This document shows positions 1 to 64,000 of a stretch of 64,000 nt of DNA, one piece after another (within the stretch, counting starts at the first letter, position 1; every line of letters starts with the position of its first letter). Both the position numbers and the translations under genes were made by a program. The notes under the pieces are model-generated. The model saw only the letters and a list, made by a program, of their open reading frames with translations. It had not been told where the DNA came from and did not search any database. The DNA comes from Minisyncoccota bacterium (lineage in GTDB: Bacteria > Patescibacteriota > Minisyncoccia > UBA6257 > 2-01-FULL-56-20): positions 58,732 through 122,731 of the forward strand of contig DATJLR010000001.1 of the NCBI GenBank assembly GCA_035509435.1, in the 5' to 3' direction.

Positions 1-3000
1 CGATACGATCGCCGCGCCTTCCTCCGCAGCGCGATCCGTGCGCAAGGGCTTGGGCCACTCGTCCAAGTGCACCGATTCCTTCGTGCCGCCAAGCGGCCCG
101 TAGAACAGCTCCGAAAAGAACGGCGTGAAGGGCGCCATCAACGTAATGAGCGAGAGCAGCACATGGCCGAGCGTGGCCGAAGCCGCGCGATAATCGGCGT
201 CGCTCACCGGCCGCTGCAGGCGCCGCCGCGAGCGGCGGATATACCACCGGGAAAGGTCGTCCACCAGCGTTTCGATCTCGATCGCCGCCTCGCGGATCTC
301 GTAAGCGTCGAGCTTTTTTGAAACTTCGGCGTTCACCTGATCGAGCCGCGCGTTTATCCATTCATCCAACACGTTCGTGGGACCGTCGGAAAGTTTTGCT
401 TTCTGGTCTGCGTATGTTTTCCAAAATATAAAAGAATTGTAAACAATGAGGTGCACCCTCCGGAACGCTTTCGCGACCTCGGCCTCGTCAAAATTCTTCG
501 GCTCGCCGAGCGGCGATCCGGTAAAGAAATACCACCGCAGGGCATCCACTCCGTACTTATCGATGACCGCGAACGGCTCCACAATATTCCCTTTTGATTT
601 GGACATTTTTTGCCCGAATTTGTCGTTGATCAGGCCAAGCGCGATCACATTCTTATAAGGCGCTCCGTAGCCAAGCGCCGCCGCGATGGCAAAGAGCGTG
701 TAGAACCAGCCGCGCGTCTGGTCCATGCCTTCGGAAATATAATCGGCGGGATAGTCGAGGCCGGACAGCGTCGCGACATCCGTTTTGGGCACGGAGAACG
801 GGTAGTGCGCCTGCGCGTACGGCATTGCGCCGGAGTCGTACCACACGTCCGCGACTTCCGGCACACGCGCCATCGTTGCCGCGCACTTTGGGCACGGCGG
901 GGAAATATCATCGGCGAACGGCCGATGGACATCGACCACGCCGGTGTCGTTGCGCGGGATCTTCTTTACGCCGAACGGCATCACTTCCGCAGGCTTTATG
1001 AACATGCCGCCGCCCTCCTCTTTTTTCTCCGCCGCCTGCTTCTCGCTCCATCCGAGCGCCGCCTGCGCGAGCATCCAAATGGTATCCTCGTGGCTTACGA
1101 TCAAAATATTCTTTCCGTGATGCTTCGCCTCCGTTTCCTCCAAGAAATTCCATGCGCGGGTGCGGACGTCGCGATACGACTCGCTCTTCTCGTCCACGCG
1201 CCCGGCAAACCGGCTCTCAAGTGTCGGAAATATCTTCCCGATCTCTATCGATGGCTTTCCGGAAAGGCCGCCGAAGTTGACCTCGCGGAGGCGCTTGTCA
1301 AAATGGACGGGAATGCCCAGTTCGCTCGCGATGATCTCCGCCGATTCCTTCGTGCGAAGAAGGTCGGAGGCGAAAACAAGATCTATCTTATCTTTTTTAA
1401 GTCCCTTGGCGGCTTCTACGACCTGCTCTTTCCCGTTCGGGGTAAGATGCGAATTCTGATCGCCGGAATCGACGATCTTGAATATGATATTTTCCGACTC
1501 CCCGTGCCGCATCGCCCAATAATTATTTCTTGAACCTCCGGCCAAACGGTCCAATTCGTCCAAACCGTCCACCACTTCGGTGTGGCCGCACTCCTTGCAT
1601 TCCCAGATCGGCAGCGGCGCGCCCCAATACCGTTCGCGGGACAGGTTCCAGTCCTTCACCTCGCGCAGCCATTCGCCGAAACGCCCCGTCTTCACGTGCT
1701 TCGGCGTCCAGTTGACGGTTTCATTGTTCTCCAATAATTTCTCGCGCAGCTTCGACATTTCGATGAACCACGATGACCGCGCATAGTAGAGAATGGCCGT
1801 GCCGCACCGCCAGCAGAACGGGTATTCGTGCACGTACGGCTCCGTCCGCAACAGATTCCCGTTCTCGCGAAGATGATCGAAGATGTGTTCCTCCGTCTCT
1901 TTGGATTTCACGTATTGCCCCGCCAACCCCGCGACCTCCTTCGTGAACTTTCCGGCCTCGTCAACCGTGTGATATTCCGGCAGCCCTACCTGTTTGCCGA
2001 GCGCATAGTCGTCCTCGCCATACATCACGGCGGTATGCACGACGCCCGTGCCGTCGGTCGTCGTCACAAAACCGGCGGGATAGACCTTGTATGATCTTTC
2101 CGACCTGAGCGGCGCAATATCAAAAAGCGGTTCGTACTCCAAACCGACCAGCTGCGAACCGGACAGGTCGTATGATTTTTCTGCGCCGGAAAAGCCGAGG
2201 TCGTTCAACCGGTCCACCGCCGCGATAAGATATTCCCCTTCGTGCTCGAACGCGCGATATGCAATATCGGCCCCAACAGCAAGCGCGACATTTCCCGGTA
2301 ATGTCCACGGCGTCGTCGTCCACGACAGGATATACACCTTATCATCCGGCGCGATGACATGGTCCCCGATCTTCTGTCCCGCTTTTAATTTGAATTTCAC
2401 ATATACCGACGTATCGCTCACCTCTTTGTATCCCTGCGCGAGTTCATGCGAAGAAAGCGACGTGCCGTCGCGCGTGCACCACGGCACCACTTTGAATCCT
2501 TTATAAAGCAATCCGCGCTTATGGATCTGCGACAGCGTCCACCAAATGGACTCGATGTACTCGGGCTCGTACGTCACATATGCGTTCTTGAAATCAAGCC
2601 AGTAGCCGATGCGGCGCGTCATCCGTTCCCACTCGTCCTTATAGATCCACACCTGCTCCATCGCCTTCTCGTTGAAGAGCTTGACTCCGAGCTCCTCGAT
2701 GTCTTTCTTTGACTTGAGGCCGAGCGCTTTTTCCGTCGCGATCTCCACCGGAAGGCCGTGCGTGTCCCATCCGGCGCGGCGCGGCACTTCGAATCCCTGC
2801 ATCGTCTTGTATCGCAAAATAACATCCTTTACGATGCGACTGATGACGTGATGGATCGCGGGCTTGCCATTGGCGTACGGCGGCCCTTCATAAAAGATGA
2901 ATTTTGGGGCACCGCTCTCTTTTTCGATCGATTTTTCAAAAATATGCCGTTCATCCCAAAACGTCAGGACCTTCTCTTCTAATTCAGGAAGGTCAAATTC

Positions 3001-3063
3001 TCCTTCATGAAGGAATACCTTCGGATTCGCATTTTTTTCAGAAATCTCCTTTGCCATTACATT
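1..3063 (-). CDS. ileS: Isoleucyl-tRNA synthetase, type 2-like. N-terminal ~1020 aa are in the window; the 3' end runs off the window start. Carries an inserted histidine-phosphatase (PGAM-like) domain.
   Basis: Reverse-strand translation from ATG at 3063 gives MAKEISEKNANPKVFLHEGEFDL...PPYANGKPAIHHV (HIGH-like). It continues through WGAPLPIWECKECGHTEVV, DVHRPFADD...CPKCAAT...ADVWYDSGAMPYAQ, KMSKSKGNIV and an anticodon-binding region. No in-frame stop before position 1, and no listed minus-strand ORF, which is consistent with the ORF running off the edge. Confidence 0.85.
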
Positions 3064-3127
3064 AAAATAGCAGGTTTTGCGGGATTAATAAAGGAAAACC
3101 GCGGAGCGGAGCGCGGTCCGCGGGAGA

Positions 3128-4861
3128 CTAGATCTTTTCAAGCGTGCGAACGCCGAGCAGGCCGAGCCCTTTTTGCAGCACGCGCGCGGCGACGGCGACG
3201 AGCGCAAGGCGGCCGCGGCGGCGCGCGGCGGCGTCGTCCTTGAGGATCGGCGTCGCTTCGTAGAATTTGTTCGCGGCGACGGCGAGCTTGTAAAGATAGA
3301 CGGCGAGCGTGCTTGTGGAATATTGCTCGCCTGCGCGCGCCACCACATCCGGAAACTCGAACAACCTTCTCATGAGCGCGAGCTCGGTCGTGTGCGCAAG
3401 CGTTGCCGCCTCGTCGGCGCTCAACTTTACCGGCGGATTTTTTCCGCCGTCATCGGCAACGCCCGCCTTCCGCAAAATGCTCTTGAGCCGCGCATAGGTA
3501 TATTGTAGATAGGGCGCGCTGTCGCCCCCGAAATCCAGCATTTTCTCCCAGTTGAACACGATGTCTGTCATGCGATTCTCTTTGAGGTCGTTGTACTTGA
3601 GCGCCCCGAGCGCCACCGCATCCGCAACTTCCGTCTTCTCTCCGGACGAGAGTGCGGGATTTTTGGCATCGATCACTTCGCGCGCCTTGATCACCGCTTC
3701 GCCGATCACTTCTTCCAATAATTGCGCGGTGCCCTCGCGCGTGGAGAATTTTTTGCCGCCGCTTCCCAGTACAAGGCCGTACTTCACGTGCTTCAGCTCT
3801 GTTCCATCGCCGAGGCCCAAGAGCTTCGCGACCGCAAACAACTGCTCGAACGCAAGCGCCTGCTCGTTGGCCACCACGTATAATATCTTTGCCGGTTCGT
3901 ACTTTTTGAGGCGATACCGGAGGTTCGCGATGTCGCGGGTAAGATACAAGCTTGCGCCGTCGGACTTCTGGATGAGCGCCGGGGGCAATCCCGCAGCGTC
4001 AAGCGAAACGATGACCGCCCCCTCGCTCCGTTCGGCGATGCCCTTCTTGAGCAGTTCCGCGACGGTCGCATCCATCTCACGCTCAAAGTGGCTCTCGCCG
4101 ATCCACACGTCAAAATCCACGCCGAGCACCGCGTACAGGCGTTCGAACTCCTCGAGCGATTCTTTCTTGAACCACTCCCACAGCTTGCGGTTCTCGCGAT
4201 CGCCGTCCTCCAGTTTTTTAAACTCTTCCTGCCCCCGCTTTTCGAGCGTCGGGTCGTTCTTCATCTCCTCATGGAAGCGCACATAGAGCTTTTGCAATTC
4301 GTTGATGGGGGCCGATTCCACTTTTTTCTTGTCGCCCCACAGTTTGTACGCGGCGATGAGCTTGCCGAACTGCGTCCCCCAGTCGCCCAGATAGTTCCAC
4401 CGCACCACGCGATATCCGGAAAGCTCCAAAATATTCGCGAGCGCGGCGCCGATGATCGTCGTGCGCATGTGGCCGAGATGCATCGGCTTCGCGATGTTCG
4501 CCGACGAGTATTCCACGATCGCGGTGCAGCCCGCGCCAACGTCGCCCGCGCCATAGTTTTTGTCCGCCGCGATGCGCCGCAGCTCCGCCTGCATCGTAGC
4601 GTCGCTCAGCCAGAAATTGATAAAGCCGGGCGCGGCGGCCTCCACTTTGTGAAAAAATCCCGCAGGCGCGCCGGCGGCGATCTGCGCGGCATACTCTTTG
4701 GCGAGGTCGAGCGGCGGCATTTTCTTGATCTTCGCCTGACGCATCGCGAAGTTCGTTGAATAATGACCGAAAAGTTCCCCGTCGGGGACGGAGATATCGA
4801 TCGACGCATCCGCGGCGAACATCTTTTTCAATAATTGGGCCAATTGCGCGTTCATTGACAA
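3128..4861 (-). CDS. argS: Arginyl-tRNA synthetase
   Basis: 577 aa. HIGH-region ANIAKPMHLGHMR, DWGTQFG motif, and overall ArgRS architecture including a C-terminal DALR-type anticodon-binding domain. Confidence 0.85.
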   Translation of the reverse strand: MSMNAQLAQLLKKMFAADASIDISVPDGELFGHYSTNFAMRQAKIKKMPPLDLAKEYAAQIAAGAPAGFFHKVEAAAPGFINFWLSDATMQAELRRIAADKNYGAGDVGAGCTAIVEYSSANIAKPMHLGHMRTTIIGAALANILELSGYRVVRWNYLGDWGTQFGKLIAAYKLWGDKKKVESAPINELQKLYVRFHEEMKNDPTLEKRGQEEFKKLEDGDRENRKLWEWFKKESLEEFERLYAVLGVDFDVWIGESHFEREMDATVAELLKKGIAERSEGAVIVSLDAAGLPPALIQKSDGASLYLTRDIANLRYRLKKYEPAKILYVVANEQALAFEQLFAVAKLLGLGDGTELKHVKYGLVLGSGGKKFSTREGTAQLLEEVIGEAVIKAREVIDAKNPALSSGEKTEVADAVALGALKYNDLKENRMTDIVFNWEKMLDFGGDSAPYLQYTYARLKSILRKAGVADDGGKNPPVKLSADEAATLAHTTELALMRRLFEFPDVVARAGEQYSTSTLAVYLYKLAVAANKFYEATPILKDDAAARRRGRLALVAVAARVLQKGLGLLGVRTLEKI

Positions 4862-5149
4862 TACTAATATGTGTGTTACTATCCAAATGCAGCGGGGAAT
4901 CCTTTACCACCCTGAGCTGCTCCCCACTGAGGTAGAGCGCCGGGCACGGAGAGTAGCTGATTCGCGGTGGGCGGTCCCAGGGGAGGGCTGCACCCATCAT
5001 GTATGTGCGATCGCCGACCCGCTGCGCTTCGCTCTTTCATATCTATGGTACCACAAGGTGCCGCCGCAGTGCCGCAAGCCCCGCGCGATCTCGCCGGGGC
5101 TATTTATTTCTTCAGCCAATTTTCAACGAAACTAATGTAAAATGAAAGC

Positions 5150-5599
5150 ATGGATACGCGAACGGAAACCATCGCCGAGAACCGCCGCGCGCGCTTTGAT
5201 TACGAGATAGGGCAAACGTACGAGGCAGGCATCGAACTGCAGGGGCACGAAGTGAAAAGCGCGAAAGGCGGCCGGCTTCAGATCGCGGGAGCGCATGCGA
5301 TCATCCGCGGCGGCGAGGCCTGGCTCGTGAACTCGCATATCCCCCAGTACCAGCCGGGCAATACGCCGCCGGACTACGAAGAAGATCGCGCACGGCGATT
5401 GCTCCTCTCGCGCGATGAAATAAAAGAGTTGCAAGGCGCGCTCGTGGACAAATCCCGCCACGCGATCCCCCTTCGCGCGTATCTCAAACACGGACTGATA
5501 AAACTGGAGCTCGGCCTGGGCCGGTCGCGGCGGAAATCCGACAAACGCGATGCGATCAAAAAGCGGGCGCACCAGCGCGAGATCCGGCGCGGAGAATAA
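5150..5599 (+). CDS. smpB: SsrA-binding protein SmpB
   Basis: 149 aa with IAENRRARFDYEI...GIELQGHEVKS...RRLLLSRDEIKEL...KRDAIKKR, the typical SmpB signature. Confidence 0.85.
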   Translation: MDTRTETIAENRRARFDYEIGQTYEAGIELQGHEVKSAKGGRLQIAGAHAIIRGGEAWLVNSHIPQYQPGNTPPDYEEDRARRLLLSRDEIKELQGALVDKSRHAIPLRAYLKHGLIKLELGLGRSRRKSDKRDAIKKRAHQREIRRGE

Positions 5600-5627
5600 A
5601 AACGGAGAAAAAAATATCCGTCCCGTT

Positions 5628-6359
5628 TTACTGGGTGCCCGTCGATGACGACGCGATCGCCGCGTTCAATACATCCTCAAAGGCCTGAGTGGTCGTCGGA
5701 TTCGGGATCTGCGCGAGATTCATGAAGAACGTCGGCGTGTGGTCGATCTGCGCGGAATTGCCGCCGTTCACGTCATTCTGGATCTTCGCCGTCACCGACG
5801 AAGCGTTCACGTCGACATTGAACGTGTTGACGTCAAGGCCTATCGATTGCGCGTAGCCGTCGAAATATTGCGAGACCACCTGCTGGGGCGAGAGCGCCGT
5901 GTTCGTGGACCACTCGGCCTGCTTGGTATACAAAAGGTCATGCATCGCCCAATATTTCGAGGAGCCGCCCTCAAGGCCCGCCGCCTCGGCGGCCTGCGCG
6001 CCGATCCCCGCGAACGGGTGGATGGTATAGAGCGGATAGTTGCGGAACACAAAGAGCACCGTGCTGCTGTAGTTGGAGAACAGCTGCTGCATGATCGGGA
6101 AATAATCGCCGCACGCGGGGCACTCAAAATCACCGTACTCGATGAGCGACACCTTGGCGTTCGGATTGCCCTCCGTCCAATCGGCGGACGTGATGGCGGG
6201 CACGGTCGTCGCGACGAAGTTGCCGTTCGTGGTGTCTGTCGAGTTACCGCTCGAATATGCGCCCGCGATGATCACCGCAACCGTGACCACCACGAGAAAT
6301 ATCACGATGAACCACACCGTTGCCTTGTTCGCCTGTCCTGCCCTTTTATTGTTTGCCAT
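5628..6359 (-). CDS. Membrane-anchored DsbA-family thiol:disulfide oxidoreductase
   Basis: N-terminal TM helix, a thioredoxin-fold CxxC motif (FECPACGDY), and DsbA/BdbD-like length. Confidence 0.6.
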   Translation of the reverse strand: MANNKRAGQANKATVWFIVIFLVVVTVAVIIAGAYSSGNSTDTTNGNFVATTVPAITSADWTEGNPNAKVSLIEYGDFECPACGDYFPIMQQLFSNYSSTVLFVFRNYPLYTIHPFAGIGAQAAEAAGLEGGSSKYWAMHDLLYTKQAEWSTNTALSPQQVVSQYFDGYAQSIGLDVNTFNVDVNASSVTAKIQNDVNGGNSAQIDHTPTFFMNLAQIPNPTTTQAFEDVLNAAIASSSTGTQ

Positions 6360-6429
6360 AATTCACTTATTTTACCTTTTTTTAATGAAAAAGCTAACGA
6401 AGGGGGCATGTCTCCCTATCGCCTATCTA

Positions 6430-7335
6430 TTATCGCTTGAACTGAAGCTTCGTATTGTTGTCTACAACAGTGTCCGGTTCGCTCGTAGGGCCGATCTTCC
6501 GCACGATCACGAACGGCGTCATCTTGTTGCCCTGCCCCAGCGGATTATCAAGAAGCACGAGCCGTATGGTGCGCTTGTCCAATCCCACGCCCGAACTGAT
6601 GCCTAAAACTTCCACATTGATGAAGTTCGCATCCGCCGTCATGCACGGGATGCCGGTATTCTTCTCGAACCGCTCGCAATCGGCTTGCGGGTCCTTCGGC
6701 GGGAGCACGGCCCATTCGGTGTACGGATACATGTCTTCGGGGATGAATCCGTCGATCTCGGAAACGCGATGCCCCGCGACGATCCAGAACCAGCCCCGCT
6801 TGCCGAACACGCGACCCACCGCGCCGATCGCCATCGCGGGGATGATGCGCCACCATCCGGCGATCTCGATCGCGAGCTGGATCTTTTCCGGATTGTTCCA
6901 CGCGGTCATGCCCTTGTGCTTCGTCACTCCTTTTTGCACGAGCCGCGCGAGCCACGTCACCTTCACGCTCGAAATATGACGCACGAGGTTTTGTGAAATA
7001 GAGACCATCTTTTCCGAGATCGCGATCCAGTCGCCCGGCTGCACGTGGGGCTTCACATATTCGCTGATGAGCGATTCCATGCTCTCGCCAAACTCGATCA
7101 GGCGCGGCACGCGGACGGGAAAACGCTCGTACCCAATGCCGTCGACGATGATCTTCCTGCCCGGCTGAATGCCCGGCGTGAGACCGGCGTCCCAAACCTT
7201 CTTTATGGTCGCCGCCATCTTCTCAGGATCCAAATGTATGACTGAGCCCATGTTTCGTGCAAGGTTGATTATTTTTCTATGATAAGTGATTTTGAAGCTT
7301 TGTACCATATAAGGGAAAATAAAACCGCCCGGCAT
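6430..7335 (-). CDS. CofE-like (F420-0:gamma-glutamyl ligase family) protein. The start codon is uncertain.
   Basis: Weak motif-level resemblance to PF01996 (ISEKMVSISQ..., ADANFINVEVLG...); first of a three-gene minus-strand cluster. Could begin at the internal M (MGSVIHLD). Confidence 0.3.
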   Translation of the reverse strand: MPGGFIFPYMVQSFKITYHRKIINLARNMGSVIHLDPEKMAATIKKVWDAGLTPGIQPGRKIIVDGIGYERFPVRVPRLIEFGESMESLISEYVKPHVQPGDWIAISEKMVSISQNLVRHISSVKVTWLARLVQKGVTKHKGMTAWNNPEKIQLAIEIAGWWRIIPAMAIGAVGRVFGKRGWFWIVAGHRVSEIDGFIPEDMYPYTEWAVLPPKDPQADCERFEKNTGIPCMTADANFINVEVLGISSGVGLDKRTIRLVLLDNPLGQGNKMTPFVIVRKIGPTSEPDTVVDNNTKLQFKR

Positions 7336-7364
7336 TTAAAATGCAGGGCGGCATTGGAGAAAAG

Positions 7365-8366
7365 CTACTTCTGTCCCAACTTCAACACCTTCATGTATTC
7401 ATCGCCGTAAGTGAGAGACATGTCGATCGAGGGAGCGATCAGAATGTACTTGCCATGCGGATTGGTATATTCCTCCAGTTCCCCGCTCTCAGAGAGAGAA
7501 CGAAACCGCTGGAGACCCGCCTGCACGGCAGTGCCGCAGCTCGGGCCGAATAGGCGTCTGACCGCGAGGATCATCTTCCGGCTCATTGCAAACGAGTCGT
7601 ATGAACTGCACAGAACCGGTCCATGAGCTCCGATGACGCTTTTCCAGTCGAAGGAAATGTCCCGCTCAACATCCGTGACGGTGCGAACTCCAGGAACTGG
7701 ATTGTCTTTGTCTTTGCACGCACCTCCGATGATGTGAAGTTTTGGAAAGGCATTTTTCAACGTCTCGTATGCAGCACAAATCATAGAAGTCGTTCCCATG
7801 GCAGCGGAAAAGAACGAAGGAACTTCGTCCATGCTTTCCATCTCGTTGATAAGATGGTACATGGTGCGATTTTGCCCCTTGATACTTCCCCGCTCTTTGT
7901 ACTGGTTAATGAACACGCCAACGCCTTCTCTTTCCAGCTCGGCGGCGCGTTCAAGGGTGGTTTGACCAGGTCGCGGGTACTCAATCTCAGCGCCAGGCAC
8001 AAGAAGTTGTGCTTTTTTGCCGTCCGGAACGGACGAGTTCATCACCGCGATCACCTTTTTGATACCGAACGCATCCTTGCTGTACGCGAAATTGACCGCC
8101 GTGTTCCCGGAGCCGGGCACAATCGCCACAACCCCTGGATAGATCCTTCCTTCTTTCTCTGCGTCCAAACAAAGCTGGACGGCAGGAAAGCGCTTTCCAT
8201 TGCCGCCCTCCCCCTCGTGGAGCGGCAATACGTAGATTTCGAGCCGCTCTGATCCGCGAAGGTCTGCCACCGAATCCTTAATCGACTCGGGCAGTTTGAC
8301 CAACGGAGCAAAGTGGTTGATCGAGGTCAAAACCTTCCTGCGTAATTCAAAGTCGATAAGACCCAT
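7365..8366 (-). CDS. PLP-dependent enzyme of the tryptophan-synthase-beta / cysteine-synthase fold
   Basis: Motifs VPGSGNTAVNFA (cf. SGNTG) and GPSCGTAVQAG, typical of fold-type II PLP enzymes. Confidence 0.45.
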   Translation of the reverse strand: MGLIDFELRRKVLTSINHFAPLVKLPESIKDSVADLRGSERLEIYVLPLHEGEGGNGKRFPAVQLCLDAEKEGRIYPGVVAIVPGSGNTAVNFAYSKDAFGIKKVIAVMNSSVPDGKKAQLLVPGAEIEYPRPGQTTLERAAELEREGVGVFINQYKERGSIKGQNRTMYHLINEMESMDEVPSFFSAAMGTTSMICAAYETLKNAFPKLHIIGGACKDKDNPVPGVRTVTDVERDISFDWKSVIGAHGPVLCSSYDSFAMSRKMILAVRRLFGPSCGTAVQAGLQRFRSLSESGELEEYTNPHGKYILIAPSIDMSLTYGDEYMKVLKLGQK

Positions 8367-8449
8367 GGAACACCATCCTGATCGTTAAATTAAATTCCGA
8401 AAGCTACTCGTATTCTTAATCAAGGAAAGCGCCGTGTCAAGAAATTTTC

Positions 8450-9223
8450 TCACTTCCTCACCGTCACGAACTTCAGCGTGCCGAGTCCCGGCATCGCCGG
8501 CTTTTCCACGCCCAGCTCGTCGCGCCAGAATGCGTCGCTCTTCAACAGCTCGATGATCCACGGAAAGTGAGCGTCCTGCGAGATGATGATGCCCCCCGGC
8601 GAGAGCAGCGGATACAGATAATGGAAGCAGTCGCGTGTGGACTGTACGAGGTCAACGTTCACGCACGCCGCCGCGACGGACTCGCGGAACGACGGCATCG
8701 TGTCGGTGAAAAATCCTTTATGGAAATGCGCGCGCGATGCGTCCCCATAGCGCGCAACGTTGCCCTTCACTTCCTCGAACGGCACCGCGTGGCTCCCCTT
8801 CGGAAAGTGATGCTCGCGGCCGTAGATGCTCTTGCCGTGCGCTTCGCTGTTCTCCGGCATTCCGGCGAACGAGTCGAACACGTCGAGCTGCCGGTCGCAC
8901 AGTTTTGCGACGAGGCCCAGCTTGGCGGTGCTCCCGCCATGGAACGAGCCGGCTTCCACGATCGTTCCTTTTACGTCGTCGCCGAGGGCAAGGATCTGCC
9001 GTGCGATGGAGATCATCTCGTGTTCCGTGTGCGGACAGTCGACGTAATACGAAATTTTATAGAATTGTAACACTAACGAGAGGCGCGCGCTGAACGCCGT
9101 TGGCGACTTCGTGCTATGAAATATAAATCCGAACGCCGCGGGAACATCCTTTGGCGCGTAATAGATCTTTCTATATATATAGAGAAGCGGCCATTGGCGC
9201 TTGAGATAACTGCGCACGCTCAT
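8450..9223 (-). CDS. Class I SAM-dependent O-methyltransferase, TylF/MycF (macrocin-O-methyltransferase) family
   Basis: EAGSFHGGST, DSFAGMP and ISQDAHF match the PF05711 pattern. Confidence 0.5.
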   Translation of the reverse strand: MSVRSYLKRQWPLLYIYRKIYYAPKDVPAAFGFIFHSTKSPTAFSARLSLVLQFYKISYYVDCPHTEHEMISIARQILALGDDVKGTIVEAGSFHGGSTAKLGLVAKLCDRQLDVFDSFAGMPENSEAHGKSIYGREHHFPKGSHAVPFEEVKGNVARYGDASRAHFHKGFFTDTMPSFRESVAAACVNVDLVQSTRDCFHYLYPLLSPGGIIISQDAHFPWIIELLKSDAFWRDELGVEKPAMPGLGTLKFVTVRK

Positions 9224-9346
9224 ATTACTTTTTGTATCCCACGGAGCTGTCCGCGGTGTTCCTGAACTTCGCCATGCCCCTCATTATATCACCGGAAAAG
9301 GCCCGCGCAACGCGCCGCGCGGGCGAAAAACTGGTACAATGAGCGC

Positions 9347-9892
9347 ATGCCGATGTGGATCCTTGTCGCCGCCGTACTGATCCCCCAGGAGTTCGCCACG
9401 ACCGCGATCGTTTTCGTGGTCGCCCTGCAGAACAATTTCCCGATCTGGGCGATCAATCTTATCTGGCTCTGCGTGACCCTGCTCGATATGTATGCCGGCT
9501 ATATGCTCGGAAAGTTCACGCAGGAAAAATTGCGGGGAACGCGATTCTTCAACTGGGTGGAGCGCTGGATACAAAAGGGCCGCCACGCGCTCGGGACGCA
9601 CGGCGAAAAATTCTCGCTCGCGCTGCTCGGCACCGTGGACTTCCCCTACGTCAACACGTTCATCGGCGCGTGGATCGGCCTGCCGCTCAACCAGGCGTTG
9701 CCGCTCACCCTTGCGGGCAACTTCATCTGGTACCTGTTCCTCTGGGGAACCGTGCTCGGGCTTTCGTCGTTCGTCTCCAACCCCGACATCATCATCCTGA
9801 TCATCATCGTGGTCGGGATCCTTTCCCACTTCCTGATCAGGTTCTCGCGGGGGAAGAACGGGAGAACAAAGGATAGCTCTCAAGGAGAGTGA
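9347..9892 (+). CDS. Small polytopic membrane protein (hypothetical)
   Basis: 181 aa with about 4-5 hydrophobic helices. Its 3' end overlaps the convergent gene downstream. Confidence 0.4.
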   Translation: MPMWILVAAVLIPQEFATTAIVFVVALQNNFPIWAINLIWLCVTLLDMYAGYMLGKFTQEKLRGTRFFNWVERWIQKGRHALGTHGEKFSLALLGTVDFPYVNTFIGAWIGLPLNQALPLTLAGNFIWYLFLWGTVLGLSSFVSNPDIIILIIIVVGILSHFLIRFSRGKNGRTKDSSQGE

Positions 9893-10859
9893 GCAGAAGG
9901 CAGAGCGCGAGCGGCCCGAGCAATATGCCGATCGGCCCGAAGAACGACAGGCCGCCGAGCACCGCAAACAGCATCAGCATCGGATGGACCTTCTCCTTTC
10001 CGCCCAGCAGGCGCGGGCGCATGTACGCCTCCATGATGGTGGATATGGCGAGCGACCAGACGGCAAGGCCGATGGCGGCGGGAACATTCCCCGTAAAATA
10101 TAACCACGCGACCGCGGGGATGACGACGAGATACACGCCGACGGCGGGGATGAACGACGCGACGATCGTGACGGCGCCCCACAACACCGCGCTCGAAACG
10201 CCGAACAGGGAAAATCCGATGCCGGTCGTAAGGCCGTAGAGCACGCCTATCAGAAGCGACCCGCGGATCACCGATCCCGCGCGCGCATGCAGGTGGTCAA
10301 GGATCTCGGTCATATGTTCCGGCGGCAATGGTCCCCGCTCGATAAGGGCGGTGCGCAGGCGATGCCCGTCGCGCAGGAAATAGTAGAGCGCGAAGAACGA
10401 AAGAAAGAGCGTGGCGACCACGCTCAAAAATCCGGAAAAGATCGGCCCGATGCTGCTGATCAAGAATCCGAGCACCTGCTGAAGGTACGGCTCGAGATTG
10501 AGGGTGAGCGACGGGAACCACTGCGCGAACGCGACGCGGAACCAGTCCACGCCCGACGCCCCTCCTCCGGAGACGATCTCCGCGTACAGCCCCTGCGCTT
10601 CCGCGAACATCTGGAGGCCGAGGAGCACGAGCGGCACGAGGATGATGAGGACGGCGAGGAGCACGACGATCGCGGCGGCCGTGCCGCCCCGGTCATGGAG
10701 CGCCCGCTTGAGCCCCGCATACCACGGCTGGAAGAGCACGGCGATGCTGATGCCGAGCACGATCGCGTTCAGCTCCGGCCAGAAGACGAGCGCCACGAGA
10801 AGCGCCGTCAGGATCAATATGCCGATCGAAAAATATGACTCCGAACGCTCCGTGACCAT
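9837..10859 (-). CDS. AI-2E family transporter (PerM/UPF0118)
   Basis: 340 aa, about 8 TM helices, and the characteristic C-terminal GxxGxxxGP region. Confidence 0.65.
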   Translation of the reverse strand: MVTERSESYFSIGILILTALLVALVFWPELNAIVLGISIAVLFQPWYAGLKRALHDRGGTAAAIVVLLAVLIILVPLVLLGLQMFAEAQGLYAEIVSGGGASGVDWFRVAFAQWFPSLTLNLEPYLQQVLGFLISSIGPIFSGFLSVVATLFLSFFALYYFLRDGHRLRTALIERGPLPPEHMTEILDHLHARAGSVIRGSLLIGVLYGLTTGIGFSLFGVSSAVLWGAVTIVASFIPAVGVYLVVIPAVAWLYFTGNVPAAIGLAVWSLAISTIMEAYMRPRLLGGKEKVHPMLMLFAVLGGLSFFGPIGILLGPLALCLLLTLLESYPLFSRSSPART

Positions 10860-10941
10860 GAATATATTGTATCACGCCGGTTGCTTTTCCCGTGGCAGTG
10901 CCGTATGGTAGAGGCAGTATGGATCTTAAAGGAGGTCCCTC

Positions 10942-11313
10942 GTGAAAGTTATCGAAATAAAAGGGAACGGCTATCGAAAGCTCCTCTTTACCGACCTGGG
11001 ACTTCCGGGAAACGAGGAGTTCAGCCTCTTTTTCTGGAACAACGGCGAAAGCCCGGCACATGATCACAGCGTGGACGAGATCACCTATGTGGTTTCGGGG
11101 ACGATCCGCGAATATCGGAGGAGGGCCGATGGCATCATCGTGTCACGTGCCTACGAGGCGGGCGAGCAATTCGACGTTCCTGCCGGCACCCAGCACGTCG
11201 TCAAATCGAAAGGCGCGGCAATCACAATCAATTTTTGCAAGGGAAAGCTCCAGATGAACATCCTGAAGAATTTTCCCTTGGAAAGTTTTCTCGCAGGAGT
11301 GCCGCGGCACTAG
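10942..11313 (+). CDS. Cupin-domain protein
   Basis: 123 aa with histidine motifs (HDHSVDE...H) of the cupin beta-barrel. Confidence 0.45.
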   Translation: MKVIEIKGNGYRKLLFTDLGLPGNEEFSLFFWNNGESPAHDHSVDEITYVVSGTIREYRRRADGIIVSRAYEAGEQFDVPAGTQHVVKSKGAAITINFCKGKLQMNILKNFPLESFLAGVPRH

Positions 11314-11393
11314 CCTTGCCTACCCGCAATCCCATCGCCTCGGCGCAATCATGCCCGGGGCGATCTTCTTTTCCTCTTTCATAACATGCACAA

Positions 11394-11430
11394 ACAAAAA
11401 CCCCCCTTCGATGAAGGGGGGTTTTGTTTG
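11394..11430. terminator. Bidirectional rho-independent terminator
   Basis: AAAAACCCCCCTTCGATGAAGGGGGGTTTTGTTTG: a GC hairpin flanked by A and T tracts, between convergent genes. Confidence 0.7.
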
Positions 11431-11435
11431 TGGCG

Positions 11436-11633
11436 CTATGCCCGGCTGACGTTCGTCGCGTACGGGCCTTTCTCGCCGTCGGCAACCTCGAAGGTGACGG
11501 CATCGCCGACCTTCAGGTCATCGAAGGCAACGCCATTCAACTCCTTGGAATGGAAAAAGAGGTCCTTCGCCTCGCCTTCGCGCGCGATAAAACCGAATCC
11601 ACGATCCGTAAGGGTCTTGATGGTTCCTTGCAT
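11436..11633 (-). CDS. cspA: Cold-shock protein (CspA family)
   Basis: 65 aa with GTIKTLTDRGFGFI...DLFFH (RNP1/RNP2 motifs). Confidence 0.9.
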   Translation of the reverse strand: MQGTIKTLTDRGFGFIAREGEAKDLFFHSKELNGVAFDDLKVGDAVTFEVADGEKGPYATNVSRA

Positions 11634-11749
11634 GATTGTAATTAGTATTGTTGCTTCTTCAGAAGTTCGACGACGTTTCTTTATGCCCCATAATAGTACG
11701 CCGGATGGGAAAATTTGTCAAGTGAGCGATGCGGCGCTCGGCGAATGGA

Positions 11750-13027
11750 TCACTTTCCTCCAGCATACATTGCGGCGATCTCCGCAGCGGACATGGCGCG
11801 GCCATACACGCGCACGTCGTCGATCAGCCCCGTAAACGGATTATCGCCGGCATATATCTTCCCGCCGATCGTCGTCGTCGTGAGCGCAACATTCGGAGTT
11901 GAAGGGGTGTACGACGCCTCGTAGACGCCGTTCACGTATCCACGCTCCGTGGAACCGTCGAACGTGACCGCGATATTGTTCCACCCGTTCACGATGTGGG
12001 TGGAATACCACGAAAGGTCGTTCCCCCAGAAATAGTTTACCAACTGGTTGCCGGAACCGCCGGTCCTTAAAACGTTCGTCGCGCTGCCGACGCCCACCGA
12101 TCCCCATCCCACAATGTCCGCCGTGTAGACCGTCGAGGTAATGCCGTTCGGAAGATACACCCACACCCACTTCGTGAACGGGGACGCGCCGACGGGGACG
12201 CTGCGATCGAACACGCTCACGGCGTCCAAACTTCCGTCGAAGGCTCCCGCGTAGAGGCCGATCTTTCCCGCCGAATAATATCCGCCCAGACTTCCGACCT
12301 GTGCGCCGCTCCAACTCCCCGTCGCGTTGTTGCCCGAATAATCATAGGCGATCGTGCCGGTCCCCTCGTCAAAGCTCCAATCTCCCGCAAGCGTAGGATC
12401 GCCGTAGTCCAGCGGCTCCAAGGCAAGATTGGTGCCCTTCGCATACACGGTCGCCAAGGCCGACCCGTCAGGGCCAACGACGTCATTGGATCCTCCCAGC
12501 TTATATTTCGACGACTCCATCACCGCCGTGAACTCATACTGGCCGTTGCTCGCCATATAAGTGTAATAATCCCGGGACGAAGAAGTGTTCACGGGATCGA
12601 TGGGCAGTGCCGAAAGCGGAGCGCCGCTCGATATCGATTGGAAGTTCACCGGGATCCACCCCGTGCCGTTCACGCTGCGATACGTGGAACTTGCCGCGCA
12701 ATGATAAGTGTAATTGGCAGGAAGCGCGAGAAGCCCCATAGTGCCGCAATTTGTCCCCGCCGTCGTCGTGGCGTTCGGGTCCGGAAGGGAAACATACACG
12801 ACGGAAGAAGACCCCAGGGAAAAGGCTGCCGCAGACGCCTGGTCTACGCTATATACATTCAACGCCTCTACCAATGTGCTCATATCGGAGATACGGCCAG
12901 AATCGCGGGATTGGGCAAGAAGCTGCGCGGGATTCAAGGTAAGCACGACCACGACAGCAAGTATGGCGATGATCGCGATGACAACCAAAAGCTCTATGAG
13001 AGTAAATCCCTTGCGAAAGGCGTCCAT
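11750..13027 (-). CDS. Type IV pilin / pseudopilin with a C-terminal LamG-like (concanavalin A-like) domain
   Basis: N-terminal prepilin signal RKG|FTLIELLVVIAIIAILA (class III signal with Glu at +5). C-terminal jelly-roll motif LIDDVRVYGRAMSAAEI. Confidence 0.75.
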   Translation of the reverse strand: MDAFRKGFTLIELLVVIAIIAILAVVVVLTLNPAQLLAQSRDSGRISDMSTLVEALNVYSVDQASAAAFSLGSSSVVYVSLPDPNATTTAGTNCGTMGLLALPANYTYHCAASSTYRSVNGTGWIPVNFQSISSGAPLSALPIDPVNTSSSRDYYTYMASNGQYEFTAVMESSKYKLGGSNDVVGPDGSALATVYAKGTNLALEPLDYGDPTLAGDWSFDEGTGTIAYDYSGNNATGSWSGAQVGSLGGYYSAGKIGLYAGAFDGSLDAVSVFDRSVPVGASPFTKWVWVYLPNGITSTVYTADIVGWGSVGVGSATNVLRTGGSGNQLVNYFWGNDLSWYSTHIVNGWNNIAVTFDGSTERGYVNGVYEASYTPSTPNVALTTTTIGGKIYAGDNPFTGLIDDVRVYGRAMSAAEIAAMYAGGK

Positions 13028-13074
13028 TTCCTAATGATAACAAATCGGTTTCGGGGTAAGATTAAGATAACGAT

Positions 13075-14352
13075 ATGGCGAAATTCGGGCGGAAGACCAA
13101 GAAGATCCTCAAGCTCATGGGGCCGGGGCTCATCACGGGCGCGGCGGATGACGATCCGTCGGGCATTGCCACCTACACCCAGACCGGCGCGCAGTTCGGC
13201 TACGGGCAGCTCTGGGCGGCGCTCTATCTGCTTCCTTTCATGGTGGCGATCCAGGAAGCATGCGCGCGCATCGGCGCCGTGACGGGCAAAGGCATCGCGG
13301 CCGTCGCCAAAGAAAATTACAGCAAAAAGGTCCTGTACTGCCTCCTTGCGCTCGTGCTCGTTGCGAATACGATCAACATCGGCGCGGACCTTGGCGCCAT
13401 GGGCGCGGCGGCACACCTTATCATCCCGCTGAACTTCACCATCCTTACGCTTTTCTTCACCGCGCTCATCCTCTTGCTTGAGATATTTATGTCGTACAAA
13501 ACGTACGCGAAGGTACTGAAGTGGCTCGCGCTCGTCCTGCTCTCCTATCCGCTCACTGCGTTCCTCGTTTCCGAGCCGTGGGGAACGATCCTGCGCGCCA
13601 CCGTGCTCCCGCACATACAGCTTTCGTTCTCGTTCCTCTTTATTATTACCGGCGTCTTGGGCACCACCATTTCGCCATACATGTTCTTTTGGGAAGCATC
13701 GGACGAGGTTGAGGAAGAAAAAGAAAAGCGGATGATCAAGGACGGCGTCGCGAAGCCCACCAAATCCTTCATGCGCCGGCTGCGATGGGACAACTTCCTC
13801 GGCATGCTGTCATCCGAGATCGCCACGTGGTGCATCATCGTCGTCGCGGCAACGGTGTTGAACACCCATGGCGTCACGAACGTGGCAACGGCTGCGGACG
13901 GCGCGAAGGCGCTGGAGCCGCTCGTGCAAAGCTTCCCCGACGCCGGCCTTATCGCAAAATGGCTCTTTGCGATCGGCATCATCGGGCTCGGCCTGCTCGC
14001 CGTACCGGTGCTCTCTGCCAGCGCCTCGTATGCACTTTCCGAAACGCTCAATTGGCGCGAAGGGCTGAATTTAAAATTGAAGCGTGCGCATGGATTCTAC
14101 GGCGTGATAACGATCGCGACGATCGTCGGCCTCATGATCAACTTCGTAGGGATCAATCCGATCAAGGCGCTCGTCTACACCGCGGTCTTCAATGGCATCG
14201 CGGCGGTGCCGCTCATCTTCATCATTGCCCGCATGGCCGCGAGCGAGAAGATCATGGGCGAACACAAGAGCGGCTGGCTCTCCAGTGTGTTCGTCTGGGC
14301 GACATTTGCACTCATGGCCGCTGCCGCGATCGCGATGTTCGCGACGCTTTAG
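13075..14352 (+). CDS. mntH: NRAMP-family divalent metal (Mn2+/Fe2+) transporter
   Basis: 425 aa with GPGLITGAADDDPSGIATYTQTGAQFGY, the NRAMP consensus, and about 11 TM helices. Confidence 0.8.
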   Translation: MAKFGRKTKKILKLMGPGLITGAADDDPSGIATYTQTGAQFGYGQLWAALYLLPFMVAIQEACARIGAVTGKGIAAVAKENYSKKVLYCLLALVLVANTINIGADLGAMGAAAHLIIPLNFTILTLFFTALILLLEIFMSYKTYAKVLKWLALVLLSYPLTAFLVSEPWGTILRATVLPHIQLSFSFLFIITGVLGTTISPYMFFWEASDEVEEEKEKRMIKDGVAKPTKSFMRRLRWDNFLGMLSSEIATWCIIVVAATVLNTHGVTNVATAADGAKALEPLVQSFPDAGLIAKWLFAIGIIGLGLLAVPVLSASASYALSETLNWREGLNLKLKRAHGFYGVITIATIVGLMINFVGINPIKALVYTAVFNGIAAVPLIFIIARMAASEKIMGEHKSGWLSSVFVWATFALMAAAAIAMFATL

Positions 14353-15836
14353 ATTTTATAGATCGGATGCACCTCTATCGGCAGATCCGCGAACCGCGCC
14401 ACCATGCCGGGGATCTCCGGCGCGACAAAACCCCACCGCTTCACGAATGCCGCCGCTTTTTCATAATCTCCCTCCATCTGCAATTTTAAAAATTCTTCGC
14501 TGAGCGCGATCATCGCCGTGAGGGCCTTCTCCGGATCGATATCGAATATGCCGTTCGCTTCATCGTAGCGCACCGCGCCCCGATCTTTCAGCCAGTTGTA
14601 TTCGATGAGCGAGCCGGCGGAATGTGCTTCCGTGTAGCTTGCGCGCCATCCCACCACCAAGCTCGCGATCTCATATATCGCACAACCCTCAAGTTCCTCG
14701 CGGCTCACCAATCCATCCTTGGAGAGGCGGTCAAGCAACGCGACGCCAAGCATGTCGGCCTTCGCTTCCTCAAGCATCAGGTGAAGGTCTTTCAGCAAGG
14801 CCTCGAAGCTTACCTCCCTGCCGTTCACATTCCGCGTGCCGGGCCCGACGCCGTGCGCGAGCTCATGGCCCAGCACAAACAGCATGCGTTGGCGCCATTC
14901 GCATCGCTTGAACGCTTCGGGGCTCAGCAACCGCTCCGCAATGGGATGCGTAAGGGTGTAAAATTTCGCCTCCATCATCGTGCGCGAGAAAACTTTCTTG
15001 GATCCCTTTTCTTCGTGGATCTTGCGGTTGTTGGGAAGATTGTATGCCACGAACTGCCTGCCGAACGCCGCCTCGCCGCCGCGATACACGTCGCGCACGA
15101 TCTCGAGCGGCGTGGCGCCGCCTTTCGGCTTGTATCCCAACCGTGCGGCGAGCGCCGCGTCGAACTCCGGCACCACGGCGGCGAATTTTTGGATGTCGGC
15201 CGTGGCCTCGGCGTCCGGCAGGGCGACAAATCCTTCAAACGTCGCCTTCAGCCCGAACAAGCCGTCGGCATAGACCTCGTACGGCCCGATCGTGACCTCG
15301 AACGGCGTGCCGTCCGTATCGATCCACGCCATATCGCTGTCCCAGTAGTCGTTTGAACGGAACGCGGCCGCGCGGAGCGCAAGAAATTTCTTGAGCGGGC
15401 CATCGGATAATGCGCGCGCCGCCGCCTCGAGCTCCCGCGCGGCTTCTTCCAGGTGATCCTTATATGCCTCGCTGTACGGCACCGCAATGAGCGCGCCAGG
15501 CGTGCCGTCAGCCGCACCCGCGGCGCGCTTTATTATAGTGTAAGGGCTCTCGAGCGCCGCGCGGTCTTCTGCGGAAGCGCCAGCCAGCCGCGTTTCCCAT
15601 TCCTCCACCGTCATGTCCGCCGGATAGAACGCCCCCGCCTTCGGCTTCGCGGCCGCGCCCGGCACGAACGGCTTGTCTTCGTCAAAGCCGTCCCATGGGC
15701 CGCCGTTCACCTCAAAATATTTCGCGAGGTCGCGGCCTTCGTTGTCGGTGCGCGCGGCAAGCGAAGCGCGCATGCCGGGCAACGATGGATCCATCTGTTC
15801 CAAATAAATATCCGTCATGATCTCCGCCGCGCGCAC
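14349..15836 (-). CDS. M49-family (dipeptidyl-peptidase III-like) zinc metallopeptidase
   Basis: HELAHGVG (HExxGH-type) and EEAKAD (cf. EECRAE) zinc-binding motifs. Length 495 aa, typical of bacterial DPP3 homologs. Confidence 0.5.
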   Translation of the reverse strand: MRAAEIMTDIYLEQMDPSLPGMRASLAARTDNEGRDLAKYFEVNGGPWDGFDEDKPFVPGAAAKPKAGAFYPADMTVEEWETRLAGASAEDRAALESPYTIIKRAAGAADGTPGALIAVPYSEAYKDHLEEAARELEAAARALSDGPLKKFLALRAAAFRSNDYWDSDMAWIDTDGTPFEVTIGPYEVYADGLFGLKATFEGFVALPDAEATADIQKFAAVVPEFDAALAARLGYKPKGGATPLEIVRDVYRGGEAAFGRQFVAYNLPNNRKIHEEKGSKKVFSRTMMEAKFYTLTHPIAERLLSPEAFKRCEWRQRMLFVLGHELAHGVGPGTRNVNGREVSFEALLKDLHLMLEEAKADMLGVALLDRLSKDGLVSREELEGCAIYEIASLVVGWRASYTEAHSAGSLIEYNWLKDRGAVRYDEANGIFDIDPEKALTAMIALSEEFLKLQMEGDYEKAAAFVKRWGFVAPEIPGMVARFADLPIEVHPIYKI

Positions 15837-15982
15837 GCAATGGCGCAGCGCCTCGCGTTCCGCGTCGGAAAGCCCGGAGAGATCCTGGCCTACAATGAAT
15901 TTTTAATATCCATGCAAGTAATCCAATTATAACAGGAGAAAATAAAAAGCGAGGCACTATCGGATTCGTGCCGGGCGACCCG

Positions 15983-16489
15983 CTATCCCCGCTTTCCCTG
16001 TCTCGCGACAAAGTGGAAACTTGTGTACGAAAGATATGCGGCGACGATGACGCCCACCCAGCTGACCCACATGGGCGCCACCCAGCCGTCGATCGCCACC
16101 GACCACCCGAACACCAGGCGGAGGAAATGGACGATCGCGACGATGCCCATGATGATGCCGACCACGAAGAACAACGCCTTGCTCGACGCATGCGGTTCCA
16201 GGATGTCCGGCGTCCATGCGTAATGGATGAGGATAAGGAGCACGAGCGCATCAAGTCCGCACCACAGCCACGCCGACTGCGTGGTGATCCAAAGGCCAAA
16301 GACGGTCGCGGGCAACGAGCCCGCCGCCAAAAGCCAGAGTCCCACAAACAGGTCTGCCGCAACGACCCCCGCAAAAAACTTCGCCGCCTCGCGAAGGAAT
16401 TTAGTGTGTTTGGTCATGCTTTTAGTATAACAAAATGGCCCCGCCGAAATCGACGGGGCCACTGCAAAAAAGGAGCATTCAGGGGTCAA
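15983..16489 (-). CDS. Hypothetical polytopic membrane protein. The start is probably the internal M at about 16417.
   Basis: Four hydrophobic helices and no recognizable motif. Confidence 0.35.
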   Translation of the reverse strand: MTPECSFFAVAPSISAGPFCYTKSMTKHTKFLREAAKFFAGVVAADLFVGLWLLAAGSLPATVFGLWITTQSAWLWCGLDALVLLILIHYAWTPDILEPHASSKALFFVVGIIMGIVAIVHFLRLVFGWSVAIDGWVAPMWVSWVGVIVAAYLSYTSFHFVARQGKRG

Positions 16490-17250
16490 TCACTTTTGTG
16501 ATATTTGTTGACGTACCTCACCATCGATTGGCGGGTTTCCCGATCAATGAACTTCACGGCGATCGCGACGCGGTTATCTTCGCTGAGGGATTGCCACAGC
16601 CCACCGAGAACATCCGTCGCGACGCCATCATAGAACGGAATCAGGCGAGGTTCGCCGCGAAACGTGGTCGGTTCCTTCGCATCCCATTCATAAGTGGTGA
16701 TGCAATAACCGTATCCCGGCGGAAGCTCGTCGTAGAACCAGTAGCCGACGTCACACCCGTCGCCCGTTGGGGATTTGCGATGGATCGCGATCTCCGCAAA
16801 GGGCAGGTTGTCGCGAGTGCGGACGCCGCATGTAGCAGTGATGCGCGGGGTATAGATCGGTGAGTCCGGTTCATACGACATATCCCGCAGGGCATTCATG
16901 AGGACACCGTAATACCGTCCTGCGATCATGTCGGTCTGACTGCCGTTGCTCACCACAAACGCGCCTTTGTCCTGTAGCATCGCGTTATAGATGATCAACC
17001 TGGGATCTTCCACCTTTGAAGGATCGGCGGGTTCGGTGAACAAGCGCCCGGTCCGCGCCTCAAGTTCGAACACCCTGTTGCGGCTGTTCGAAGAGCGTCC
17101 CATGATCCAGTACACCTGGATCACATTTCGCCCCGTGGAATCGAGCCCAACCACGAGCCCCCTTCCGGGATATCGGCTCGCGCGCAGGGCCATAAAATTG
17201 GCGGTTGCCTCTGTGAGCAATGTCACTGCATCTCCTTTCCGGCAAAGCAT
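16486..17250 (-). CDS. Archaeal-type IMP cyclohydrolase PurO-like protein
   Basis: Motif-level match to PurO (PF07826, named from memory): VVSNGSQTDMIA, EPDSPIYTPRITA, ITTYEW. Confidence 0.55.
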   Translation of the reverse strand: MLCRKGDAVTLLTEATANFMALRASRYPGRGLVVGLDSTGRNVIQVYWIMGRSSNSRNRVFELEARTGRLFTEPADPSKVEDPRLIIYNAMLQDKGAFVVSNGSQTDMIAGRYYGVLMNALRDMSYEPDSPIYTPRITATCGVRTRDNLPFAEIAIHRKSPTGDGCDVGYWFYDELPPGYGYCITTYEWDAKEPTTFRGEPRLIPFYDGVATDVLGGLWQSLSEDNRVAIAVKFIDRETRQSMVRYVNKYHKSD

Positions 17251-17321
17251 TTACTGCGCTCTTTATATATCATTTGCCCGCTATTGTCCATCTACAAATA
17301 ATTATTGCTATCATTAGTATC

Positions 17322-17927
17322 ATGAAAGTCCACTTTGTCGGCATCGCGGGAGGAAGCGGCTCCGGAAAATCGACGCTCTGCTTCAATCTCCTCGACAAAT
17401 ATCCCAAGAAGATCTCCATTCTCCACTTCGACGACTATCAAAAGAAGCGCGTGGAGGTGCCGCAGGTAAACGGCATGGCCAACTGGGACCACCCCGACGC
17501 CATCCGCTGGGAAAAACTGATAGAAGATCTTGGAGACCTGCGCGATGGCAAGCCGATCACCGTTGCCACCATGAACGAACGCGACAATCCGCAGTATGGC
17601 AGTGCGCGGGAACGCATTGAGATCGAAGTGGCGCCAAAGCCGATCGTCCTCGTTGAAGGATATCTTGCGCTGTATCATCCCGAGGTCCGGGCGTTCTTTG
17701 ATCTCATGATCTATCTCGACGCATCCCACGATGAGCGGATGGCGAGGAGGACAAAATCACTGAATCCCGATTATGTGGCCCAGATTCTCACGCCGATGCA
17801 CAAAGAATACGTGGAGCCGACCAAGCACCATGCGCACGTTATAGATGTTTCGGGCAAAACGGCGGCACAGGTGCTCGAAGAGGCGGAGACGTTGATAATC
17901 AAGCCGCACGGAGACCATGGGGCGTGA
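17322..17927 (+). CDS. Uridine kinase-like P-loop nucleoside/nucleotide kinase
   Basis: MKVHFVGIAGGSGSGKST (Walker A), HFDDYQK and YLDASHDER match the Udk/PRK-family pattern. The start is the internal M of the listed ORF. Confidence 0.55.
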   Translation: MKVHFVGIAGGSGSGKSTLCFNLLDKYPKKISILHFDDYQKKRVEVPQVNGMANWDHPDAIRWEKLIEDLGDLRDGKPITVATMNERDNPQYGSARERIEIEVAPKPIVLVEGYLALYHPEVRAFFDLMIYLDASHDERMARRTKSLNPDYVAQILTPMHKEYVEPTKHHAHVIDVSGKTAAQVLEEAETLIIKPHGDHGA

Positions 17928-17952
17928 TTGCGCTTGAAAGGTACCGGCGCAT

Positions 17953-17979
17953 TGACGTTTTCATAAAATTGGATATAAT
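17953..17979 (+). promoter_or_regulatory. Sigma70-like promoter (TTGACG, 15 nt, TATAAT) upstream of the 18018 gene
   Basis: TTGACG at 17953 and TATAAT at 17974, followed by AGGAGG 8 nt upstream of the ATG at 18018. Confidence 0.4.
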
Positions 17980-18017
17980 CAAGCCAGATTTTTCGCAGTC
18001 TATTTTTCAGAAGGAGG

Positions 18018-18677
18018 ATGGCCATGGTCATCTTCAAAAAGAAGAAGCACTTCAGGCCCTTTCGGGAAAGGGTAAGGCGCGGAGCTGAAACAGCCCTCAA
18101 GTGCCTCGTCCTGTTCTCCGGGCCAACCTTCGTCGGGGGACTCGCCGGCATCGCATGGTATTTTGCCCCTTTCCGGCACGATCTCCATGTTGATGACGGA
18201 ACCCGTGACATCATTGTCCACGCAGTCTTGCCGATCCTCGGCATGGCGTACTCGATAATTGTGGGCGTGAGCGCTCTTGCAACGCCGTGGACGAAATACA
18301 TGGAGATGCGCATCGCCGTCAAACATTACGACGTTGACGTCTACATGGACAACGAAGACGAGGAACTCTCCCCTCTTATTCACGGGATCGTGGGAACGCT
18401 TGCGGTGGCGATGATGCTATCGTTCATGGTGTTGCCTTACGAGTCGGCGACTGGAGGGTTTTCCATCGTCTTCGGCGTTGCATTCGTCCTCGCGCTCATG
18501 TACTTCGTAGTGCGACAGATCGACAATCCAAGTACAGGCCTGTGGTATATCAAAGGGACACCTCCCGAATGGGAGGGTGTCGATCCCACGAAGTACCGCG
18601 AGGAGCGGTGCCGGGCAGCGCGGGAGGCGTTCATCAAAAAGAACGGCGGCACCGCAAAGCCGGAAAAAACGGCCTAG
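18018..18677 (+). CDS. Hypothetical membrane protein
   Basis: 219 aa with 4 TM helices and a strong RBS (GAAGGAGG). Confidence 0.45.
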   Translation: MAMVIFKKKKHFRPFRERVRRGAETALKCLVLFSGPTFVGGLAGIAWYFAPFRHDLHVDDGTRDIIVHAVLPILGMAYSIIVGVSALATPWTKYMEMRIAVKHYDVDVYMDNEDEELSPLIHGIVGTLAVAMMLSFMVLPYESATGGFSIVFGVAFVLALMYFVVRQIDNPSTGLWYIKGTPPEWEGVDPTKYREERCRAAREAFIKKNGGTAKPEKTA

Positions 18678-18712
18678 CGACAAGAATGGAAAAATTAAAA
18701 TCGGTAGTAGAT

Positions 18713-18742
18713 GGGCCGAGCAGTAATGCTCGGCTCTTTTTT
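18713..18742 (+). terminator. Rho-independent terminator
   Basis: GCCGAGCAGTAATGCTCGGC followed by TCTTTTTT. Confidence 0.65.
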
Positions 18743-18838
18743 CTATTGACCGGCGCGCACTTAATTCCCTTTCTTTATAAGCTTTACAATAATCCCTTAG
18801 ATAAGTACGATGATTGCAGTAATCTGGAGGTGCTATTT

Positions 18839-19186
18839 ATGTTCTCTCAAATGAAATCCCGGAAGCGCCAGGGCGGCGACAGCGAGACCTTCGCCAGGGA
18901 ACAACTCTCGAACATGGTCGCGCGCAAAATAGGCGGCGAGCTCAAAGAGGTCACATTCAAAGCCGGAGAGGAGGACCAAGGAGAAAACAGCAGGATCCGC
19001 AATTTCCTCCTCGAAGGAACGTACGGAACGAGGTCGGTGGCCGAGATCGCATTTCGCGGAACATTAGAGATGTTCAGAGGCAAAAACAAGCCCTGGAGCA
19101 CGGGGCTGGTCGGAATTTCCTTTCATGTAAATCCCGACCATCCGATCACATTCCACACGAGAGAGGGGCGTGTCATCCCCGAATGA
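18839..19186 (+). CDS. Hypothetical protein (about 115 aa)
   Basis: ATG preceded by GGAGGTG. Lies in frame within the listed ORF 18542..19186. Confidence 0.4.
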   Translation: MFSQMKSRKRQGGDSETFAREQLSNMVARKIGGELKEVTFKAGEEDQGENSRIRNFLLEGTYGTRSVAEIAFRGTLEMFRGKNKPWSTGLVGISFHVNPDHPITFHTREGRVIPE

Positions 19187-19194
19187 CGCCATTG

Positions 19195-19243
19195 CCCCGC
19201 GATAGAAAGGCCCCGCGCCTGCTATCCGCGGGGTTTTTCTTTT
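19195..19243 (+). terminator. Rho-independent terminator
   Basis: CCCCGCGATAG...CTATCCGCGGGG followed by TTTTTCTTTT. Confidence 0.65.
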
Positions 19244-19256
19244 ATTGAGCGTCCCC

Positions 19257-19285
19257 TTGACTCATTGCTAAAAGTGGTGTATAAT
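19257..19285 (+). promoter_or_regulatory. Consensus sigma70 promoter (TTGACT, 17 nt, TATAAT)
   Basis: Near-perfect -35 (TTGACT) and perfect -10 with a 17-nt spacer, followed by RBS AAGAGGGAGG before the ATG at 19347. Confidence 0.65.
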
Positions 19286-19346
19286 CTACTCGGAACCGTA
19301 GAGGTTTTCTGCGAATTACAACTTCAAAAAAGAGGGAGGTAAAGAA

Positions 19347-19973
19347 ATGACGAGCGATAGGCAGGCCCCCACCAATACCACCGAGGCGACAAAGAGGAAT
19401 CCAGCAGGATTTCTGCTCGACGCCCTCGTGGTCGGATCGAGCAACGCGATTGAACTCCAGGTATCCCAGGGCCAGCGCGAGCTGGTGAACAGCACCACCC
19501 TTCCAACCCAGATGGGCGGTTGCAGGGATTACGACACGAAAAAAATCCTCGAAGCCGCCGGCGTCAAGTTCGGTGAAGTCGTGGAGGACGACGACCTGTT
19601 CCAATACGTGGAACTTCCGGCAGGATGGAAGAAAGTCTCCACTGATCACTCCATGCATTCGAACCTGGTCGACGACAAGGGTCGGGTGCGGGCGCGGATC
19701 TTCTACAAGGCGGCTTTCTACGACCGCAGAGCCGACCTGCAGTCGGAACGTCGGTTCGGAGCCAGCGTTGACTACGGGCGGCGCGAAAAAGAAGGAGTTG
19801 CCGTCGCGAACGTCACGGATTGCGGCAAGGTCATCTACTCCACCGAACCGGTCAAGCTGCCGGACGACGACCGAAAGAGTTACGAGGCGAGCGACAAGGC
19901 CCAGGCGGCTGCGTTCAAGTGGCTCGACAAGCACTATCCCGACTGGCGCAATCCCGGCGCATACTGGGATTAG
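19347..19973 (+). CDS. Hypothetical protein (208 aa)
   Basis: Strong promoter, RBS and downstream terminator. No recognizable motif. Confidence 0.55.
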   Translation: MTSDRQAPTNTTEATKRNPAGFLLDALVVGSSNAIELQVSQGQRELVNSTTLPTQMGGCRDYDTKKILEAAGVKFGEVVEDDDLFQYVELPAGWKKVSTDHSMHSNLVDDKGRVRARIFYKAAFYDRRADLQSERRFGASVDYGRREKEGVAVANVTDCGKVIYSTEPVKLPDDDRKSYEASDKAQAAAFKWLDKHYPDWRNPGAYWD

Positions 19974-20002
19974 CCAGCCCTCTGTACAAGTAAGGCCCCT
20001 AG

Positions 20003-20039
20003 GCGGCGATTTGCTTCACAGCAATCGCCGTCTTTTTTT
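20003..20039 (+). terminator. Rho-independent terminator
   Basis: GGCGATTGC-TTCACA-GCAATCGCC followed by GTCTTTTTTT. Confidence 0.7.
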
Positions 20040-20355
20040 GAGCGGATACACTCCTGGACATCGTGGAAGGCAAACCACACGTTCAACTCGCAGGGGTTGT
20101 TATTCCAACCCAACGCGATCGCATTGCCGCGGCAAACTCGATCCTTAAATGGGATACCGCGATGCTTTTCGTAGAGGCGCAGCTCAACATGATCGAAAGC
20201 CCCCAGACGATCGAGAAAAAACGGACGCGGGCCGTGATGCTCGTGGACGAAATTTCTGAAACGCGACACCTGAACCCTGCCCTAAAACACCCTCGAGCAG
20301 CACGTCGCTCTGCACGCCGACAACAAATGCAAAATCAGCCAGCACAAACTACCCC

Positions 20356-21147
20356 ATGATCACAGAAACGGACTATTCAAATTACATCATCGAGAACTTC
20401 CCCGACGTTACCGACCAATTCTCTGATAGAGATCATATAAGCGGTCTTTGTACGAACTGCGGGCGCGAAGTCGCGTTCGACATTACGAGTTATGGCGTCT
20501 CATATGTGAACCTTCCGCCGGTCTTTCCAGAAGAACCTCCTCAAAAAATGGCTGCGGGCAACCGACCGAGAACGATTATGTTCCGGTGCCCCATAAAGGG
20601 GTGCGGACACCTCAAGCTCTGGGTCGTGGTGGAGTTGGAGCTTTTGAAAGAGGGGTCAAAAAAGAGCGAGCGACACACCTATCTGTTGAACTCTATCCCA
20701 AACGAAAACGAAGAGATTGAAGGAGTACCCAATGACCCTCCTCAGCTTAAAGCCGCCTACAAAGAAGCAATACGTTGTCTCAATGCAAACGCGCCGATGG
20801 CCGCGGCGGCCATGTTTCGTCGGGCGTTGCAGGTAATCACGCGTGACATCCTCGGAGCAAAACCTGGTAAGCTCGCCAATGAACTCAAGGAACTGAAGGG
20901 CTCTACAAATCCGCTAGGCATCGCTCTCACAAACGACTTCTCCCAAAATGCCTATATCCTCAAGGAGGCCGGCAATCAGGGCGCACATCCCGACGATGAT
21001 CTCGACCTTCTCTCGTTCGATCCAGAAGACGCGGAGTATCTTCACCAGCTTTTCGCCGAAGTCGTCGCCGAGATTTTCGTCGCACCGGCAGCCGCAAAAA
21101 AGGCGCGGGAGGGATTTCTTAAAAAGCGGAAGATAACGGCACAGTAA
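20356..21147 (+). CDS. Zinc-ribbon plus DUF4145-domain protein
   Basis: N-terminal CTNCGRE...CPIKGCGH zinc ribbon. C-terminal AAAAMFRRALQ...ILKEAGNQGAHPDDD...DAEYLHQLFAEVV matches the DUF4145 pattern often fused to restriction or Abi proteins. Confidence 0.55.
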   Translation: MITETDYSNYIIENFPDVTDQFSDRDHISGLCTNCGREVAFDITSYGVSYVNLPPVFPEEPPQKMAAGNRPRTIMFRCPIKGCGHLKLWVVVELELLKEGSKKSERHTYLLNSIPNENEEIEGVPNDPPQLKAAYKEAIRCLNANAPMAAAAMFRRALQVITRDILGAKPGKLANELKELKGSTNPLGIALTNDFSQNAYILKEAGNQGAHPDDDLDLLSFDPEDAEYLHQLFAEVVAEIFVAPAAAKKAREGFLKKRKITAQ

Positions 21148-21151
21148 AAGC

Positions 21152-21496
21152 ATGGATCTGCCCAATAAGACGAGGAATGACGAAGTGAAGGCCGCCATCG
21201 ACCTACTTAAAAGCGGCAAATTAGATCTCGGAGCGTCGACCGAAAAACACATCGGGATCGCCAATGCGTTGGCCTCTCTCGACGTTGCAGAGTCCCTTCA
21301 AATCACATCTGTGCAGATCGAAGAGTCATCGTCGCAAGATAGAGTTGCGCTAAACACCGCCGTCCACGCGCTCATTTCATCAAACGAAAAACTGGCGGAG
21401 AGCAATAAAAAATATGCACGCGCCATGATGTGGCTAACGGGAGCCATCGTTCTCGTGGGCGTCGCGCAGATAATCGCCTCGTTCTTCGCCAAATAG
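21152..21496 (+). CDS. Small protein with a C-terminal TM helix (hypothetical)
   Basis: 114 aa. Lies 5 nt after the DUF4145 gene, so it is likely co-transcribed. Confidence 0.45.
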   Translation: MDLPNKTRNDEVKAAIDLLKSGKLDLGASTEKHIGIANALASLDVAESLQITSVQIEESSSQDRVALNTAVHALISSNEKLAESNKKYARAMMWLTGAIVLVGVAQIIASFFAK

Positions 21497-21500
21497 TATT

Positions 21501-22001
21501 ATGGCATCCAAAGAACGCCTCGAAAAAGCAGCCGCCGTCATCACGATCATCGGCTTCCCCGTAATCGCCGTCTCAATGCTTTTCGGCTTCTACCAACTCA
21601 AGGCAGCATCCGATCAACTGACCGCAATCCAGAAAGTAACAGCTTCACAAAATAATATCGCGCTCAACGCGGAGTTCTTCAACGATCCGACGAACATTGG
21701 CATCATCAATGACCTCTACAACAATACCCCGATCCTCGTGGAGCATGGCGGCCAATATAGTGATGCCCAGCTCGACAAATATCTTGGCGACTTCGACACA
21801 ATCAGCGACGCCTATGACGAGGGCTTCCTCTCGGAAGCGGATCTCTGTGACTCCTTCTCCTACTACATCGCGGCAACGATGCAGAATAAGGAGATCCAAA
21901 AATACATGACGGCGGAGGCCAAGCAGGACTCCAGCTTCTATGGCGGGTTGCCGGAACTCAGCTCGGACGTGACGAATAGCACCGATACGGATTGCCACTA
22001 A
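21501..22001 (+). CDS. Small protein with an N-terminal TM helix (hypothetical)
   Basis: 166 aa. Lies 5 nt after the previous gene. Confidence 0.45.
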   Translation: MASKERLEKAAAVITIIGFPVIAVSMLFGFYQLKAASDQLTAIQKVTASQNNIALNAEFFNDPTNIGIINDLYNNTPILVEHGGQYSDAQLDKYLGDFDTISDAYDEGFLSEADLCDSFSYYIAATMQNKEIQKYMTAEAKQDSSFYGGLPELSSDVTNSTDTDCH

Positions 22002-22018
22002 CGCGGGAGGCTACGCGA

Positions 22019-22074
22019 TTGACAATAGGGCATAAATAATGATATTATAATTCCACTTTCCGAGAGTCTCGGAA
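22019..22074 (+). promoter_or_regulatory. Promoter (TTGACA ... TATTAT/TATAAT) overlapping a perfect 17-bp palindromic operator, TTCCGAGAGTCTCGGAA
   Basis: TTGACA at 22019, a -10 at about 22043-22051, the palindrome at 22058..22074, then AGGAGG at 22096 and a GTG start at 22109. Confidence 0.6.
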
Positions 22075-22108
22075 GGCAGCTCTTCACAACAGAATAGGAG
22101 GTAGAGCA

Positions 22109-22426
22109 GTGGTGAGCAGCAGAGACAGAGTAGGCGCTGCAAGCACCGGTCTATCACAGGCAACTTTGGTAAGAGGCGTGGTAACGGCCGTTCATGAAGG
22201 AGGCGAAGGATTTGCTTCGACCTATCTTCATGATGCGATTGACGGCATCCCAGAAGGGACGCACATCACGTTTTCGCTGAAGGACTGGCAGGGCGGCAGT
22301 ACGCTGCCCCGCAAAGGACAGGTGGTCAGCTTAGAACAGATAACCCTCTTCGAGAAAGGTTGGCGGGCGCTGTGCGCCAAGCCGATCGGCATCGACGGAG
22401 GCAGACAGAGAGGAGCACGCAGATGA
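22109..22426 (+). CDS. Small hypothetical protein (GTG start)
   Basis: 105 aa. AGGAGG lies 7 nt upstream. Its stop overlaps the next gene's ATG (ATGA). Confidence 0.45.
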   Translation: MVSSRDRVGAASTGLSQATLVRGVVTAVHEGGEGFASTYLHDAIDGIPEGTHITFSLKDWQGGSTLPRKGQVVSLEQITLFEKGWRALCAKPIGIDGGRQRGARR

Positions 22427-23205
22427 GAGCCGAAGCAAGGGCGCAGGGACTTCCTAAGGGAAGCGCCATGGACTGCCTGAAGCATTACCTCGAGCAGCTT
22501 CCGTGGGGCGACCAGAGCTCCACCGAAGCGCGAAAACCCATGGCCGATTTTCTCGGAATCAACTCCGACTCGATCAGGCGGTGGTTCACCGGCGATACCC
22601 AGCCGAAAGGTTTGGTGCTCGTGAAGCTGCGGTATTTTCTGGAAGATCAAGGATACCGCATTGAAGAGCTCGAAGGACTTCAGCCGCTGGCGCGCCAATT
22701 GGGGAGACTCATTTCCAACGGCGTGATCAGCTACGAGGAAACGGCGAAGGAGCTCGGCTTCACCGAGGTCTCCGACATCCTTCGCGCGCTCCACGCGAAA
22801 GCCCCCTTCTCAAGCAAACAGATGGCGGGAATAGCGCGCATCTGTGCAGAGCATCCGCTGGAGGTCCAAGAAACCACCAGCGCACCCGCCATCGCGCTTT
22901 TGTCCCGTGCGGTCGCCCTCCAAGGGCAGGCGCGGAGCGCAATACGGGACCGGGTCGAGGAGGACATCATCCATCTTCTCGATGGCCTGAACGGGCTTTG
23001 CGCCGTCCTTGAGCCGCGACTCGAACACATGCTGTCGGACGGGTTTACGCCCGAACAACGGCAGGCGTTCCGGGAAAAGGCGGGGCGGCACCGCGTGTTC
23101 GATATGGCCAATCGCTTCTATCGGCTCAACAAGCAGCTGAATGCCCTGTGCAGCGAGAAAGCCCGCGAGATCACTTCAACCACGCCAACCCAGAACCAGA
23201 GATAG
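22423..23205 (+). CDS. Hypothetical protein with an N-terminal HTH-like segment (putative regulator or system component)
   Basis: ATGA translational-coupling overlap with the upstream gene. GINSDSIRRWFTGDTQP resembles an HTH. 260 aa from MRAEARAQ. Confidence 0.5.
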   Translation: MRAEARAQGLPKGSAMDCLKHYLEQLPWGDQSSTEARKPMADFLGINSDSIRRWFTGDTQPKGLVLVKLRYFLEDQGYRIEELEGLQPLARQLGRLISNGVISYEETAKELGFTEVSDILRALHAKAPFSSKQMAGIARICAEHPLEVQETTSAPAIALLSRAVALQGQARSAIRDRVEEDIIHLLDGLNGLCAVLEPRLEHMLSDGFTPEQRQAFREKAGRHRVFDMANRFYRLNKQLNALCSEKAREITSTTPTQNQR

Positions 23206-23217
23206 AGGGAGATCAAG

Positions 23218-24897
23218 ATGCAGACCGCAGAAAGCAGCAAGATCGACTTTCACCACGGACAAGCGCTCTTGCGGGTCGCCGGGCATTACCCGACGCTCGC
23301 GGAAGTTGTCTACGAGGCCGTCCAGAACGCTCTGGACGCCGACGCCACGAACATCAACGTGGCCATCAACCACAAGAAGCGGACGCTCACGGTGTCGGAC
23401 GACGGCGTGGGAACGACGCGGAGCCGCTTCGAGGACGCACTCCTCTCCGTGTGCAAGGGCATCAAGGACGGGGACAAGCTCGGCCAGTTCGGAATGGGCC
23501 TCATCGCCCCTCTCGGCAAGTGCCAGCGGTTCACGTTCATCTCCACGCCGAAGAGCAATCCTCGGGCCTACCTGCAGTGGACGTTCTCTACGGACGACAT
23601 CTGCGGGCAGGAGAAGATCGACGGCATTCCCGTCGAACCTTTGCCCGACCTGCACTTCGAACGCGAGGGGAGCCGCAGCGGCGTCGCGTGGCGCACCCAA
23701 GTGAAGCTTTACAACTTTACGAAGGACCGCCTGCTGAGCCGCATGACGGCGTCTTCCCTTCGGGAGGGCATCCTCGAGCGGTTCTCGACGGCAATGCGAC
23801 GCCGGGGCGTGACGGTCAACGTCGAGATCGTCTCCTCCGACGGAGAAGTTTCGGCGGAGAAGATCGTCGCTGACGTCTACGAAGGCAAGCGACTGCCGAT
23901 GGAGTACATTCGCGAGAAGGATGCGGGACAGACTACGTTCCAACTCTACATCGCGAAGAAAACCCAGAAGGGCCGCCGCGGCAAAGTGGTCATCGGGGAG
24001 TCCGGCAAGGATTTCACGATCAGCTTTGCGCAGTTCGCGAGCCACGCGGGGGAACTGCTTGACAGCGACGTCTGCGACGCTCTGGAGTCCGGCGTGTTCG
24101 AAGGGCAGATCTTCACCGAGAAGGCGAAGCTCGACCCGAACCGGCGGCATTTCATCGCCAACGACGCGCTCATGGGCCTCTGCATCGCCATCGACGAGTG
24201 GTATCGCAAAATCGGTGCGAGCCACATCGCGAAGGTGAAGGAAGAGGCGCAGGACGACCGCTACCAGCAGCTCGGCATGCGTTCCATGCGGGTGGTCGAG
24301 GGGCTTCTCGAACAACCGGCCTTCGCCTATCTGAAGGACGTCGTGAAGTCGTTCCGCATCGGTACGATCGGTACGCGGCACACTCGGCCCGATGCCAAAA
24401 TCATCGGGACACAGAGCGAGCCGTCGATCTCGATCGACGCGGCAAAGAGCAACGGCAACGGCGGGGGTGGCAACGGCGGAGGGGGTAGCGACCCGAAGTC
24501 GGAGCATCCCGGTCACACGCCCTACACCGTGAGCGGCCCGAAAGGACGCCAGCGGATGATGGTGCGTGGCAACAGTCAGGGCCTCCAATTCCTCTATGAG
24601 GAGATGGAAGGTTCTGACCGGCTCTGGGATCTCGACAGCAATGCGGGGGTCCTTCGCTATAACACACGCCACCCGCTGTGGGCCGAGTGCGAGTCAGATG
24701 AGCGTGCGCTCATGCGGTTTCAGGAGCACATCGCCATCACGGCACTCACCCTCGAAACGGTTCCGAAGGAATGGAAGGAGCAGCATCGCCGGATGACCGA
24801 CGACGCAATGCCTTCCATCGCTTTCTGGCTCCTCAAGGGTGACGAACTTGCAGGGCGCCGCGCGGGACGGCCGAAAGGTTCCGCTTCCGCGAAGTAA
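23218..24897 (+). CDS. GHKL-superfamily (MutL/MORC/Hsp90-like, HATPase_c_3-type) ATPase with an uncharacterized C-terminal domain
   Basis: Bergerat-fold motifs: N-box YEAVQNALDADATNI, G1 box VSDDGVGT, G2 box GQFGMGL. A Gly/Asn-rich linker NGNGGGGNGGGGSD precedes a roughly 120-aa C-terminal domain. Confidence 0.7.
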   Translation: MQTAESSKIDFHHGQALLRVAGHYPTLAEVVYEAVQNALDADATNINVAINHKKRTLTVSDDGVGTTRSRFEDALLSVCKGIKDGDKLGQFGMGLIAPLGKCQRFTFISTPKSNPRAYLQWTFSTDDICGQEKIDGIPVEPLPDLHFEREGSRSGVAWRTQVKLYNFTKDRLLSRMTASSLREGILERFSTAMRRRGVTVNVEIVSSDGEVSAEKIVADVYEGKRLPMEYIREKDAGQTTFQLYIAKKTQKGRRGKVVIGESGKDFTISFAQFASHAGELLDSDVCDALESGVFEGQIFTEKAKLDPNRRHFIANDALMGLCIAIDEWYRKIGASHIAKVKEEAQDDRYQQLGMRSMRVVEGLLEQPAFAYLKDVVKSFRIGTIGTRHTRPDAKIIGTQSEPSISIDAAKSNGNGGGGNGGGGSDPKSEHPGHTPYTVSGPKGRQRMMVRGNSQGLQFLYEEMEGSDRLWDLDSNAGVLRYNTRHPLWAECESDERALMRFQEHIAITALTLETVPKEWKEQHRRMTDDAMPSIAFWLLKGDELAGRRAGRPKGSASAK

Positions 24898-24963
24898 CCG
24901 CGCTTCACCTCCACCAGTAACAGCCGCCACCATCATTTATCATTCGGCGGCTCTCATTCATAC

Positions 24964-25000
24964 CCGGCCCGACAGGCATCATGCTTGTCGGGCTTTTTCA
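24964..25000 (+). terminator. Rho-independent terminator
   Basis: GCCCGACAGG-CATCATG-CTTGTCGGGC followed by TTTTTC. Confidence 0.65.
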
Positions 25001-25099
25001 TCTCGACTTCAACCACCCCTCGCGCTATGATGTAATCACAACTGAAAAGGATGCCTAAACCATCGCGGTAACGCGGTGGCATGGCGGAAGTGCACAAGT

Positions 25100-25143
25100 C
25101 CTACGAGGACAAAGAACCCATCACATGGGGCTGTCCTCGTAGG
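25100..25143. repeat. Perfect 12-bp inverted repeat (CCTACGAGGACA / TGTCCTCGTAGG) with a 20-nt spacer
   Basis: Read directly from the sequence. Intergenic, between the GHKL gene's terminator and the PH-SHOCT gene. Confidence 0.6.
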
Positions 25144-25246
25144 CCATGCCGGAAACGGCGTGGAGGGCGCAAGCTCTCACCCATGCGGTGGGTTCTTTGG
25201 TCGATAAGAAGCTCCTCCGCACGGGGAGCATTTCTATATCACCACC

Positions 25247-25405
25247 ATGAAAACACGAGACCAAATCAACGAACGCGTGAAGCACATTGACGGGACATTT
25301 CCTGGCGTCGCTGGCCCCACGCATATGCTCGCGATCGTCGTAGAGCTCCTCCTCGACATCCGCAGCCAGCTTGAGGAGCTACTCAAAGCCGAAGACGCAA
25401 AATAA
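25247..25405 (+). CDS. Possible small protein (52 aa), below the ORF-track threshold
   Basis: ATG...TAA ORF giving MKTRDQINERVKHIDGTFPGVAGPTHMLAIVVELLLDIRSQLEELLKAEDAK. Ends 11 nt before the next gene. Confidence 0.25.
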   Translation: MKTRDQINERVKHIDGTFPGVAGPTHMLAIVVELLLDIRSQLEELLKAEDAK

Positions 25406-25416
25406 CAGAAACCGAT

Positions 25417-26076
25417 ATGGGTATCTTCACCAGTAAGGCAAGGGAGCGAGAAAAACTCAAAGCCACACTCATTCCATTGATCGCAGAGAAGGATAAGTTC
25501 CTCAAGGACGCGGTAGCGATGAAGCGTATCCCCACGATCACGCCACCGGCCTCTCTCATTCTCGAAAAAGACGAACGCCTCATCCTCGCTGATCCCACGA
25601 CGCTTCGAGAGGCGCGAGCGGTACGCGAAAGCAGCGGCGGCTTCGGGAGCGTGCGCGTGGGTCACGCAAGGATTGGCAGTTATAGCGGAACCTCTTTCAG
25701 CACGCTCAAATGGGCTGACCTCGACAAGGGATCGCTCTACCTCACCAACCATCGCCTCATTTTCCAGGGCAACAAAGAAAATCGGATCATCCCCCTCAAG
25801 AGCATCTCAGCGCTCCAACCCATCCCCTTCGGAACAATCAGTATGAGTGTTGTGAATAAACCCAAAAATATGCAATTCCCCGTGAGAAACCCATACCTCT
25901 GGGAAGCCGTCACGAAAATCGAACGGACATCACTCGGCGACAACATTGTGCTGAAAAAAGCCCAAGCACAAAACGGCAATCTCGATGATCTCGAAAAGCT
26001 CGCCGACCTCAAGGGAAAAGGCATCATCACCGATGACGAGTTCGCAGCGAAGAAGAAGCAGATCCTAGGGCTTTAA
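25417..26076 (+). CDS. Bacterial PH-like domain plus C-terminal SHOCT-domain protein
   Basis: C-terminal LEKLADLKGKGIITDDEFAAKKKQILGL is a typical SHOCT motif. The middle resembles bPH/YokE-like folds. Confidence 0.5.
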   Translation: MGIFTSKAREREKLKATLIPLIAEKDKFLKDAVAMKRIPTITPPASLILEKDERLILADPTTLREARAVRESSGGFGSVRVGHARIGSYSGTSFSTLKWADLDKGSLYLTNHRLIFQGNKENRIIPLKSISALQPIPFGTISMSVVNKPKNMQFPVRNPYLWEAVTKIERTSLGDNIVLKKAQAQNGNLDDLEKLADLKGKGIITDDEFAAKKKQILGL

Positions 26077-26117
26077 GGCATCTCCACTTCGGCAAGGTAA
26101 TGGCATAGAATGGTGTC

Positions 26118-27962
26118 ATGGCAGAACCGACCAATCCAGAAGAACTCCTTGAGGCCCTCAAACTACTCCAAGCCGTGGAGGCAGATGATCCCGAGGTCAT
26201 AAAAAAATATCGCTACGTCATCTACGCACGAAAATCGACGGACGAGAAAGACAAACAACAACGCTCACTCGGCGACCAAGTGCGCGAGTGCGAGGAGTTC
26301 GCTGGATATAACAATCTGACGATCGCGAAAATCATCGAGGAGTCCGAGTCCGCTAAAGAGCCAGATATTCGGCCGAAGTTCCGCACTATGATGAACGATG
26401 TGGCCGCGGGCAAATACCAAGGCATCATCGCGTGGCATCCCGATCGCCTCTCCCGCAACATGAAAGAGGCAGGCGAAATCATCGACCTACTCGACAAGGG
26501 CATCATTAAGGATCTCAAGTTCAAGAGCTTCACCTTCGTGAATGATGCGAGCGGCAAGATGACGCTCGGCATCACCTTTGTGCTCGCAAAACAATACTCC
26601 GAGCAACTCGGGGCAAATATCGCGCGCGGCAACAAGCGCAGCATCGAAGAAGGAAAATATCCGAACAGAACAAAACCTGGTTATTACAAAGACGGAGACG
26701 GGCGCCTCCGTCCCGATGGACAGAACTTCATCCTCATCAAGCGGGCATTCCAAATGCGCCTCGAAGGTGCGACGTGCGAAAAAATTGCGGACTTTCTCAA
26801 TGAGAACGGATACCAGAGATGGAATAAAGACGGCACGCATACGCCATTCAAGATGAGCGTCAGACGGGTCTATGACTTCATGCTCGATCCGGCTTACGCC
26901 GGCGTCATCGTTTACGGCAAGAAGGGCGGCGGGGTCAACCTCATGAAGGAATACGACTTCCAACCAGCGATCTCCGTTCCCGACTTTATGAAGATCAACA
27001 ACCTGACCGATCGAAGCCAGGTTCTCCGACTTGCGCGAAAATATCGCCGTCACGAAGACGTGCGAGCGGATCTCATGCGAGGCATGGTCTTCTGCTCGAA
27101 ATGCGGGGAAAACATGGGTCCAGGCATAACAGCCAAGAAGAACGTGTCGGGCCCCAAGAACTATCTCTACTACCGATGCACCACGCCGGATTGTCCGCGC
27201 AAGGGAAAGTCCACACGGGCGCGAGTGATTACTGACTATATCCTCGACTTCCTGGCTCAAAAACCGTTCTCCTCCCGACGGGCCTATGAGCACTATGCCG
27301 AAGAAATGCCTCGCGTGGCGGCCGAGCGAGAGCGAAACCTCCGCACTCTCCTCGTGGAGAAAAAGACCGAGCGGACGCGACTTGAGAACAAAATGGCGAA
27401 AATACGCGACCGGCTCCTTGAGATCGGCAAAGACGAGAAAATCGCCCAGGATTACCAGGGTGATCTTGCTGCGGGCGAGAAGGATCTCAAGGGGCTGGAG
27501 GGCGAAATAGGCCAGATTGAGCGAAAATTAAAGGCCAGCAAGGCCGCAATCCTCACCTACGAGCAATTCCTCGAACTATGGGAAAAGACCCCGAAGATAC
27601 TGGCTAAAATGAAACCGCTCACCCAAAAGGACGCGATCATCCGAAAAATGTTCTCGAACTTCACGGTAAGCGCAAAAAATGTAGAGAAAATGGAGCTCGC
27701 AGAGCCGTTCAAGGCGCTCTGCGACCCCAAATTGCTGGGGGGTGGAGATCGAAGTGCGTTATATAAATTCCTTCTTCATTCCTTCTTCGCGCCTTTCTTA
27801 TACTGTCGCCAAGCTCCAAAACTGAGCACTACAGTTAATAAAACTGCCGAGGCCCACCGGAAAAAAATATCGCTATTGAGCCGATCACTTGGCGGTACAT
27901 CGGTGGTATTTATTGATGGATCGGCCGGTAGATATACTACTTCTACGCCTTGCCCTACCTGA
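26118..27962 (+). CDS. Large serine recombinase (resolvase/integrase family) 1. The C-terminal ~60 codons are possibly non-native.
   Basis: YVIYARKSTDE (catalytic Ser), HPDRLSRN and a recombinase domain with a zinc-ribbon region (CSKCGENMG...CTTPDCPRKGK) and a coiled coil. The 3' end extends into the AT-rich block and overlaps an antisense gene. Confidence 0.8.
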   Translation: MAEPTNPEELLEALKLLQAVEADDPEVIKKYRYVIYARKSTDEKDKQQRSLGDQVRECEEFAGYNNLTIAKIIEESESAKEPDIRPKFRTMMNDVAAGKYQGIIAWHPDRLSRNMKEAGEIIDLLDKGIIKDLKFKSFTFVNDASGKMTLGITFVLAKQYSEQLGANIARGNKRSIEEGKYPNRTKPGYYKDGDGRLRPDGQNFILIKRAFQMRLEGATCEKIADFLNENGYQRWNKDGTHTPFKMSVRRVYDFMLDPAYAGVIVYGKKGGGVNLMKEYDFQPAISVPDFMKINNLTDRSQVLRLARKYRRHEDVRADLMRGMVFCSKCGENMGPGITAKKNVSGPKNYLYYRCTTPDCPRKGKSTRARVITDYILDFLAQKPFSSRRAYEHYAEEMPRVAAERERNLRTLLVEKKTERTRLENKMAKIRDRLLEIGKDEKIAQDYQGDLAAGEKDLKGLEGEIGQIERKLKASKAAILTYEQFLELWEKTPKILAKMKPLTQKDAIIRKMFSNFTVSAKNVEKMELAEPFKALCDPKLLGGGDRSALYKFLLHSFFAPFLYCRQAPKLSTTVNKTAEAHRKKISLLSRSLGGTSVVFIDGSAGRYTTSTPCPT

Positions 27963-28237
27963 ATAGCTTGGCAATCTAAGCTATTATCTGAGGAATCATA
28001 TTGTTGTCCTCCAACACTAAATTCATATGAGTAAGACGCGTGATTGGCACAATCGATACTGGTAATGGCTCCCTGTGTAGCTTTGCCATTCTTAAGTAAT
28101 TGCTCGTATTTGTTTATATCCGAAGATGTTACTAAGAACAAAATTCCGTAGACGAAAAGGAAAATACATATTGCCAAGATGATCGAGTAAAGAAGCTTTA
28201 CTCTTGAGGAAGGCTTATCTATTTCTGCTGTATTCAT
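27776..28237 (-). CDS. Small membrane protein (N- and C-terminal TM helices, DUF3592-like topology)
   Basis: 153 aa. Last gene of the minus-strand KAP operon. Its 3' region overlaps the recombinase-1 3' end. Confidence 0.45.
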   Translation of the reverse strand: MNTAEIDKPSSRVKLLYSIILAICIFLFVYGILFLVTSSDINKYEQLLKNGKATQGAITSIDCANHASYSYEFSVGGQQYDSSDNSLDCQAIQVGQGVEVVYLPADPSINTTDVPPSDRLNSDIFFRWASAVLLTVVLSFGAWRQYKKGAKKE

Positions 28238-28266
28238 GCCTTAACTATATCTAAGGTTTGGTTTTA

Positions 28267-28848
28267 TTAGTTCGGCTTTGTGTGAGTTACTGCATCATAA
28301 ACATCCATGAAATTGCTAGTTCCCAGCTCTTGAATGCTGATATTTTGAATAGGAACTTTAACCGTTAGGCCGTTCATAGTATTGATCCACAAAAGCAGGG
28401 TGCCTGAATAAATTGAACTGCTTTGTTCAGTCGTTGTAAAAAATATGTTATAGAGATCAAGAGTCGAAGAGTTTTGTGGGAATCCTAATTCTGCTATTAC
28501 CGGATGAAGATCTATATTGATGGAATTATCTGGAAAGATAGTCTGCTGAATTGGAAATAGAACAGTTTTACCACTTATCGAAGCTTCATCAACATAAATG
28601 GAAGATTCTCCGTGGTTGGTCAAGGTTAAAAGTAATTTTTGACTATCAAATGTTTCGCCGATACTCGGACTGAAGTATTTTAAATAACTAAGGTCCCGCA
28701 GTTGAGAATTAATCGCTCCTTGCTGTAAATCAATAGCTATCTGCATGGCTCCTAAAAAAAGTGCCACCACAACAGGAATGAAGAACTTCAAGAAATCAAA
28801 CCAATTATTTCTCCACCACTCCTTCAGCTTAGGCAATGCATTGTTCAT
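28267..28848 (-). CDS. Hypothetical protein with an N-terminal TM anchor
   Basis: 193 aa. Starts 32 nt downstream of the KAP NTPase stop. Confidence 0.45.
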   Translation of the reverse strand: MNNALPKLKEWWRNNWFDFLKFFIPVVVALFLGAMQIAIDLQQGAINSQLRDLSYLKYFSPSIGETFDSQKLLLTLTNHGESSIYVDEASISGKTVLFPIQQTIFPDNSINIDLHPVIAELGFPQNSSTLDLYNIFFTTTEQSSSIYSGTLLLWINTMNGLTVKVPIQNISIQELGTSNFMDVYDAVTHTKPN

Positions 28849-28879
28849 TTTTTTAAACCAATTGGAATAATAGGTGCAA

Positions 28880-31687
28880 CTATTCCTTGATTAATTCCTC
28901 AACTTGAGATTCTGCCAATATCCTTGGATTATGACCGACGAAAGCTTTTATGGCTTTTTTAAAATTCTCATCCCGATTCTCCAATGTTTTTAGATTGGCA
29001 AAAAATGTGTCAGATGCATCCGAGGGCAAACCAATACTCTTTATCGCTTCCAGCCATCGCCGCAAAACAGTATCGTCCGGAATTTCATTGTGTCGGTTGA
29101 TAATATTGCGAACGACATCAACCTTAAACCTAGAATTCCCTTGGAATTCATCTGGAAAATCATAATGGATATACTCCAAGAAATCGAAAAGTAGAGGAAG
29201 GGGCTTCCCATTCAAATTATTAACGATGCCGCCCTTCTCGGCCTCGCTAAATTCTTTTGCCGGAAATTTTACCTCAGTGAGTAAATCGAGAGTTTGATAT
29301 GTGCGCCTGATCAAATCCTCTCGAATTTCCCTGTCAATCTGAAAAAGCTTTGTATTTGCTATCGCCTCTAAGATATTCTCTGGAGTATTTGCGGTTGTCT
29401 CTATGAATTGCCTAAGGCAACCATTAATTTCGTTAAGGAGTGGGTTACCTTCAAAACGAATCCGTAGTAAAATTTTTACAATTAAAACTCGCATCCCCCA
29501 ATCTCCGTAAGTATTATAAAGCGCCAGAACCTGACTCGAGAAAGACCTCAATTGAGTATTAGAGACTTCAGGAGTAAGTTGTGATAGTTTAATTTTTTCG
29601 GCAAATTCCAAAGCTGCCAATAATACTTTTTCAGCATAAACCGTCTGGACGGGTTGATACTGCATGAGAAAAAAGAGTTGCCACAGAATTGGCCCATACA
29701 AAAGTGGTGTAAATGGCTTTTCTTCAGTTAAGAATTTTAATAGTTTCTCCAGTGTGGCAACCTGCTCTTCTCCTAATTGCCCCGGAAAAACAACTTCGCC
29801 CTTTAAATGATTTAAAACATTGGCCTTTGCTTGCGCTAGCTCTTTATTAAAAGGAGCAAATGCAGTCCAAGCGTTAGGTGAACTTACAAGGGAAAAAAGC
29901 TCTATGGGATCATTGACATTTTTATTTATTTCCTCAGGTCGAGACGCAATAGAATTTAAAAAGTGAGCAAAATTTTTCGCTATCGTATTTTGAGTCTTCC
30001 GGTGGAGACTAGAGAAACCTTCGTTAAATATTCTCGAAAAATCTATCTTATCTTCCACTGGTAAAAATCCCTCAGGTCTAATAAGCTCAAAAATCCTTTC
30101 AAGAAATTGCTCGAAGGCAACAAGATTGTCCTTATCAAACAAGCTATGAATTGAAACAAAAACATTGGTAAGCTTATCGATTTTATGTTCGTTATGTCGT
30201 ACATAATTTGATAACAACCCTTGAAATTCAGTCATTCCATCTACCTCGACAATCTTTTCATAAATTTTCTTCAATGCCTCCGTATCAATATTCTCGGCCG
30301 CAGTAATAAAGCTCTCCCATTCTGGAACCTTTTTTTGTTCTGGCGTTTCCTTGAGTGAGAAAAATAAATTGGCGCGTTCATCTGAAACCGTTGTTGTGGT
30401 ATTTATAAAATTTGAGAAGTCTTCGTCCCTAAATCTCTGATCATTAGAAAATGACCACGCTATAATTTGATCCAGCGAATCTGATGTCCTTAATACTTTT
30501 GCCTCAAGAATTTTATATAGTTCTGGCCACTTGGTTCTTATGACTAATATTTTCGCTAAAAATGGAATTTTTTCTTTATCTAAAATGTATTCCATATTCC
30601 TCTGCTTAGCCAAGAGGTATTGAGCCGTAAGGGAATTTAGGAATTGGATAATCTCACGGGGATTATTTCTGAAGGCCCGGCTTATAATAAAAACCAGCGA
30701 ACTATTACCTTGAAAATCAGCTACTTTTGTTTTGATAATATTTTTCGATATATAGTTATCGAGTTCAAGATCCAATAAGCGCGGGATCCTGATAGAGAGG
30801 TTAAAAAACTTTCTTAAAAATTCTTCCGTATCAAAATCCTCGCCGAAAGTTCCTCGAAGTTGATCGTTTATAGCCTGGTCATCACAAGGGATAAGGAAAA
30901 TAGCTCCAACGCCTTCCGCTGTTTTTTCATTAGCCAAAAAAGTTTTGATATCGCTCAGTAATGCGACAGCCTTCTCTTTGTCCAATCGATCAAGATTATC
31001 AATTATGATAAGTATCTTGTCTTTTAGCTTCTTGAGCGCTTCACTATAATAATATTCAAAACCTTCAGCAGAATCGGTTCGAGGAGTCTCGACATTTATT
31101 TGAGATATATCAACGATATTCGCCAAAAACTTATATATAACCGCAAAGATGCCTAGCGTAAGTATGGCGGATATACCCTTCTGTGCCAAAGCGGCAAAAG
31201 CTTGATCAAATCCAAAATTCCAAATCCATTGATTAACAGCAAAAAGGGCGAGGAGAAAAAGTAACGTGACAACGACGGGGACAAAAATCTTTACGATTAT
31301 TTTGTCAAAGCTACTTTTTAAACTCTCTATCAAGGAGAAGGTCCTAGGAACTGTTAGTGATTGATTTAATGTTTCCTTATAGCGAAGCGATCCTTGAAAG
31401 ATGTCTTTATCAAACTCAATAAGAAACTGGCGTCGAAAAGAGTCGCGTTCATATTTCCAAGTATCAAAATAAAAAACCTTGCTCCCTTCAGCAACGAGAT
31501 GATCCCGTAATAGATAACAGATAGAGCTTTTGCCAGAGCCCCACTGTCCATAAAGTCCGATCGTAAGCGGCGCGGGACTTTTAATATATATTTCCTTGAT
31601 CTGCTCAGCAATATCTGAATAGCCGAAATGATCAGCATCATTCCTTCCGAGGGGAGCATCCTTTATAATCTCAAATTCATTGCTCAT
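28880..31687 (-). CDS. KAP-family P-loop NTPase (935 aa)
   Basis: Walker A GQWGSGKSS. Two TM helices inserted into the P-loop domain (IFVPVVVTLLFLLALFAV..., AILTLGIFAVIYKFL), the KAP hallmark. Walker B ILIIIDNLDR. Long alpha-helical C-terminal region. Confidence 0.75.
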   Translation of the reverse strand: MSNEFEIIKDAPLGRNDADHFGYSDIAEQIKEIYIKSPAPLTIGLYGQWGSGKSSICYLLRDHLVAEGSKVFYFDTWKYERDSFRRQFLIEFDKDIFQGSLRYKETLNQSLTVPRTFSLIESLKSSFDKIIVKIFVPVVVTLLFLLALFAVNQWIWNFGFDQAFAALAQKGISAILTLGIFAVIYKFLANIVDISQINVETPRTDSAEGFEYYYSEALKKLKDKILIIIDNLDRLDKEKAVALLSDIKTFLANEKTAEGVGAIFLIPCDDQAINDQLRGTFGEDFDTEEFLRKFFNLSIRIPRLLDLELDNYISKNIIKTKVADFQGNSSLVFIISRAFRNNPREIIQFLNSLTAQYLLAKQRNMEYILDKEKIPFLAKILVIRTKWPELYKILEAKVLRTSDSLDQIIAWSFSNDQRFRDEDFSNFINTTTTVSDERANLFFSLKETPEQKKVPEWESFITAAENIDTEALKKIYEKIVEVDGMTEFQGLLSNYVRHNEHKIDKLTNVFVSIHSLFDKDNLVAFEQFLERIFELIRPEGFLPVEDKIDFSRIFNEGFSSLHRKTQNTIAKNFAHFLNSIASRPEEINKNVNDPIELFSLVSSPNAWTAFAPFNKELAQAKANVLNHLKGEVVFPGQLGEEQVATLEKLLKFLTEEKPFTPLLYGPILWQLFFLMQYQPVQTVYAEKVLLAALEFAEKIKLSQLTPEVSNTQLRSFSSQVLALYNTYGDWGMRVLIVKILLRIRFEGNPLLNEINGCLRQFIETTANTPENILEAIANTKLFQIDREIREDLIRRTYQTLDLLTEVKFPAKEFSEAEKGGIVNNLNGKPLPLLFDFLEYIHYDFPDEFQGNSRFKVDVVRNIINRHNEIPDDTVLRRWLEAIKSIGLPSDASDTFFANLKTLENRDENFKKAIKAFVGHNPRILAESQVEELIKE

Positions 31688-32014
31688 CGAATTAGCTTAA
31701 CTCCAATAATGCCGGATTTTTACTGAAAAATAAAGAGCTCGTCAAACAATCTGCGATTGGGAACTCCTGATCGGATTTACAAGCAAAATCGCTTATCTTA
31801 TAGTTAATCCACAACTAAATAGGGTTGCCTAAACTCAGCAATTTGCAGGGCATGGCACATAGAAAACCGATGAAGGCAGAAAGCTCTCAATCAGAGCCAC
31901 CTTCATCGGTCATATCTGGAAACGGATATGGGTCGCAAGACCAGCTGGTTGGGAGCTTTCTGGCATAAAACTCTCAACCGGCCCTAAAGGTCGGTTTTCG
32001 TTTTAAATAAAACC

Positions 32015-32254
32015 ATGAATTTAAACTCACTTCCAAGACATCAAAAGACAAAGATGTTCGTTATCGCTAACCGCAAACATTTCTTTGCGGATGGCATCAT
32101 AAAGAAAGACCTAGAAGAAGCGGAGTATAAAAGACTGGGGCTTCCGGCTCCTCTCTATGCCATGTACGGAAAATATATTCCCGGCAAAAGCTACACACTT
32201 GATCCTATGGCGGACAGCATCGGAGAAATGCAGAGCAGAATAATTATCTGGTAA
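32015..32254 (+). CDS. Hypothetical small protein
   Basis: 79 aa in the AT-rich block, 5 nt before the next gene. Confidence 0.3.
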   Translation: MNLNSLPRHQKTKMFVIANRKHFFADGIIKKDLEEAEYKRLGLPAPLYAMYGKYIPGKSYTLDPMADSIGEMQSRIIIW

Positions 32255-32258
32255 AACT

Positions 32259-32714
32259 ATGGAACAAAAACCGAAAGGCAAATTGCTTGATTGGCTGAAC
32301 CATCATCCTGTCATAACTATCGTGATGATCATGTTCGTCATCGGCATAGTCGGCGTAACGGCAGAGGCAATTGCGGGGCAAGGATCATCAACAACCTCCA
32401 ATAGCGACCTTCAAGCTACTGTCGAAACAACGAATGATGGCATCTCCATTACCAATCTCGAAAGCGACTCATGGCAATCGTGTGAAGTTGGAGTAAATGG
32501 CGGATGCGGATTCAATTTCGATAATCCTCCCTATCAGAGCCATATTTCATTCGATCTTGCAGGAGGAGCTAGCACCACTATTCCCTACAGCACGCTTACG
32601 AGCGCAGATGGCACTCGGTTCGATATAACTACCCACGCAGTGAACTCGATTGTCATCATGTGTTCGATGGGAGCAAACGATCGGACGGAAAGAAGCTTCT
32701 GTGGGATGCAGTGA
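32259..32714 (+). CDS. Hypothetical membrane-anchored or secreted protein
   Basis: 151 aa with an N-terminal TM or signal anchor and a Ser/Thr/Gly-rich, Cys-containing ectodomain. Confidence 0.35.
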   Translation: MEQKPKGKLLDWLNHHPVITIVMIMFVIGIVGVTAEAIAGQGSSTTSNSDLQATVETTNDGISITNLESDSWQSCEVGVNGGCGFNFDNPPYQSHISFDLAGGASTTIPYSTLTSADGTRFDITTHAVNSIVIMCSMGANDRTERSFCGMQ

Positions 32715-32777
32715 AAATTTTTATACCGCTATCTTCTAGGAATTGCCGGCAGAAAGCTTACCTTGCGGTATTAAAGA

Positions 32778-33230
32778 TTATGCCGAATGATCTGTCGATT
32801 TTTCGCTCTGTTTCTTTTTTACTATCGCCAAAAAATAATCCAGAACTTCTCCCTCGTTTAAATGCTCAGCGATTAAATTTTGGATTTGCTTTACCAGTCC
32901 CCACAAGAGCAAGAAGAAAAGCACGATGGCGATAAAATCGAAAATAGGCCCTTTCGGTTTATATTGAATAATAATATCGGCAAATATATTTCCAAAAATT
33001 CCGAGCAGAAGGCCGAGCACTAAAGTGTAAAGGGTTTGCCTCAAATTTCTATTATCATCGAGAATCTTATTGATCTCAAAGCTCTTAGGAGTTCTAAAGT
33101 CATAAAATTCATCGACGACCGCCTTTTGATCTTCAGGGCTAAGGCTGTTCCACTTCTCTACGTCGGAAGATCTTAGCCTATCTGCAATTTCCTTCTTGTC
33201 TTCTCTTATCCGTTTCTCTTTCGTTTCCAT
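32778..33230 (-). CDS. Hypothetical membrane protein
   Basis: 150 aa with a charged N-terminus and two TM helices. Confidence 0.35.
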   Translation of the reverse strand: METKEKRIREDKKEIADRLRSSDVEKWNSLSPEDQKAVVDEFYDFRTPKSFEINKILDDNRNLRQTLYTLVLGLLLGIFGNIFADIIIQYKPKGPIFDFIAIVLFFLLLWGLVKQIQNLIAEHLNEGEVLDYFLAIVKKKQSEKSTDHSA

Positions 33231-33283
33231 ATTGCCTTATATCTTAGAGCATTATCTGGCTGTATCAAGTAGTCATACAAACA

Positions 33284-33396
33284 GCTCTTTTTGAGCGCAA
33301 AAGGGCTCTTTTTTGGCACTTTTCGGCGCTAAAAAGGAGTTTTCACAGCTTAAGCGCGCTTTTTTAATACGCGTCAGTTTTGGCACTTTTAATTTC
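33284..33396. repeat. Cluster of short direct repeats (TTTTGGCACTTTT x2, GCTCTTTTT x2) and small palindromes
   Basis: TTTTGGCACTTTT at 33311 and 33378. GCTCTTTTT at about 33285 and 33304. GCGCGC...GCGCG also present. Confidence 0.5.
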
Positions 33397-33575
33397 AAGC
33401 AGGCTCAAAGAAGACACATCCGCTTGATGACATCAGGACGGAAGAAATGGACTAAACAACAATCAGCGTATTTGTGCGAAGTATAAAAGAGGACATCAAA
33501 TGTGTCCCAGCAAAAACGCGGATAATGCGCGAATAACATCCGCGAACAAAACTCAATCGCTATTTTTTTGTTATT

Positions 33576-33596
33576 TAATCCACAGAAATATCCACA
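33576..33596. promoter_or_regulatory. Two DnaA-box-like 9-mers (TAATCCACA, ATATCCACA), each 8/9 match to TTATCCACA
   Basis: Seen directly, 12 bp apart, 60-80 bp upstream of the wHTH gene. Confidence 0.35.
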
Positions 33597-33658
33597 TTCA
33601 AGCACCAACCTATCGTCCTCGTGCGAGAATAGGTTCACGCCAAAATTAAATCGCGCAA

Positions 33659-34048
33659 ATGAAACTTAAACCTACCGGAAATTTTATGCTGCTACCGAAA
33701 GAACTCGTTTCCAGCCATCTGAAATTACTCGGCACCAGAGACTTCTCCGTCCTGCTGGCCCTTTGGTACCTTCACCACTCCTATTCGACACCTTGTCCGT
33801 GGATAACGGACGAGCGGCTCTCGAACGACTTCGGCTTCAGCAAGAAGAATCTCCAGCGATCAAGGAAGCGACTCAAGGAAAATGGCTTCATCGACTACAA
33901 AATCGGCTACCGGATCGGAAACCACGCAAGAGCAACGCGTTATCTCCTCGTCCCTGATGCCAAGATCCGCGCCTCATTCCGTATCCCTGACGAGCCAAAG
34001 TGGCTACCTGCTCGGCAAGGACATAGGAAGCCAAATAGACCACCTTAA
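33659..34048 (+). CDS. Winged-helix DNA-binding protein (possible replication initiator or regulator of the element)
   Basis: ITDERLSNDFGFSKKNLQRSRKRLKENGFIDYK is a wHTH-like segment. Confidence 0.4.
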   Translation: MKLKPTGNFMLLPKELVSSHLKLLGTRDFSVLLALWYLHHSYSTPCPWITDERLSNDFGFSKKNLQRSRKRLKENGFIDYKIGYRIGNHARATRYLLVPDAKIRASFRIPDEPKWLPARQGHRKPNRPP

Positions 34049-34111
34049 TTAAGAATTGTACCTAAGAATGCAAATAGCAATTAACTTCGTTAATAAATTT
34101 TTTTCAAACAA

Positions 34112-34606
34112 ATGGCAATTAGACTCTACCACCAAAAGCTTAAGGCCTTCGACGAATATCTCGCTCACAAAGGAATACACCGAGGAAAAGTTCAGACGCT
34201 GGTCGAATTTTACCGATTCTTGAACGGTCAACTCGACACACCCACGTGGACGTTCCCCTTCTCGCGCCACTTGAAAGCCGCGCAGAAAATCCTCATTTGG
34301 TCCCAAGACGACCTCGCTAAAGCGAAAGGGTTCATCTTTGACTGCTGGTATCACTACCATAGACGATACCCAAACTGGAATCTCGACACAGCCTACAGAA
34401 ATATCCCACTTCTCTATGACGCAGAAAAAAATCAGATCGAGCACGCGCACCAGACTCTTAGCGGTTCAGAAAAGCTGGGCTTACTGGAGGCAATTACTCA
34501 GGCAAGGTCGGCCGCTTGGAGCGCGCGCGTTGACGATGACGAAGAACGCGCAATGATCGCCAAGGCAAAAGAGGATTTTCTCCACTCCTTAGAAACCGGA
34601 GACTAG
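34112..34606 (+). CDS. Hypothetical protein upstream of the integrase (possible accessory or directionality factor)
   Basis: 164 aa with no motif. The RDF idea rests on position only. Confidence 0.35.
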   Translation: MAIRLYHQKLKAFDEYLAHKGIHRGKVQTLVEFYRFLNGQLDTPTWTFPFSRHLKAAQKILIWSQDDLAKAKGFIFDCWYHYHRRYPNWNLDTAYRNIPLLYDAEKNQIEHAHQTLSGSEKLGLLEAITQARSAAWSARVDDDEERAMIAKAKEDFLHSLETGD

Positions 34607-34727
34607 TCTCTTATATTTAACATGCAACGGAACATTGAGAACCAGGATCAGGGATCAGCCGCAATCGATCGCCTCGCCGAGATCCTGATTCTCATTGCAA
34701 TTTCCCTGCAAGAAAAAAAGGAATAAT

Positions 34728-36248
34728 ATGTCGTCAGCAATCCTTTACCTCCGCGTCAGCTCTACGGCGCAGGCCGCAAAAGAAAATCCCATTGAGACCC
34801 AACAAGAGGCCTGTCTTGCCTATGCCAAGCAAAAAGGATACGAGATCAACCTTGAGACCGGAATTTATATGGACAAAGGAATCTCCGGCAGGACGGATGA
34901 AAGAGCGGACTTCAAGCGGATGGTGGATCGCCTTAAAACGGACACCTCGATAGAAGCCGTTATTGCCTACGACATTTCAAGGATATTCCGAAACGGCGTC
35001 GAATACTTCCTTTTTAAGGAAGACATCGAGAGGCACGGCAAACGATTCCTTTCTGTTAGTGAAGCACTAAGCGGAGACAAGAACCCTGCCAATTGGATGA
35101 TGGAATGGATTTTGGCTGGTTTTGCCGAATTCAGATCCCGTCAAGATGGAGAAAAGATAAGGCTCGGCATGCAACACAAAGCGATATCTGGCATCCTTCC
35201 CGGTAAAGCACCTTACGGCTACAAGAACGTAAGAGAGCACCGATCCGGAGATAAAGACAAAAGATGGATCGAGGTGGATGAGAACGAAGGACCTTGGGTC
35301 ACGAAAGCTTTTACTGACTTCGCGAGTGGCGCATACTCGCTTCACGATCTTGTAAGAAAACTGCGAGAAGAAGGCTTCCCAACCCGAAACGGAAAACCTC
35401 TCGCCGTAAGTACGATCGAACAAATCCTCAAATATAAACTGTATATCGGCCATCTTTCTTGGGGAGGAGTTGAAAACCCAAGCAGTACCCAACCCAAACT
35501 TACCGACGAGGAAACATTTTATAAGGTGCAAGCTATTCTTTCCACTCGAAACCTCGGAGCTTGCCGGAAACGAAAGCATCGATTCCTTTTGCGAGGTATT
35601 TCCTATTGTGGAGAATGTGGAGCACGAATCAACGCAGGCAATCATCACGGCAGAAAAGGTACTTACCCCTACTATAGTTGTCAAAAACGGATTGGTGGAA
35701 ATAAGGTCTTCTGCTCTCAGCCGATGTTTGCCTTGCCGGAAGCAGAAAAGCAATTTGCTCGTCTTATGAAATCTATTCAGCTCTCTGAATCAGCGACCGA
35801 AAGGCTTGCCGATCGAGTCAAGGAATCCGCTAAGAAGTTCCAAGCCAGCAACCATGAAATAAGAACCTCGCTAGCAAAACAACTGGAAGAAACAGAGAGC
35901 CGGAAAAAATCTCTGACCGAGAAATATATAGACGAAAGCATCGATCGAGAAACCTATCTGGCGCATAAGGCAGAACTCGAAGCGAAGGAGGCTAAATGCC
36001 GCACCGAGCTTGGCAAAATCGACAGCAAATTATCGTCATGGAAAGAAACCACGGAGAAAGCGCTGGCCCTCATTAAGAACTGCTACGAGGCATATCAGAA
36101 AGCAAATTATGATCAAAAAATCGCCTTAGCCCACACAATTTTCGAAAAATTGACCATAAAAGACAGGAAGATAACTCAGGCAAAACTCAAAGAACCCTTC
36201 AATTACCTGCTGAAAAAGAAGGTTTCACGGAATACTGTGTTTATATAA
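34728..36248 (+). CDS. Large serine recombinase 2 (integrase), adjacent to ssrA
   Basis: AILYLRVSSTAQ (catalytic Ser), DKGISGRTDERADFKRM, YDISRIFRN, and a zinc-ribbon region (CGECGARI...YYSCQK) followed by a coiled coil. RBS AAAGGA upstream of the internal ATG at 34728. Confidence 0.8.
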   Translation: MSSAILYLRVSSTAQAAKENPIETQQEACLAYAKQKGYEINLETGIYMDKGISGRTDERADFKRMVDRLKTDTSIEAVIAYDISRIFRNGVEYFLFKEDIERHGKRFLSVSEALSGDKNPANWMMEWILAGFAEFRSRQDGEKIRLGMQHKAISGILPGKAPYGYKNVREHRSGDKDKRWIEVDENEGPWVTKAFTDFASGAYSLHDLVRKLREEGFPTRNGKPLAVSTIEQILKYKLYIGHLSWGGVENPSSTQPKLTDEETFYKVQAILSTRNLGACRKRKHRFLLRGISYCGECGARINAGNHHGRKGTYPYYSCQKRIGGNKVFCSQPMFALPEAEKQFARLMKSIQLSESATERLADRVKESAKKFQASNHEIRTSLAKQLEETESRKKSLTEKYIDESIDRETYLAHKAELEAKEAKCRTELGKIDSKLSSWKETTEKALALIKNCYEAYQKANYDQKIALAHTIFEKLTIKDRKITQAKLKEPFNYLLKKKVSRNTVFI

Positions 36249-36256
36249 GAGTCCGG

Positions 36257-36574
36257 TGGTGGAAGCGGGCGGAATCGAACCGCCGTGTAAAGATAGTGCC
36301 GATGGGCCGTCTACGAGCGTAGTCTAGCGAATGCTAAGCGAGTGATCCTGTTTCTCGCGGCGCGCTTAGGATCGTCTGCGCGACGCCAGTTCCCTTATAT
36401 AAGACCGGTGACAGCCCAAGGAACCCGGACTGGCCGATCCCCGCGGTTACGCGTTAAGCGTAAGCGAGGGCTGGAACTCGGTTAGAGTTGGCAGTTGTAG
36501 TTTTTGCAGCGATAACGGCGCTGCGAACGGCTCGCAAACCCACGGATTGTCTTTATCGAAGCCAGTGCGCTCCC
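36257..36574 (-). ncRNA. ssrA: tmRNA (SsrA)
   Basis: The reverse complement begins GGGAGCGCACTGGCTTCGA. The 3' end has a T-arm GGCGGTTCGATTCCGCC, a 7-bp acceptor stem GGGAGCG/CGCTTCC, discriminator A and an encoded CCA. An internal reading frame ends ...PALAYA then TAA. Confidence 0.8.
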
Positions 36575-36682
36575 CATAATGCTGCCGATATTATACCATG
36601 CCGAATGCTATAATAAAAGGGATAGCGATTCCTCGCGAAAGGTCGAAGCAAAACCGGATTTTAACGAATTTTTAATCTTTTT

Positions 36683-36892
36683 ATGGAAGAAGGAAAAATG
36701 GAGGGGAAGGGAATGGCCTGCAAGTGCCCTCACCACAGGGTGATACCGTGGCTCATCATCCTGATCGGCCTCGATTTCTTTTTGGGCGGGATCAATGTGT
36801 TGACGTGGGGCTTCGTGGACATCACGTGGCCGATCCTCCTCATCATCGCGGGCGGCACCAAGCTGGTAGGGTGCAAGTGCTGCAGCAAGTAG
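36683..36892 (+). CDS. Small Cys-rich membrane protein (hypothetical)
   Basis: 69 aa with a GGAGGGG RBS, two TM helices and CxC motifs at both ends. Confidence 0.4.
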   Translation: MEEGKMEGKGMACKCPHHRVIPWLIILIGLDFFLGGINVLTWGFVDITWPILLIIAGGTKLVGCKCCSK

Positions 36893-36893
36893 T

Positions 36894-37511
36894 TTAGGCG
36901 GAAGGAGGGGAAGAGGGAGGAATGACGGCAGACGCCGGTTCTTCGGTGACCTTCTGCACATTCGCGCGCTCCAGGAGCTGGGCCTGCAGCCACTCGGCGA
37001 GGTCCTTGTCGAGCGCGGGCAGCATTCCCTCGGAATCGTCATCGCCGGGATGCTCCCCTTCCTCGTGGCCGGCCGTCAGGATGACGATCTCGCTGAGGCC
37101 GATCATCTGGAACGCGAGATCGCGCCGGATGTCCACGTCCTGGATCTGTCGGTACGGGATCGAGACCTCTTCTTTGTTCAAAATGCCGCGCTTGATCTTG
37201 AGCGAGTCCTCGCCAAGGCAATATTTATAGTTTTTATAGATGAGCCATGAAATGAGGAATGTGACGCCGCCCACGAGCACGAAGAGCAGAAGCCCAAGCC
37301 ATGCGCCGAGCGACATATACGGCGCCAGGTTGCCGATCGGCGTGGAAACAAGGAACGGTTGCCCGCTCACCGCAAAGAGCACGATCGTGAGGAGCAGCAA
37401 AACGAACGCCGCGTGTACGCGTTGCAGCAGAAATATCCAAAAGGTCTTCTTGCCCATGGTGTGATAGACCTCTTGGGGGATGCCGGGGTGCGTTATCGGG
37501 GTCTCTTGCAT
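36894..37511 (-). CDS. Membrane protein with a bacterial PH domain (bPH_2/YdbS-like)
   Basis: Two TM helices followed by ...SIPYRQIQDVDIRRD...IVILTAG, the bPH pattern. The start is possibly the internal MGKKTFW. Confidence 0.5.
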   Translation of the reverse strand: MQETPITHPGIPQEVYHTMGKKTFWIFLLQRVHAAFVLLLLTIVLFAVSGQPFLVSTPIGNLAPYMSLGAWLGLLLFVLVGGVTFLISWLIYKNYKYCLGEDSLKIKRGILNKEEVSIPYRQIQDVDIRRDLAFQMIGLSEIVILTAGHEEGEHPGDDDSEGMLPALDKDLAEWLQAQLLERANVQKVTEEPASAVIPPSSPPSA

Positions 37512-37548
37512 CTTTTGATTATTCTACCACAGCTGATATAATGGAGGC

Positions 37549-38055
37549 ATAATCAAGCCGCGTATCAATAATCTTATAACCGCGCCCGAGCTTCGCGTCA
37601 TCGGCGAGAAGGGCGAGAATCTGGGGGTCATGCCGCGCGCTGACGCCCTCGCGCTCGCGCGCCCGGACGACGGCATCGACCTGATAGAGATCTCCGCCGC
37701 GGCAAAGCCACCCGTCGTGCGCCTCATGAGCTACGACAAATTCCGCTACGAAGAGGAAAAGCGGATCAAAAAGGAGCGCGCGGCGCAGAAGACCGCGTCC
37801 ATGAAGGCCGTACAAATCACGGCCAAGGCCGCGCACAACGACCTGATGGTAAAAGTGCGCCAGGTGGAAAAGTTCTTCAACGAAGGCCATCCCGTGGAAG
37901 TGGTCATGCGCTTGCGCGGCCGTGAGAAGCGCAACAAGGACTGGGCGATGGAAAAGCTCAAGGAATTTTTGACGCTCATCCCCGTGGAGTACAAGAAGCT
38001 GAACGAGCCCAAGTTTTTGGGCAACGGCCCCGCGGTGCAGATCGCAAAGAAATAA
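37549..38055 (+). CDS. infC: Translation initiation factor IF-3, probably with a non-AUG start (ATA/ATC)
   Basis: In-frame extension upstream of the listed M (37630) reads IIKPRINNLITAPELRVIGEKGENLGVMPRADALALARPDDGIDLIEIS...PPVVRLMSYDKFRYEEEKR, typical of IF-3. The nearest in-frame stop is at 37534. GGAGG at 37543. No ATG between the stop and the conserved N-terminus. Confidence 0.75.
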   Translation: MIKPRINNLITAPELRVIGEKGENLGVMPRADALALARPDDGIDLIEISAAAKPPVVRLMSYDKFRYEEEKRIKKERAAQKTASMKAVQITAKAAHNDLMVKVRQVEKFFNEGHPVEVVMRLRGREKRNKDWAMEKLKEFLTLIPVEYKKLNEPKFLGNGPAVQIAKK

Positions 38056-38128
38056 AATATCCCTCTCCTGCTTCGCTCCGACGTCGGAACGTCCACTCGC
38101 TCAGCAGAAGAGGGATATTTTATTTTGA
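38053..38128 (+). terminator. Rho-independent terminator after infC
   Basis: ATATCCCTCT...AGAGGGATAT long hairpin followed by TTTATTTT. Confidence 0.6.
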
Positions 38129-38195
38129 GGTACAGCAGTCGGCCTCCCCTTGACATAGAATATTTATATGGTATACTTTCTCCTAGCTCACTTAT

Positions 38196-38513
38196 ATGAC
38201 AGAGGTATCTCCAGTAAGCCCTGACCCAACGGCAGGCATGGATAGGGGGATTGCAATGCGAATGCAACCTTATGCAGTTTCGTTCTCGCACGACCAGATC
38301 GTGGGCAGCACAACCGACAGGTTGTTCTGCATCAACGGCGTCCACGTCAAACTTACCGACGAGCCGACAGCGGACCGCCACGGCAAGCTCTTTTTCGAAG
38401 GTCAACGGTGGGTCGTCGGCGAGCGGTGCGATGGGTCTTGCAAGCAGGAACCGGTGGAGATACCGCCGTCAGTGCTTCGAAAGGTTCGTCGCGTTACAAA
38501 GCAGGCAGAATAG
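38196..38513 (+). CDS. Hypothetical protein (105 aa) in the infC-rpmI gap
   Basis: ORF only, with no clear RBS. Confidence 0.25.
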   Translation: MTEVSPVSPDPTAGMDRGIAMRMQPYAVSFSHDQIVGSTTDRLFCINGVHVKLTDEPTADRHGKLFFEGQRWVVGERCDGSCKQEPVEIPPSVLRKVRRVTKQAE

Positions 38514-38637
38514 CCTGTGCCCCGTTAAATCCTGCACTGCAGGTGTCCAAGCGAAAGTTTGGGCTTCCATTATAGGAAATTTGAAAAAATTTCTTGCAAT
38601 GGGAGCGATCCCAATAGTTCTTCACAAGGAGAGAGTT

Positions 38638-38862
38638 ATGAAAAGCTGGATTGGTCGCAACGTGCGGGTTGATGTCCTGGAGCACACCCTCTGCGGAATT
38701 GAGGCCTTTGCCCACTTCGGAACACTGAAGGCGGTGGAGGGGCCTATGATTCTCCTGAATATGGAGACGACCATGCACGATGGCATGTGCCAGCCCAGCC
38801 CGGCTGCAATCTGGTTCAACACGGGCGCAATCTCCTTCAAGTCAATCATGCTCACCGATTGA
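38638..38862 (+). CDS. Hypothetical small protein (74 aa) in the infC-rpmI gap
   Basis: RBS AAGGAGAG 6 nt before the ATG. A small beta-rich protein. Confidence 0.4.
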   Translation: MKSWIGRNVRVDVLEHTLCGIEAFAHFGTLKAVEGPMILLNMETTMHDGMCQPSPAAIWFNTGAISFKSIMLTD

Positions 38863-38942
38863 TTTGGACGTCCGGGAGCCATGCGGACGATAAATGCGTG
38901 GTGATACTGGATGATGCTCACCAGTTACCAATCAACGAATCG

Positions 38943-38975
38943 CTTGGACCGACCAGTAATGGTCGGTCCCTTTTT
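38943..38975 (+). terminator. Rho-independent terminator
   Basis: GGACCGACC-AGTAAT-GGTCGGTCC followed by CTTTTTAT. Confidence 0.65.
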
Positions 38976-39096
38976 ATATAAATTACTATATATTTTTATT
39001 ATGATGCTGATCGCCCCAGCCTGTGGCGGGTATTGCCAAGGCACAAAAGATATAGTAAGCTTACTGTCATTGAGCCAACCGGCCCATCTCACCGAA

Positions 39097-39267
39097 ATGT
39101 CGTCCAAGAGCATCACGAAAAGGATAAAGATCACAAAGAACGGGAAGATCGTCCGCCGCCGCACCGGGGTGGGGCATTTCCGCACCCGCAAGAACAAGAA
39201 GATGAACCGTGACTCCAAGAAGACGCGCGGCCTCGATATGTCGCTCAAAACGTTAAAAGCATATTAA
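39097..39267 (+). CDS. rpmI: 50S ribosomal protein L35
   Basis: 56 aa, highly basic (KRIKITKNGKIVRRRTGVGHFRTRKNKK), immediately upstream of rplT. Confidence 0.7.
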   Translation: MSSKSITKRIKITKNGKIVRRRTGVGHFRTRKNKKMNRDSKKTRGLDMSLKTLKAY

Positions 39268-39284
39268 ATTTTATTTGACTTCCC

Positions 39285-39635
39285 ATGCCACGCGTAAAAC
39301 GAGGAACCATTGCCAATAAGCGCCGCCGCAACGTCCTTAAAAACACCAAGGGCTATAAGTGGGGCCGCAAGTCCAAAGAGCGCGCCGCCAAAGAAGCGCT
39401 CCTCCACGCATGGACGCACGCGTTCCGCGGCCGCAAGGAGAAGAAACGCACCTTCCGCCAGCTCTGGAACGTCAAGATCAATGCTGTCGTCCGCGAGGAA
39501 GGCATGAACTACAGCACGTTCATCGCGGCGCTCAAGAAAGCGAACATTAAGATAGACCGCAAGATCCTTGCCGACCTTGCAGAGCACGAACCGGCAGCGT
39601 TCAAGAAAGTGGTTTCTACGGTAAAGACAAAATAA
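39285..39635 (+). CDS. rplT: 50S ribosomal protein L20
   Basis: [29 protein letters not shown]...FRGRKEKKR, canonical L20. Confidence 0.9.
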
Positions 39636-39636
39636 A

Positions 39637-39668
39637 AAAATGCCCAGTCGGGCGATTTTTTTTAATGA
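39637..39668. terminator. Bidirectional terminator
   Basis: AAAAAAATGCCCAGTCGGGCGATTTTTTTT, between rplT (+) and the nudix gene (-). Confidence 0.65.
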
Positions 39669-40216
39669 CTTTTTAACTCTTTTGCGGGTGCCTCCTTTGG
39701 GCCTGAATGAGATATCGCCCCGGGCTTGTTCGCCGGCCTCTTGTGCTGCGGCCGCAGATAGTCGCTCGCCTGTTTGAGCACTTTTCGCGTATCGCCATAT
39801 TTTTTTCCGATCACATTCAGGGCGTCATGGTACAGGAACCATCCATACCCGCTATGCTCTCGCGGAACGATCTTGACGTCCGCCTTGTGCGTCTCGGCAA
39901 GGAACAGGATGACCGTGTCATAAATCCCCTGATTGCCGATCTTGAAGTAAAACCGTTCATACGCGCGGAAGTTTGGGAGCATGCGCAACTCCGTTTTTTT
40001 GATCCCGGTCTCTTCTTCCAGTTCGCGAAGCGCGGTATCGATGCTCCGCTCGCCCGGCTTGAAATGTCCCTTGGGGAAGTTCCAATAATTACCGCGGCGA
40101 TAGAGCAGAAGGAACTTTATCCCGTCCGGCGTCTTGCGATAGACCACGAATCCCGCCACCACCTGCTTTTTGGTGGGGATCCGCTTGGCTTCATCTATTT
40201 CCCTGGTTGACGGCAT
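39662..40216 (-). CDS. NUDIX hydrolase
   Basis: Nudix box GHFKPGERSIDTALRELEEETGI. Confidence 0.75.
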   Translation of the reverse strand: MPSTREIDEAKRIPTKKQVVAGFVVYRKTPDGIKFLLLYRRGNYWNFPKGHFKPGERSIDTALRELEEETGIKKTELRMLPNFRAYERFYFKIGNQGIYDTVILFLAETHKADVKIVPREHSGYGWFLYHDALNVIGKKYGDTRKVLKQASDYLRPQHKRPANKPGAISHSGPKEAPAKELKSH

Positions 40217-40279
40217 GGGGGTAGTTTACCATAAAAAATTATTATGGTATAATGGCGGACGGAAAGGGGGTTTGAAAAC

Positions 40280-40729
40280 ATGTCCGAGGACGGAAAAGCG
40301 GTGTTTGCGGTATTGCCGGTCGTCGTGATGGTCTTTGTCTTTATCTGGAAGCACAGAATGCCGGCCATCAGCATGGATATCCTTCGCTGTTTTCTCAAAA
40401 AAGAAGATCTGCGTTTGGTGCCTTACGGAGGCGAATGTGTATTCGGCTGCGAAATACACTTTGAACTGATCGGGAAATTGCTTTCCGTGGTGGTGCACTG
40501 CGACCCGGCGAGCGGAGAGGAAAGGATCGAAGCGAAGATCGAGGGATACAAGGGAAAGGTTGTGGCGATATTCGCGAACGAGATCCTGCGAGAGTGGACC
40601 ATCGGAGCGGATTCGGACCCCATCGACATGGTTTCATTGCGAACCGCTCGCGATGACAGTTTTACATTGCGTTCTCTCCACGCAATATCCCACAACACCA
40701 TACGCACAAAGATAGGGGCGACCGGATGA
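40280..40729 (+). CDS. Hypothetical protein with an N-terminal TM helix
   Basis: 149 aa with no motif. Confidence 0.35.
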   Translation: MSEDGKAVFAVLPVVVMVFVFIWKHRMPAISMDILRCFLKKEDLRLVPYGGECVFGCEIHFELIGKLLSVVVHCDPASGEERIEAKIEGYKGKVVAIFANEILREWTIGADSDPIDMVSLRTARDDSFTLRSLHAISHNTIRTKIGATG

Positions 40730-40780
40730 CAAAAACACTGTCCGGCCGCCCACTTTTTTTATTTTGAACGCCTACTTTTT

Positions 40781-42574
40781 TTACTTCTTTTTGAGGCACG
40801 CGAGCATCTTCTCGAGTGGCCGCGTGTTTATGATGTCGTCGCGCTCCGCCCAACCGCGCCGCGCCTGCGCGATGCCGCATTCCAGAAATCCGAAGTGCGA
40901 TGCCGCGTGCGCGTCCGAGTCGATGGACATCTTTACTCCCGCCTCCACGCACTTGCGGATGTTCTCGTCCTTGAGGTCACTGCGCTCCGGAAGCGCATCG
41001 ATCTCCATCACGGTGCCGGTCTTCTTCGCGGTCGCAATGAGCTCGTCCATGTCCACGTCGTACGGCGCGCGCTTATTGATGAGCCGCCCTGTCGGATGGA
41101 ACAGGATGTCCACATTCGGATTCTCCATCGCACGCTTGATGCGCGCGGTCTGATCCGCGCGCGTAAGATTGAAGAACGAATGCACGGAAACGCCGACGAC
41201 ATCCAGGCGCGCGAGCGTCTCGTCGTCAAGATCAAGCGTGCCATCTTTCAAAATATCGCATTCGGTGCCTTTCAATATTTTTATCTTGCCGCGCAGTTTT
41301 TTATTGACGGCGTCGACCTCCTTCCACTGCTCGCGGATGCGCTTTTCGTCGAGACCGTGCGCCATCGCGAGGCGCTTGGTGTGGTCCGTGATCACGATGT
41401 ATTCCAGGCCGCGGGCGGCGGCGGCACGCGCCATCACCTCAATGGAGTCGTCGCCGTCGGTCCAATTGGTCTGCGTCTGGAGATCGCCCAGCAGGTCGCC
41501 GTAGCCGATGAGCTTCGGCAGGCCCGGCTTCTTGCCTTCGAACTCGCGCGCCGCCGCTTCTACCTCGCCCGTATTCTCGCGGATCTCCGGCTCCGGATAC
41601 GCCATGCGGAGCGCTTTATATATCTCCTCTTCCGTGCGGCCGGCCACGCGCTCGCCATTGCCTTCAAGGGCGCTGCCGATCTTCTTGCCGCCTTTCCCGA
41701 TCTTGAAAAGTCCGTACTCGTTGAGCGTGAGCCCCATCTTGTTCGCGCGCGCGCGGATCACCACATTGTGCTCTTTGGAACCGGTGAAATAATTGAGCGC
41801 GGAGCCGTATGATTCGGCGGAAACGACGCGCAGGTCCACGTTGATCCCCGGCCGGATCTTGATGGATGATTTCGTCGCGCCGTGCGCGATGACCGTCATG
41901 ATGCCGGGCGTGTGCTTGACGAACGCCTCCATCACGGCTTCCGGCTTTGACGAGACCGCAAGGATATCGATGTCGCCGATCGTCTCCTTGCGCCGGCGCG
42001 ATGATCCGGCGACGGTCACCTTGCTGACGCCCGGCACATCGCCAAGCCGTTTTTCGATCTCGCGGATCTGCGGCATCACGAGGCCGCCGATGAACCGCAG
42101 GCCGGAGCCCTTCGCGAACTCTATCCCTTTCAAAATCTTCTCTTCGCTCTTTTTCCCAAATCCCTCAAGCGCGCCGATCTTTCCTTTTTTTGCCGCCGCC
42201 TCCAGGTCTTTCAAATTTTTTATGCCAAGCTCTTTATAGAGCTTTTGGATGGACTTCGGGCCCAGGCCTTCCACGCGCGCGAGCTCGTCCAGGCGCACCG
42301 GCGTCGCCTTCTTGAGCTTTTCGTATTCCGTGCTGCGCCCTTTCGTCACGAGCTCCTCTATTATTTCCGCAATGGACTGGCCAACGCCCGGGATTTCCTT
42401 GAGCGCTTTTATGCCTCCTTTCGCGTACATCGCCGACACCTCTTCCTCAAGCGCGCCCACTGTCTCCGCGGCCTTCTCGAACGCGCGCGGCTTGAACTGC
42501 ACATGCTGCATCTCCAAGTATTCGCCGATCTGGCGCAACACCTCCGCAACGGATTGGTTCGACATATCGGGCAT
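40781..42574 (-). CDS. polX: DNA polymerase X family protein with a C-terminal PHP phosphoesterase domain
   Basis: HhH motifs (IPGVGQSIAEII), a pol beta-like nucleotidyltransferase (GSSRRRKETIGDIDIL) and a PHP domain (HTKRL...HSFF...DSDAH). Confidence 0.8.
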   Translation of the reverse strand: MPDMSNQSVAEVLRQIGEYLEMQHVQFKPRAFEKAAETVGALEEEVSAMYAKGGIKALKEIPGVGQSIAEIIEELVTKGRSTEYEKLKKATPVRLDELARVEGLGPKSIQKLYKELGIKNLKDLEAAAKKGKIGALEGFGKKSEEKILKGIEFAKGSGLRFIGGLVMPQIREIEKRLGDVPGVSKVTVAGSSRRRKETIGDIDILAVSSKPEAVMEAFVKHTPGIMTVIAHGATKSSIKIRPGINVDLRVVSAESYGSALNYFTGSKEHNVVIRARANKMGLTLNEYGLFKIGKGGKKIGSALEGNGERVAGRTEEEIYKALRMAYPEPEIRENTGEVEAAAREFEGKKPGLPKLIGYGDLLGDLQTQTNWTDGDDSIEVMARAAAARGLEYIVITDHTKRLAMAHGLDEKRIREQWKEVDAVNKKLRGKIKILKGTECDILKDGTLDLDDETLARLDVVGVSVHSFFNLTRADQTARIKRAMENPNVDILFHPTGRLINKRAPYDVDMDELIATAKKTGTVMEIDALPERSDLKDENIRKCVEAGVKMSIDSDAHAASHFGFLECGIAQARRGWAERDDIINTRPLEKMLACLKKK

Positions 42575-42610
42575 ATGTAAATAATACCACCCGTCGGCGG
42601 TTTTATTCCC

Positions 42611-43291
42611 CTATTTTGCGACGGTCCCTCCGGGCTTTGTTTCGCTGCCGGCGCCGGCAGCGGCAGCCCGCGCCGGAGTTTCGGGGGCGGGCTTCGGCAG
42701 GATAAGGTCCGGCACGGCGAGCAACACAAATGCGGCGATGAACGCCATGATACCCGCACCCACGAAGACAACGTCGTAGCCGAGCGTTCCCGCAATGACG
42801 CCGCCCAGAAATCCGGTGACGCCGGCCCCGATGCCGCTCACCGCGGAATCGAGCGACCAGTCGAGCGAAATACTGTCTTTATCCAAATGGCGCGAATAGA
42901 TGGTTGGCCATGACGCGTAATAGAGCGCGAATGCGACCGCCTGCACGGCATGGATCGCGTAGAGCTCCCAGATCTGCGTCACCCAGCACATCGCGATCGC
43001 GGAGATCCCCACGAGCATGAGGCCGCCGATGAGCGCCATAAAGTCATCGTGCTCGCCGGGAATCCGGTCAAGCATGTTCGCGATCGGGATCTGCGCCACC
43101 GAACGGATGATCCAGTAGATCGCCGCCGCGATGCCGACCGTAAGGAGGGTTCCCCCTATGACCTTCTGGACGATAAATACCGAGAAAACAGGATCGATCA
43201 ATCCCCAGCCGGCGAGCAGGAAGAAGTCGGAGATCACAAAATACTTAACAAGCCGCCCCACCTTTACGTTGATGTTGACCTTGATCCTCAT
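42611..43291 (-). CDS. Six-TM membrane protein resembling the C-terminal half of an MFS transporter
   Basis: 226 aa with 6 hydrophobic helices. Stop/start overlap with the upstream Clp gene. No N-terminal 6-TM half is present. Confidence 0.35.
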   Translation of the reverse strand: MRIKVNINVKVGRLVKYFVISDFFLLAGWGLIDPVFSVFIVQKVIGGTLLTVGIAAAIYWIIRSVAQIPIANMLDRIPGEHDDFMALIGGLMLVGISAIAMCWVTQIWELYAIHAVQAVAFALYYASWPTIYSRHLDKDSISLDWSLDSAVSGIGAGVTGFLGGVIAGTLGYDVVFVGAGIMAFIAAFVLLAVPDLILPKPAPETPARAAAAGAGSETKPGGTVAK

Positions 43292-45846
43292 GGCTGGTTC
43301 ACAAAATCAAATCCGCCGTCCTTCGGGACGCACATCACCTTGCCGCCCTTCACGATCTTCTTCGCGAGAAGCGCTTCGGAGAGCGGCGCGCGGACCTGCT
43401 CGTCGATCACGCGGCGGAGCGGCCGCGCGCCGAACATCGGATCGTAGCCGAGCTTCGCGATCTTCGCCACCGCCTCCGGACTGAACGAGAGCACGATCCC
43501 CTGCGCCTTCACCGCATCCACCAGCTCGTTCAGGTTTATCTCCGCGATGCGCGGGAGCTCCGTCGGGGAGAGATCCTTGAAGACGATGATCTTGGAAAAC
43601 CGGTTGAGAAGTTCCGGTTTCAGCACGTCCGTGAGCCGCGTCTTCAGGTATTCCGCGATGTCCGCCATGGATTCGCCTTTCGAGAGCGCGTCGTTGATGA
43701 TATCCGAGTGGGCGTTGGAGGTCGCGATGATGATCGTGTTCGTAAAGTCCACCGTGCGGCCCATGTTGTCGGTGAGCCGCCCGTCATCCAGCACCTGGAG
43801 GAACAGGTTCAAAATATCCGGGAACGCCTTCTCGAATTCGTCGAGAAGCACGAGGCCGTACGGCTTCTCGAGCACGGCGTCGGTGAGCGCGCCGCGCACG
43901 GTGCCGTCGGGCGAACCGATAAAACGGTAGAAGCTCGTCTTGTCCTGATACTCCGTCATGTCAAAACGCACCATCATCTTCTCCGAGCCGAACTGCACTT
44001 GGGCGAGCATCTTGGCGAGCTCCGTCTTTCCGACGCCGGTGGGTCCCACAAAAAGGAAGCTCGCGATCGGGCCGCCTTTGCGCGTGAGCCCGCTCCGATA
44101 TTCGCGAAGCGCCTGCGCGACGGCCTTGACCGCCTCTTCCTGCCCGATGATGCGGCCGTGGATGAGCGCTTCCATATGCAGCAGCTTTTCCGCCTCGTCT
44201 CCTTCGGCCTCATGCATGGGGACGTTCACCTTCTCTTCGGCGACCGCCGTCACGCGGTCCGGCGTGATCACTTTTTCGCCGCGGCGTTCGGCGTCCACAA
44301 GCGCGCTCTTCAGCAGTTCTTCAGCGCTCGAGGGAAGGAACTTGCCACGCAGATATTTCTTTGCAAGGTTCACCGCGCGCTTGATCGCGCCGAAACTTAT
44401 CGTCACCCCCGCCCGCCGCTCCAGCAGGAAACTTTCATAGGTGAGCACTTTTTCCGCTTCCGCTTCCGTGATCTCGCTCACCGGGATCGTTTCGAACATT
44501 CCCACGAAGTCGCTCCGCGGCTCTATGAGCTGCTTGAATTCTTTGGGATATGACGTGCCGACGATCGGAAACTGGTTTGCCGTGATGACGGGCATGAGCG
44601 CGTCCGCGGCGGAAAGATATGCCGTCCCCGATGTACGCACCAAATTATGGATGTCGGGGATATAAAGAATGATGTTGCCCGCGATGAAGATCTCCTCCAC
44701 GATCGTCTTTAGCCGCGCCTCAAGCTCTTCGGGCGGCGCGCCGGCGACGAGGCTTTGCAGCTGGAGCCCTACGAGCCGACGGTCAAAAAGCCCCTTCGGC
44801 ACGTCATCTTTTGTGAGGCAGAACGCCAGATGCTTGATGATCGTTTCCTTGCCTATCCCCACTTCTCCGATCAGAAGCGCGTTCGGGTTCGTGGGCCGGC
44901 CGAGGGTCTCTACCAGGCGTTCATATTCCGCGTCGTGTCCGATGAGGAATCCCGCCTCGCGGTCGCGCGCGAGGTCCGTAAAGTCGATGCCATATTTGTC
45001 GAGCGTCGGCGTCGGGCGCGACGTCCACGCCCGGTTCATGATGCGGTGCTCTATCTTGCGGTGCGTCTCCGGCATGAAGCCGCCGAGCACCGCCGGCATC
45101 CGCGCGAACATCCCTCCGCCGCCCGCGAGCGAACTGAAGATGAGCGCCCGTTCAAGGTCCCCTTCTTCTACGTTGAACAGCGAGAAAAGCCTGTTCAGCG
45201 ACTCGTCACCGACCGCGGGAAGCGCGGAAAAAAGATCGGTGGGACGAATAAAATTGTGGCCGGCGCTTACCGCGGCGGCAAAGGAGTGTTCGGCAAGGAC
45301 CTCCGTGATGGCAAGATAATTATCGGAGCGTGGCGCGCCATCGGCGGCGGTGGCGGCAGGGTCCGCCATAAGCGCCTCGAGCTTTGCCTTGAACTCCTCG
45401 GGCTTCACGTCCAGCCGGCGCAGGCCGTTCCCGACCTGCGGAAGTTCAAGGAGCCGGCTCGTGAGCTCCAGAAGAAAGCTCTTCTTTATGATCGTGCTGC
45501 GGTCCACTGCACGTTCGATCACGGCATACGCCGCGCGGTTCATCGCGGAGGCAAGGTTCACCCTCCCTTCGGGCGGCAGTTCCGATATCGGCATATCGCC
45601 TTCCCCCCGGTGAACGAGAAGGTCTATCACCACAAGCAGAAGGAAAAGCCCCACATAGAACATGGCGGGGGTGCCCGAGATCAGGAACGCGCCCGTCGCG
45701 ACGGCCAGGACAAGATACGAAACGTAGCTTATGACGCGGACGACGATGCGCCCCGCGACCGTCATGCGCAGACGCGGCTCGTCGAAATAAAATTGATACT
45801 TAGAGGTGTTTGAAAGCATAGAAAATGATGACGGCGGGAATCGCAA
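43288..45846 (-). CDS. ClpA/ClpB/ClpC-family AAA+ ATPase with an N-terminal double-TM anchor and a degenerate first ATPase domain. The start is possibly the internal M at 45765.
   Basis: D2 is canonical: FLFVGPTGVGKTELAK (Walker A), LVLLDEFEKA (Walker B), GARPLRR. D1 is degenerate: GEVGIGKE in place of GxPGVGKT, YIPDIH in place of DEIH. Two hydrophobic helices at the N-terminus: IVVRVISYVSYLVLAVATGAFLI and FYVGLFLLLVVIDLLV. Confidence 0.7.
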   Translation of the reverse strand: MRFPPSSFSMLSNTSKYQFYFDEPRLRMTVAGRIVVRVISYVSYLVLAVATGAFLISGTPAMFYVGLFLLLVVIDLLVHRGEGDMPISELPPEGRVNLASAMNRAAYAVIERAVDRSTIIKKSFLLELTSRLLELPQVGNGLRRLDVKPEEFKAKLEALMADPAATAADGAPRSDNYLAITEVLAEHSFAAAVSAGHNFIRPTDLFSALPAVGDESLNRLFSLFNVEEGDLERALIFSSLAGGGGMFARMPAVLGGFMPETHRKIEHRIMNRAWTSRPTPTLDKYGIDFTDLARDREAGFLIGHDAEYERLVETLGRPTNPNALLIGEVGIGKETIIKHLAFCLTKDDVPKGLFDRRLVGLQLQSLVAGAPPEELEARLKTIVEEIFIAGNIILYIPDIHNLVRTSGTAYLSAADALMPVITANQFPIVGTSYPKEFKQLIEPRSDFVGMFETIPVSEITEAEAEKVLTYESFLLERRAGVTISFGAIKRAVNLAKKYLRGKFLPSSAEELLKSALVDAERRGEKVITPDRVTAVAEEKVNVPMHEAEGDEAEKLLHMEALIHGRIIGQEEAVKAVAQALREYRSGLTRKGGPIASFLFVGPTGVGKTELAKMLAQVQFGSEKMMVRFDMTEYQDKTSFYRFIGSPDGTVRGALTDAVLEKPYGLVLLDEFEKAFPDILNLFLQVLDDGRLTDNMGRTVDFTNTIIIATSNAHSDIINDALSKGESMADIAEYLKTRLTDVLKPELLNRFSKIIVFKDLSPTELPRIAEINLNELVDAVKAQGIVLSFSPEAVAKIAKLGYDPMFGARPLRRVIDEQVRAPLSEALLAKKIVKGGKVMCVPKDGGFDFVNQP

Positions 45847-46147
45847 GCCAGATGATATATGCGACGGCGAATAAAAGCGCGAGAAGGATATAGAATATGC
45901 CGCCGATCAGGATGCGCGCCGAGCGGAACACGATCCCCAGTATGCGCCCGATCACGCTGTAGTCCTTATAGAGCGGCTCAAAGAAATGGCGGAGGGTTAT
46001 GGCGACCGCGAGCGACTGGTCCACCGCCGTCATCGTCGCCATAAATCGCCGCGCGAACACGCGCGAGCCATCCGCATACCAATGATGAAAAAAATCCAAA
46101 AAACGATAGGCGAAGCGCCGCACGAGGTACACAACGGAAAAATCCAT
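45800..46147 (-). CDS. Hypothetical small membrane protein
   Basis: 115 aa with two TM helices. Overlaps the upstream-most start codon of the Clp gene. Confidence 0.3.
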   Translation of the reverse strand: MDFSVVYLVRRFAYRFLDFFHHWYADGSRVFARRFMATMTAVDQSLAVAITLRHFFEPLYKDYSVIGRILGIVFRSARILIGGIFYILLALLFAVAYIIWLAIPAVIIFYAFKHL

Positions 46148-46183
46148 ATCTTAATGATACCACTAAACGGCCACGCGGCGGCG

Positions 46184-46828
46184 CTAGAAAAGGCCCGGCT
46201 GCGCGGCCTTATCCCTTTTCTTTTTCACGGGCGCCGCCTCAAAGGCAGGCGCCATCTCGATCGGCGCCTCTCCCGCAAGCACCGCGGGGATCTTCTTGAA
46301 ATCCTCCCTCAGCACCTGCATCATCTGCGTCGAGCGGAGGCCGGCGGCGGGATGGTATACGGGAAATATCCTCCGGCCGTCAACGAGGAGCGGGCGCCCG
46401 TGGTCGCGCGTGATCTTCGCCTCCGGCGCGAAATAATTCATGGAAAAACGGCCGAGCGTCACGATAAGCTTCGGCTCGATCACGGCGATCTGCCTCGTGA
46501 GGTACGGCTTGTACGCCTCGATCTCCGCAGGGCTCGGATCGCGGTTCTCCGGCGGACGCCGTTTTACGATGTTCGTGATATACACGTCTTCCCGTTTCCA
46601 CCCGAGCCCGCGTATCATGTCGTCCAGCAGCGCGCCGCCGCGGCCGACGAAGGGGCGCCGCAAGCGGTCTTCGTTCACGCCGGGCGCCTCGCCGATGAAC
46701 ATTACGTCGCAATTGATGTTGCCCTCGCCGAACACCAGGTTTGCCGTATCGCAGAGCGGGAGCGCCACGTTTGCCGCCATCTCATCCTCTATTTTTTTGA
46801 GCCGTGCCGCCTTGTCATCGTTCGCCAT
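46184..46828 (-). CDS. Family 4 uracil-DNA glycosylase
   Basis: GEGNINCDVMFIGEAPGVNEDRLRRPFVGRGGALL, the family-4 UDG signature. Confidence 0.85.
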   Translation of the reverse strand: MANDDKAARLKKIEDEMAANVALPLCDTANLVFGEGNINCDVMFIGEAPGVNEDRLRRPFVGRGGALLDDMIRGLGWKREDVYITNIVKRRPPENRDPSPAEIEAYKPYLTRQIAVIEPKLIVTLGRFSMNYFAPEAKITRDHGRPLLVDGRRIFPVYHPAAGLRSTQMMQVLREDFKKIPAVLAGEAPIEMAPAFEAAPVKKKRDKAAQPGLF

Positions 46829-46897
46829 ACCAAGATTATATCCTATTAAAAGAAAAACGGGGCGGTCGACATGGCGACCGCCCCGCTCACAAAATGG

Positions 46898-47326
46898 CTA
46901 TGCCGGCTGAAAGATTTCGACGGTATATCGATCCTCGCGCTCCAGGCGTCCGATCGAAGGCGCGCCGAGTATGCCGGTAAGGTTCAAAAGAAACGTCACC
47001 GGGTCAAAGAAATCCAGGCTGCCGATCCTGGACACATCCATCGGACACCAGATGTGTTCACCCTTCGAATCATCCACGATCCGGTAAGGCTGCCGAAAGC
47101 CCCCTACCCCCAAGATGGCAAGCTTCGTCCTGAGCTCCTGGCAAAACTGCTTGATGTCCGGGAGAAAAACCCCCTCTGCCTCAAATGCAAGGCGGAAAAA
47201 AACAGGGCCGCACTTTTTCCCGGGAGAAAATTCGACGATCGCTTCGCTGATGGAATACCGCTCACTGGGCCAGCGCACATTGATCCAGGTCGCCCGATAC
47301 GTCACCATACAAGGTTGCCCGCTCAT
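46898..47326 (-). CDS. Hypothetical protein
   Basis: 142 aa with no motif. Confidence 0.35.
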   Translation of the reverse strand: MSGQPCMVTYRATWINVRWPSERYSISEAIVEFSPGKKCGPVFFRLAFEAEGVFLPDIKQFCQELRTKLAILGVGGFRQPYRIVDDSKGEHIWCPMDVSRIGSLDFFDPVTFLLNLTGILGAPSIGRLEREDRYTVEIFQPA

Positions 47327-47391
47327 ACATCCTCCTCGTCCCGTACTAATGAATAAAATACTCCCGTTCCAGCGACGGCGTCAATGGTCCG

Positions 47392-48480
47392 CTATAATAT
47401 TCCGCCGAGAGAAGGGATGGTGACCGGAGGAACCGACGGCGCGCTCACATTGGTCCCGGCACCGGCGCTACCGCCCGCGGCGGCCCCGCTGCCATCTCCA
47501 CCGCCGGAGGAGGAAGCCGAAGAAGATGAGGTGCCCCGGATGGTCGTCGATGCGGTGCCGATGATGGGCGGCGTAACCGTGGCATTCGCCGTAGCCGTAG
47601 TGGACGCCGTGATGCCGATCGAGGGGGTGGAAACGCTCGGCACCGCGGTGACCGCGCCGCTTCCGGTTCCCGTTGCGGCGTCGCCGTTCCCCCCATAATG
47701 ATGCCCGTGCCCGCGGGAATCACCGGGGGTGATCGGCTCTACGGAATTCACGGTGGTGCTCGCAGCGCCGCCCTCCGTATTTCCGTCGCGGGGACTATCG
47801 CTGCCGCATTGCGCATTGAACTGCGCGAGAATGCTCGGATGGAGAACGAGGTCGCCCTCAAGATGGCCAAAGAGGACGCTTGATGTGCTCTTCGTAAATG
47901 CCGCGCAGAAGACGCCCACGGAACCCGCCGTGCCATTCCCCGCGCCGCTCTTTGTGTTGCCATCGCCCGGATTCGAAGAGGGCGAGCTGCTTGCTGCGGC
48001 GAGCGAGCTGCTGATCTCCGAGTCGAGGTCTACCGTGAGCCGCGGGATCAGCGTGCTTGAAGGATGCTGCACTTGCAGCGCATCGATCTCGTTGGCACGC
48101 TGTACGGCGAAAGTCGCCTGCAGCTGCGCTTTTGCCTGAGCCGGCGCGACCGCAAGCTGAACGTTCTCGACAAGCCGCTTCAAAGGATAGAGCGGGTTCG
48201 TCGGAGAAACGTTCCCGGCGGTCGCCGCATAAGCGGACATCCCGAACGCGATCGCGATCGCGGCGACCGTGCCCGTGCCAACCCTCAAGAAGAGCGTCCA
48301 TCCGGAAAGACGCGCCGACGGCCGGACGCCGGACGCGGCGCCTGCGCCCGCGGCAAGCGGGCTCGCGTCAAAAGCCGCCAGGAAGCGCTGCTTTCCTTGC
48401 GTTAAAAATTCTTTGCGCGGCTGAAGGCTTTTTTTCGCCTCCGTCGGCAATTTTTTATTTTTGAAAATCGGGTATTTCAT
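47392..48480 (-). CDS. Putative membrane-anchored anti-sigma-factor-like protein with a low-complexity Ser/Thr/Gly-rich extracytoplasmic tail
   Basis: Four-nt overlap with the upstream ECF sigma gene. One TM helix. No recognizable anti-sigma motif, so the call rests on position. Confidence 0.4.
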   Translation of the reverse strand: MKYPIFKNKKLPTEAKKSLQPRKEFLTQGKQRFLAAFDASPLAAGAGAASGVRPSARLSGWTLFLRVGTGTVAAIAIAFGMSAYAATAGNVSPTNPLYPLKRLVENVQLAVAPAQAKAQLQATFAVQRANEIDALQVQHPSSTLIPRLTVDLDSEISSSLAAASSSPSSNPGDGNTKSGAGNGTAGSVGVFCAAFTKSTSSVLFGHLEGDLVLHPSILAQFNAQCGSDSPRDGNTEGGAASTTVNSVEPITPGDSRGHGHHYGGNGDAATGTGSGAVTAVPSVSTPSIGITASTTATANATVTPPIIGTASTTIRGTSSSSASSSGGGDGSGAAAGGSAGAGTNVSAPSVPPVTIPSLGGIL

Positions 48481-49058
48481 GTTTGGTCAAATTCCTTGTG
48501 GATCTTTTCCCTGAGGCGGAGCGCCGCGACGCGGAGCGTGCCTTCCGGCTTCCCCAACACGCGGGCGATGTCCTTATATGACATCTCGGCGGCGAACCGC
48601 AGTTCAAAGAGCTCCTGCTCCTCCTCGCTGAACGTGCCGATGACCGACCGCAGCTTCCGGTAAACGAGAACACTGTCGGTGTCGGGGATCTCCCCCACCA
48701 CCATCGCCGCAACTTCGTCCTCTTCAAAGCGCGAAAAGGGCGTCGCGGTCTTCTTCCGGTAGTGGTCAACGAGCGCGTTGCGCGCCATCCGCCAAAACCA
48801 TACCGTGAACCTCCCCTTTTTGGGGTCGAAACTGTCGACATGATCGAGAAGCTTTATGAATATCTCCTGCGAAAGGTCCTCGGCGACCTCTCGGGACCCG
48901 GTGCGGGAAAAGATGAATCCATACAGCTTGGGGGCGAGGTCGTCGTAAAGCTTTCCCGCGGCCGCGCGGTTGCCTTTTTTCATCTTCGCCACCAGTCCGT
49001 CCAGTTGTTCGTGTTGTAAATCTTTTAACTCCATAGAAGCATACGAATAGCGCCGCAA
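48477..49058 (-). CDS. ECF-type RNA polymerase sigma factor (sigma-70 regions 2 and 4)
   Basis: Region-2-like FIKLLDHVDSFDPKKGRFTVWFWRMARNALVDHYRK and region-4 HTH ELRFAAEMSYKDIARVLGKPEGTLRVAALRLREK. The start is likely the internal MELKD (49034). Confidence 0.8.
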   Translation of the reverse strand: MRRYSYASMELKDLQHEQLDGLVAKMKKGNRAAAGKLYDDLAPKLYGFIFSRTGSREVAEDLSQEIFIKLLDHVDSFDPKKGRFTVWFWRMARNALVDHYRKKTATPFSRFEEDEVAAMVVGEIPDTDSVLVYRKLRSVIGTFSEEEQELFELRFAAEMSYKDIARVLGKPEGTLRVAALRLREKIHKEFDQT

Positions 49059-49122
49059 AGCGTTACTATCATACTACCACGGGAATACGTCAAGTGGATG
49101 GGACGGAACGCCCCGAATACGC

Positions 49123-50676
49123 CTATTGCAACTCAAGGAACGGGTCAAGATAGTCTACCGCGATGCCGCCGAACGCCGTATCCGAAGCGAACGCCTGATT
49201 GATGGCGGCGATCTGCCCGAAGAGCGCAACGCGCGAGGTGCCGTAGAACGTCACATAGCTCGGCGACACCGGCCCCGTTTCCTGCGCGATCAGCACCCTG
49301 ACGTTCGAGGGGTCCGCATCCTCGACCTCCTGCGCGGAGAGTGCGATCGCGCTGTCCGCGCCCGTGGCAAAATTGCGGTACGCCATTTCTATGATGCGCC
49401 CGTCGCCGGGGGGAAGCTCGTTCAAAAGGCGTACGATCTGGCGATACGTGTAGTCGGTGACGCCATCCACCGTCACTTGCGGCGTCCACCCCTCGTTCTC
49501 GTCGTAGAAAAGCGGCACGACGATGGTAAGCGGGGTGCGGTCGCTTTTATCTATCTGCACAAGCTGGTCGACGAGCGACACGTACTGCGTGAGCACGGTC
49601 CCTTCGTCGCTGTCGTATTGCGGCAGGAGATACGGCTCAATATCGAACTGCACGCCGCGGAATTTTATCGAGTGCGATGCATTATACTCTTCCACAAAGG
49701 CCAGGATGTCCGCCGGCTTCCATGTGTTCGCCGGCTCCGCCCAGTCCTTTGAACCGGCTTCCGCATCGACGGCGATGCCCTTTGCCGCGGCGAGCGATAA
49801 AAATTCCGCAACCGAACTGTCGAAGGCGGCGATATTCGCGGTATTCAAATAACCATCGACGGTAATGTAGATCGCATTGAACTTGTTCTCTGCTGCTTCG
49901 TTCACCACCTGTTCCATCTGTGCCTGCGTCATCTGGTCCGGCGATGTCCATACCCATACGCCTGCTTCTTCGTTCTCTGCGAGCGGTATGGCGGTAAGCG
50001 GCGCGACGATCGCAGAAACGGTCGCGCCCTGGCCCGGCGCCGTCGATGCTGGCGCGGACACGGAAGGTGGCGTCACTCCGGCGAGCGAATTACTGCACGC
50101 GTCGACTCCGTTATCCGCGGACAGACACGCCTCATCCGTGACGGCGCTCGCGGCAAGCGGCGCCGTGCGGTCCGTCACGAGAGAAATATCCACCTCCTTT
50201 CCCGGCGCAAGATTCCCGAGCTGCCAGTAATAGCCGTCGGCAGTGGCTGACGGCGCGGAAGAGGCATACGTCTCGTCCTGCGCATAGTACACCGACACGC
50301 TCGCAGACTGGCATGTTGCCTCGCCGATATTCTTTGCCGCAAGCGTATAATCGACATCACCGACGGACTGGAGCGCCCCTTCCGTCAAAATAAAGTCCAG
50401 GCTCAACTGGCATCCGGGATAGCCGGACGGCGGAGCGGAGGATGTTGCAGGAGGGGTCGCGGTGACAGGAGGAACCGCCTCCACCGATGTCACAGCGGTC
50501 GTCGGCTGGAGGGAAAGGCCGGTGTCGATCTCCTGCTGTCCCGGCGGAGAGGGCGCAGCCGAAGGTGCCGGCCGCTTTTCCACGAAGAGCGCAATGACGG
50601 CGACCAAAAAAATGCCTATGAGGAGGCCGCACGCGATGGCGATCTTTTTCTTGTGGGAAAGAAACAGTTTTCGCAT
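49123..50676 (-). CDS. Membrane-anchored extracytoplasmic protein with a putative glycoside-hydrolase-like TIM-barrel domain
   Basis: N-terminal TM helix, a Pro/Ala/Ser/Thr linker, then a C-terminal domain of about 300 aa (VWVWTSPDQ...NAIYITVDGY...VQFDIEPY) with GH-like character. Lies immediately downstream of the GT2 gene. Confidence 0.35.
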   Translation of the reverse strand: MRKLFLSHKKKIAIACGLLIGIFLVAVIALFVEKRPAPSAAPSPPGQQEIDTGLSLQPTTAVTSVEAVPPVTATPPATSSAPPSGYPGCQLSLDFILTEGALQSVGDVDYTLAAKNIGEATCQSASVSVYYAQDETYASSAPSATADGYYWQLGNLAPGKEVDISLVTDRTAPLAASAVTDEACLSADNGVDACSNSLAGVTPPSVSAPASTAPGQGATVSAIVAPLTAIPLAENEEAGVWVWTSPDQMTQAQMEQVVNEAAENKFNAIYITVDGYLNTANIAAFDSSVAEFLSLAAAKGIAVDAEAGSKDWAEPANTWKPADILAFVEEYNASHSIKFRGVQFDIEPYLLPQYDSDEGTVLTQYVSLVDQLVQIDKSDRTPLTIVVPLFYDENEGWTPQVTVDGVTDYTYRQIVRLLNELPPGDGRIIEMAYRNFATGADSAIALSAQEVEDADPSNVRVLIAQETGPVSPSYVTFYGTSRVALFGQIAAINQAFASDTAFGGIAVDYLDPFLELQ

Positions 50677-50706
50677 AAGGACATCATATCATCCCGCCGC
50701 GCGGAG

Positions 50707-52071
50707 CTACCGCACATTCCCCTCCAGCACCCCGTGCCGCTGCCATCGCTGCCATCGCAGCTCTTCTTTCTTTATCGCGCCGGAAACCGATTTCATAAGG
50801 GCGTTGTGTTCCACGTAACTGGTGACGTAGAAAAGCATCCATGCGATCGGCGCCACGAGAAAGAACGGCAGCTTCTTGATATGGCTGCGCGCGTCGAAAA
50901 GCTGGACGATGAACATGGAGTTCACGACCACGATGCCCGAAAAGAACGACGAGAAATCGCTCGTCCACAGCGAATATATATAGAGGAACAGCAGGAAGAA
51001 CAGTTCACCGAAAAGCTGGACGTCGCCGAAGACGGCGAACGGAAGGATGACGAACGTGAGCGCAAAGCTCATCCCCTCTCCGTTGTTGAAAAAGAGGCCG
51101 CGATGTTCCCAGAACGTGCGGAAGCGGCCGCGCTTCCACCGGAGCCGCTGCTTCATAAGGCCCTCGATATCGCTCGCTCCCTCGGTATATACGATGGCAT
51201 TCGCGGCGTAGACGATACGCATACCCGCCGCCTGGATGCGCACGGAGAAGTCAATGTCTTCGGTGATGTGGCCCGTATCGTAGAGCCCCACTTTTTCGAA
51301 CACCTCACGCCGGAACGCGCCTGCCGCGCCGCCGATGATGTAGATCGTGTTCATAAGCGAATCCGCTTTCTTGAAATAGAAGGAAAAAAGGAATTCGAGA
51401 TACTGGATCGTGCCGATGAGCGTCCCCGTGTTGCCGATCTTCACATTGCCCACTGCGGCCATTACCTTCGGGTCGACGAACTGTTTTACAAAGTTCTCCA
51501 CTGCGGTCGGCGTCACATAACAGTCCGCATCGATCGTCATTATGATCTCGCCGCCCGAAAGGCGGATCCCTTCGTTCAGCGCGCTGCCCTTGCCGCCATT
51601 CCCCTTGTAACGATAGACGAGGCGGCGGTTCGGGTGCGCCGCCGCAGATGCTTCGTATTCTTTTTGGAATGCGCGGATGACCGCGTCGGAATTATCGGTC
51701 GATCCGTCGTTCACGACGACCACCTCCAAAGACCCCCGATAGGAATTTTCGAGCGCCGAGCGCATCGTCCTCACGATCCCCACCTCCTCGTTCCACGCCG
51801 GGATGACGATGGAGACATCGGGCCGGTACGCAAGGATCTCATCGCGGAACTTCCGGTTGCGCCGGGCCGCCCATACGTCGTATATCGGGCTCAGCATCAT
51901 ATACACGAAATATTTCGTGAGAAGGACCGACGCGAAGAAAATGATCACCGCCCGGACGAACGGGAACGTATCGTGGGGCGTCGGATGGAGGATGAACGGC
52001 GAAAAGATGATGGCCGCATTCACCACGTACAAAACCGCATATATGGGATATTTCGCGTAAGAATGCCGCAT
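50707..52071 (-). CDS. Family 2 glycosyltransferase, processive synthase type (PgaC / cellulose-synthase-like)
   Basis: VVNDGSTDNS (DxD), TIDADC, TEDIDFSVR, QRLRWKRG (QxxRW). N- and C-terminal TM helices. Confidence 0.8.
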   Translation of the reverse strand: MRHSYAKYPIYAVLYVVNAAIIFSPFILHPTPHDTFPFVRAVIIFFASVLLTKYFVYMMLSPIYDVWAARRNRKFRDEILAYRPDVSIVIPAWNEEVGIVRTMRSALENSYRGSLEVVVVNDGSTDNSDAVIRAFQKEYEASAAAHPNRRLVYRYKGNGGKGSALNEGIRLSGGEIIMTIDADCYVTPTAVENFVKQFVDPKVMAAVGNVKIGNTGTLIGTIQYLEFLFSFYFKKADSLMNTIYIIGGAAGAFRREVFEKVGLYDTGHITEDIDFSVRIQAAGMRIVYAANAIVYTEGASDIEGLMKQRLRWKRGRFRTFWEHRGLFFNNGEGMSFALTFVILPFAVFGDVQLFGELFFLLFLYIYSLWTSDFSSFFSGIVVVNSMFIVQLFDARSHIKKLPFFLVAPIAWMLFYVTSYVEHNALMKSVSGAIKKEELRWQRWQRHGVLEGNVR

Positions 52072-52352
52072 GGAGGGTCATACGAACGCATGAATGATGC
52101 GTTACGTAACGCCACGCAGGGGCTCATCCGTTCTATACCCCGTAATGTCTTCATTTGCTGAAATGAAAATGGTCTTCTTTACGTGCGCGTTCGTCCTCTC
52201 GATCGCCGCATCACTCTTCGCAATAGTATATCTCTCCGGGCTTTTCACGAACGGCGCCTATAAGGCGGTCGTGTGGTTCCTCGCGCTTATCCTTGACGCG
52301 AACATCACGAGCAAATACCTGCGATGGGTGCTCCTTCACTGAACCGCCGCCG

Positions 52353-54089
52353 ATGAACATACGCACATTCCTTGCAAAAGATGAGCCTGCCGCCGCGGGG
52401 CGCGGAACGGTCGCCGACCGTTGTTTTGTTTTTGCATGCACGGTGCTCTTCTATCTTTTCTCCAACCTGCTCATTACCGGCATCGCCTTCCTTTTGTACG
52501 GACGGATGACGGTCGCGATAGAGATCGCCTCCATGGTGCTCACCGCAGGATTCGCCTATTTTTTCTGCAAGCCGTTCTTCCCGCACGCCCGGGCGGCCGC
52601 GGTCGGGATATTGCTCGCCGCGATCGCGCTCTTTGCGGCGGCCATCCTCCTGAACGCGCCGGTCTATGATATTTCCTACGACGGGCAGACATATCAGCAA
52701 GAGGCGGTCATCCAGCTTTCGAACGGCTGGAATCCGGTCTACCAGGACCTGGCGAACGAGGTGATCGGCGGCGACAGCAAGTGGATCAACTATTATCCGA
52801 AGAGCTCGTGGATCAATGAAAGCTATATCTACCTCCTCACCCACGCAGAACGAACGGCGAAGGCGCTGAACGCCGTGCTCATCATTGTCTCGATCGTGCT
52901 GGTTTACGTCGCGCTTACCGACACAGGCCTTTTGGGCAGCTTCAACGCATGGGTGGTAAGCATCATCCTTGGGTGCAATCCCATCAGTTTCAACCAGATA
53001 TTCAGTTTCTACGTGGACGGCCAACTGATGTCGCTTCTCTTGTGCATATGCGCCGCGGGGATGATCATGTACGCCGGCAAGCGCCGATGGGGGTTTGTGC
53101 CGCTCTTTCTCGCCCTTCCCGCATTCATCAACCTTAAATTCACCGGCCTCGTGGACGCGATCATCATCCTTTTCGTCCTCGTGCTCGCGCTCTGGATGAA
53201 GCGGGTGGAGATCGCGACGCTGAAAGCGTTGGCGGTCGGCGCGGCGGCGATCGCGATCGGCGTCCTCGTGATCGGCGCGAGCCCGTACATCACGAACGTC
53301 GTCCGCTACGGGACGCCGTTCTATCCGCTCTACGGCCCGAACGCGATCGACCTCAAGCCGTACAATGTCCCCGGAAACTTCCTCGACAAGAGCTCGCCGG
53401 AGATCCTCTTCCTCTCCATGTTCACGCAATCAGGCGACCTCAAAGAGGCCGGGACGACGGCGCCGTACAAGCTGCCCTTCACTTATTCCCCCGGCGAACT
53501 CGTTGCGTTCCGTTATCCGGACCCCGTGGAGGGCGGCTTCGGGCCGCTTTTCGGCGGAGCGGTGATCCTCACCGTCTTCGCGCTTGCGCTCTATTACCTG
53601 TGGGCGCGCAGGCAGCACGGCGGGAAGAATTACCGGCGCACGTTCTGGGGCGCTGCGTGGCTCATGCTCGCCGCGGTCGTGATGTGCGTGGTAAACCCGA
53701 TCTCGTCGCTCGCGCGGTACGTCCCGCAGGCATACTTCATCGTGATGATCCCGATCATCCTCCTTCTCGCCACGCGGCGCGCGTGGTCCCGTGTCGCCGC
53801 ATATGCCATCATCGCCCTCCTCGCCGCGAACAGCTGGATCATCGGCTCCACGTATGTCTCATATAATCTCCGGACGTCGCGCGCCATCGCGGCGGATCTC
53901 GCGTCGCTCGCGGCGGAATCGAAAACGGAATCTGTCCTTGTGTATTTCAACGAGTTCCGCTCCACGCGCGTGATGCTCGCCGAAGCGGGGGTGCGATACA
54001 CCGCCACCAATAATCCCGACTCGTGCCTGAAGGGTTTCCAATACTTGCTCCCCGAAAACACAACGGAGTTCTGTGTCACGAGCGGATGA
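52353..54089 (+). CDS. Large polytopic membrane protein (about 12 TM; possible GT-C-like glycosyltransferase or polysaccharide-related). The start is likely the internal M.
   Basis: Many TM helices with loop regions. Divergent from the GT2 cluster. Confidence 0.45.
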   Translation: MNIRTFLAKDEPAAAGRGTVADRCFVFACTVLFYLFSNLLITGIAFLLYGRMTVAIEIASMVLTAGFAYFFCKPFFPHARAAAVGILLAAIALFAAAILLNAPVYDISYDGQTYQQEAVIQLSNGWNPVYQDLANEVIGGDSKWINYYPKSSWINESYIYLLTHAERTAKALNAVLIIVSIVLVYVALTDTGLLGSFNAWVVSIILGCNPISFNQIFSFYVDGQLMSLLLCICAAGMIMYAGKRRWGFVPLFLALPAFINLKFTGLVDAIIILFVLVLALWMKRVEIATLKALAVGAAAIAIGVLVIGASPYITNVVRYGTPFYPLYGPNAIDLKPYNVPGNFLDKSSPEILFLSMFTQSGDLKEAGTTAPYKLPFTYSPGELVAFRYPDPVEGGFGPLFGGAVILTVFALALYYLWARRQHGGKNYRRTFWGAAWLMLAAVVMCVVNPISSLARYVPQAYFIVMIPIILLLATRRAWSRVAAYAIIALLAANSWIIGSTYVSYNLRTSRAIAADLASLAAESKTESVLVYFNEFRSTRVMLAEAGVRYTATNNPDSCLKGFQYLLPENTTEFCVTSG

Positions 54090-54170
54090 GAATAAAAAAA
54101 TGGAGCCCTCCTGTAAAGAGCTCCGACCGAAAAGAAAAGAAAAGGAATAATGAACCATCCGTTGGATGCG

Positions 54171-54551
54171 CTATGCGGCTTTTGAAATGTCGGCGTCCCG
54201 GTTGAGTTCGGGATCTGAAGCATTATGGAAGACGATGTCGCCCTCCATGGTCTCAGGGTCGCATTCCGCACTGAAGAGGAATGTGTGATCGGGGCCGTTC
54301 TCCACGGCACCGACGACGAGGATCCTGTTTGACCGGGTGGGCGCAATGACGCACACGCGCCCTTTGAACTTTGCCGACTTTCCCTTCGGAGAGAGCGGTG
54401 CGGGCCGTGCAAGCCGGAACTCCAGCACCGCGTTCCTGTTTTTTGAGTCGTGTAAAAGCTTTGGCGCGGGACACTTTTTAAGTGTCCCCTGAAATTGGCT
54501 TGCCTTCGCAAGAAGCTGCATGCCGCGGCTTCCTTTGAGAGAGGTGGCCAT
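54171..54551 (-). CDS. Hypothetical protein
   Basis: 126 aa. A PilZ assignment was considered but the RxxxR / DxSxxG motifs are not convincing. Confidence 0.3.
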   Translation of the reverse strand: MATSLKGSRGMQLLAKASQFQGTLKKCPAPKLLHDSKNRNAVLEFRLARPAPLSPKGKSAKFKGRVCVIAPTRSNRILVVGAVENGPDHTFLFSAECDPETMEGDIVFHNASDPELNRDADISKAA

Positions 54552-54777
54552 GGGGGAAACCTCCGAGACTGGATTTTTCGTTCTTTTTTTCCTTTGGGAA
54601 CCTTACATTGATACGAGAGGGTCTTTAAAAATGTTGCCGGCGGCGTCCTGTAATATTCCGCGCGACGACCCGTATCATTCTGCGACGGGCAGGCAGCAAC
54701 ATGCCGCCTCCCCCGCCATCCGCTCCCTTCCGCGGTCGGCCCAACCCATAATAAAACAAACCAAATGAGAAAAACAC

Positions 54778-55605
54778 ATGTCCAAAAAGATCATGCTTAT
54801 GGCCGCAGGCATAGCGGCACTCGGGCTTATGGCGGGCATGAACGTTCCCGCGCAGGCGCAGACGTCCTCGTCATCTCCCGCAACCACTATAACGACGACC
54901 GTCTCGACGTCAGCGGGGGGAGAAACATCTACCGTTACGAACTCTACGACGTATTCGACTGGCTCCACGACTTCTCCCACTGAATCGGGATCCGGGTATT
55001 TGCAAATGAACGGCCTTGTGGTGACGGCGGTGTCGTCATCGTCGGCGCCAACGGAGATCTACGCAGCAAGTCCTGCATACCCCATACTGACCGCCTCCGG
55101 ATCCGCAATGGCGACCACGACCGTTCCCGCATCCATGATGTGCGAATCGTTCGCCACGGATAGCGCTCCGGTCGGAACCAATGTCGGCTGCCCCATTCCG
55201 GCGCTCGCGCCGATCCTCGTGACAACGAATGCGACGGCAAGCTCCTCTTCTTCTTCAAGCACGCCGGTGACCTACTACAGCCCATACACCCTGATCATCG
55301 GTCCGACGACACAGTTGCTCCTTGCCGGACGGTCGAACGCAACGCTCGCCAACTTTACGGCAGGCGACATAGTGAACGCCTATGGCTACTATGACAGCGC
55401 GAGCGGCATCATGAACGCCGAGATCGTCCGCGACCTTTCAAAGCCCGTGGGCACGAACGCGACATCCGTTTCTGCGTCCGTAAGCGCGGCCACTTCATCC
55501 GCGATGGCGACCCTTCAGGCAGACCTTGCGCAGCTGGAAGCTCTCGTGAACCAATTACAGGCACAGGTGACAGGCACTGTCTCCTCGTCCGCAACGGCGC
55601 AATAA
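54778..55605 (+). CDS. Secreted Ser/Thr-rich low-complexity protein
   Basis: Signal peptide MSKKIMLMAAGIAALGLMAGMNVPAQA followed by an S/T/A-rich body. Confidence 0.5.
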   Translation: MSKKIMLMAAGIAALGLMAGMNVPAQAQTSSSSPATTITTTVSTSAGGETSTVTNSTTYSTGSTTSPTESGSGYLQMNGLVVTAVSSSSAPTEIYAASPAYPILTASGSAMATTTVPASMMCESFATDSAPVGTNVGCPIPALAPILVTTNATASSSSSSSTPVTYYSPYTLIIGPTTQLLLAGRSNATLANFTAGDIVNAYGYYDSASGIMNAEIVRDLSKPVGTNATSVSASVSAATSSAMATLQADLAQLEALVNQLQAQVTGTVSSSATAQ

Positions 55606-55654
55606 CGGCGACCGCCCCGCTGCTGATATAAAAAGCGCCCCCAAGGGGCGCTTT

Positions 55655-56686
55655 TTATATCAGCTCATCGTAGCCTTTTATCTTAAGATGCCGGTATGCC
55701 GCGGGAAGGACGATGCGACCTGCGGACGATCGCTGGAGAAAGCCGAGCGTCATTAGATACGGTTCGTAGATGTCCTCGATCACGCCGCGATCCGCCGCAA
55801 GCGCGGCGGCGATAGTGTTGATGCCCACCGGGCCGCCATGGAATTTCTCTATAATCGTCATCAAAAGCTCGCGGTCCTGCGGCTCCAGGCCGACCTCGTC
55901 GATCTCGAGCATCGCAAGCGTCTTCCGGGCGGCGTCCTCGTCGATGACGCGTTCGCCGTGCACTTCGGCAAAGTCGCGCGCGCGGCGCAGGAGCCGGTTC
56001 GCCACGCGCGGCGTCCCGCGCGACGCCCGCGCAAGGATGTCGATCGCCTCCGGCTTCGCTTCCACTCCCAAGATCGCCGCCGAGCGCTTCAATATTTTTT
56101 TGATGTCGTCAGGCGTGTAATAGCCGAGGCGGAGCGTCGCTCCAAAGCGCGATCGCAGCGGCTGCGACAAAAGATTCTCGCGCGTCGTCGCGGCGATGAG
56201 CGTGAACGGCGGCAGGTCGAGCGAGAGCGTCCGCGCCGACGGCCCCTTTCCGACAACGAGATGCAGCTTGCGCGCTTCCATCGCGGGATACAGCACCTCT
56301 TCGATCATCGGGTTCACGCGATGCGCTTCGTCGATAAATAATATTTCCCCCGGTGTAAGATTGGTGAGCACCGCGGCAAGATCGCCCGCTTTCTCAAGCG
56401 CGGGGCCGGACGTCGTCTTGATCATTCCGCCGAGCTCCCGCGCGACGAGGTATGCAAGCGTCGTCTTGCCAAGGCCGGCCGGCCCGGAAAACAAAAGATG
56501 GTCCGCCGCCTCTCCGCGCGCTTTCGCCGCGCTCAGGATCGTCTTCAGGTTGTCCTTGATCTTTTCCTGGCCAATGTACTCGTCCCACTCGGTAGGCCGG
56601 AGGGTGAGGTCGATGTTCAGGTCTTCTTTGTTGTTTTGCGGAGAGGCTTTTGGCATGGTTTTGGGGGATTTATAGGGTCTTGACAA
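55655..56686 (-). CDS. ruvB: Holliday junction DNA helicase RuvB
   Basis: GPAGLGKTTLA, ILFIDEAHR and the winged-helix C-terminus. Confidence 0.9.
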   Translation of the reverse strand: MSRPYKSPKTMPKASPQNNKEDLNIDLTLRPTEWDEYIGQEKIKDNLKTILSAAKARGEAADHLLFSGPAGLGKTTLAYLVARELGGMIKTTSGPALEKAGDLAAVLTNLTPGEILFIDEAHRVNPMIEEVLYPAMEARKLHLVVGKGPSARTLSLDLPPFTLIAATTRENLLSQPLRSRFGATLRLGYYTPDDIKKILKRSAAILGVEAKPEAIDILARASRGTPRVANRLLRRARDFAEVHGERVIDEDAARKTLAMLEIDEVGLEPQDRELLMTIIEKFHGGPVGINTIAAALAADRGVIEDIYEPYLMTLGFLQRSSAGRIVLPAAYRHLKIKGYDELI

Positions 56687-56950
56687 ATAATATTCTATAT
56701 GCTAACATATCCCAGTATCCAATATAACAGGACCTTTCACAAGTAGCTGATTCAGATCTGGGGGCGGGAATTATTTCTAAAAATTACAGGACTGACCGGT
56801 TCCGGCTGGTCATATCCTTTGAGTAATTCTAGCCTCTTTTATCATTAGATAGAAGAGATCATTATCCTTTCGCGAGGAATTGCCCCCAGGTCTGAGTCTA
56901 CTACGTTTCGAAAATAAGCGCCCGCGCTTATTTTTTTATTTCTCCCGCTC

Positions 56951-58627
56951 TCACCACACAAGATCCCCCGTTGCGGAGACAACCTCGTCGAACGTCGTCT
57001 TGCCTTCCAGCACCTTCAGGATGCCGTCCTGCTGCATCGTGACCATCTCCTGGCGCGCGGCGACCTCACGGAGGGAAACCTCCGATGCCTCCTTCAGTAT
57101 CGTCTTCTCCAGGTCCGCGCCGCCTTGCAAAAACTCGAACACGCCTACGCGACCTTTATATCCGATGCCGTTGCACTTCTCACACCCTACCGGCGCATAG
57201 ATCTTATAGTTGTCATAAGGTTTCTTGTCCACTTTGGCGGGAAGCTTGCCTAAAAATTCCTTGACCTTCTCCGCGATCACCGCGTCCGCGGGCGCCTCCT
57301 TCTTGCAGTCCTTGCAAAGCACGCGCACGAGGCGCTGGGCGATGGCGAGCGAGAGCGCCGGCCCTATCGAAACCGCCTTCACGCCAAGATTGATGAGGCG
57401 CGGCACCGCGCCCACGGCGTCGTTCGTATGAAGTGTCGACAGGACGAGGTGTCCGGTGAGCGCCGCCTGGAGGGCGATGTCCGCCGTCTCAAGGTCGCGA
57501 ACCTCGCCGACGAGGATCACGTCCGGGTCCTGCCGCACGATCGCGCGAAGGCCGTTCTCGAACGTGTAGCCGGATTCATCGTCCACCTGCGTCTGCTCCA
57601 CACCGTCAATACGATATTCGATGGGGTCTTCGAGCGTGATGATCTTCATCGTCGGATCGTTCATGGTGCGCAGGAACGCATAGAGTGTGGTCGTCTTTCC
57701 GGATCCGGTCGGACCCGTGTTCAGGATAAGACCGTTCGGTTGCGCTATCTTCTTCTTCACCAGTTCCAGATTATCGGCGCGGAGGCCGAGGTCCGGAAGC
57801 CCCACCATCGTCGCCGATGGATCGAGGATGCGCATGACGATCGTCTCGCCGAATTCCGCAGGGATCACCGCCACGCGCATCTCGATGTCGCGGCCGCCGA
57901 GGCCGATCGTGAAACGGCCATCCTGCGCGGCATCGCGCACGTTCAGCTTCATGGCAGAGAGCAGTTTGATGCGCGACACGAACGAGTGGTATGTGTCGGG
58001 CGGAATGTCGTCGAACATGTCGTGCAGCAATCCGTCGATGCGAAAACGTACCTTCGCCTTCTTCTCCCCCGCCTCGGTATGGATATCCGACGCGCGCAAT
58101 CCCATCGCGCCCGCAAGGATGATCTCGAGAAGCGCCACGGGCGACGCGTTAGCGAGCGGGAGCGACGCGATCTCGTTGCGCACCGCGTCGATCGTCGTGA
58201 GCTTTGCCCGAAGGTCCTCGATCCGGTTCTTCGTGATCTCCACTTTTCCCGTTATCGTCTCGGCTTCCGGCTTTACGAACTGATAGAACTTCCACGCCGC
58301 TTCCATGCTGGAAGGTGACACGACGACCACCTTCACTTCGTGGCTTTTCTTTTTCAATTCTTCCACCGCCTTTTTTGTGGCGGGGAGCTCCGGGTTGATC
58401 GCCGCGAGCGCCACTTTGTCGGATCGCAGCTCTATGCACGCGACTTTCGCGTCGCGCGCCTCGTTCTCGGGCAGCAACTTTACCGCCTCGAGCGACACAG
58501 GGGTCTTCGAAAGGTCCACATAGGACAAGCCGAGCTTCTCCGCGAGCCGCTCGGCGGCGCGCTCCTCGCCCTCGCGATGGAGCTTCGCGATCTTGTCTTT
58601 AAGGTCGCCCTGGGGTGCGTCAAGCAT
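56951..58627 (-). CDS. pilB: Type IV pilus / type II secretion assembly ATPase (PilB/GspE family)
   Basis: N1-like domain, Walker A GPTGSGKTTTL, Asp box, His box LSTLHTN, and tetra-Cys CKDC...CEKCNG. Confidence 0.85.
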   Translation of the reverse strand: MLDAPQGDLKDKIAKLHREGEERAAERLAEKLGLSYVDLSKTPVSLEAVKLLPENEARDAKVACIELRSDKVALAAINPELPATKKAVEELKKKSHEVKVVVVSPSSMEAAWKFYQFVKPEAETITGKVEITKNRIEDLRAKLTTIDAVRNEIASLPLANASPVALLEIILAGAMGLRASDIHTEAGEKKAKVRFRIDGLLHDMFDDIPPDTYHSFVSRIKLLSAMKLNVRDAAQDGRFTIGLGGRDIEMRVAVIPAEFGETIVMRILDPSATMVGLPDLGLRADNLELVKKKIAQPNGLILNTGPTGSGKTTTLYAFLRTMNDPTMKIITLEDPIEYRIDGVEQTQVDDESGYTFENGLRAIVRQDPDVILVGEVRDLETADIALQAALTGHLVLSTLHTNDAVGAVPRLINLGVKAVSIGPALSLAIAQRLVRVLCKDCKKEAPADAVIAEKVKEFLGKLPAKVDKKPYDNYKIYAPVGCEKCNGIGYKGRVGVFEFLQGGADLEKTILKEASEVSLREVAARQEMVTMQQDGILKVLEGKTTFDEVVSATGDLVW

Positions 58628-58665
58628 TTGCTATGATGATACCGCGCGAATATAATGCAAGCAAT

Positions 58666-59208
58666 ATGTCAGGACATTCGCACTGGGCGGGAATAAAGCA
58701 CAAAAAAGAGATCACCGACAAGAAGCGGGCGAAGATATTCTCCAAATCGCTCAAGCTTATATCGGCGGCGGCGCGCACGGAGCCGAACCCGGACTTCAAT
58801 CCGCGCTTGCGCACGGCGGTGGCGAAAGCGCGAGAGGCGGGCGTACCCGCTGACACGATCGATCGCGCGATCAAGCGCGCCGCCGATCCGGCGGAAAAAA
58901 TGGAGGAGCTCTTATTCGAAGCCTACGGCCCTGGCGGCGCGGCGATCCTCATTGAAGCGGTAAGTGATAACCGCAATCGCGCCGTGCAGGAGGTAAAAAC
59001 TGTTTTACGGGACCATAATGGCAAGTGGGCGGAGTCCGGAAGCGTACAATGGGCGTTCGAACGCGCGGGCGGACCGGGGAGCGAGTGGGATGCAAAATTT
59101 CCGCAAGATATTTCCGCCGAGGAAAAAGAAAAGCTCGCGGCCCTCCTTGAGGCGCTTGAGGACAATGACGACGTCCAGGGCGTTTACACCAATATTAATT
59201 TTAATTGA
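58666..59208 (+). CDS. yebC: YebC/PmpR-family transcriptional regulatory protein (short form)
   Basis: MSGHSHWAGIKHKKEITDKKRAKIFSK N-terminus. Only 180 aa. Confidence 0.75.
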   Translation: MSGHSHWAGIKHKKEITDKKRAKIFSKSLKLISAAARTEPNPDFNPRLRTAVAKAREAGVPADTIDRAIKRAADPAEKMEELLFEAYGPGGAAILIEAVSDNRNRAVQEVKTVLRDHNGKWAESGSVQWAFERAGGPGSEWDAKFPQDISAEEKEKLAALLEALEDNDDVQGVYTNINFN

Positions 59209-59213
59209 TTTTA

Positions 59214-59696
59214 ATGATCGCGCTTGGCATTGACCCGGGAACACGCAGGATAGGATACGGCGTCGTGGAGTGCAACGGTCCCGATACGATATTTTTGGAC
59301 GCAGGATTGCTCGTGATAAGCGCGGGCGACGACATAGCGGCGCTCGAAGAGGCAAAAAAGGGGCTGGACGCACTGATAAAAAAGCATAAACCGGATGTGG
59401 TGGCGATCGAAAAGCTCTTTTTCGCGAAGAACACCAAAACCGCGCTTGCGGTCGCCCAGGCCCGTGGCGTCATCATCCTCGCGACAAAAGAACGCGGCGT
59501 CCGCATTAAGGAGTACACGCCGAATGAAGTAAAGTCGGGGATCGCGGGGTATGGCCTTGCCGATAAAAAAGCGGTCCTTAAGATGGTGCGTCTCATTTTA
59601 CATAAGCCGGATCTCGCGGTGATCGACGATGCAAGTGATGCGCTGGCGCTTGCCATCTTATCCACAGGCGACCGTTTGCTTGACAGCGTGCGATGA
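59214..59696 (+). CDS. ruvC: Crossover junction endodeoxyribonuclease RuvC
   Basis: MIALGIDPGTRRIGYGVV and the DASDALALAI catalytic motifs. The listed ORF starts at a TTG at 59205, but the ATG at 59214 is preferred. Confidence 0.85.
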   Translation: MIALGIDPGTRRIGYGVVECNGPDTIFLDAGLLVISAGDDIAALEEAKKGLDALIKKHKPDVVAIEKLFFAKNTKTALAVAQARGVIILATKERGVRIKEYTPNEVKSGIAGYGLADKKAVLKMVRLILHKPDLAVIDDASDALALAILSTGDRLLDSVR

Positions 59697-59743
59697 TACA
59701 ATATACTGGTTGAAAAATAAAAGGTCGCTAATTATCGGTAACT

Positions 59744-59917
59744 ATGTTGACTGAATTATTCCCTTTACAGCTCGCCTTTCGCGGTTTGAGCGATGAGGAC
59801 GAAGAAGAGATTTCCATAGACAGCCCGGACCTCGATGAAGATGAGGACGAGGACGATGATGATCTTCTCGGGGGCGACGATGACGGGGCGGACGAAGCCG
59901 AGCCTCTGGAACAGTAA
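59744..59917 (+). CDS. Possible small, highly acidic protein (57 aa), below the ORF-track threshold
   Basis: MLTELFPLQLAFRGLSDEDEEEISIDSPDLDEDEDEDDDDLLGGDDDGADEAEPLEQ, followed by a hairpin and T-tract terminator. Confidence 0.3.
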   Translation: MLTELFPLQLAFRGLSDEDEEEISIDSPDLDEDEDEDDDDLLGGDDDGADEAEPLEQ

Positions 59918-59929
59918 ATAAAACAGGCG

Positions 59930-59995
59930 CTCTCTTTTGGCCGGGTCGCTAGGACGCCGAAGGCCAAACGAGAGTGCTTTTTTATTTATCGAAAG
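59930..59995 (+). terminator. Rho-independent terminator
   Basis: GCGCTCTCTTTTGGCC...GGCCAAACGAGAGTGC followed by TTTTTTATTTAT. Confidence 0.5.
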
Positions 59996-60059
59996 AAAAG
60001 GAAGCAGAGATACAAGAAAAAGTTAAAAAGGGGTAAAATTAAAGGCGTTCTCGCTTCTT

Positions 60060-62186
60060 ATGAAAAAACCGCTTGACCCAAAGCAAAAAAAGGCCCGCCG
60101 AACGAAGATCCTCCGGATAACGGGGATCGTCATCGCGTCCATCGTGATCGCTTTATGCGTATTCGTGCTTTACCTCGCAAAGACCGTCCCCTCCATCCAG
60201 GAGATCGGCAGCCAGCAGATCGGCCAATCCACGAAGATCTACGACCGCACAGGAACCGTCCTTTTGTATGATATAAACAACAATGGCCAGAGACGCACCC
60301 TTGTCTCGTTCGACCAGATACCGCAAAACCTTAAAGACGCAACGATCGCCATCGAAGACCAGAATTTCTACAACGAGCCGGCGTTCGACCTTAAGGGCAT
60401 CATCCGGGCGCTCTTCGTGGACATTGCCACCCACTCGTTCGCCGAGGGCGGTTCGACGCTTACCCAGCAGCTCGCACGCACCGCGTTTCTGACGCTCAAT
60501 CAGACGATCACCCGCAAGATCCGCGAATTCATCCTTGCGGTAAAGCTGAACGCATATTATTCAAAAGACCAGATACTGGCCCTCTATTTGAACGAGGTCC
60601 CGTACGGGCCGAATATTTCGGGCGTCGGCGAGGCATCCGAAGATTATTTCGGCGTGCCGGTACAGGACCTGAATCTGGCACAGGCAGCCGTGCTTGCGGC
60701 GCTCCCGCAGGCGCCCACGTACTATTCCCCGTGGGGCACGCACGTGAGCGAACTGCTGCAGCGGCAGCGGCTCGTGCTTCAGCAAATGTACAACACCGGC
60801 AAGATCACGCAGGCCCAGCTCGCCGACGCGGAGAACTTTCCGATCGTGTTCCAGCCGCAGTCGGAGAGCGGCTCGGGCATCCGCGCGCCGCACTTTGTGA
60901 TGGCAGTGGAAAACTATCTTGTCCAGAAATACGGCGAGAATGAAGTGGACAACGGCGGCCTTAAGGTGATCACGACGCTCAACTGGACGCTGCAGCAGCA
61001 AGCAGAACAAGCGGTGACGCAAGGGGTGGCGCGAAACACGCAGCTCTATGACGCCACGAACGGCGCGCTTGTCGCCCAAGATCCAACCACGGGGCAGATC
61101 CTTGCGCTCGTGGGATCGGCAAACTATTTTGATACCGCGAACGACGGCAATTTCGATGTAGCGCTCCAAGGCCTGCGCCAGCCGGGCTCATCGCTCAAAC
61201 CATTCATCTATCTGACCGCGTTCCAGATGGGCTATACCCCTGATACGATCCTCTTCGACACGCCGACGGAATTCAGCACGAACCCCTCATGCCCGTCCGT
61301 TCCCGACTTCAACTCCGTGAACACGAAGTGCTTCCATCCGCAGGACTTTGAGGGGACGTTCGCCGGGCCGCTCACCATCACCGACGCGCTCGCGCAGTCG
61401 GTCAACGTTCCGGCGGTGAAGATGCTCTATCTCGTCGGAGAACAGAACGCGATCCAGAACGCATACAACTTCGGCCTCACGACGCTCACCGACCCCTCAA
61501 GCTACGGCTTGTCGCTCGTGCTCGGTGGCGGAGCGGTAAAGCTTGTCGACCTCACCGAGGCATATTCCGTCCTTGCCGACCAAGGCGTAAAGCACGCGCA
61601 GACGATGATCCTCTCGGTGCAGGATGCGAACGGGAACACGCTTGAGTCATATCAGGACAAGACAAGCCAGGTCGCGGATGCGCAGTCCGTGAACCTCATA
61701 AATAACATCCTTTCCGACGCAGCCGCGCGCGCGCCCCTCATGGGTGCGAGCCAGAACCTCACCGTCTTCCCCGGCTACGACGTGGCGCTCAAGACCGGCA
61801 CATCCAACGACTATCGCGACGCATGGGCCATGGGCTATACGCCGTCGCTCGTCGTGGGCGTCTGGGCCGGCAACAACGACAACACCCCAATGCACGCGCA
61901 GGGGTCGAGCATTCTCGCGGCGGTGCCGATGTGGAATGCCTTCATGACGCAGGCGCTTCCGGAGGTGCCGAACGAGACATTCACCCCGCCGGCGCCGATA
62001 ACAGCCACAAAGCCGGTGCTTACCGGCCAATATGTCATAAACGGACAAGTGCACAGCATCCTCTATTACGTGGACAAGAGCGATCCGGAGGGCCCCGATC
62101 CTACAAATCCCTCAACGGATCCGCAATATAATAATTGGGAGATCGGCGTAGAGAATTGGGCGCGCTCAAACGGCTACGGAAGTTAG
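60060..62186 (+). CDS. Bifunctional class A penicillin-binding protein (transglycosylase/transpeptidase, PBP1A family)
   Basis: N-terminal TM helix, GT51 motifs (IAIEDQNFY, GGSTLTQQLAR), and a transpeptidase domain (SSLKPF, SVN, KTGT). Confidence 0.85.
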   Translation: MKKPLDPKQKKARRTKILRITGIVIASIVIALCVFVLYLAKTVPSIQEIGSQQIGQSTKIYDRTGTVLLYDINNNGQRRTLVSFDQIPQNLKDATIAIEDQNFYNEPAFDLKGIIRALFVDIATHSFAEGGSTLTQQLARTAFLTLNQTITRKIREFILAVKLNAYYSKDQILALYLNEVPYGPNISGVGEASEDYFGVPVQDLNLAQAAVLAALPQAPTYYSPWGTHVSELLQRQRLVLQQMYNTGKITQAQLADAENFPIVFQPQSESGSGIRAPHFVMAVENYLVQKYGENEVDNGGLKVITTLNWTLQQQAEQAVTQGVARNTQLYDATNGALVAQDPTTGQILALVGSANYFDTANDGNFDVALQGLRQPGSSLKPFIYLTAFQMGYTPDTILFDTPTEFSTNPSCPSVPDFNSVNTKCFHPQDFEGTFAGPLTITDALAQSVNVPAVKMLYLVGEQNAIQNAYNFGLTTLTDPSSYGLSLVLGGGAVKLVDLTEAYSVLADQGVKHAQTMILSVQDANGNTLESYQDKTSQVADAQSVNLINNILSDAAARAPLMGASQNLTVFPGYDVALKTGTSNDYRDAWAMGYTPSLVVGVWAGNNDNTPMHAQGSSILAAVPMWNAFMTQALPEVPNETFTPPAPITATKPVLTGQYVINGQVHSILYYVDKSDPEGPDPTNPSTDPQYNNWEIGVENWARSNGYGS

Positions 62187-63295
62187 GACTTTAGAATCGG
62201 CTTGAGCACATAAAAATACGAAGCGTCCCCCATCGCGCGGATGAGTGCCGGCCCGGCTTCTTCTTGGAGTCCCAGAAACACGTCGTCGGTCTTGATGCTC
62301 TTCATGGGATCGGAAAGATAACGCCAGTTGAAAAATATCTCAGGAATGTCCCCTTTGATCTTTGCTGGCAGGATATTGTTGTTCTCGCCAAGCGCCTGGT
62401 CGGCGGAGCTGATCTCGATCGCCTTCTTATTCTGGTGGATCTTCATCTTGACCTCGCTGTTCTTCTGGCCGAAGACGCCGGCGAGTTTGATCGCATTCGT
62501 AAACTCTTCGCGATCCACCACGATCTCCGCCGTGAACTCGTGCGGCACGATCGCGGAATAATCCGGGAAGCTCCCTTCCACAAGGCGCGATATCATCTCC
62601 GTCTGATCGGTCTTGAAAAGGACCTGATTCTCATCCTGGTAGATCCGCACCATCTCGTCGTCGCGCATGATCCGCGCCGCCTCGAGCGCGGTCCGGAGCG
62701 GGACAAGCATCCTGAACGGCTCTTTCTTTTTTGCAGAAAAAAGATTTCCGGGGATCGATCGTTCCGCGAGACGGAATCCGTCCGTTGATGCCAAAACAAG
62801 GCTTTCCAATGAAAAGTTGAATAAAACACTGTTCAGCTCCGGCCGGAGATCGGAATATTGCGAAGCTACAGTAACCTGCTGGATAGCCTCCCTAAGAAAG
62901 GCGCTTTTTATTTCAATATAGCTTTCCGTGTTTTTCACCCGAGGCGGCGTCGGGAAGTCATCTGCCGGCATGCCGTTCAGCACGGCGCTGTAATTATCGG
63001 TTGCGACCTCAAGAGAATTCTCTTTTTTTTCAAAATTAAGCCGGTCGCTTTGAATATTTCCAATAAGGCTGGAAAAAAGTGACAATGGAACCGTTATTTT
63101 CCCGTTTTCTATGACCTTGCCGGCCACGCGGTGGGTTATCGCAATTTCCAAATTGGTCGTAGTGAAAGTGATGGTATTATCCTCCGCATCAATAAGAATA
63201 TTTTTAAGTATGGGGAGGTTGGTATTTTCCCCCACCGCTTTCTCGACAGCGGCAACCGCACTCTTAATATTTTCCCTGATCGCGATGAATTTCAT
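62183..63295 (-). CDS. dnaN: DNA polymerase III beta sliding clamp
   Basis: 370 aa with three-domain beta-clamp architecture. Adjacent to dnaA. Confidence 0.85.
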   Translation of the reverse strand: MKFIAIRENIKSAVAAVEKAVGENTNLPILKNILIDAEDNTITFTTTNLEIAITHRVAGKVIENGKITVPLSLFSSLIGNIQSDRLNFEKKENSLEVATDNYSAVLNGMPADDFPTPPRVKNTESYIEIKSAFLREAIQQVTVASQYSDLRPELNSVLFNFSLESLVLASTDGFRLAERSIPGNLFSAKKKEPFRMLVPLRTALEAARIMRDDEMVRIYQDENQVLFKTDQTEMISRLVEGSFPDYSAIVPHEFTAEIVVDREEFTNAIKLAGVFGQKNSEVKMKIHQNKKAIEISSADQALGENNNILPAKIKGDIPEIFFNWRYLSDPMKSIKTDDVFLGLQEEAGPALIRAMGDASYFYVLKPILKS

Positions 63296-63429
63296 CTCTT
63301 AATTATAATTTATATTTAAATACTTTTTATAAGAGTTGTTATTAGTGATGGGTGTTTTTGTGGATAACACCGTCTTCATCCAATATTCATCTTATGTATT
63401 TTGTGTTGCTTGTGTGGATAAGGACTGGA
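63296..63429. promoter_or_regulatory. dnaA-dnaN intergenic region with two perfect DnaA boxes (TGTGGATAA at 63359..63367 and 63413..63421); candidate oriC or DnaA autoregulatory region
   Basis: Exact reverse-complement matches to TTATCCACA in an AT-rich spacer. Confidence 0.6.
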
Positions 63430-64000
63430 TCAACTCTTATAGATCATATCCTTTATTGTTAATATCTTTTGATTAAGTGCCGGATTTCTGTTGATCTCCT
63501 GGTTGATCTTTTCATACGAGTGGATGGCGGTGGTATGATCTCTCCCCAGCTTTTCACCAATATACGGATAGGAAAGCTCTGAGATATCCCGAAGAAGATA
63601 GATGGCTATCTGCCGCGGCTCCACCACTTCTTTGCGGCGGTTATGGCTTACGAGGTCCTCTACGGCGATATTGAAGAACTCCGCGACGGATTTGAGTATT
63701 TGAACGTCACTTACCCGCTTTGTGAGGTTCTGGGTGGCCTTTTCAATGATCTCCTCGGCCATCTTTATACTGATCTCGGCCTGCTTCCGCTCCTCGTAAA
63801 AAACGATCTTTTTAAGGACCCCTTCCAATTCCCTGATATTCTTGCGCAGGCGCTTGGCGATGAGGTCCACGACCGGATCGGGCAGGCGGCGGTTCATTTC
63901 CTGGAGCTTGCTGCGGATGATCGCCACCCGCATCTCGTATTCCGGATAGGAAACGTCGGCGATAAGGCCGCCCTCGAAGCGCGAGCGGAGGCGCTCCTCG
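63430..64000 (-). CDS. dnaA: Chromosomal replication initiator DnaA. The C-terminal domains III/IV are in the window; the 5' end runs off the window end.
   Basis: Domain IV HTH: LSYPYIGEKLGRDHTTAIHSYEKI. No in-frame stop up to position 64000. Confidence 0.85.
   Translation of the reverse strand, partial: EERLRSRFEGGLIADVSYPEYEMRVAIIRSKLQEMNRRLPDPVVDLIAKRLRKNIRELEGVLKKIVFYEERKQAEISIKMAEEIIEKATQNLTKRVSDVQILKSVAEFFNIAVEDLVSHNRRKEVVEPRQIAIYLLRDISELSYPYIGEKLGRDHTTAIHSYEKINQEINRNPALNQKILTIKDMIYKS

Follow-up and report, generated by a model that had tools for sequence, protein, structure and literature searches.

The ileS gene at the left edge of the window (the whole 64,000-nucleotide stretch of DNA that was analysed) encodes an isoleucyl-tRNA synthetase (IleRS) in which a histidine phosphatase is nested, and almost certainly both active sites have been retained. 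The features on which the description relies are as follows.

1-3057, minus strand: ileS coding sequence, codons 1-1019 of 1178, with the 3' end past the left window edge
1549-3057, minus strand: IleRS residues 1-503, N-terminal Rossmann half, CP1 editing domain, first zinc knuckle and first hairpin arm, aligned to residues 2-478 of 1ILE
2848-2859, minus strand: AIHH, a non-canonical class I signature replacing HxGH, residues 67-70, read from the translation
1819-2433, minus strand: CP1 editing domain, residues ~209-413, matching the editing-domain structures 1WK8 and 1UE0
1588-1599, minus strand: first zinc knuckle, C487-K-E-C490, aligned to CQAC of Thermus thermophilus (Tth) IleRS
937-1548, minus strand: nested histidine phosphatase module with linkers, residues 504-707, PF00300, absent from Tth IleRS
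1036-1518, minus strand: Pfam core of the phosphatase module, residues 514-674, PF00300 E = 3.9e-37
1501-1509, minus strand: R517-H518-G519, phosphate-binding Arg and predicted nucleophile His (Arg in 178/179 relatives, His in 177/179)
1354-1356, minus strand: R568, second arginine of the phosphate pocket, motif SDLLRTKES (177/179)
1282-1284, minus strand: E592, predicted proton donor, motif LREVNFG (Glu in 173/179, Asp in 5/179)
1090-1092, minus strand: H656, second catalytic histidine, motif IVSHED (178/179)
883-894, minus strand: second zinc knuckle, C722-P-K-C725, Cys kept among relatives
1-936, minus strand: IleRS residues 708-1019, the HRPF..DVWYDSG strand, second Rossmann half, KMSKS and start of the anticodon-binding domain, aligned to Tth residues 488-789
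595-609, minus strand: KMSKS, residues 817-821, read from the translation
3128-4861, minus strand: argS, an open reading frame of 577 residues, 70 nucleotides upstream of ileS

Read on the minus strand from 3057 to 1, the window contains a run of 1019 codons, free of stops, that continues past the left edge. Despite this truncation the translation scores 820.8 bits with the NCBIfam ileS profile TIGR00392, for which the cut-off is 621.4. In the Pfam order tRNA-synt_1 (E = 3.6e-117) is interrupted by His_Phos_1 (residues 514-674) and followed by Anticodon_1. The complete protein is represented by P0264, of 1178 residues, the first 1019 of which are 100% identical to the window translation. It derives from a 459,847 bp contig of an NCBI MAG named 'Candidatus Paceibacterota bacterium', carries a type-2 C-terminus (PF19302) and is labelled by NCBI just as a 'class I tRNA ligase family protein'. 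The architecture is shared by all orthologues with 58-87% identity, which come from independent assemblies of NCBI, JGI, ENA and Logan.

The sequence-only reading had described an uninterrupted IleRS frame and had recognized a frameshift or an assembly chimera as the danger to its interpretation. Both are ruled out by the open frame, by the identical protein in an independent MAG record and by orthologues of the same architecture from four data sources. The identification as IleRS is borne out by the TIGR00392 score, the presence of KMSKS and the intact editing motifs, and each of the IleRS and insert peptides that had been quoted is found in the minus-strand translation; the strand itself had not been given. 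Certain short 'fragment' homologues on long contigs were considered as split genes and proved to belong to frameshift-ridden long-read assemblies (L001, L002) in which every gene is broken. The insert resembles the remainder of the gene in composition (GC 0.552 and GC3 0.70, compared with 0.564 and 0.72). A search for flanking repeats of the kind left by recent mobile insertion returned only chance matches of 12-17 nucleotides.

The synthetase part retains the features expected of the enzyme. In CP1 the motifs WTTTPWTLPGN, GTGVVHTAVMYGEDDY and GTGVVHTA...DD are read in the translation, and we take the Thr-rich motif and the conserved His and Asp residues of this domain to serve in editing. The cysteines of the first knuckle are conserved in 169 and 162 of 179 relatives and those of the second in 164 and 167. 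At the class I signature, 141 of the 179 have [G/A]xHH. A/GXHH is treated by Brkic et al. (2023; PMC10485003) as a marker of the mupirocin hyper-resistant IleRS2 enzymes, a subclass into which the window IleRS would fall by its AIHH motif. The NCBIfam exception profile for the acquired-resistance enzymes MupA and MupB gives 680-695 bits with a cut-off of 1900. To judge from these motifs, the synthetase is probably a working type-2 IleRS and would constitute one half of the proposed bifunctional protein.

The phosphatase is located at the solvent-exposed tip of the zinc hairpin (CxxC...CxxC), which is itself retained, ahead of the DVWYDSG strand. In an alignment with T. thermophilus IleRS (PDB entry 1ILE), query residues 15-504 match 2-478 and residues 708-1004 match 488-789, so that 203 residues occupy the place of nine. 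Since Tth IleRS has only nine residues at this position, the insert is not a normal connective-peptide segment. It falls exactly between the knuckles C487/C490 and C722/C725, both of which are kept, in agreement with the suggestion of the sequence-only reading that the insertion lies where some IleRSs carry a zinc-binding segment. The interval proposed there, 950-1545, is contained in our refined boundaries of 937-1548 (residues 504-707).

That reading had also called the insert a PGAM-like histidine phosphatase and had pointed to a comparison with Tth IleRS, a PF00300 search, structure prediction and a survey of relatives as the means of checking it. At the level of the superfamily the assignment is sound. 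The domain is a His_Phos_1 domain with RHG, a second Arg, a Glu and a C-terminal His; the search gives E = 3.9e-37 for the window protein, and overall 128-133 bits against a gathering threshold of 21.7 (E = 4e-37 to 2e-38). The set R-H...R...E...H aligns to PhoE, and it is from this alignment, together with general knowledge of the family, that we presume Glu592 to be the proton donor. Glu626 is kept in 177-178 of 179 relatives, as are Arg517, His518, Arg568 and His656, and the catalytic residues are conserved to the same degree as KMSKS across these 179 sequences. AlphaFold2 models the insert and its junctions with pLDDT 90-97, and the domain by itself with 90.6.

The closest relatives in sequence and fold are small-molecule phosphatases of about 200 residues, namely iPSP (4IJ5), GpgP (4PZ9), PhoE (1H2E), HFP (9MMH) and CobC (6NRU), with TM scores of 0.67-0.77. 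Foldseek assigns a probability of 1.00 to 4IJ6, 4PZ9, 1H2E and 6NRU, which supports the alpha/beta fold of the family; for a specific subfamily the structure search returned only generic members, and a search of a viral structure library gave no useful match. From this evidence the insert is apparently a complete, catalytically competent histidine phosphomonoesterase of the PhoE/CobC type.

As a subfamily name 'PGAM-like' does not stand, the score being below the cut-off of every curated mutase or phosphatase profile. Cofactor-dependent mutase profiles (dPGM) give 30 bits with TIGR01258 (cut-off 81.7) and 77-82 with the archaeal NF038349 (225). The values are 81-86 for the CobC alpha-ribazole phosphatase TIGR03162 (162.9), 59-63 for the PspA phosphoserine phosphatase NF045917 (350) and 54-59 for GpmB (261). 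The phosphohistidine phosphatase SixA (TIGR00249) matches over the N-terminal third only, with 29.9 bits against 74.5. A free-standing homologue (P0030) likewise reaches only 98 bits with the archaeal dPGM profile (225) and 98 with CobC (162.9).

The survey of relatives shows that all 120 of the nearest IleRS homologues (58-100% identity) carry PF00300. In a library of representatives at 50% identity, 170 matches have E <= 1e-30; of the 150 matches listed, nearly all span both flanks and the insert. The count of clusters with the architecture at this level of identity is at least 150. The architecture is spread through Patescibacteria of the Paceibacteria/Parcubacteria type. Among close orthologues the phosphatase is 49% identical, the Rossmann core 72-75% and the C-terminal domains 53%; the architecture is still present where identity has fallen to about 34% (phosphatase) and 44-47% (Rossmann core).

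Nested phosphatases are found at several positions in IleRSs: 503/708, 725/729, ~750/770 and ~884/895, at least three beyond that of the window. Sites A and B lie on either side of the DVWYDSG strand in the catalytic domain, and site C falls in the anticodon-binding domain, in the loop that joins its first two helices. Tandem pairs occur, and one protein has four copies. Copies inside one IleRS are only 18-28% identical to each other, and the catalytic residues are present in all extra copies that extend over these positions. The nested phosphatase arose in IleRS several times.

The source is almost certainly a neighbouring gene. In sister lineages (Staskawiczbacteria) the phosphatase is a gene of its own, of 188-196 residues, in the order argS-phosphatase-ileS. 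Of 52 species-representative loci, in which argS was identified by PF00750 (arginyl-tRNA synthetase), about 40 have this order on one strand and an IleRS without insert, and six have the phosphatase inside ileS. The free-standing homologues are 35-42% identical to the insert and align with it over their whole length, from Met1 to the C-terminus. In the window argS directly adjoins ileS with no free-standing copy between them, and the neighbouring gene has therefore apparently moved into ileS, as gene order and alignment suggest. The phosphatase-ileS pair might, for example, have been duplicated in tandem, after which two in-frame deletions would have produced the nested form.

Several observations bear on how this gene order should be read. 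Where ileS is inverted or absent the phosphatase still lies beside argS (L047, L048, L052), which leaves its primary partner in doubt. The genes between the free phosphatase and ileS vary (HD, NUDIX, CYTH, HAD, PALP, Fic-like and others), and were rejected as conserved partners for this variation among genomes. Synteny inside one order may be simply inherited. With a free gene beside ileS, repeated fusion could reflect opportunity and not selection.

The explanation that we prefer is a bifunctional IleRS-phosphatase, and the statement as a whole, including selected coupling and a small-molecule substrate, has in our judgement a substantial though less than even probability. The physical linkage of phosphatase and IleRS would have been selected and would not be accidental. 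Because the domain works from sites distant in sequence, the tether would ensure that the two are expressed 1:1 and located together, and would not act by channelling substrate. The substrate would most likely be a phosphomonoester of small size, possibly resembling a nucleotide (AMP or some other NMP); its hydrolysis would proceed by way of phospho-His518, with Glu592 as the acid. As the score falls short of every curated threshold for a phosphatase or mutase subfamily, this assignment is a guess. AMP and PPi are common to all synthetases, an observation that speaks against a special need of IleRS.

The competing explanation that we take most seriously, while considering it rather unlikely, is an accident of proximity. 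A housekeeping phosphatase encoded upstream of ileS would have been nested repeatedly into permissive loops by duplication and deletion with no mechanistic link, and fixed by drift in small symbiont populations, IleRS supplying only constitutive expression. Gene adjacency gives the opportunity, and the scatter of the insertion sites along the sequence implies that no set geometry is required. The nearest relatives are ordinary metabolic phosphatases, the domain evolves faster than the IleRS core, and in various genomes unrelated genes have entered the space between phosphatase and ileS. Nevertheless, for 200 residues to be nested in frame within an essential enzyme both junctions must be exact, and such nesting is likelier to be harmful than neutral, yet it has been fixed at four or more sites and retained over deep divergence. 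The divergent paralogous copies (18-28% identical) are all in IleRS and not elsewhere. N-terminal read-through fusions, the easiest product of adjacency, are absent among the retrieved proteins, in a search whose internal-flank query would rank them low.

A different proposal, which we judge unlikely, is that the phosphatase is a true second activity on which isoleucine charging depends, acting on tRNA-Ile or on a phosphorylated intermediate or inhibitor bound to IleRS; the repeated recruitment would follow from this dependence. In the tRNA-Ile variant a blocking terminal phosphate would be removed. If the proposal were true it would define a new class of synthetase accessory activity.

More doubtful still is a phosphatase directed at the tRNA that IleRS is holding, stripping a 3'-terminal phosphate (2',3'-cyclic-derived or 3') or one added by a toxin and so making the CCA end chargeable. 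An analogy is offered by the HD domain with which bacterial CCA-adding enzymes act as phosphohydrolases, and a precedent for fusion to a nucleic-acid enzyme by the RNase H/acid phosphatase family NF005567, with a partial match of 79 bits. Tethering is most useful for macromolecular substrates, and sites A and B border the DVWYDSG strand in the catalytic domain; site C, however, lies in a loop of the anticodon-binding domain, probably at a considerable distance from the acceptor end. A basic character is seen in the free-standing homologues, whose median net charge is +8.2 per 100 residues. We treat this signal as weak because it is confounded by AT-rich, Lys-rich genomes and reaches only the top 8-15% of local ORFs, and the window module is near neutral (pI 6.7). 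End-healing, moreover, is needed by all tRNAs and not by tRNA-Ile alone. The closest folds are small-molecule enzymes, and we know of no member of this fold group that acts on RNA ends.

We consider very unlikely a protein phosphatase or regulatory module that removes an inhibitory phosphate from IleRS or a partner (placed, for instance, by HipA-like or Ser/Thr kinases) or senses a phosphorylated metabolite. The superfamily includes the protein phosphatases SixA, PGAM5 and Sts-1, the SixA profile gives a weak match (29.9 bits) and action in cis would account for the tether. That match is far short of the cut-off of 74.5, the cap and length are of the PhoE type and not of the minimal SixA form, and several divergent copies are hard to account for. 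No conserved kinase occurs in the gene neighbourhoods examined, which also counts against such a role. A non-catalytic dimerisation or scaffold element is highly improbable: small histidine phosphatases are commonly dimers (PhoE, iPSP and GpgP among them), a scaffold would tolerate various positions and tandem pairs could dimerise intramolecularly, but about 180 sequences, and all of the extra copies, keep the nucleophile His, the two Arg, Glu and the second His almost without exception, and a scaffold would have no need of those residues.

Synthetases are among the most conserved enzymes. Their added domains have been well studied in eukaryotes, and nested catalytic domains are rare in the bacterial enzymes; here, in much of the Patescibacteria, an essential synthetase has a second enzyme nested within its catalytic domain. 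The recurrent linkage, by way of a neighbouring gene, four sites and one to four copies with the catalytic residues preserved, is a strong comparative-genomic signal of functional partnership. It also provides a natural series in which the passage from neighbouring gene to nested domain can be followed, and raises the testable question of which phosphate ester matters for isoleucine charging under minimal metabolism. For annotation there is a practical caution, as metabolic reconstructions might mistake the nested domain for a phosphoglycerate mutase.

The main texts of PMC10485003 and of a 2026 preprint surveying 96,219 IleRS sequences make no mention of a phosphatase domain, and the parts of the literature covered by our searches yielded no published description of an IleRS with a nested histidine phosphatase. 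The nearest comparison is with IleRS2 itself. In the PDB the window protein is matched best by 1ILE (736 bits) and by Priestia megaterium IleRS2 (structures 8C8U-8C9D); it shares AIHH, KMSKS and the CP1 editing motif, and the type-2 C-terminus is seen in P0264. The solved and described enzymes, in contrast, have no module at the tip of the zinc hairpin, that of Tth comprising nine residues. NF040702 (ileS_w_GNAT) is likewise a bacterial IleRS with a second enzyme domain nested in it. There the domain is a GNAT, whereas the window protein gives 319 bits against 1999 and no GNAT match in Pfam; a relative (P0200) combines GNAT domains and the phosphatase in one IleRS.

On the phosphatase side, the group of PhoE, CobC, iPSP (PspA), GpgP and HFP (PF00300 branch 1) resembles the insert in fold and catalytic set, with PhoE-like size and cap length. 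It differs in that identity is 24-28% and in that the window domain is nested, or in other genomes encoded between argS and ileS. The RNase H/acid phosphatases of NF005567 (Rv2228c type) also join a CobC-like phosphatase to a nucleic-acid enzyme, and match with 79-83 bits over the phosphatase half. They are terminal fusions with another partner, and the cut-off of 326 bits is not reached. Insertion modules of class Ia synthetases (CP2 and CP3; INS in ARD2 of IleRS2) are similarly lineage-specific and occupy surface loops of the catalytic and anticodon-binding domains, the leucine-specific domain of LeuRS being a further example. They are small, lack enzyme activity and serve to tune catalysis or the binding of tRNA, whereas the window insert is a full enzyme with a predicted active site of its own. 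By these comparisons the window protein appears to be a known kind of enzyme in an undescribed, phosphatase-nested form that is widespread.

The ileS reading frame lies on the minus strand and was translated without a stop; the product matches the TIGR00392 ileS equivalog of NCBIfam at 820.8 bits (cut-off 621.4). In Pfam the class I synthetase catalytic domain is interrupted by PF00300 His_Phos_1 at residues 514–674 (E 3.9e-37; 128 bits, gathering score 21.7), with Anticodon_1 following downstream.

3057–1, minus strand: ileS, 5' 1019 codons, continuing past the left edge
937–1548, minus strand: phosphatase insert, residues 504–707, bounded by alignment to 1ILE

Alignment to the Thermus thermophilus IleRS (1ILE) pairs residues 15–504 with 2–478 and residues 708–1004 with 488–789; thus 203 residues here correspond to nine in the Thermus enzyme. 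The sequence-only reading had placed a phosphoglycerate-mutase-like domain at 950–1545, which falls inside these bounds. The peptides it cited were all found in the minus-strand translation, the frame it called uninterrupted runs for the full 1019 codons, the PF00300 match bears out its assignment of the insert to the histidine phosphatases, and the comparison with 1ILE shows that the segment is not an ordinary connective-peptide region. The insert is flanked by two CxxC knuckles, Cys487/Cys490 and Cys722/Cys725, which correspond to the second zinc site in the Thermus enzyme; the cysteines are kept in 162–169 of 179 relatives. A 307-residue frame on the plus strand opposite the insert (610–1533) is not a gene; it is a shadow ORF of ileS, which is GC3-rich.

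A frameshift or assembly chimera is ruled out by several observations. Firstly, the window translation agrees in all 1019 residues with the database protein P0264 (1178 residues), which lies on a 459,847 bp contig of a MAG recorded at NCBI as 'Candidatus Paceibacterota bacterium'. Secondly, the architecture is shared: the survey of relatives proposed by the sequence-only reading found PF00300 and PF00133 together in all 120 best IleRS homologues (58–100% identity; NCBI, JGI, ENA and Logan assemblies). Among single representatives of 50%-identity clusters, 170 proteins matched at E<=1e-30, and nearly all of the 150 matches listed cover both IleRS flanks and the insert, in proteins of about 1100–1250 residues. 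Thirdly, composition is uniform: the insert has GC 0.552 and GC3 0.70, the remainder of the gene 0.564 and 0.72. No meaningful repeats flanking the insert were found in the window sequence. Short 'fragment' matches on long contigs, considered as split genes, proved instead to come from frameshift-rich long-read assemblies. In two such loci, L001 and L002 (ENA ERZ25039521 and ERZ25039540), SmpB, ArgRS, IleRS, TrpRS and RNase J are in pieces and nearly every gene is affected, as typically happens when indel errors of long reads are left uncorrected; broken genes on contigs of this type give rise to misleading 'short proteins' in protein databases.

Both enzymes, IleRS and phosphatase, look functional. 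In the IleRS part KMSKS (residues 817–821) is intact, as are the motifs of the editing domain. The non-canonical AIHH (residues 67–70; 2848–2859, minus strand) stands at the HIGH position; among 179 phosphatase-bearing relatives 141 have [G/A]xHH and 35 HxGH. A 2023 study ties the A/GXHH variant in IleRS2 to mupirocin hyper-resistance (Brkic et al., 2023; PMC10485003). In the phosphatase, Arg517, His518, Arg568, Glu626 and His656 are retained in 177–178 of the 179 full-length relatives and Glu592 in 173, with Asp in five more, the same level of conservation as KMSKS. Identity among close orthologues is 49% in the module, 72–75% in the Rossmann halves and 53% in the C-terminal domains, and on this pattern the module behaves like a constrained accessory domain. 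AlphaFold2 gave a mean pLDDT of 85.7 for the full protein, 90–97 over the insert and both junctions, and 90.6 for the module alone.

The phosphatase copies of 247 retrieved IleRS proteins were each placed on P0264 numbering.

Site A, 503/708: 236 of about 256 copies
Site A', 725/729, directly past the second knuckle: P0256
Site B, about 750/770, after SGxMPYA: P0207, P0250, P0256
Site C, about 884/895: sole copy of P0232; second copy of P0148, P0207 and P0250

In the secondary structure of the AlphaFold2 model, site C is the predicted loop joining helices 1 and 2 of the anticodon-binding domain. Tandem pairs occupy site A in P0227, P0228 and P0259, and P0202 carries four phosphatase stretches. 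The catalytic set is full in every copy except copy 4 of P0202 and copy 1 of P0227, both truncated, and copy 1 of P0256, which has E626Q. Copies sharing one protein are only 18–28% identical. Judged by these placements, the phosphatase–IleRS link is one made repeatedly. One further relative, P0200 (1561 residues), combines IleRS and a histidine phosphatase with two GNAT acetyltransferase regions (residues ~305–413 and ~965–1000), and an NCBIfam model for GNAT-bearing IleRS, 'ileS_w_GNAT', exists; in these bacteria, IleRS therefore looks like a favoured host for nested enzyme domains.

Among non-fused homologues, the nearest are Patescibacteria proteins of 188–196 residues, 35–42% identical to the insert by domain alignment and alignable from the first residue (MKLNNKYY versus RNNYW) to the last strand. 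At both loci examined (those of P0030 and P0019) argS, phosphatase and ileS follow in this order on one strand with gaps of a few bases, and the adjacent IleRS (946–977 residues) has no insert. A scan of GTDB species, each represented by one genome, with the aligned free-standing proteins as query gave 52 loci, on each of which ArgRS, phosphatase and both halves of IleRS were mapped. The argS–phosphatase–ileS order occurs at about 40, mostly Staskawiczbacteria; the phosphatase lies within ileS at six, under record labels that include Parcubacteria, Moraniibacteriota and Patescibacteria group; and argS–phosphatase is kept with ileS inverted at two. On one contig (L047) argS and the phosphatase were detected and ileS was not, and at three loci (L049, L056, L058) the phosphatase was present with neither argS nor ileS detected. 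No free-standing phosphatase lies between argS and ileS in the window. Read most simply, these arrangements reflect a move of the upstream neighbour into ileS; the phosphatase–ileS pair may have been duplicated in tandem, with two in-frame deletions following. Five MAG records with a Patescibacteria-type locus (L011, L012, L018, L045, P0007) are labelled 'Saccharibacteria', 'Gammaproteobacteria' or 'Sedimentisphaerales'; their gene content, and their similarity to Staskawiczbacteria/Paceibacteria loci, make these labels look doubtful.

The surroundings of ileS in the window hold several further features.

3128–4861, minus strand: argS, ending 70 nt upstream of ileS
5150–5599, plus strand: SmpB, the tmRNA partner, just upstream of argS–ileS
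7365–8366, minus strand: PALP-fold protein near the argS–ileS cluster, with only a weak resemblance to cysteine synthase (54 bits, cut-off 344)
11750–13027, minus strand: fusion of a type IV pilin-like protein (N_methyl motif) with a lectin-like domain, Laminin_G_3
16486–17250, minus strand: IMP-cyclohydrolase-like protein
25052–25178 and 31826–31942, plus strand: two copies of LOOT RNA (RF03000), at 70 and 81 bits (gathering score 46.4)
36257–36574, minus strand: tmRNA, tag ANSNRVPALAYA

The smpB–argS–ileS neighbourhood is common to the window, L001 and L002. L002 too has a PALP gene close to the cluster, and in L014 and L023 a PALP gene fills the slot separating the free phosphatase gene from ileS. 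This slot holds differing genes in L013, L017, L026, L027, L024 and L014/L023, including phosphohydrolases (HD_3/YfbR-like, NUDIX, CYTH, HAD), a PALP enzyme and a protein with a Fic motif; the apparent enrichment in nucleotide hydrolases may be chance in so small a sample. LOOT RNA is an sRNA family without known function. The IMP-cyclohydrolase-like protein is notable because the lineage is not known to make purines.

The architecture is already apparent in precomputed domain tables, under names such as 'class I tRNA ligase family protein' (P0264, NCBI) and 'isoleucyl-tRNA synthetase' (close homologues, JGI). We found no published description of a phosphatase-bearing IleRS in the literature. 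The main text of the 2023 IleRS2 study (PMC10485003) does not mention a phosphatase, nor does that of a 2026 preprint annotating domain architectures across 96,219 IleRS sequences. We rate the finding as a known enzyme with an undescribed nested catalytic domain, the evolutionary history of which is unusually clear and repeated.

Sequence, catalytic residues and fold show the module to be a member of the histidine phosphatase superfamily. Its nearest solved relatives are the small-molecule phosphomonoesterases iPSP, GpgP, PhoE, the riboflavin-pathway HFP and CobC (TM 0.67–0.77, 24–28% identity); small histidine phosphatases of the iPSP/GpgP/PhoE kind are usually dimeric. The curated cut-offs of CobC, archaeal and bacterial dPGM, PspA, GpmB and SixA were all missed, and a substrate therefore cannot be transferred by homology. 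We predict an active phosphomonoesterase that would act through phospho-His518. Our leading guess at the substrate, weakly held, is a small, possibly nucleotide-like phosphomonoester. Since the domain would work from loops distant in sequence and in several copies, the gain from the tether is more likely to be co-expression and co-localization with IleRS than fixed-geometry channelling. Taken together, we tentatively favour a bifunctional protein with selected coupling and a small phosphomonoester substrate.

A fusion driven by proximity, with no mechanistic link between the activities, seems rather unlikely. A phosphatase acting on tRNA ends is less likely again: the logic of tethering and the basic charge of the free-standing proteins speak for it, but AT-rich genomes confound the charge signal, and both the location of site C and the fold neighbours count against it. 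We consider a protein phosphatase improbable, and a purely structural role, contradicted by the invariant catalytic residues, highly improbable.

Follow-up and report, generated by a model that had tools for sequence, protein, structure and literature searches.

In the window, the 64,000-nt stretch of DNA analysed here, two stacked islands adjoin the tmRNA gene (ssrA) of a Candidatus Paceibacterota (CPR) bacterium. Each carries a large serine recombinase (LSR) of its own, and very probably the islands are independent and were inserted successively at the very 3′ terminus of that gene. Island E2 (27747–36263, ~8.5 kb) abuts the tmRNA gene, and island E1 (about 20063–27746, ~7.7 kb) lies behind E2 as seen from it. 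An earlier note on this DNA had proposed successive integrations at a tmRNA-derived site, and all features that it named were found in their places. The tandem-integration reading is supported, with E1 and E2 unrelated to each other: both recombinase families occur singly at this site in relatives, removal of E2 restores the E1 recombinase to 551 aa, the left end of E2 has a counterpart in the related locus L004, and locus L015 is essentially empty. The recombinase genes and their target are arranged as follows.

26118–27962, plus strand: LSR1, large serine recombinase of E1, with three Pfam domains; native to 27746
34728–36248, plus strand: LSR2, large serine recombinase of E2, with three Pfam domains, 506 aa from ATG and motif LRVSS
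36257–36574, minus strand: tmRNA (ssrA), identified by ARAGORN, Rfam RF00023 and its acceptor stem; the integration target

The tmRNA gene is intact, as it matches the full RF00023 model (1–374) with 108 bits and has a perfect 7-bp acceptor stem, including G3:U, that was read directly in the sequence. The tag is ANSNRVPALAYA (ARAGORN). As described in the earlier note, the gene lies on the minus strand and its 3′ end at 36257 is 8 nt from the LSR2 stop codon (TAA, 36246–36248), and smpB, 31 kb from ssrA, is intact (5162–5575, plus strand; Pfam SmpB, E = 6e-42). The AT-rich block of 8.5 kb was confirmed by the GC profile: at ~27.75 kb the GC content falls from ~0.52 to 0.37–0.42 and stays low as far as the tmRNA gene, with 0.417 for E2, 0.558 for E1 and 0.576–0.579 for the host flanks.

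PF00239, PF07508 and PF13408 are present in both recombinases, with E-values of 1.6e-21 (Resolvase), 1.1e-07 (Recombinase) and 5.3e-07 (Zn_ribbon_recom) for LSR1 and 9.7e-27, 1.9e-14 and 1e-08 for LSR2. The catalytic-serine motifs, YARKST in LSR1 and YLRVSS in LSR2, are at the expected position and can be aligned to the catalytic domains of 3guv and TP901-1. Homology in the PDB was found to the TP901-1 and A118 integrases, the C-terminal domain of A118 being matched by LSR2; residues about 350–490 gave only sub-threshold matches, to the coiled-coil-rich families MAP65 and Nup54.

The earlier note had placed a second LSR at 26118–27962. Its coordinates and three domains stand, whereas the last ~71 of its 614 codons, from 27747 on, are read-through into the AT-rich E2. 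LSR1 homologs are 540–552 aa long and cover just 88–89% of the 614-aa query, and the alignment of LSR1 with LSR2 ends at LSR1 residue 539. When the E2 junctions were joined at GGTGGA, LSR1 was shortened from 614 to 551 aa, ending in DPKLLGGGSGRNRTAV before the stop codon. The closest LSR1 homolog, P0002, is also 551 aa long and ends in DPKMTNGGDGRNRTAV; as the restored tail is tmRNA-side sequence, the reconstruction tests the reading frame and the core position only. Judged from the sequence, the last eight native LSR1 codons, once antisense in the tmRNA end, appear to have been swapped for 71 E2 codons. The features assigned to the island ends are:

20063–20090: attL1 candidate, probable left end of E1; core GTGGAAG (20063–20069) with 7-nt identity to the tmRNA end, and an arm carrying CGTTCAACTCG (20080–20090)
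27741–27766: E1/E2 junction (attL2), with core GGTGGA (27741–27746), GC break and LSR1 restoration; right after the core, the E2 left arm GATCGAAGTGCG-TTATATAA (box at 27759–27766)
36241–36248: palindromic TTATATAA box of the LSR2 P arm, which precedes the attR2 core
36258–36263: attR2 core GGTGGA, corresponding to the tmRNA 3′-terminal UCCACC, with 6-nt identity to 27741–27746

The predicted E2-less junction reads ...TTGCTGGGGGGTGGAAGCGGGCGG... and the predicted circular attP2 junction ...GAGTCCGGTGGTGGAGATCGAAGTGCG.... The attL of the LSR2-type element in L004 reads GTGGAGAT-GGATGTTGG-TTATTTAAA, compared to GTGGAGAT-CGAAGTGCG-TTATATAAA in the window, and the left arms match. For E1, the motif of the attL1 candidate was found at the same offset in the candidate left arms of the LSR1-type elements L002 (CGTTGGAACTCG) and L331 (GGCGGGAACTCT). 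The candidate directly follows the terminator of gene 19347–19973 and lies at most 23 nt from position 20040, the left limit set in the earlier note. We therefore place the E1 left end at 20063 as probable, with moderate confidence, on the strength of one short motif common to two other elements. In E1-type elements, left and right arms do not mirror each other, and a mirror-box test at L006 and L008 failed.

The alignment of the last 50 nt of ssrA that the earlier note had suggested for finding att half-sites yielded nothing long: the junctions have only 6–7 nt in common, and a repeat search with the tmRNA 3′ end found no displaced fragment of more than 7 nt. Since the recombinases are of the serine type, the absence of long att repeats is expected, and the short att sites without long direct repeats are those of serine integrases. 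Each of these 6–7-nt cores could singly be due to chance; the argument lies in their exact positions and in the comparison with other elements.

In relatives, homologs of each recombinase occupy the tmRNA 3′ end singly, their ORF reading antisense into the gene. Among LSR1-type homologs, the overlap with the tmRNA 3′ end is 34 nt in L002 and 21 nt in L331, and in L330 the recombinase gene overlaps tRNA-Leu by 51 nt. For the LSR2-type homologs (P0123, P0131), the overlap with the tmRNA 3′ end is 44–46 nt (L006) and 22 nt (L008). A third LSR family overlaps the tmRNA likewise in six related loci, and at least three distant LSR families are found on the tmRNA 3′ end in Paceibacterota. The relatives' targets include at least eight tRNA species (Glu, Gly, Asn, Tyr, Gln, Pro, Met, Leu), and another tandem pair of LSR elements lies beside tRNA-Ser in L332. 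Typically, the recombinase ORF reads antisense into its target gene. In the tmRNA genes of ~40 relatives, conservation stops at N|GTGGA, followed by unrelated DNA. The comparison with relatives lacking the insertion, also suggested in the earlier note, revealed an essentially empty site in L015, where 323 bp separate the tmRNA from conserved flank genes, homologs of the window genes 14352–15899 (67% identity) and 13075–14298 (87%). The elements are small islands of 4–11 kb without virion genes, and no match to them was found in phage and plasmid collections.

In each island, the LSR gene is the one nearest the tmRNA and points toward it, and we propose that its attP overlaps or abuts the tmRNA 3′ end. 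Strand exchange would occur inside or beside GGTGGA (the tmRNA terminal UCCACC), such that only the last few nucleotides of ssrA are replaced by the element and the gene remains intact. The LSR1-type E1 would have integrated first, its LSR1 ORF then crossing the acceptor and T arm of the tmRNA in antisense to end in ...GGGSGRNRTAV. Later, the LSR2-type, low-GC E2 would have entered the E1/tmRNA junction, using the constant tmRNA half-site together with the E1 end as variable outer half-site. Its entry would have shifted E1 by 8.5 kb, replaced the last eight codons of LSR1 by a 71-codon foreign tail and split the right att site of E1, which probably would become mobile again only once E2 is excised. 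Because the final gene order is identical whichever island arrived first, we infer that E2 came last from the constant tmRNA half-site and the variable outer half-site among natural sites, together with the GC content of E2. This agrees with the earlier suggestion that a newer AT-rich element displaced the older one.

Other histories were weighed against this one. Both islands may have integrated as described and now form an immobile, stable defence island. The chimeric C-terminus of LSR1 and the split right att site of E1 agree with such a fixed relic, as do the GC content of E1, which is near that of the host and suggests long residence, and the decaying LSR fragments at the tmRNA site in L013. 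However, LSR2 is full length, both junction arms of E2 are intact, its GC content is far from that of the host, suggesting recent arrival, and the high variability of the site among relatives implies ongoing turnover, so that immobility seems unlikely to us. We regard it as improbable that the order was reversed, with E2 arriving first and E1 entering its left junction, or that both arrived jointly as one composite. Reasoned from the junction sequences, both orders would end in an identical arrangement of arms and cores, and stacked SCC islands are known to be transferred as composites. In the reversed order, however, E1 would have needed the E2 left arm as a substitute for the tmRNA half-site, the sole constant part of natural sites. 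Single E1-type and E2-type elements were found separately in relatives, and the sharp GC step argues against long co-residence in one donor.

The insertion of E2 cuts the native LSR1 tail and disables the right att site of E1, as would be expected if E2 targeted the recombinase gene 3′ end of resident LSR1-type elements, in inter-element competition, rather than the tmRNA. LSR2-type elements are nevertheless found at the tmRNA without an LSR1-type element in L006 and L008, and with their own left arm in L004, which makes this very improbable. It is scarcely credible that the juxtaposition is an assembly chimera made at the GC step: the sequence does come from a metagenome-assembled genome, and relatives' contigs often break right after the tmRNA (e.g. 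L020), but contig L001 of a separate Logan assembly matches window positions 26894–38101 without any difference, covering both E2 junctions (although reads may be common to both assemblies), the junction has the specific core and arms that other elements would predict, and the contig is long (459,847 bp).

Besides their recombinases, the two islands carry the following genes.

20356–26076, plus strand: E1 cargo, consisting of a DUF4145 protein (20356–21147), small proteins (21152–21496, 21501–22001, 22109–22426), a 281-aa protein (22360–23205), a GHKL-type ATPase with HATPase_c_3 (23218–24897) and a SHOCT-domain protein (25417–26076)
27776–31687, minus strand: E2 cargo, consisting of a DUF3592 membrane protein (27776–28237), a 193-aa protein (28267–28848) and a 935-aa KAP-family P-loop NTPase (28880–31687)
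33659–34606, plus strand: E2 core module upstream of LSR2, with an HTH_36 protein (33659–34048; a weak Pfam match) and a 164-aa protein (34112–34606)

The accessory genes that the earlier note reported beyond LSR1 are thus present as the E1 cargo. In E2, Pfam matched KAP_NTPase (2.7e-27) and DUF3592, and PADLOC matched PifA (2e-21), QatA (1e-18) and PDC-S20 (5.5e-18), while the DUF4145 protein of E1 gave a weak PADLOC match to PD-T7-4. The cargo of both islands looks defence-like. The core-module pair shares 54% and 49% identity with two genes upstream of the LSR2-type recombinase of L004. No recombination directionality factor was identified.

Each island also contains a copy of the LOOT RNA, which was unexpected.

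25003–25229, plus strand: LOOT copy A, with Rfam match (25052–25178), promoter-like sequence (25003–25031), 3′ extension and terminator-like hairpin (25211–25229)
31776–31996, plus strand: LOOT copy B, with Rfam match (31826–31942), promoter-like sequence (31776–31804), conserved 3′ extension and terminator-like hairpin (31976–31996)

Both copies match positions 1–121 of the 121 positions of RF03000, with 70.1 bits (A) and 80.7 bits (B) against a gathering score of 46.4, and score 95.6 and 96 bits, respectively, with model R1. Copy A is co-oriented with the SHOCT gene and LSR1. Compensatory changes were found in 17 of 27 predicted pairs (six copies). In a set of 80 related loci, the presence of LOOT is associated with recombinase islands (Fisher p = 2e-8), and recombinases linked to LOOT in an independent metagenome sample frequently overlap the 3′ ends of tRNA genes. 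Tentatively, LOOT could be an integral functional part of CPR-wide small LSR islands in tRNA/tmRNA 3′ ends; as a self-contained unit of ~180–190 nt (promoter, structured core, conserved 3′ extension with alternative pairings, terminator) it might gate the expression of the variable cargo and/or recombinase, acting either as a leader (riboswitch-like or attenuator) or as a small RNA. An orphan Rfam family known only as a bioinformatic motif gains genomic context and testable hypotheses from these islands.

In CPR bacteria, whose genomes are tiny, few mobile elements are known. Classically, the islands found at tRNA and tmRNA genes are the domain of tyrosine integrases. The elements described here are part of a wider class of tRNA/tmRNA-targeting elements, apparently undescribed, which for CPR biology would identify a main route for the exchange of defence and surface genes. 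For tool building, LSRs with specificity for a conserved RNA-gene end and tolerance of a variable outer half-site are potential portable landing-site enzymes.

In staphylococci, SCC elements (SCCmec etc.) use Ccr large serine recombinases to insert at the 3′ end of rlmH (orfX) without inactivating the gene, form composite or tandem arrays by reuse of the regenerated site, and carry adaptive or defensive cargo. The islands resemble them in LSR-driven insertion at a housekeeping-gene 3′ end, in arrays and in cargo, whereas SCC elements have a protein-coding target, internal ccr genes, no structured RNA and Firmicutes hosts. With phage serine integrases (phiC31, Bxb1, TP901-1, A118), the recombinases share the three-domain architecture, short att sites and minimal attP/attB identity; the known targets of those integrases, however, are protein-coding or intergenic, and the elements here lack virion genes. 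In myxophage Mx8, attP lies inside intP, so that the C-terminus of the integrase, a tyrosine recombinase, depends on the integration state. Similarly, LSR1-type ORFs cross the crossover site and their C-terminus changes with integration state (551 aa beside the tmRNA, 569 aa predicted in the circle, 614 aa at present). This likeness holds for E1 but not for E2, as LSR2 stops 8 nt before the tmRNA.

Like Islander/TIGER islands, those described here occupy a tmRNA-gene 3′ end, with the gene restored by the element, form a variable hotspot at ssrA and are stacked with their own integrases. Islander/TIGER islands, in contrast, have tyrosine integrases and a displaced tDNA fragment of tens of nucleotides; only serine-family recombinases were found in the islands here, with an intact tmRNA and a repeat of 6–7 nt (~10–14 nt in relatives). 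Tandem island arrays at one tDNA have been tabulated, and serine integrases were not known to use tRNA or tmRNA gene targets (PMC4383910). The tycheposons of Prochlorococcus carry modular cargo, form islands beside a few tRNA genes and the tmRNA gene, with tandem junctions observed, and in 27 of 937 cases have a large serine in place of a tyrosine recombinase (preprint 10.1101/2020.12.28.424599). By layout, they are similar in their site-specific integrase, tRNA/tmRNA-adjacent islands and cargo. They differ in phylum, in being mostly of the tyrosine-recombinase type and in lacking LOOT, and in the parts of the source available a recombinase ORF antisense into the tDNA is not described. Tycheposons often carry replication genes; E2 has only the HTH_36 protein, although Prim-Pol and AAA_25 are present in relative L006.

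One further segment lies on the far side of E1.

15900–20062: extra variable segment separating E1 from the conserved flank, encoding by Pfam a membrane protein, a PurO-like IMP cyclohydrolase, a uridine-kinase-like protein, a Bestrophin-like membrane protein and two unknowns

Beyond the tmRNA, this segment is missing in all 80 related loci, except for one 30% match in L033, and a search of it for LSR remnants and LOOT found neither. It may be a lineage-specific flank or an old remnant without recombinase. In L015 and L049, homologs of the window genes 14352–15899 and 13075–14298 adjoin the tmRNA.

The features that the earlier note had listed from the sequence, namely the tmRNA gene (ssrA), two large serine recombinases (LSRs), a GC drop and smpB, are all present in the window:

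36257-36574, minus strand, tmRNA gene (ARAGORN; Rfam RF00023, 108 bits, full model)
34728-36248, plus strand, LSR2 (Resolvase, Recombinase and Zn_ribbon_recom domains)
26118-27962, plus strand, LSR1 open reading frame (Resolvase, Recombinase and Zn_ribbon_recom domains)
5162-5575, smpB

The stop codon of LSR2 lies 8 nt from the tmRNA 3′ end, and the protein also matches solved domains of the TP901-1 and A118 integrases. The GC content falls sharply at 27.75 kb: it is 0.558 in 20063-27746, the putative island E1 with LSR1, and 0.417 in 27747-36256, the AT-rich island E2 with LSR2, while the flanks have 0.576-0.579. At the right end of the window (62500-64000) it is 0.45-0.49, which may mark the edge of another foreign segment. 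A Logan contig from a second assembly (L001) is identical across 26894-38101 and covers both junctions of E2:

E1/E2 junction, core 27741-27746: ...CCCAAATTGCTGGGG-GGTGGA-GATCGAAGTGCGTTATATAAATTCC...
E2/tmRNA junction, core 36258-36263: ...GTGTTTATATAAGAGTCCGGT-GGTGGA-AGCGGGCGGAATCGAACC...

GGTGGA, the complement of the tmRNA terminal UCCACC, is the only block common to both. When the sequence left of the E1/E2 core was joined to that right of the E2/tmRNA core, we obtained a 551-aa LSR1 ending in DPKLLGGGSGRNRTAV*. In length, frame and tail it equals P0002, a 551-aa homologue in the related locus L002 (64% identical to LSR1), whose reading frame extends 34 nt into the tmRNA gene, antisense to it, and reads ...DPKMTNGGDGRNRTAV* through the tmRNA acceptor and T arm. 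As the rejoined tail comes from the tmRNA side, this match is a check on frame and core position only. The predicted junction is ...CCCAAATTGCTGGGGGGTGGAAGCGGGCGGAATCG... for the site after excision of E2 and ...TTTATATAAGAGTCCGGTGGTGGAGATCGAAGTGCGTTATATAAATTCC... for the E2 circle; in the E1 circle the end of LSR1 would be joined to the sequence from 20068 on. The reciprocal join, which is the predicted attP of E2, would carry two palindromic TTATATAA boxes, 27 nt apart and roughly centred on the core. A left arm mirroring the right-arm box was also sought in other LSR2-type elements and fails at L006 and L008, so the TTATATAA symmetry of the window is not general. In L004, an element with an LSR2-type recombinase (66% identity to LSR2) has the far end GTGGAGAT-GGATGTTGG-TTATTTAAA, to be compared with GTGGAGAT-CGAAGTGCG-TTATATAAA at 27742 in the window. 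This likeness independently supports the proposed left junction of E2.

The earlier note had suggested that att half-sites might be found by alignment to the tmRNA 3′ end. Only the short core GGTGGA and the candidate core GTGGAAG recur: across 12-40 kb, a repeat finder, a 3-mismatch pattern search, blastn-short and Smith-Waterman found no direct or inverted copies of the tmRNA 3′ end above noise. The shortness of the putative junction cores is a caveat to their assignment. Conservation of the tmRNA gene in about 40 relatives extends to N|GTGGA, past which the DNA is unrelated. The boundary of the variable region therefore falls at those same 5 nt, and the tmRNA half is the sole constant part of attB. 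The CCA of the tmRNA is not encoded in most recombinase-free relatives (L010-L064), for instance ...UUCCAC-AAAA in L015, and several LSR1- and LSR2-type elements supply TGGTGGA, a rule that is not strict. Inside the islands, near the far end, L002 harbours a diverged inverted copy of the entire right junction including ATTTTGGGTC (2197-2235), and L330 a 15-nt inverted copy of the tRNA end (7788-7802). No explanation that we tried accounts for either copy.

LSR1 and LSR2 are 23% identical, and their alignment stops at residue 539 of the 614 of LSR1. More than 2,000 relatives of LSR1 occur in CPR bacteria; the nearest ones are 540-552 aa long, with a query coverage of 88-89%. These lengths, together with the end of the alignment, indicate that the last ~70 codons of LSR1 are foreign to the family and that the gene is chimeric. 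On its arrival, E2 would have cost LSR1 its native 8-residue tail, added 71 foreign residues and split the right att site of E1 in two; as long as E2 stays, E1 is probably immobile. LSR1-type open reading frames run across the crossover site, and hence the protein tail varies with the state of the element. LSR1 would have had 551 aa at the tmRNA gene, is predicted to have 569 aa in the circle and would have reached its present 614 aa with E2 in place. LSR2 is unaffected by the integration state, since its stop codon precedes the tmRNA gene.

Successive integration with the AT-rich element as the newer one, as the earlier note had it, is the order that we favour, although the final map is identical whichever element came first. 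Entry of E2 into the E1/tmRNA junction would keep the constant tmRNA half-site and alter only the outer half, which is naturally variable. Moreover, the GC content of E2 is far from that of the host, whereas that of E1 is close. The same map would result if E1 had entered second at the left junction of E2, but such a site would be without the tmRNA half-site, which makes this order less favoured than a late arrival of E2.

To see the locus in relatives, we fetched 80 related loci by anchoring on the conserved bPH_2 gene, i.e. without regard to recombinases; all belong to Paceibacterota, Parcubacteria or Minisyncoccia MAGs. The right flank of the window is syntenic with L002 at 62-81% protein identity (bPH_2 membrane protein, IF-3, L20, NUDIX, PolX, ClpB and UDG). 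An exact-protein look-up of the bPH_2 neighbour for a same-species empty site returned the same configuration only. A relative that lacks the insertion, the comparison proposed in the earlier note, was found in L015. Here, the tmRNA gene is followed after 323 bp by a homologue of the window gene 14352-15899 (67%, M49-like peptidase) and then by one of 13075-14298 (87%, Nramp). In L049, L011, L017, L021 and L036 the nearest conserved flank gene is 3.0-7.6 kb from the tmRNA gene. In the window the same flank genes are ~20.4 kb away, so that all of 15.9-36.26 kb is variable DNA with respect to those genomes.

At the left end of E1, no repeat of the right junction was found. In LSR1-type elements elsewhere, the candidate left ends copy a short, core-anchored stretch of the target end (GTGGGCGCGG in L330, GGTGGAGACG in L002 and GGTAGAGATGGGCG in L331), and the left arms of L002 and L331 have a common motif 17-27 nt past GTGG (CGTTGGAACTCG and GGCGGGAACTCT, respectively). 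The window has GTGGAAG at 20063-20069, just past the terminator of the gene 19347-19973, with CGTTCAACTCG at the same offset. These motifs put E1 at 20063-27746, an assignment of moderate confidence. The left limit of 20040 proposed earlier is 23 nt from this candidate. An outer boundary at 16013 (GTGGAA) is unlikely, as it lies within a membrane-protein open reading frame and is without the left-arm motif. The segment 15900-20062 (4.2 kb, GC 0.549) encodes a PurO-like IMP cyclohydrolase, a uridine-kinase-like protein, membrane proteins and two unknowns; neither a recombinase remnant nor the structured RNA LOOT was found in 15.9-20.06 kb. None of the related loci has this segment beside its tmRNA gene. 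Since no counterpart of the window genes 16486-19973 lies past the tmRNA gene in the 80 related loci, left-flank synteny is unable to fix the boundary. The segment may be either lineage-specific flank or an old remnant.

Recombinases of both types also reach into RNA genes elsewhere. Among LSR1-type proteins, P0006 (L331) overlaps the tmRNA gene by 21 nt, and P0026 (L330) has 608 aa because its open reading frame overlaps tRNA-Leu by 51 nt. The tmRNA overlap of the LSR2-type P0123 (L006) is 44-46 nt, as RNA finders differ by 2 nt on the 3′ end, and that of P0131 (L008) is 22 nt; smpB adjoins in both loci. In L014, L016, L024, L025, L040 and L050 it is a third, P0178-like family (~25% identity to LSR2) that overlaps the tmRNA end. 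Its elements have a common conserved end, ...CTCTAAATCACAGGGT|GTGGA, and each third-family locus with enough sequence holds a LOOT copy. A tandem near tRNA-Ser(gga) was found in L332 (10001-16918), where a 575-aa extended LSR1-family gene is followed by minus-strand cargo and a second LSR (441 aa) with its stop codon ~100 nt from the tRNA gene; the covariance model detected no LOOT in this locus. In L004 (9330-11215), a 563-aa gene on the opposite strand lies between the LSR2-type recombinase gene and a short tmRNA-adjacent sequence that still resembles a recombinase 3′ end (...GTGGAGTGTTTAAGATAG...), a layout that may have arisen when the 3′ region of the recombinase gene was duplicated or took up an insertion. 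The LSR1-type island of L002 contains a diversity-generating retroelement module of a bAvd gene and a reverse transcriptase (6404-7800). A long perfect palindrome of the tmRNA 3′ end at a contig end (L037, ~11240-11396) is probably an assembly artefact.

Each element in the window harbours one copy of LOOT (RF03000, gathering score 46.4):

25052-25178, plus strand, LOOT copy in E1 (70 bits)
31826-31942, plus strand, LOOT copy in E2 (81 bits)

LOOT was found in all recombinase-anchored loci fetched (L002, L004, L006, L008, L330 and L331) except L332; the covariance model, built from six copies, has compensatory changes in 17 of 27 pairs. Among the 80 bPH_2-anchored loci, LOOT is present in seven of the eight with an LSR at the tmRNA gene, the eighth ending 300 nt past the LSR, and in one of the 72 without (Fisher p = 2e-8). 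This single copy (L044, 1957-2075, minus strand) lies in 17.5 kb of sequence in which no serine recombinase was detected. Scanning metagenome contigs for the LOOT signature yielded 120 loci. A serine recombinase accompanies LOOT in 6/6 of those with flanks of at least 5 kb each and in 18/25 of those with at least 2 kb. Where at least 150 nt of sequence follow the recombinase gene, half of these genes (8 of 16) abut or overlap a tDNA 3′ end. One target is the tmRNA gene, and the rest are tRNA genes (Glu, Asn, Gln, Pro and Met); three more cases (Glu, Gly, Tyr) are at contig edges. In most cases LOOT is found 110-400 nt upstream of the recombinase gene, facing away from it.

Conservation of LOOT continues 3′ of the Rfam model, in an extension at 25179-25229 and 31943-31996 in the window. 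The 60 nt past the model pair with an internal segment (mean -29.9 vs -17.8 kcal/mol for shuffled sequences, p = 3e-22; 125 loci, L210-L329 and others), and the extension, which falls into compensatory sequence classes, may alternatively form a hairpin. Each window copy is preceded by a promoter-like site ~20 nt upstream and followed by a terminator-like hairpin ~33 nt past the model end; as consensus matches only, these are not evidence of function. By its layout, LOOT with this extension resembles an attenuator or a riboswitch expression platform. A leader of one conserved gene family does not fit, as the downstream open reading frames are diverse (biggest cluster 9/110), and neither does a coding role: the conserved ATG opens reading frames in the window copies, but these stop early in L002 and L004. 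We found no discussion of the context or function of LOOT in the literature searched; its neighbourhood may already be noted in the supplement to the paper that described it (Weinberg et al. 2017, PMC5737381).

Among LSR systems, the SCC arrays at rlmH come closest as an analogue for stacking at a regenerated site. Islands at tDNAs, also in tandem at a single tDNA, are familiar, but with tyrosine integrases (PMC4383910); the islands in the window are likewise stacked at one RNA gene, but with large serine recombinases. For tycheposons, a preprint (10.1101/2020.12.28.424599) gives a large serine recombinase in 27 of 937 tRNA/tmRNA-adjacent Prochlorococcus elements. What is new here is that the host is a CPR bacterium, that several LSR families use one RNA-gene end, that the recombinase open reading frame overlaps its target antisense and that a structured RNA, LOOT, is linked.

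We treat E1 and E2 as integrated islands, the mobility of either being putative. Neither has a DNA-level match among known phages or plasmids, and viral contigs contained no relative of LSR1 or LSR2; a loose LOOT pattern gave mostly chance matches there and one real LOOT only. The cargo of E1 includes a DUF4145 protein (weak PD-T7-4 match), a GHKL-type ATPase and a SHOCT-domain protein. E2 encodes a DUF3592 protein and a 935-aa KAP-family NTPase that matches the defence-associated PifA, QatA and PDC-S20 profiles (2e-21 to 5.5e-18).

Follow-up and report, generated by a model that had tools for sequence, protein, structure and literature searches.

The DNA analysed here, a 64,000-nt stretch that we refer to as the window, belongs to Candidatus Paceibacterota (Patescibacteria/CPR), and thus to a very large, mostly uncultured radiation of bacteria with tiny genomes. 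An ORF check recovered all of the ORFs and other features listed in a preliminary description of this DNA, at the same positions. The genes and features considered below are as follows.

20356-21147, plus strand: A, a protein with a zinc-ribbon-like motif (CxxC...CxxxxC) and a DUF4145 domain (Pfam, 5.5e-10)
21152-21496, plus strand: B, a single-TM protein starting 4 nt after the A stop, with one hydrophobic helix, C-terminal
21501-22001, plus strand: C, a single-TM protein starting 4 nt after the B stop, with one hydrophobic helix, N-terminal
22019-22048, plus strand: sigma-70-like promoter of D-E-F (TTGACA-18-TATTAT with an upstream TG; 11/12 positions)
22059-22075: 17-bp palindrome TTCCGAGAGTCTCGGAA (inverted repeat TTCCGA-N5-TCGGAA, about +3 to +20), candidate operator for E
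22109-22426, plus strand: D, a 105-aa soluble protein with a GTG start, the accessory first gene
22423-23205, plus strand: E, a 260-aa HTH protein of the Xre type; it has a second helical region, then a linker (148-176) that is disordered and, at its C-terminal end, a conserved helical hairpin (174-253)
23218-24897, plus strand: F, a 559-aa MutL/MORC-class GHKL ATPase (HATPase_c_3, 4e-14)
24966-25002, plus strand: intrinsic terminator closing the cassette (13-bp stem, 8 G-C pairs, T tract)
25052-25178, plus strand: LOOT RNA, copy 1 (Rfam RF03000; 70.1 bits against a gathering score of 46.4; model positions 1-121)
25417-26076, plus strand: G, a PH/GRAM-like and SHOCT protein (SHOCT 2e-8; GRAM 1e-4)
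26118-27962, plus strand: H, the large serine recombinase (integrase) of the island, with Resolvase, Recombinase and Zn_ribbon_recom domains (phrog_95 integrase, 5e-71)
31826-31942: LOOT RNA (RF03000), copy 2 (80.7 bits against a gathering score of 46.4; model positions 1-121)
34695-36248: second large serine recombinase
36257-36574, minus strand: tmRNA

The two large serine recombinases support the earlier proposal that these genes lie in an island. D-E-F lies inside the recombinase-bounded island, beside DUF4145 and KAP-NTPase genes; a search for att repeats of the island returned short repeats only, at chance level. The segment from 20356 to 26076 is a mosaic of unrelated modules, and its single conserved unit is the operon D-E-F (about 22019-24998).

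D-E-F is a discrete promoter-to-terminator cassette. Its promoter is the best promoter match in 19900-26200, and both hexamers are kept in the 89%-identical copies L043-L045. DNA homology to the close copies (84-89% identical) begins near 22000 and ends at the terminator, stopping at 24997 in the comparison with L041 and decaying at the terminator in that with L043. The preliminary description placed a perfect 17-bp palindromic operator within the promoter. We found that the palindrome is present and perfect but lies just downstream of the -10 element, so that it overlaps the likely transcription start and is outside the promoter spacer. When the upstream 130 nt were shuffled, an arm of that length arose in only 1.5% of cases. 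Conservation of the inverted repeat does not extend beyond the closest copies: L043-L045 keep only the outer half-sites (TTCCGA...TCGGAA) and have lost the inner pairs, and L001 lacks the palindrome. A universal operator could be rejected, as no common palindrome stands upstream of the 37 cassettes described below. We infer that E binds the repeat at 22059-22075.

To follow the cassette across genomes, we used a homologue set of 37 other genomes with an F relative, which the search pattern had picked out of 185,579 species genomes. E stood directly upstream of F in 36 of these 37 loci, usually with an overlap of 1-4 nt, and the core of the cassette is therefore a tightly coupled E and F pair. 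Homologues of D were found directly upstream of E in 14 of the 37, and also in L043-L046, so that D counts as accessory and is carried by about 40% of cassettes. The second operon of the preliminary description is a real, conserved gene set to which no function is assigned. The proposed translational coupling of D to E was also borne out, as the two genes overlap in ATGA. The F family comprised 41 clusters by word search, and 377 representatives among 1.84 billion carried the F C-terminal domain, all in one architecture. In the sequences searched, the D-E-F cassette is restricted to Patescibacteria. A phage or plasmid origin of F was rejected, since tblastn gave no match in 50,697 phage and 72,556 plasmid records and IMG/VR held no relative. 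Copies with 84-89% identical F (the window, L041, L043/44 and L046) share no flanking ORF. Some clades show vertical inheritance at a syntenic site, with 10-13 flanking ORFs shared among L024/25/28 and 38 shared between L026/27.

F has the N-box (ExxxNxxD), G1 box (DxGxG) and G2 box/ATP lid of the GHKL (Bergerat-fold) superfamily, and its S5-fold transducer directly after the GHKL domain places it in the MutL/MORC/topoisomerase clade. The motifs are intact, as first described: E33/N37/D40, D61-G63-G65 and G89/G94 do not vary among 34 homologues. The Walker mutants proposed with them do not apply to GHKL ATPases, which have no Walker motif; the relevant sites are the N-box and the G1 box. The transducer is followed by a long helix (316-364), a Gly/Asn linker and a family-specific C-terminal domain (430-545); the linker and domain noted previously are thus confirmed, with residues 411-424 disordered and 430-545 folded. 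The fold of F matches MutL, MORC and SMCHD1, and its BFVD fold matches are generic GHKL proteins (topoisomerase, rIIA, Hsp90). Judging from conserved motifs and the modelled fold, F is probably an active MutL/MORC-type ATPase. It has a basic S5 loop (KKTQKGRRGK) and a basic C-terminal tail. Ten diverse versions of the C-terminal domain gave no Pfam match at E up to 10, and the domain had no sequence match in the PDB. Its conserved polar residues (R446, S453, N482, H485, Q502 and E503) form no PD-ExK pattern, and no effector domain (nuclease, TIR or pore-former) was recognised in the proteins of the cassette.

E has the five-helix HTH_3 fold and the ...W..G...P... signature of the Xre/cro-C1 family, and is a genuine Xre HTH protein like those of antitoxins, C-proteins, Aca, ImmR and CapH. 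A profile word search for a deeper alignment returned only 12 proteins. E evolves faster than F, and it does so unevenly. Against L043, the N-terminal two-thirds of E show 56-67% DNA identity, compared with 79-93% for D, the E hairpin and F; dS is 1.34 versus about 0.5. This mosaic suggests that the N-terminal part of E serves for specificity and has been swapped or is diversifying, and that it is joined to an unchanging part that would face F. D had no match in Pfam, PDB or PADLOC, hhalign ruled it out as a relative of E or F, and its dN/dS against L043 is 0.23.

HMM searches found no curated family in Pfam, PADLOC, NCBIfam or PHROG that covers the cassette. The assertion that the second operon fits no named defence system also stands, as PADLOC gave only GHKL-level TmtA matches and MzaB lay far below its cut-off. 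MzaB of Mza, TmtA of Tiamat and VcSduA of GHKL-Shedu have a Bergerat-fold ATPase domain in common with F, and each system was rejected as an identity for the cassette: Mza at 23.3 bits against a cut-off of 850 (NF041932), with no PADLOC Mza matches; Tiamat, whose TmtA model spans about 1500 aa, at E = 8e-5 over F residues 30-94 only; and GHKL-Shedu (type I-D, VcSduA-like) because F has no C-terminal DUF4263 PD-(D/E)xK nuclease domain. MutL proper was likewise rejected. TIGR00585, with a cut-off of 180, reached 28.9 bits and aligned with residues 27-74 only, and no NCBIfam MutL model exceeded 29 bits, with cut-offs of 180-840. Unlike MutL, F has neither a MutL_C match nor the DQHA(X)2E(X)4E motif, and its partner is an HTH protein rather than MutS.

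What defines the prokaryotic MORC/paraMORC families is their operons, which also encode SFII helicases, restriction-fold or HNH nucleases and methylases; their proposed role is that of a DNA clamp or looping engine driven by ATP (Iyer, Abhiman and Aravind 2008, PMC2292703). F resembles them in its N-terminal GHKL domain with intact ATP motifs, its S5 transducer and its family-specific C-terminal extension, and the cassette does so in its sporadic, laterally mobile distribution. It differs from them in that the conserved partners of the F family are only the Xre HTH protein and, in some cassettes, the 105-aa protein, and in that the family is confined to Patescibacteria. A restriction-modification-linked system of this type was rejected, as no SFII helicase, nuclease or methylase recurs near F in the 37 loci (116 neighbours).

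Our favoured reading of D-E-F is a putative autoregulated conflict module, abortive-infection/defence-like or toxin-antitoxin-like, with a MORC-like DNA clamp, and we put the probability of this reading at roughly 40%; a role in defence is possible. Our reading is based on the conserved adjacency of E and F, the discrete cassette, its mobile copies, and its rarity and lineage restriction, as well as on the probable ATPase activity of F, the Xre HTH and mosaic pattern of E, and the lack of a curated family. Counting against it are the mostly housekeeping flanks, the few matches to defence models, vertical inheritance in some clades, the lack of a recognised effector domain, and an inverted repeat confined to the closest copies.

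Under this model, an E dimer would bind TTCCGA-N5-TCGGAA over the transcription start and repress the operon, while its C-terminal hairpin would dock on F, probably on the F C-terminal domain, and hold the ATPase inactive. The faster-evolving N-terminal part of E would sense a trigger, which could be foreign DNA, a foreign protein or the loss of E itself. As happens in MutL or MORC, ATP would then close the GHKL domains of an F dimer, and the closed dimer could clamp or compact DNA through its basic S5 loop and C-terminal tail. This would block replication or transcription, either the invader's or the cell's own, and would involve no nuclease, helicase or methylase. A bolder form of this proposal, which we regard as somewhat doubtful, is that D-E-F is an undescribed, Patescibacteria-specific immune system in which a swappable Xre sensor/repressor licenses a MORC-like GHKL clamp to silence or block invading DNA without a nuclease. 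If so, MORC-type silencing would have a counterpart in prokaryotes.

We rate it unlikely, yet consider it seriously, that E-F is a lineage-specific chromosomal DNA-transaction factor with no role in conflict, in which the HTH protein would recruit a MORC/MutL-like clamp for nucleoid organisation, silencing, replication/segregation or repair. The two nearest neighbours per side of F in the 37 loci (a census of 116) are mostly housekeeping genes, among them uvrC, alaS, clpB, dnaE, parAB, RNase J and PBP. As a raw count, a few of them match PADLOC models (mad3/8, SspH, PDC-S01, LmuB and AbiLi among others), and several of the matches to defence models are housekeeping paralogues, such as DolB/ClpB. 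Moreover, dnaE lies at most 8 kb away in 5 of the 37 loci and parA-parB directly 3' of F in L022. The syntenic sites retained within clades and the lack of F in phage, plasmid and IMG/VR collections fit a chromosomal factor too, and MutL, MORC and SMCHD1, which the fold of F matches, act on chromosomal DNA. However, the family is very rare for one with a core function, and patchily distributed (37 loci in 185,579 species genomes; 377 representatives), nearly identical copies with sharp borders occur in unrelated contexts, and the window copy sits in a recombinase island. The loci with dnaE represent only about three independent events, and the low MutL scores and missing MutL C-terminal domain of F also argue against this alternative.

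D-E-F could also be a purely selfish toxin-antitoxin (addiction) module, in which E would be a labile antitoxin and autorepressor, F the toxin and D a modulator, stabilising the carrier DNA with no part in phage defence. The layout resembles that of type II systems with Xre-HTH antitoxins (HipBA, the tripartite HipBST and HigBA): the HTH gene comes first and its translation is coupled to that of a larger enzyme gene, an inverted repeat lies at the promoter, and the unit is a small mobile cassette with close copies in varied contexts, one version of which has a third gene, for a protein of about 100 aa. The faster evolution of E relative to F and the resemblance of its HTH to those of the HigA and MqsA antitoxins are in keeping with this. 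Nevertheless, only the gene layout fits a type II module. F is a MutL/MORC-type ATPase rather than a HipA-type kinase or an RNase, and no known toxin is found among ATPases of its class. HipS corresponds to the N-terminal subdomain of HipA, whereas D is unrelated to F. Both F (559 aa) and E (260 aa, large for an antitoxin) are big, the cassette was not found on the plasmids or phages searched, and it is stably inherited beside housekeeping genes in some clades. We therefore judge a purely selfish module to be improbable.

By analogy with CapK/CapS and ImmA/ImmR, F might instead be an ATP-dependent chaperone-like or kinase-like modulator of the repressor E, controlling its own and nearby genes on a signal. 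A GHKL kinase with a repressor substrate controls immune operons (CapK/CapS; PMC13373217), and there, as here, a gene for a GHKL-superfamily protein adjoins one for a DNA-binding repressor. Kinases and Hsp90 belong to the GHKL superfamily, and E resembles the HTH domains of ImmR and CapH. However, we find such a regulatory switch quite improbable, and rejected CapK/CapS itself: the S5 transducer of F is that of the MutL/MORC/topoisomerase clade rather than the form seen in anti-sigma kinases, no STAS domain was matched in E, F is followed by a terminator with no conserved gene or operon downstream as a target, and an HExxH motif occurs in 0 of 34 F sequences.

Few recognised immune systems are known in Patescibacteria (PMC12366544). 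What emerges here is a conserved, mobile, Patescibacteria-restricted operon built on a MutL/MORC-type ATPase. With its clear borders, candidate operator, defined catalytic residues and modular partner, D-E-F offers a concrete experimental target. Should it prove defensive, bacterial immunity would gain a GHKL-clamp mechanism that needs no nuclease, and light would be shed on the prokaryotic roots of MORC-type silencing. Should it prove a chromosomal factor, it would be one of the rare instances in which a sequence-specific HTH protein recruits a MutL-like clamp.

In the preliminary description, the seven genes A to G together made up one candidate defence system of an undescribed kind. Tight one-strand packing inside the island and a weak PD-T7-4-like match of A can be cited for it, but it is highly improbable. 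A, B, C, G and H adjoin F in 0 of the 37 loci and 0 of six further close copies, the units have their own promoters and terminators, a LOOT RNA separates F from G, and G+C content differs between the gene blocks. The seven-gene hypothesis is thus pruned to the three genes that travel together. A and G are neighbours of the cassette, not members. In three loci with A relatives (40-51% identity; L038-L040), A stands alone, without B, C or a GHKL gene. B and C, which are companions of A in this window only, had no family matches in Pfam, PADLOC, NCBIfam or PHROG profile searches. The PD-T7-4 match of A is partial (PADLOC, E = 1.6e-5; model positions 65-181 of 211) and essentially covers the DUF4145 part. 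Tblastn of A against phages gave no match, despite a nearly full-length profile match to phrog_1305 (2e-24). A LOOT pattern scan of IMG/VR returned 117 matches, close to a rough chance estimate for a 16-base pattern with a variable gap, and no LOOT RNA was found beside other D-E-F cassettes. LOOT copy 1, overlooked in the preliminary description, follows the cassette terminator and precedes the SHOCT/recombinase block, where G matches phrog_2700 (2e-15).

The open reading frames, spacings and motifs listed in the preliminary description of this locus were all found in the window. The genes and signals of the region, including those of the adjoining island, are as follows.

Genes and signals of the region
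20356-21147: A, a DUF4145 protein (Pfam, 5.5e-10), with four cysteines in a zinc-ribbon-like arrangement
21152-21496: B, single hydrophobic helix, 4-nt gap after A
21501-22001: C, single hydrophobic helix, 4-nt gap after B
22019-22048: sigma-70-like promoter TTGACA-18-TATTAT, the best match in the region
22059-22075: 17-bp palindrome, just 3' of this promoter
22109-22426: D, 105-aa protein, sharing an ATGA overlap with the start of E
22423-23205: E, 260-aa Xre-type HTH protein
23218-24897: F, 559-aa MutL/MORC-class GHKL ATPase (HATPase_c_3 domain, 4e-14)
24966-24994: terminator with a 13-bp stem, 3' of F
25052-25178, plus strand: LOOT RNA (Rfam RF03000), copy 1, 70 bits (gathering score, 46.4)
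25417-26076, plus strand: G, GRAM/PH-like and SHOCT protein
26118-27962: H, large serine recombinase
28880-31687, minus strand: KAP-family P-loop NTPase, 935 aa
31826-31942, plus strand: LOOT RNA (RF03000), copy 2, 81 bits against the same gathering score
34695-36248: second large serine recombinase, with its stop 9 nt from the tmRNA 3' end
36257-36574, minus strand: tmRNA gene

The 316-nt gap at 20040-20355, which runs from the terminator after the gene at 19347-19973 to the start of A, held no promoter match and just one ORF (99 aa, 19970-20269, minus strand), for which no family match was found.

D-E-F is a real, uncharacterised, Patescibacteria-restricted cassette that combines an HTH protein with a MutL/MORC-like ATPase. 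F is identical to an annotated protein of a Candidatus Paceibacterota MAG, and all of its named full-length homologues come from Patescibacteria. A scan with one genome per species gave 37 loci with an F homologue, nearly all of them in Patescibacteria, the few exceptions being short contigs within MAGs of other phyla. When the window proteins were compared with every ORF of these loci, F was present in 37/37, E in 34/37 by BLAST and 36/37 after clustering, and D in 14/37; at most loci, the end of E overlapped the start of F by 1-4 nt or fell just short of it. Six more close copies (L041-L046) consisted of D-E-F or E-F with unrelated flanks. The locus had been proposed to form a single seven-gene defence system, of which D-E-F proved to be conserved, but A, B, C and G were found at 0/37 F loci, as were the 52-aa ORF, H and three upstream genes. 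The expected co-occurrence of a DUF4145 gene, a TM pair and a GHKL gene was thus not seen at any of the 37, and three relatives of A (40-51% identity) occurred on their own, with neither B nor C nor a GHKL gene beside them. Since A, B, C, G and H are absent from F loci and relatives of A stand alone, the locus is a mosaic of separate modules, namely A (with B and C, both specific to the window), D-E-F and G-H.

DNA comparisons with close copies delimited the cassette and exposed an uneven history within it. Homology to L041, whose F is 89% identical, stopped at 24997, which corresponds to the terminator. Against L043, DNA identity was 0.38 left of 21990, 0.79-0.90 across the promoter region and D, 0.56-0.67 across the first two thirds of E (the HTH and linker part, 22433-22969) and 0.81-0.93 across the C-terminal hairpin of E and F, decaying past the terminator. 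Synonymous divergence from the same copy was 1.34 for E, compared with 0.51 for D and 0.47 for F. Given this low identity and high synonymous divergence relative to D and F, the HTH-bearing part of E is evidently exchanged or diversifying and the C-terminal hairpin evidently stays with F, a pattern suggesting that the DNA-binding or sensor part is swapped by recombination or diversifies. The predicted structure of E (pLDDT 78) has four parts, including a second helical region, a disordered linker and a helical hairpin, the last helix of which is the most conserved stretch of the protein. Upstream, L043-L045 retain both promoter hexamers and the outer TTCCGA...TCGGAA half-sites but not the inner positions of the palindrome, a pattern slightly more in keeping with a protein operator than with an RNA stem, both readings being possible. 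No palindrome common to more distant cassettes was found.

The AF2 model of F (pLDDT 85) includes a helix of 49 residues, a Gly/Asn linker that is disordered and a C-terminal domain built from five strands and three helices. The residues that bind ATP are invariant in 34 homologues. For the C-terminal domain, neither Pfam nor PDB gave a sequence match. A search of 1.84 billion proteins with its profile retrieved 377 representatives, and every time the domain occupied the C-terminal end of a protein of about 550-600 aa; its conserved polar residues are R446, S453, N482, H485, Q502 and E503. An HExxH motif occurred in none of 34 F sequences. No relatives of D were detected among known families, and D is unrelated to E or F. 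In one locus (L030), a D homologue (6748-7020) lies on the strand opposite to E-F, and therefore co-transcription of D with these genes is not universal.

The suspicion that the gene combination belongs to no named defence system was borne out for D-E-F, as PADLOC, NCBIfam and PHROGs returned matches at domain level only, the scores for F being 8e-5 to TmtA, 23 bits vs 850 for MzaB and 29 vs 180 for MutL. The prokaryotic MORC/paraMORC families have the GHKL-S5-extension plan in common with F, but it is their helicase, nuclease and methylase partners that define them (PMC2292703), and such partners are absent around F. CapK/CapS couples a GHKL kinase to a repressor but is of the anti-sigma/STAS type, and GHKL-Shedu bears a DUF4263 nuclease; F fits none of these. 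The D-E-F cassette adds another form among GHKL-based systems.

Copies with 84-89% identical F had zero flanking ORFs in common, while L024, L025 and L028 (66-72% identical) had 10-13 in common and L026 and L027 had 38. Therefore, the cassette both relocates and passes vertically. In L012 (6702-9915), D-E-F sits exactly between tRNA-Val (6702-6777) and tRNA-Arg (9843-9915).

The layout of the cassette is typical of autoregulated conflict modules: an HTH gene and a larger enzyme gene are coupled, the inverted repeat covers the transcription start, the limits are sharp, near-identical copies lie in varied contexts, and the partner has one half that is fast-evolving or swapped and another that is constant. 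We propose that E would repress the operon and that its C-terminal hairpin would restrain F; upon a trigger, F would dimerise on ATP, and the dimer would then clamp DNA, as MutL and MORC do. What is shown is the gene organisation, the folds, the conservation and the distribution; binding, clamping, toxicity and defence are all putative. The main alternative is a lineage-specific chromosomal clamp, and the surroundings of the cassette speak for it: the two nearest neighbours per side were chiefly housekeeping genes (e.g., UvrC, AlaRS, ClpB, an M50 protease and FtsA), and dnaE, encoding the DNA polymerase III alpha subunit, lay within 8 kb of E-F in 5/37 loci (L016, L022, L024, L025 and L028, about three independent events), with F directly followed by parA, parB and dnaE in L022. 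We consider a chromosomal clamp somewhat less likely than a conflict module, given that the family is both rare and patchy and that it demonstrably relocates. Defence-model matches among the neighbours were few, some of them housekeeping paralogues, and phage, plasmid and IMG/VR collections contained no relatives of F.

No LOOT RNA other than these two occurs in the 64 kb. Each sits 5' of a small-gene block whose last member is a large serine recombinase (at 26118-27962 and at 34695-36248), a pairing that suggests that LOOT RNA belongs to recombinase-borne elements. No LOOT RNA was found beside other E-F loci (0 of 20), and a LOOT pattern scan of IMG/VR gave a match count about equal to our own chance estimate. 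The block at 27776-36250, with a G+C content of 0.36-0.47 vs about 0.58, holds the KAP-family NTPase, a DUF3592 protein and several ORFs without a family match, closes with the second large serine recombinase and looks like tandem islands at ssrA. The 3' end of H overlaps the minus-strand DUF3592 ORF (27776-28237) by 187 nt, exactly at the G+C drop, and the 15-mer AAAAAAATATCGCTA is repeated exactly, at 26201 and at 27861. The reading frame of H may span the junction of an element. Just past the tmRNA gene lies a bPH_2 (bacterial PH-domain) protein (36894-37511, minus strand), so that together with G, which is inside the island, two PH-like proteins flank the island region.
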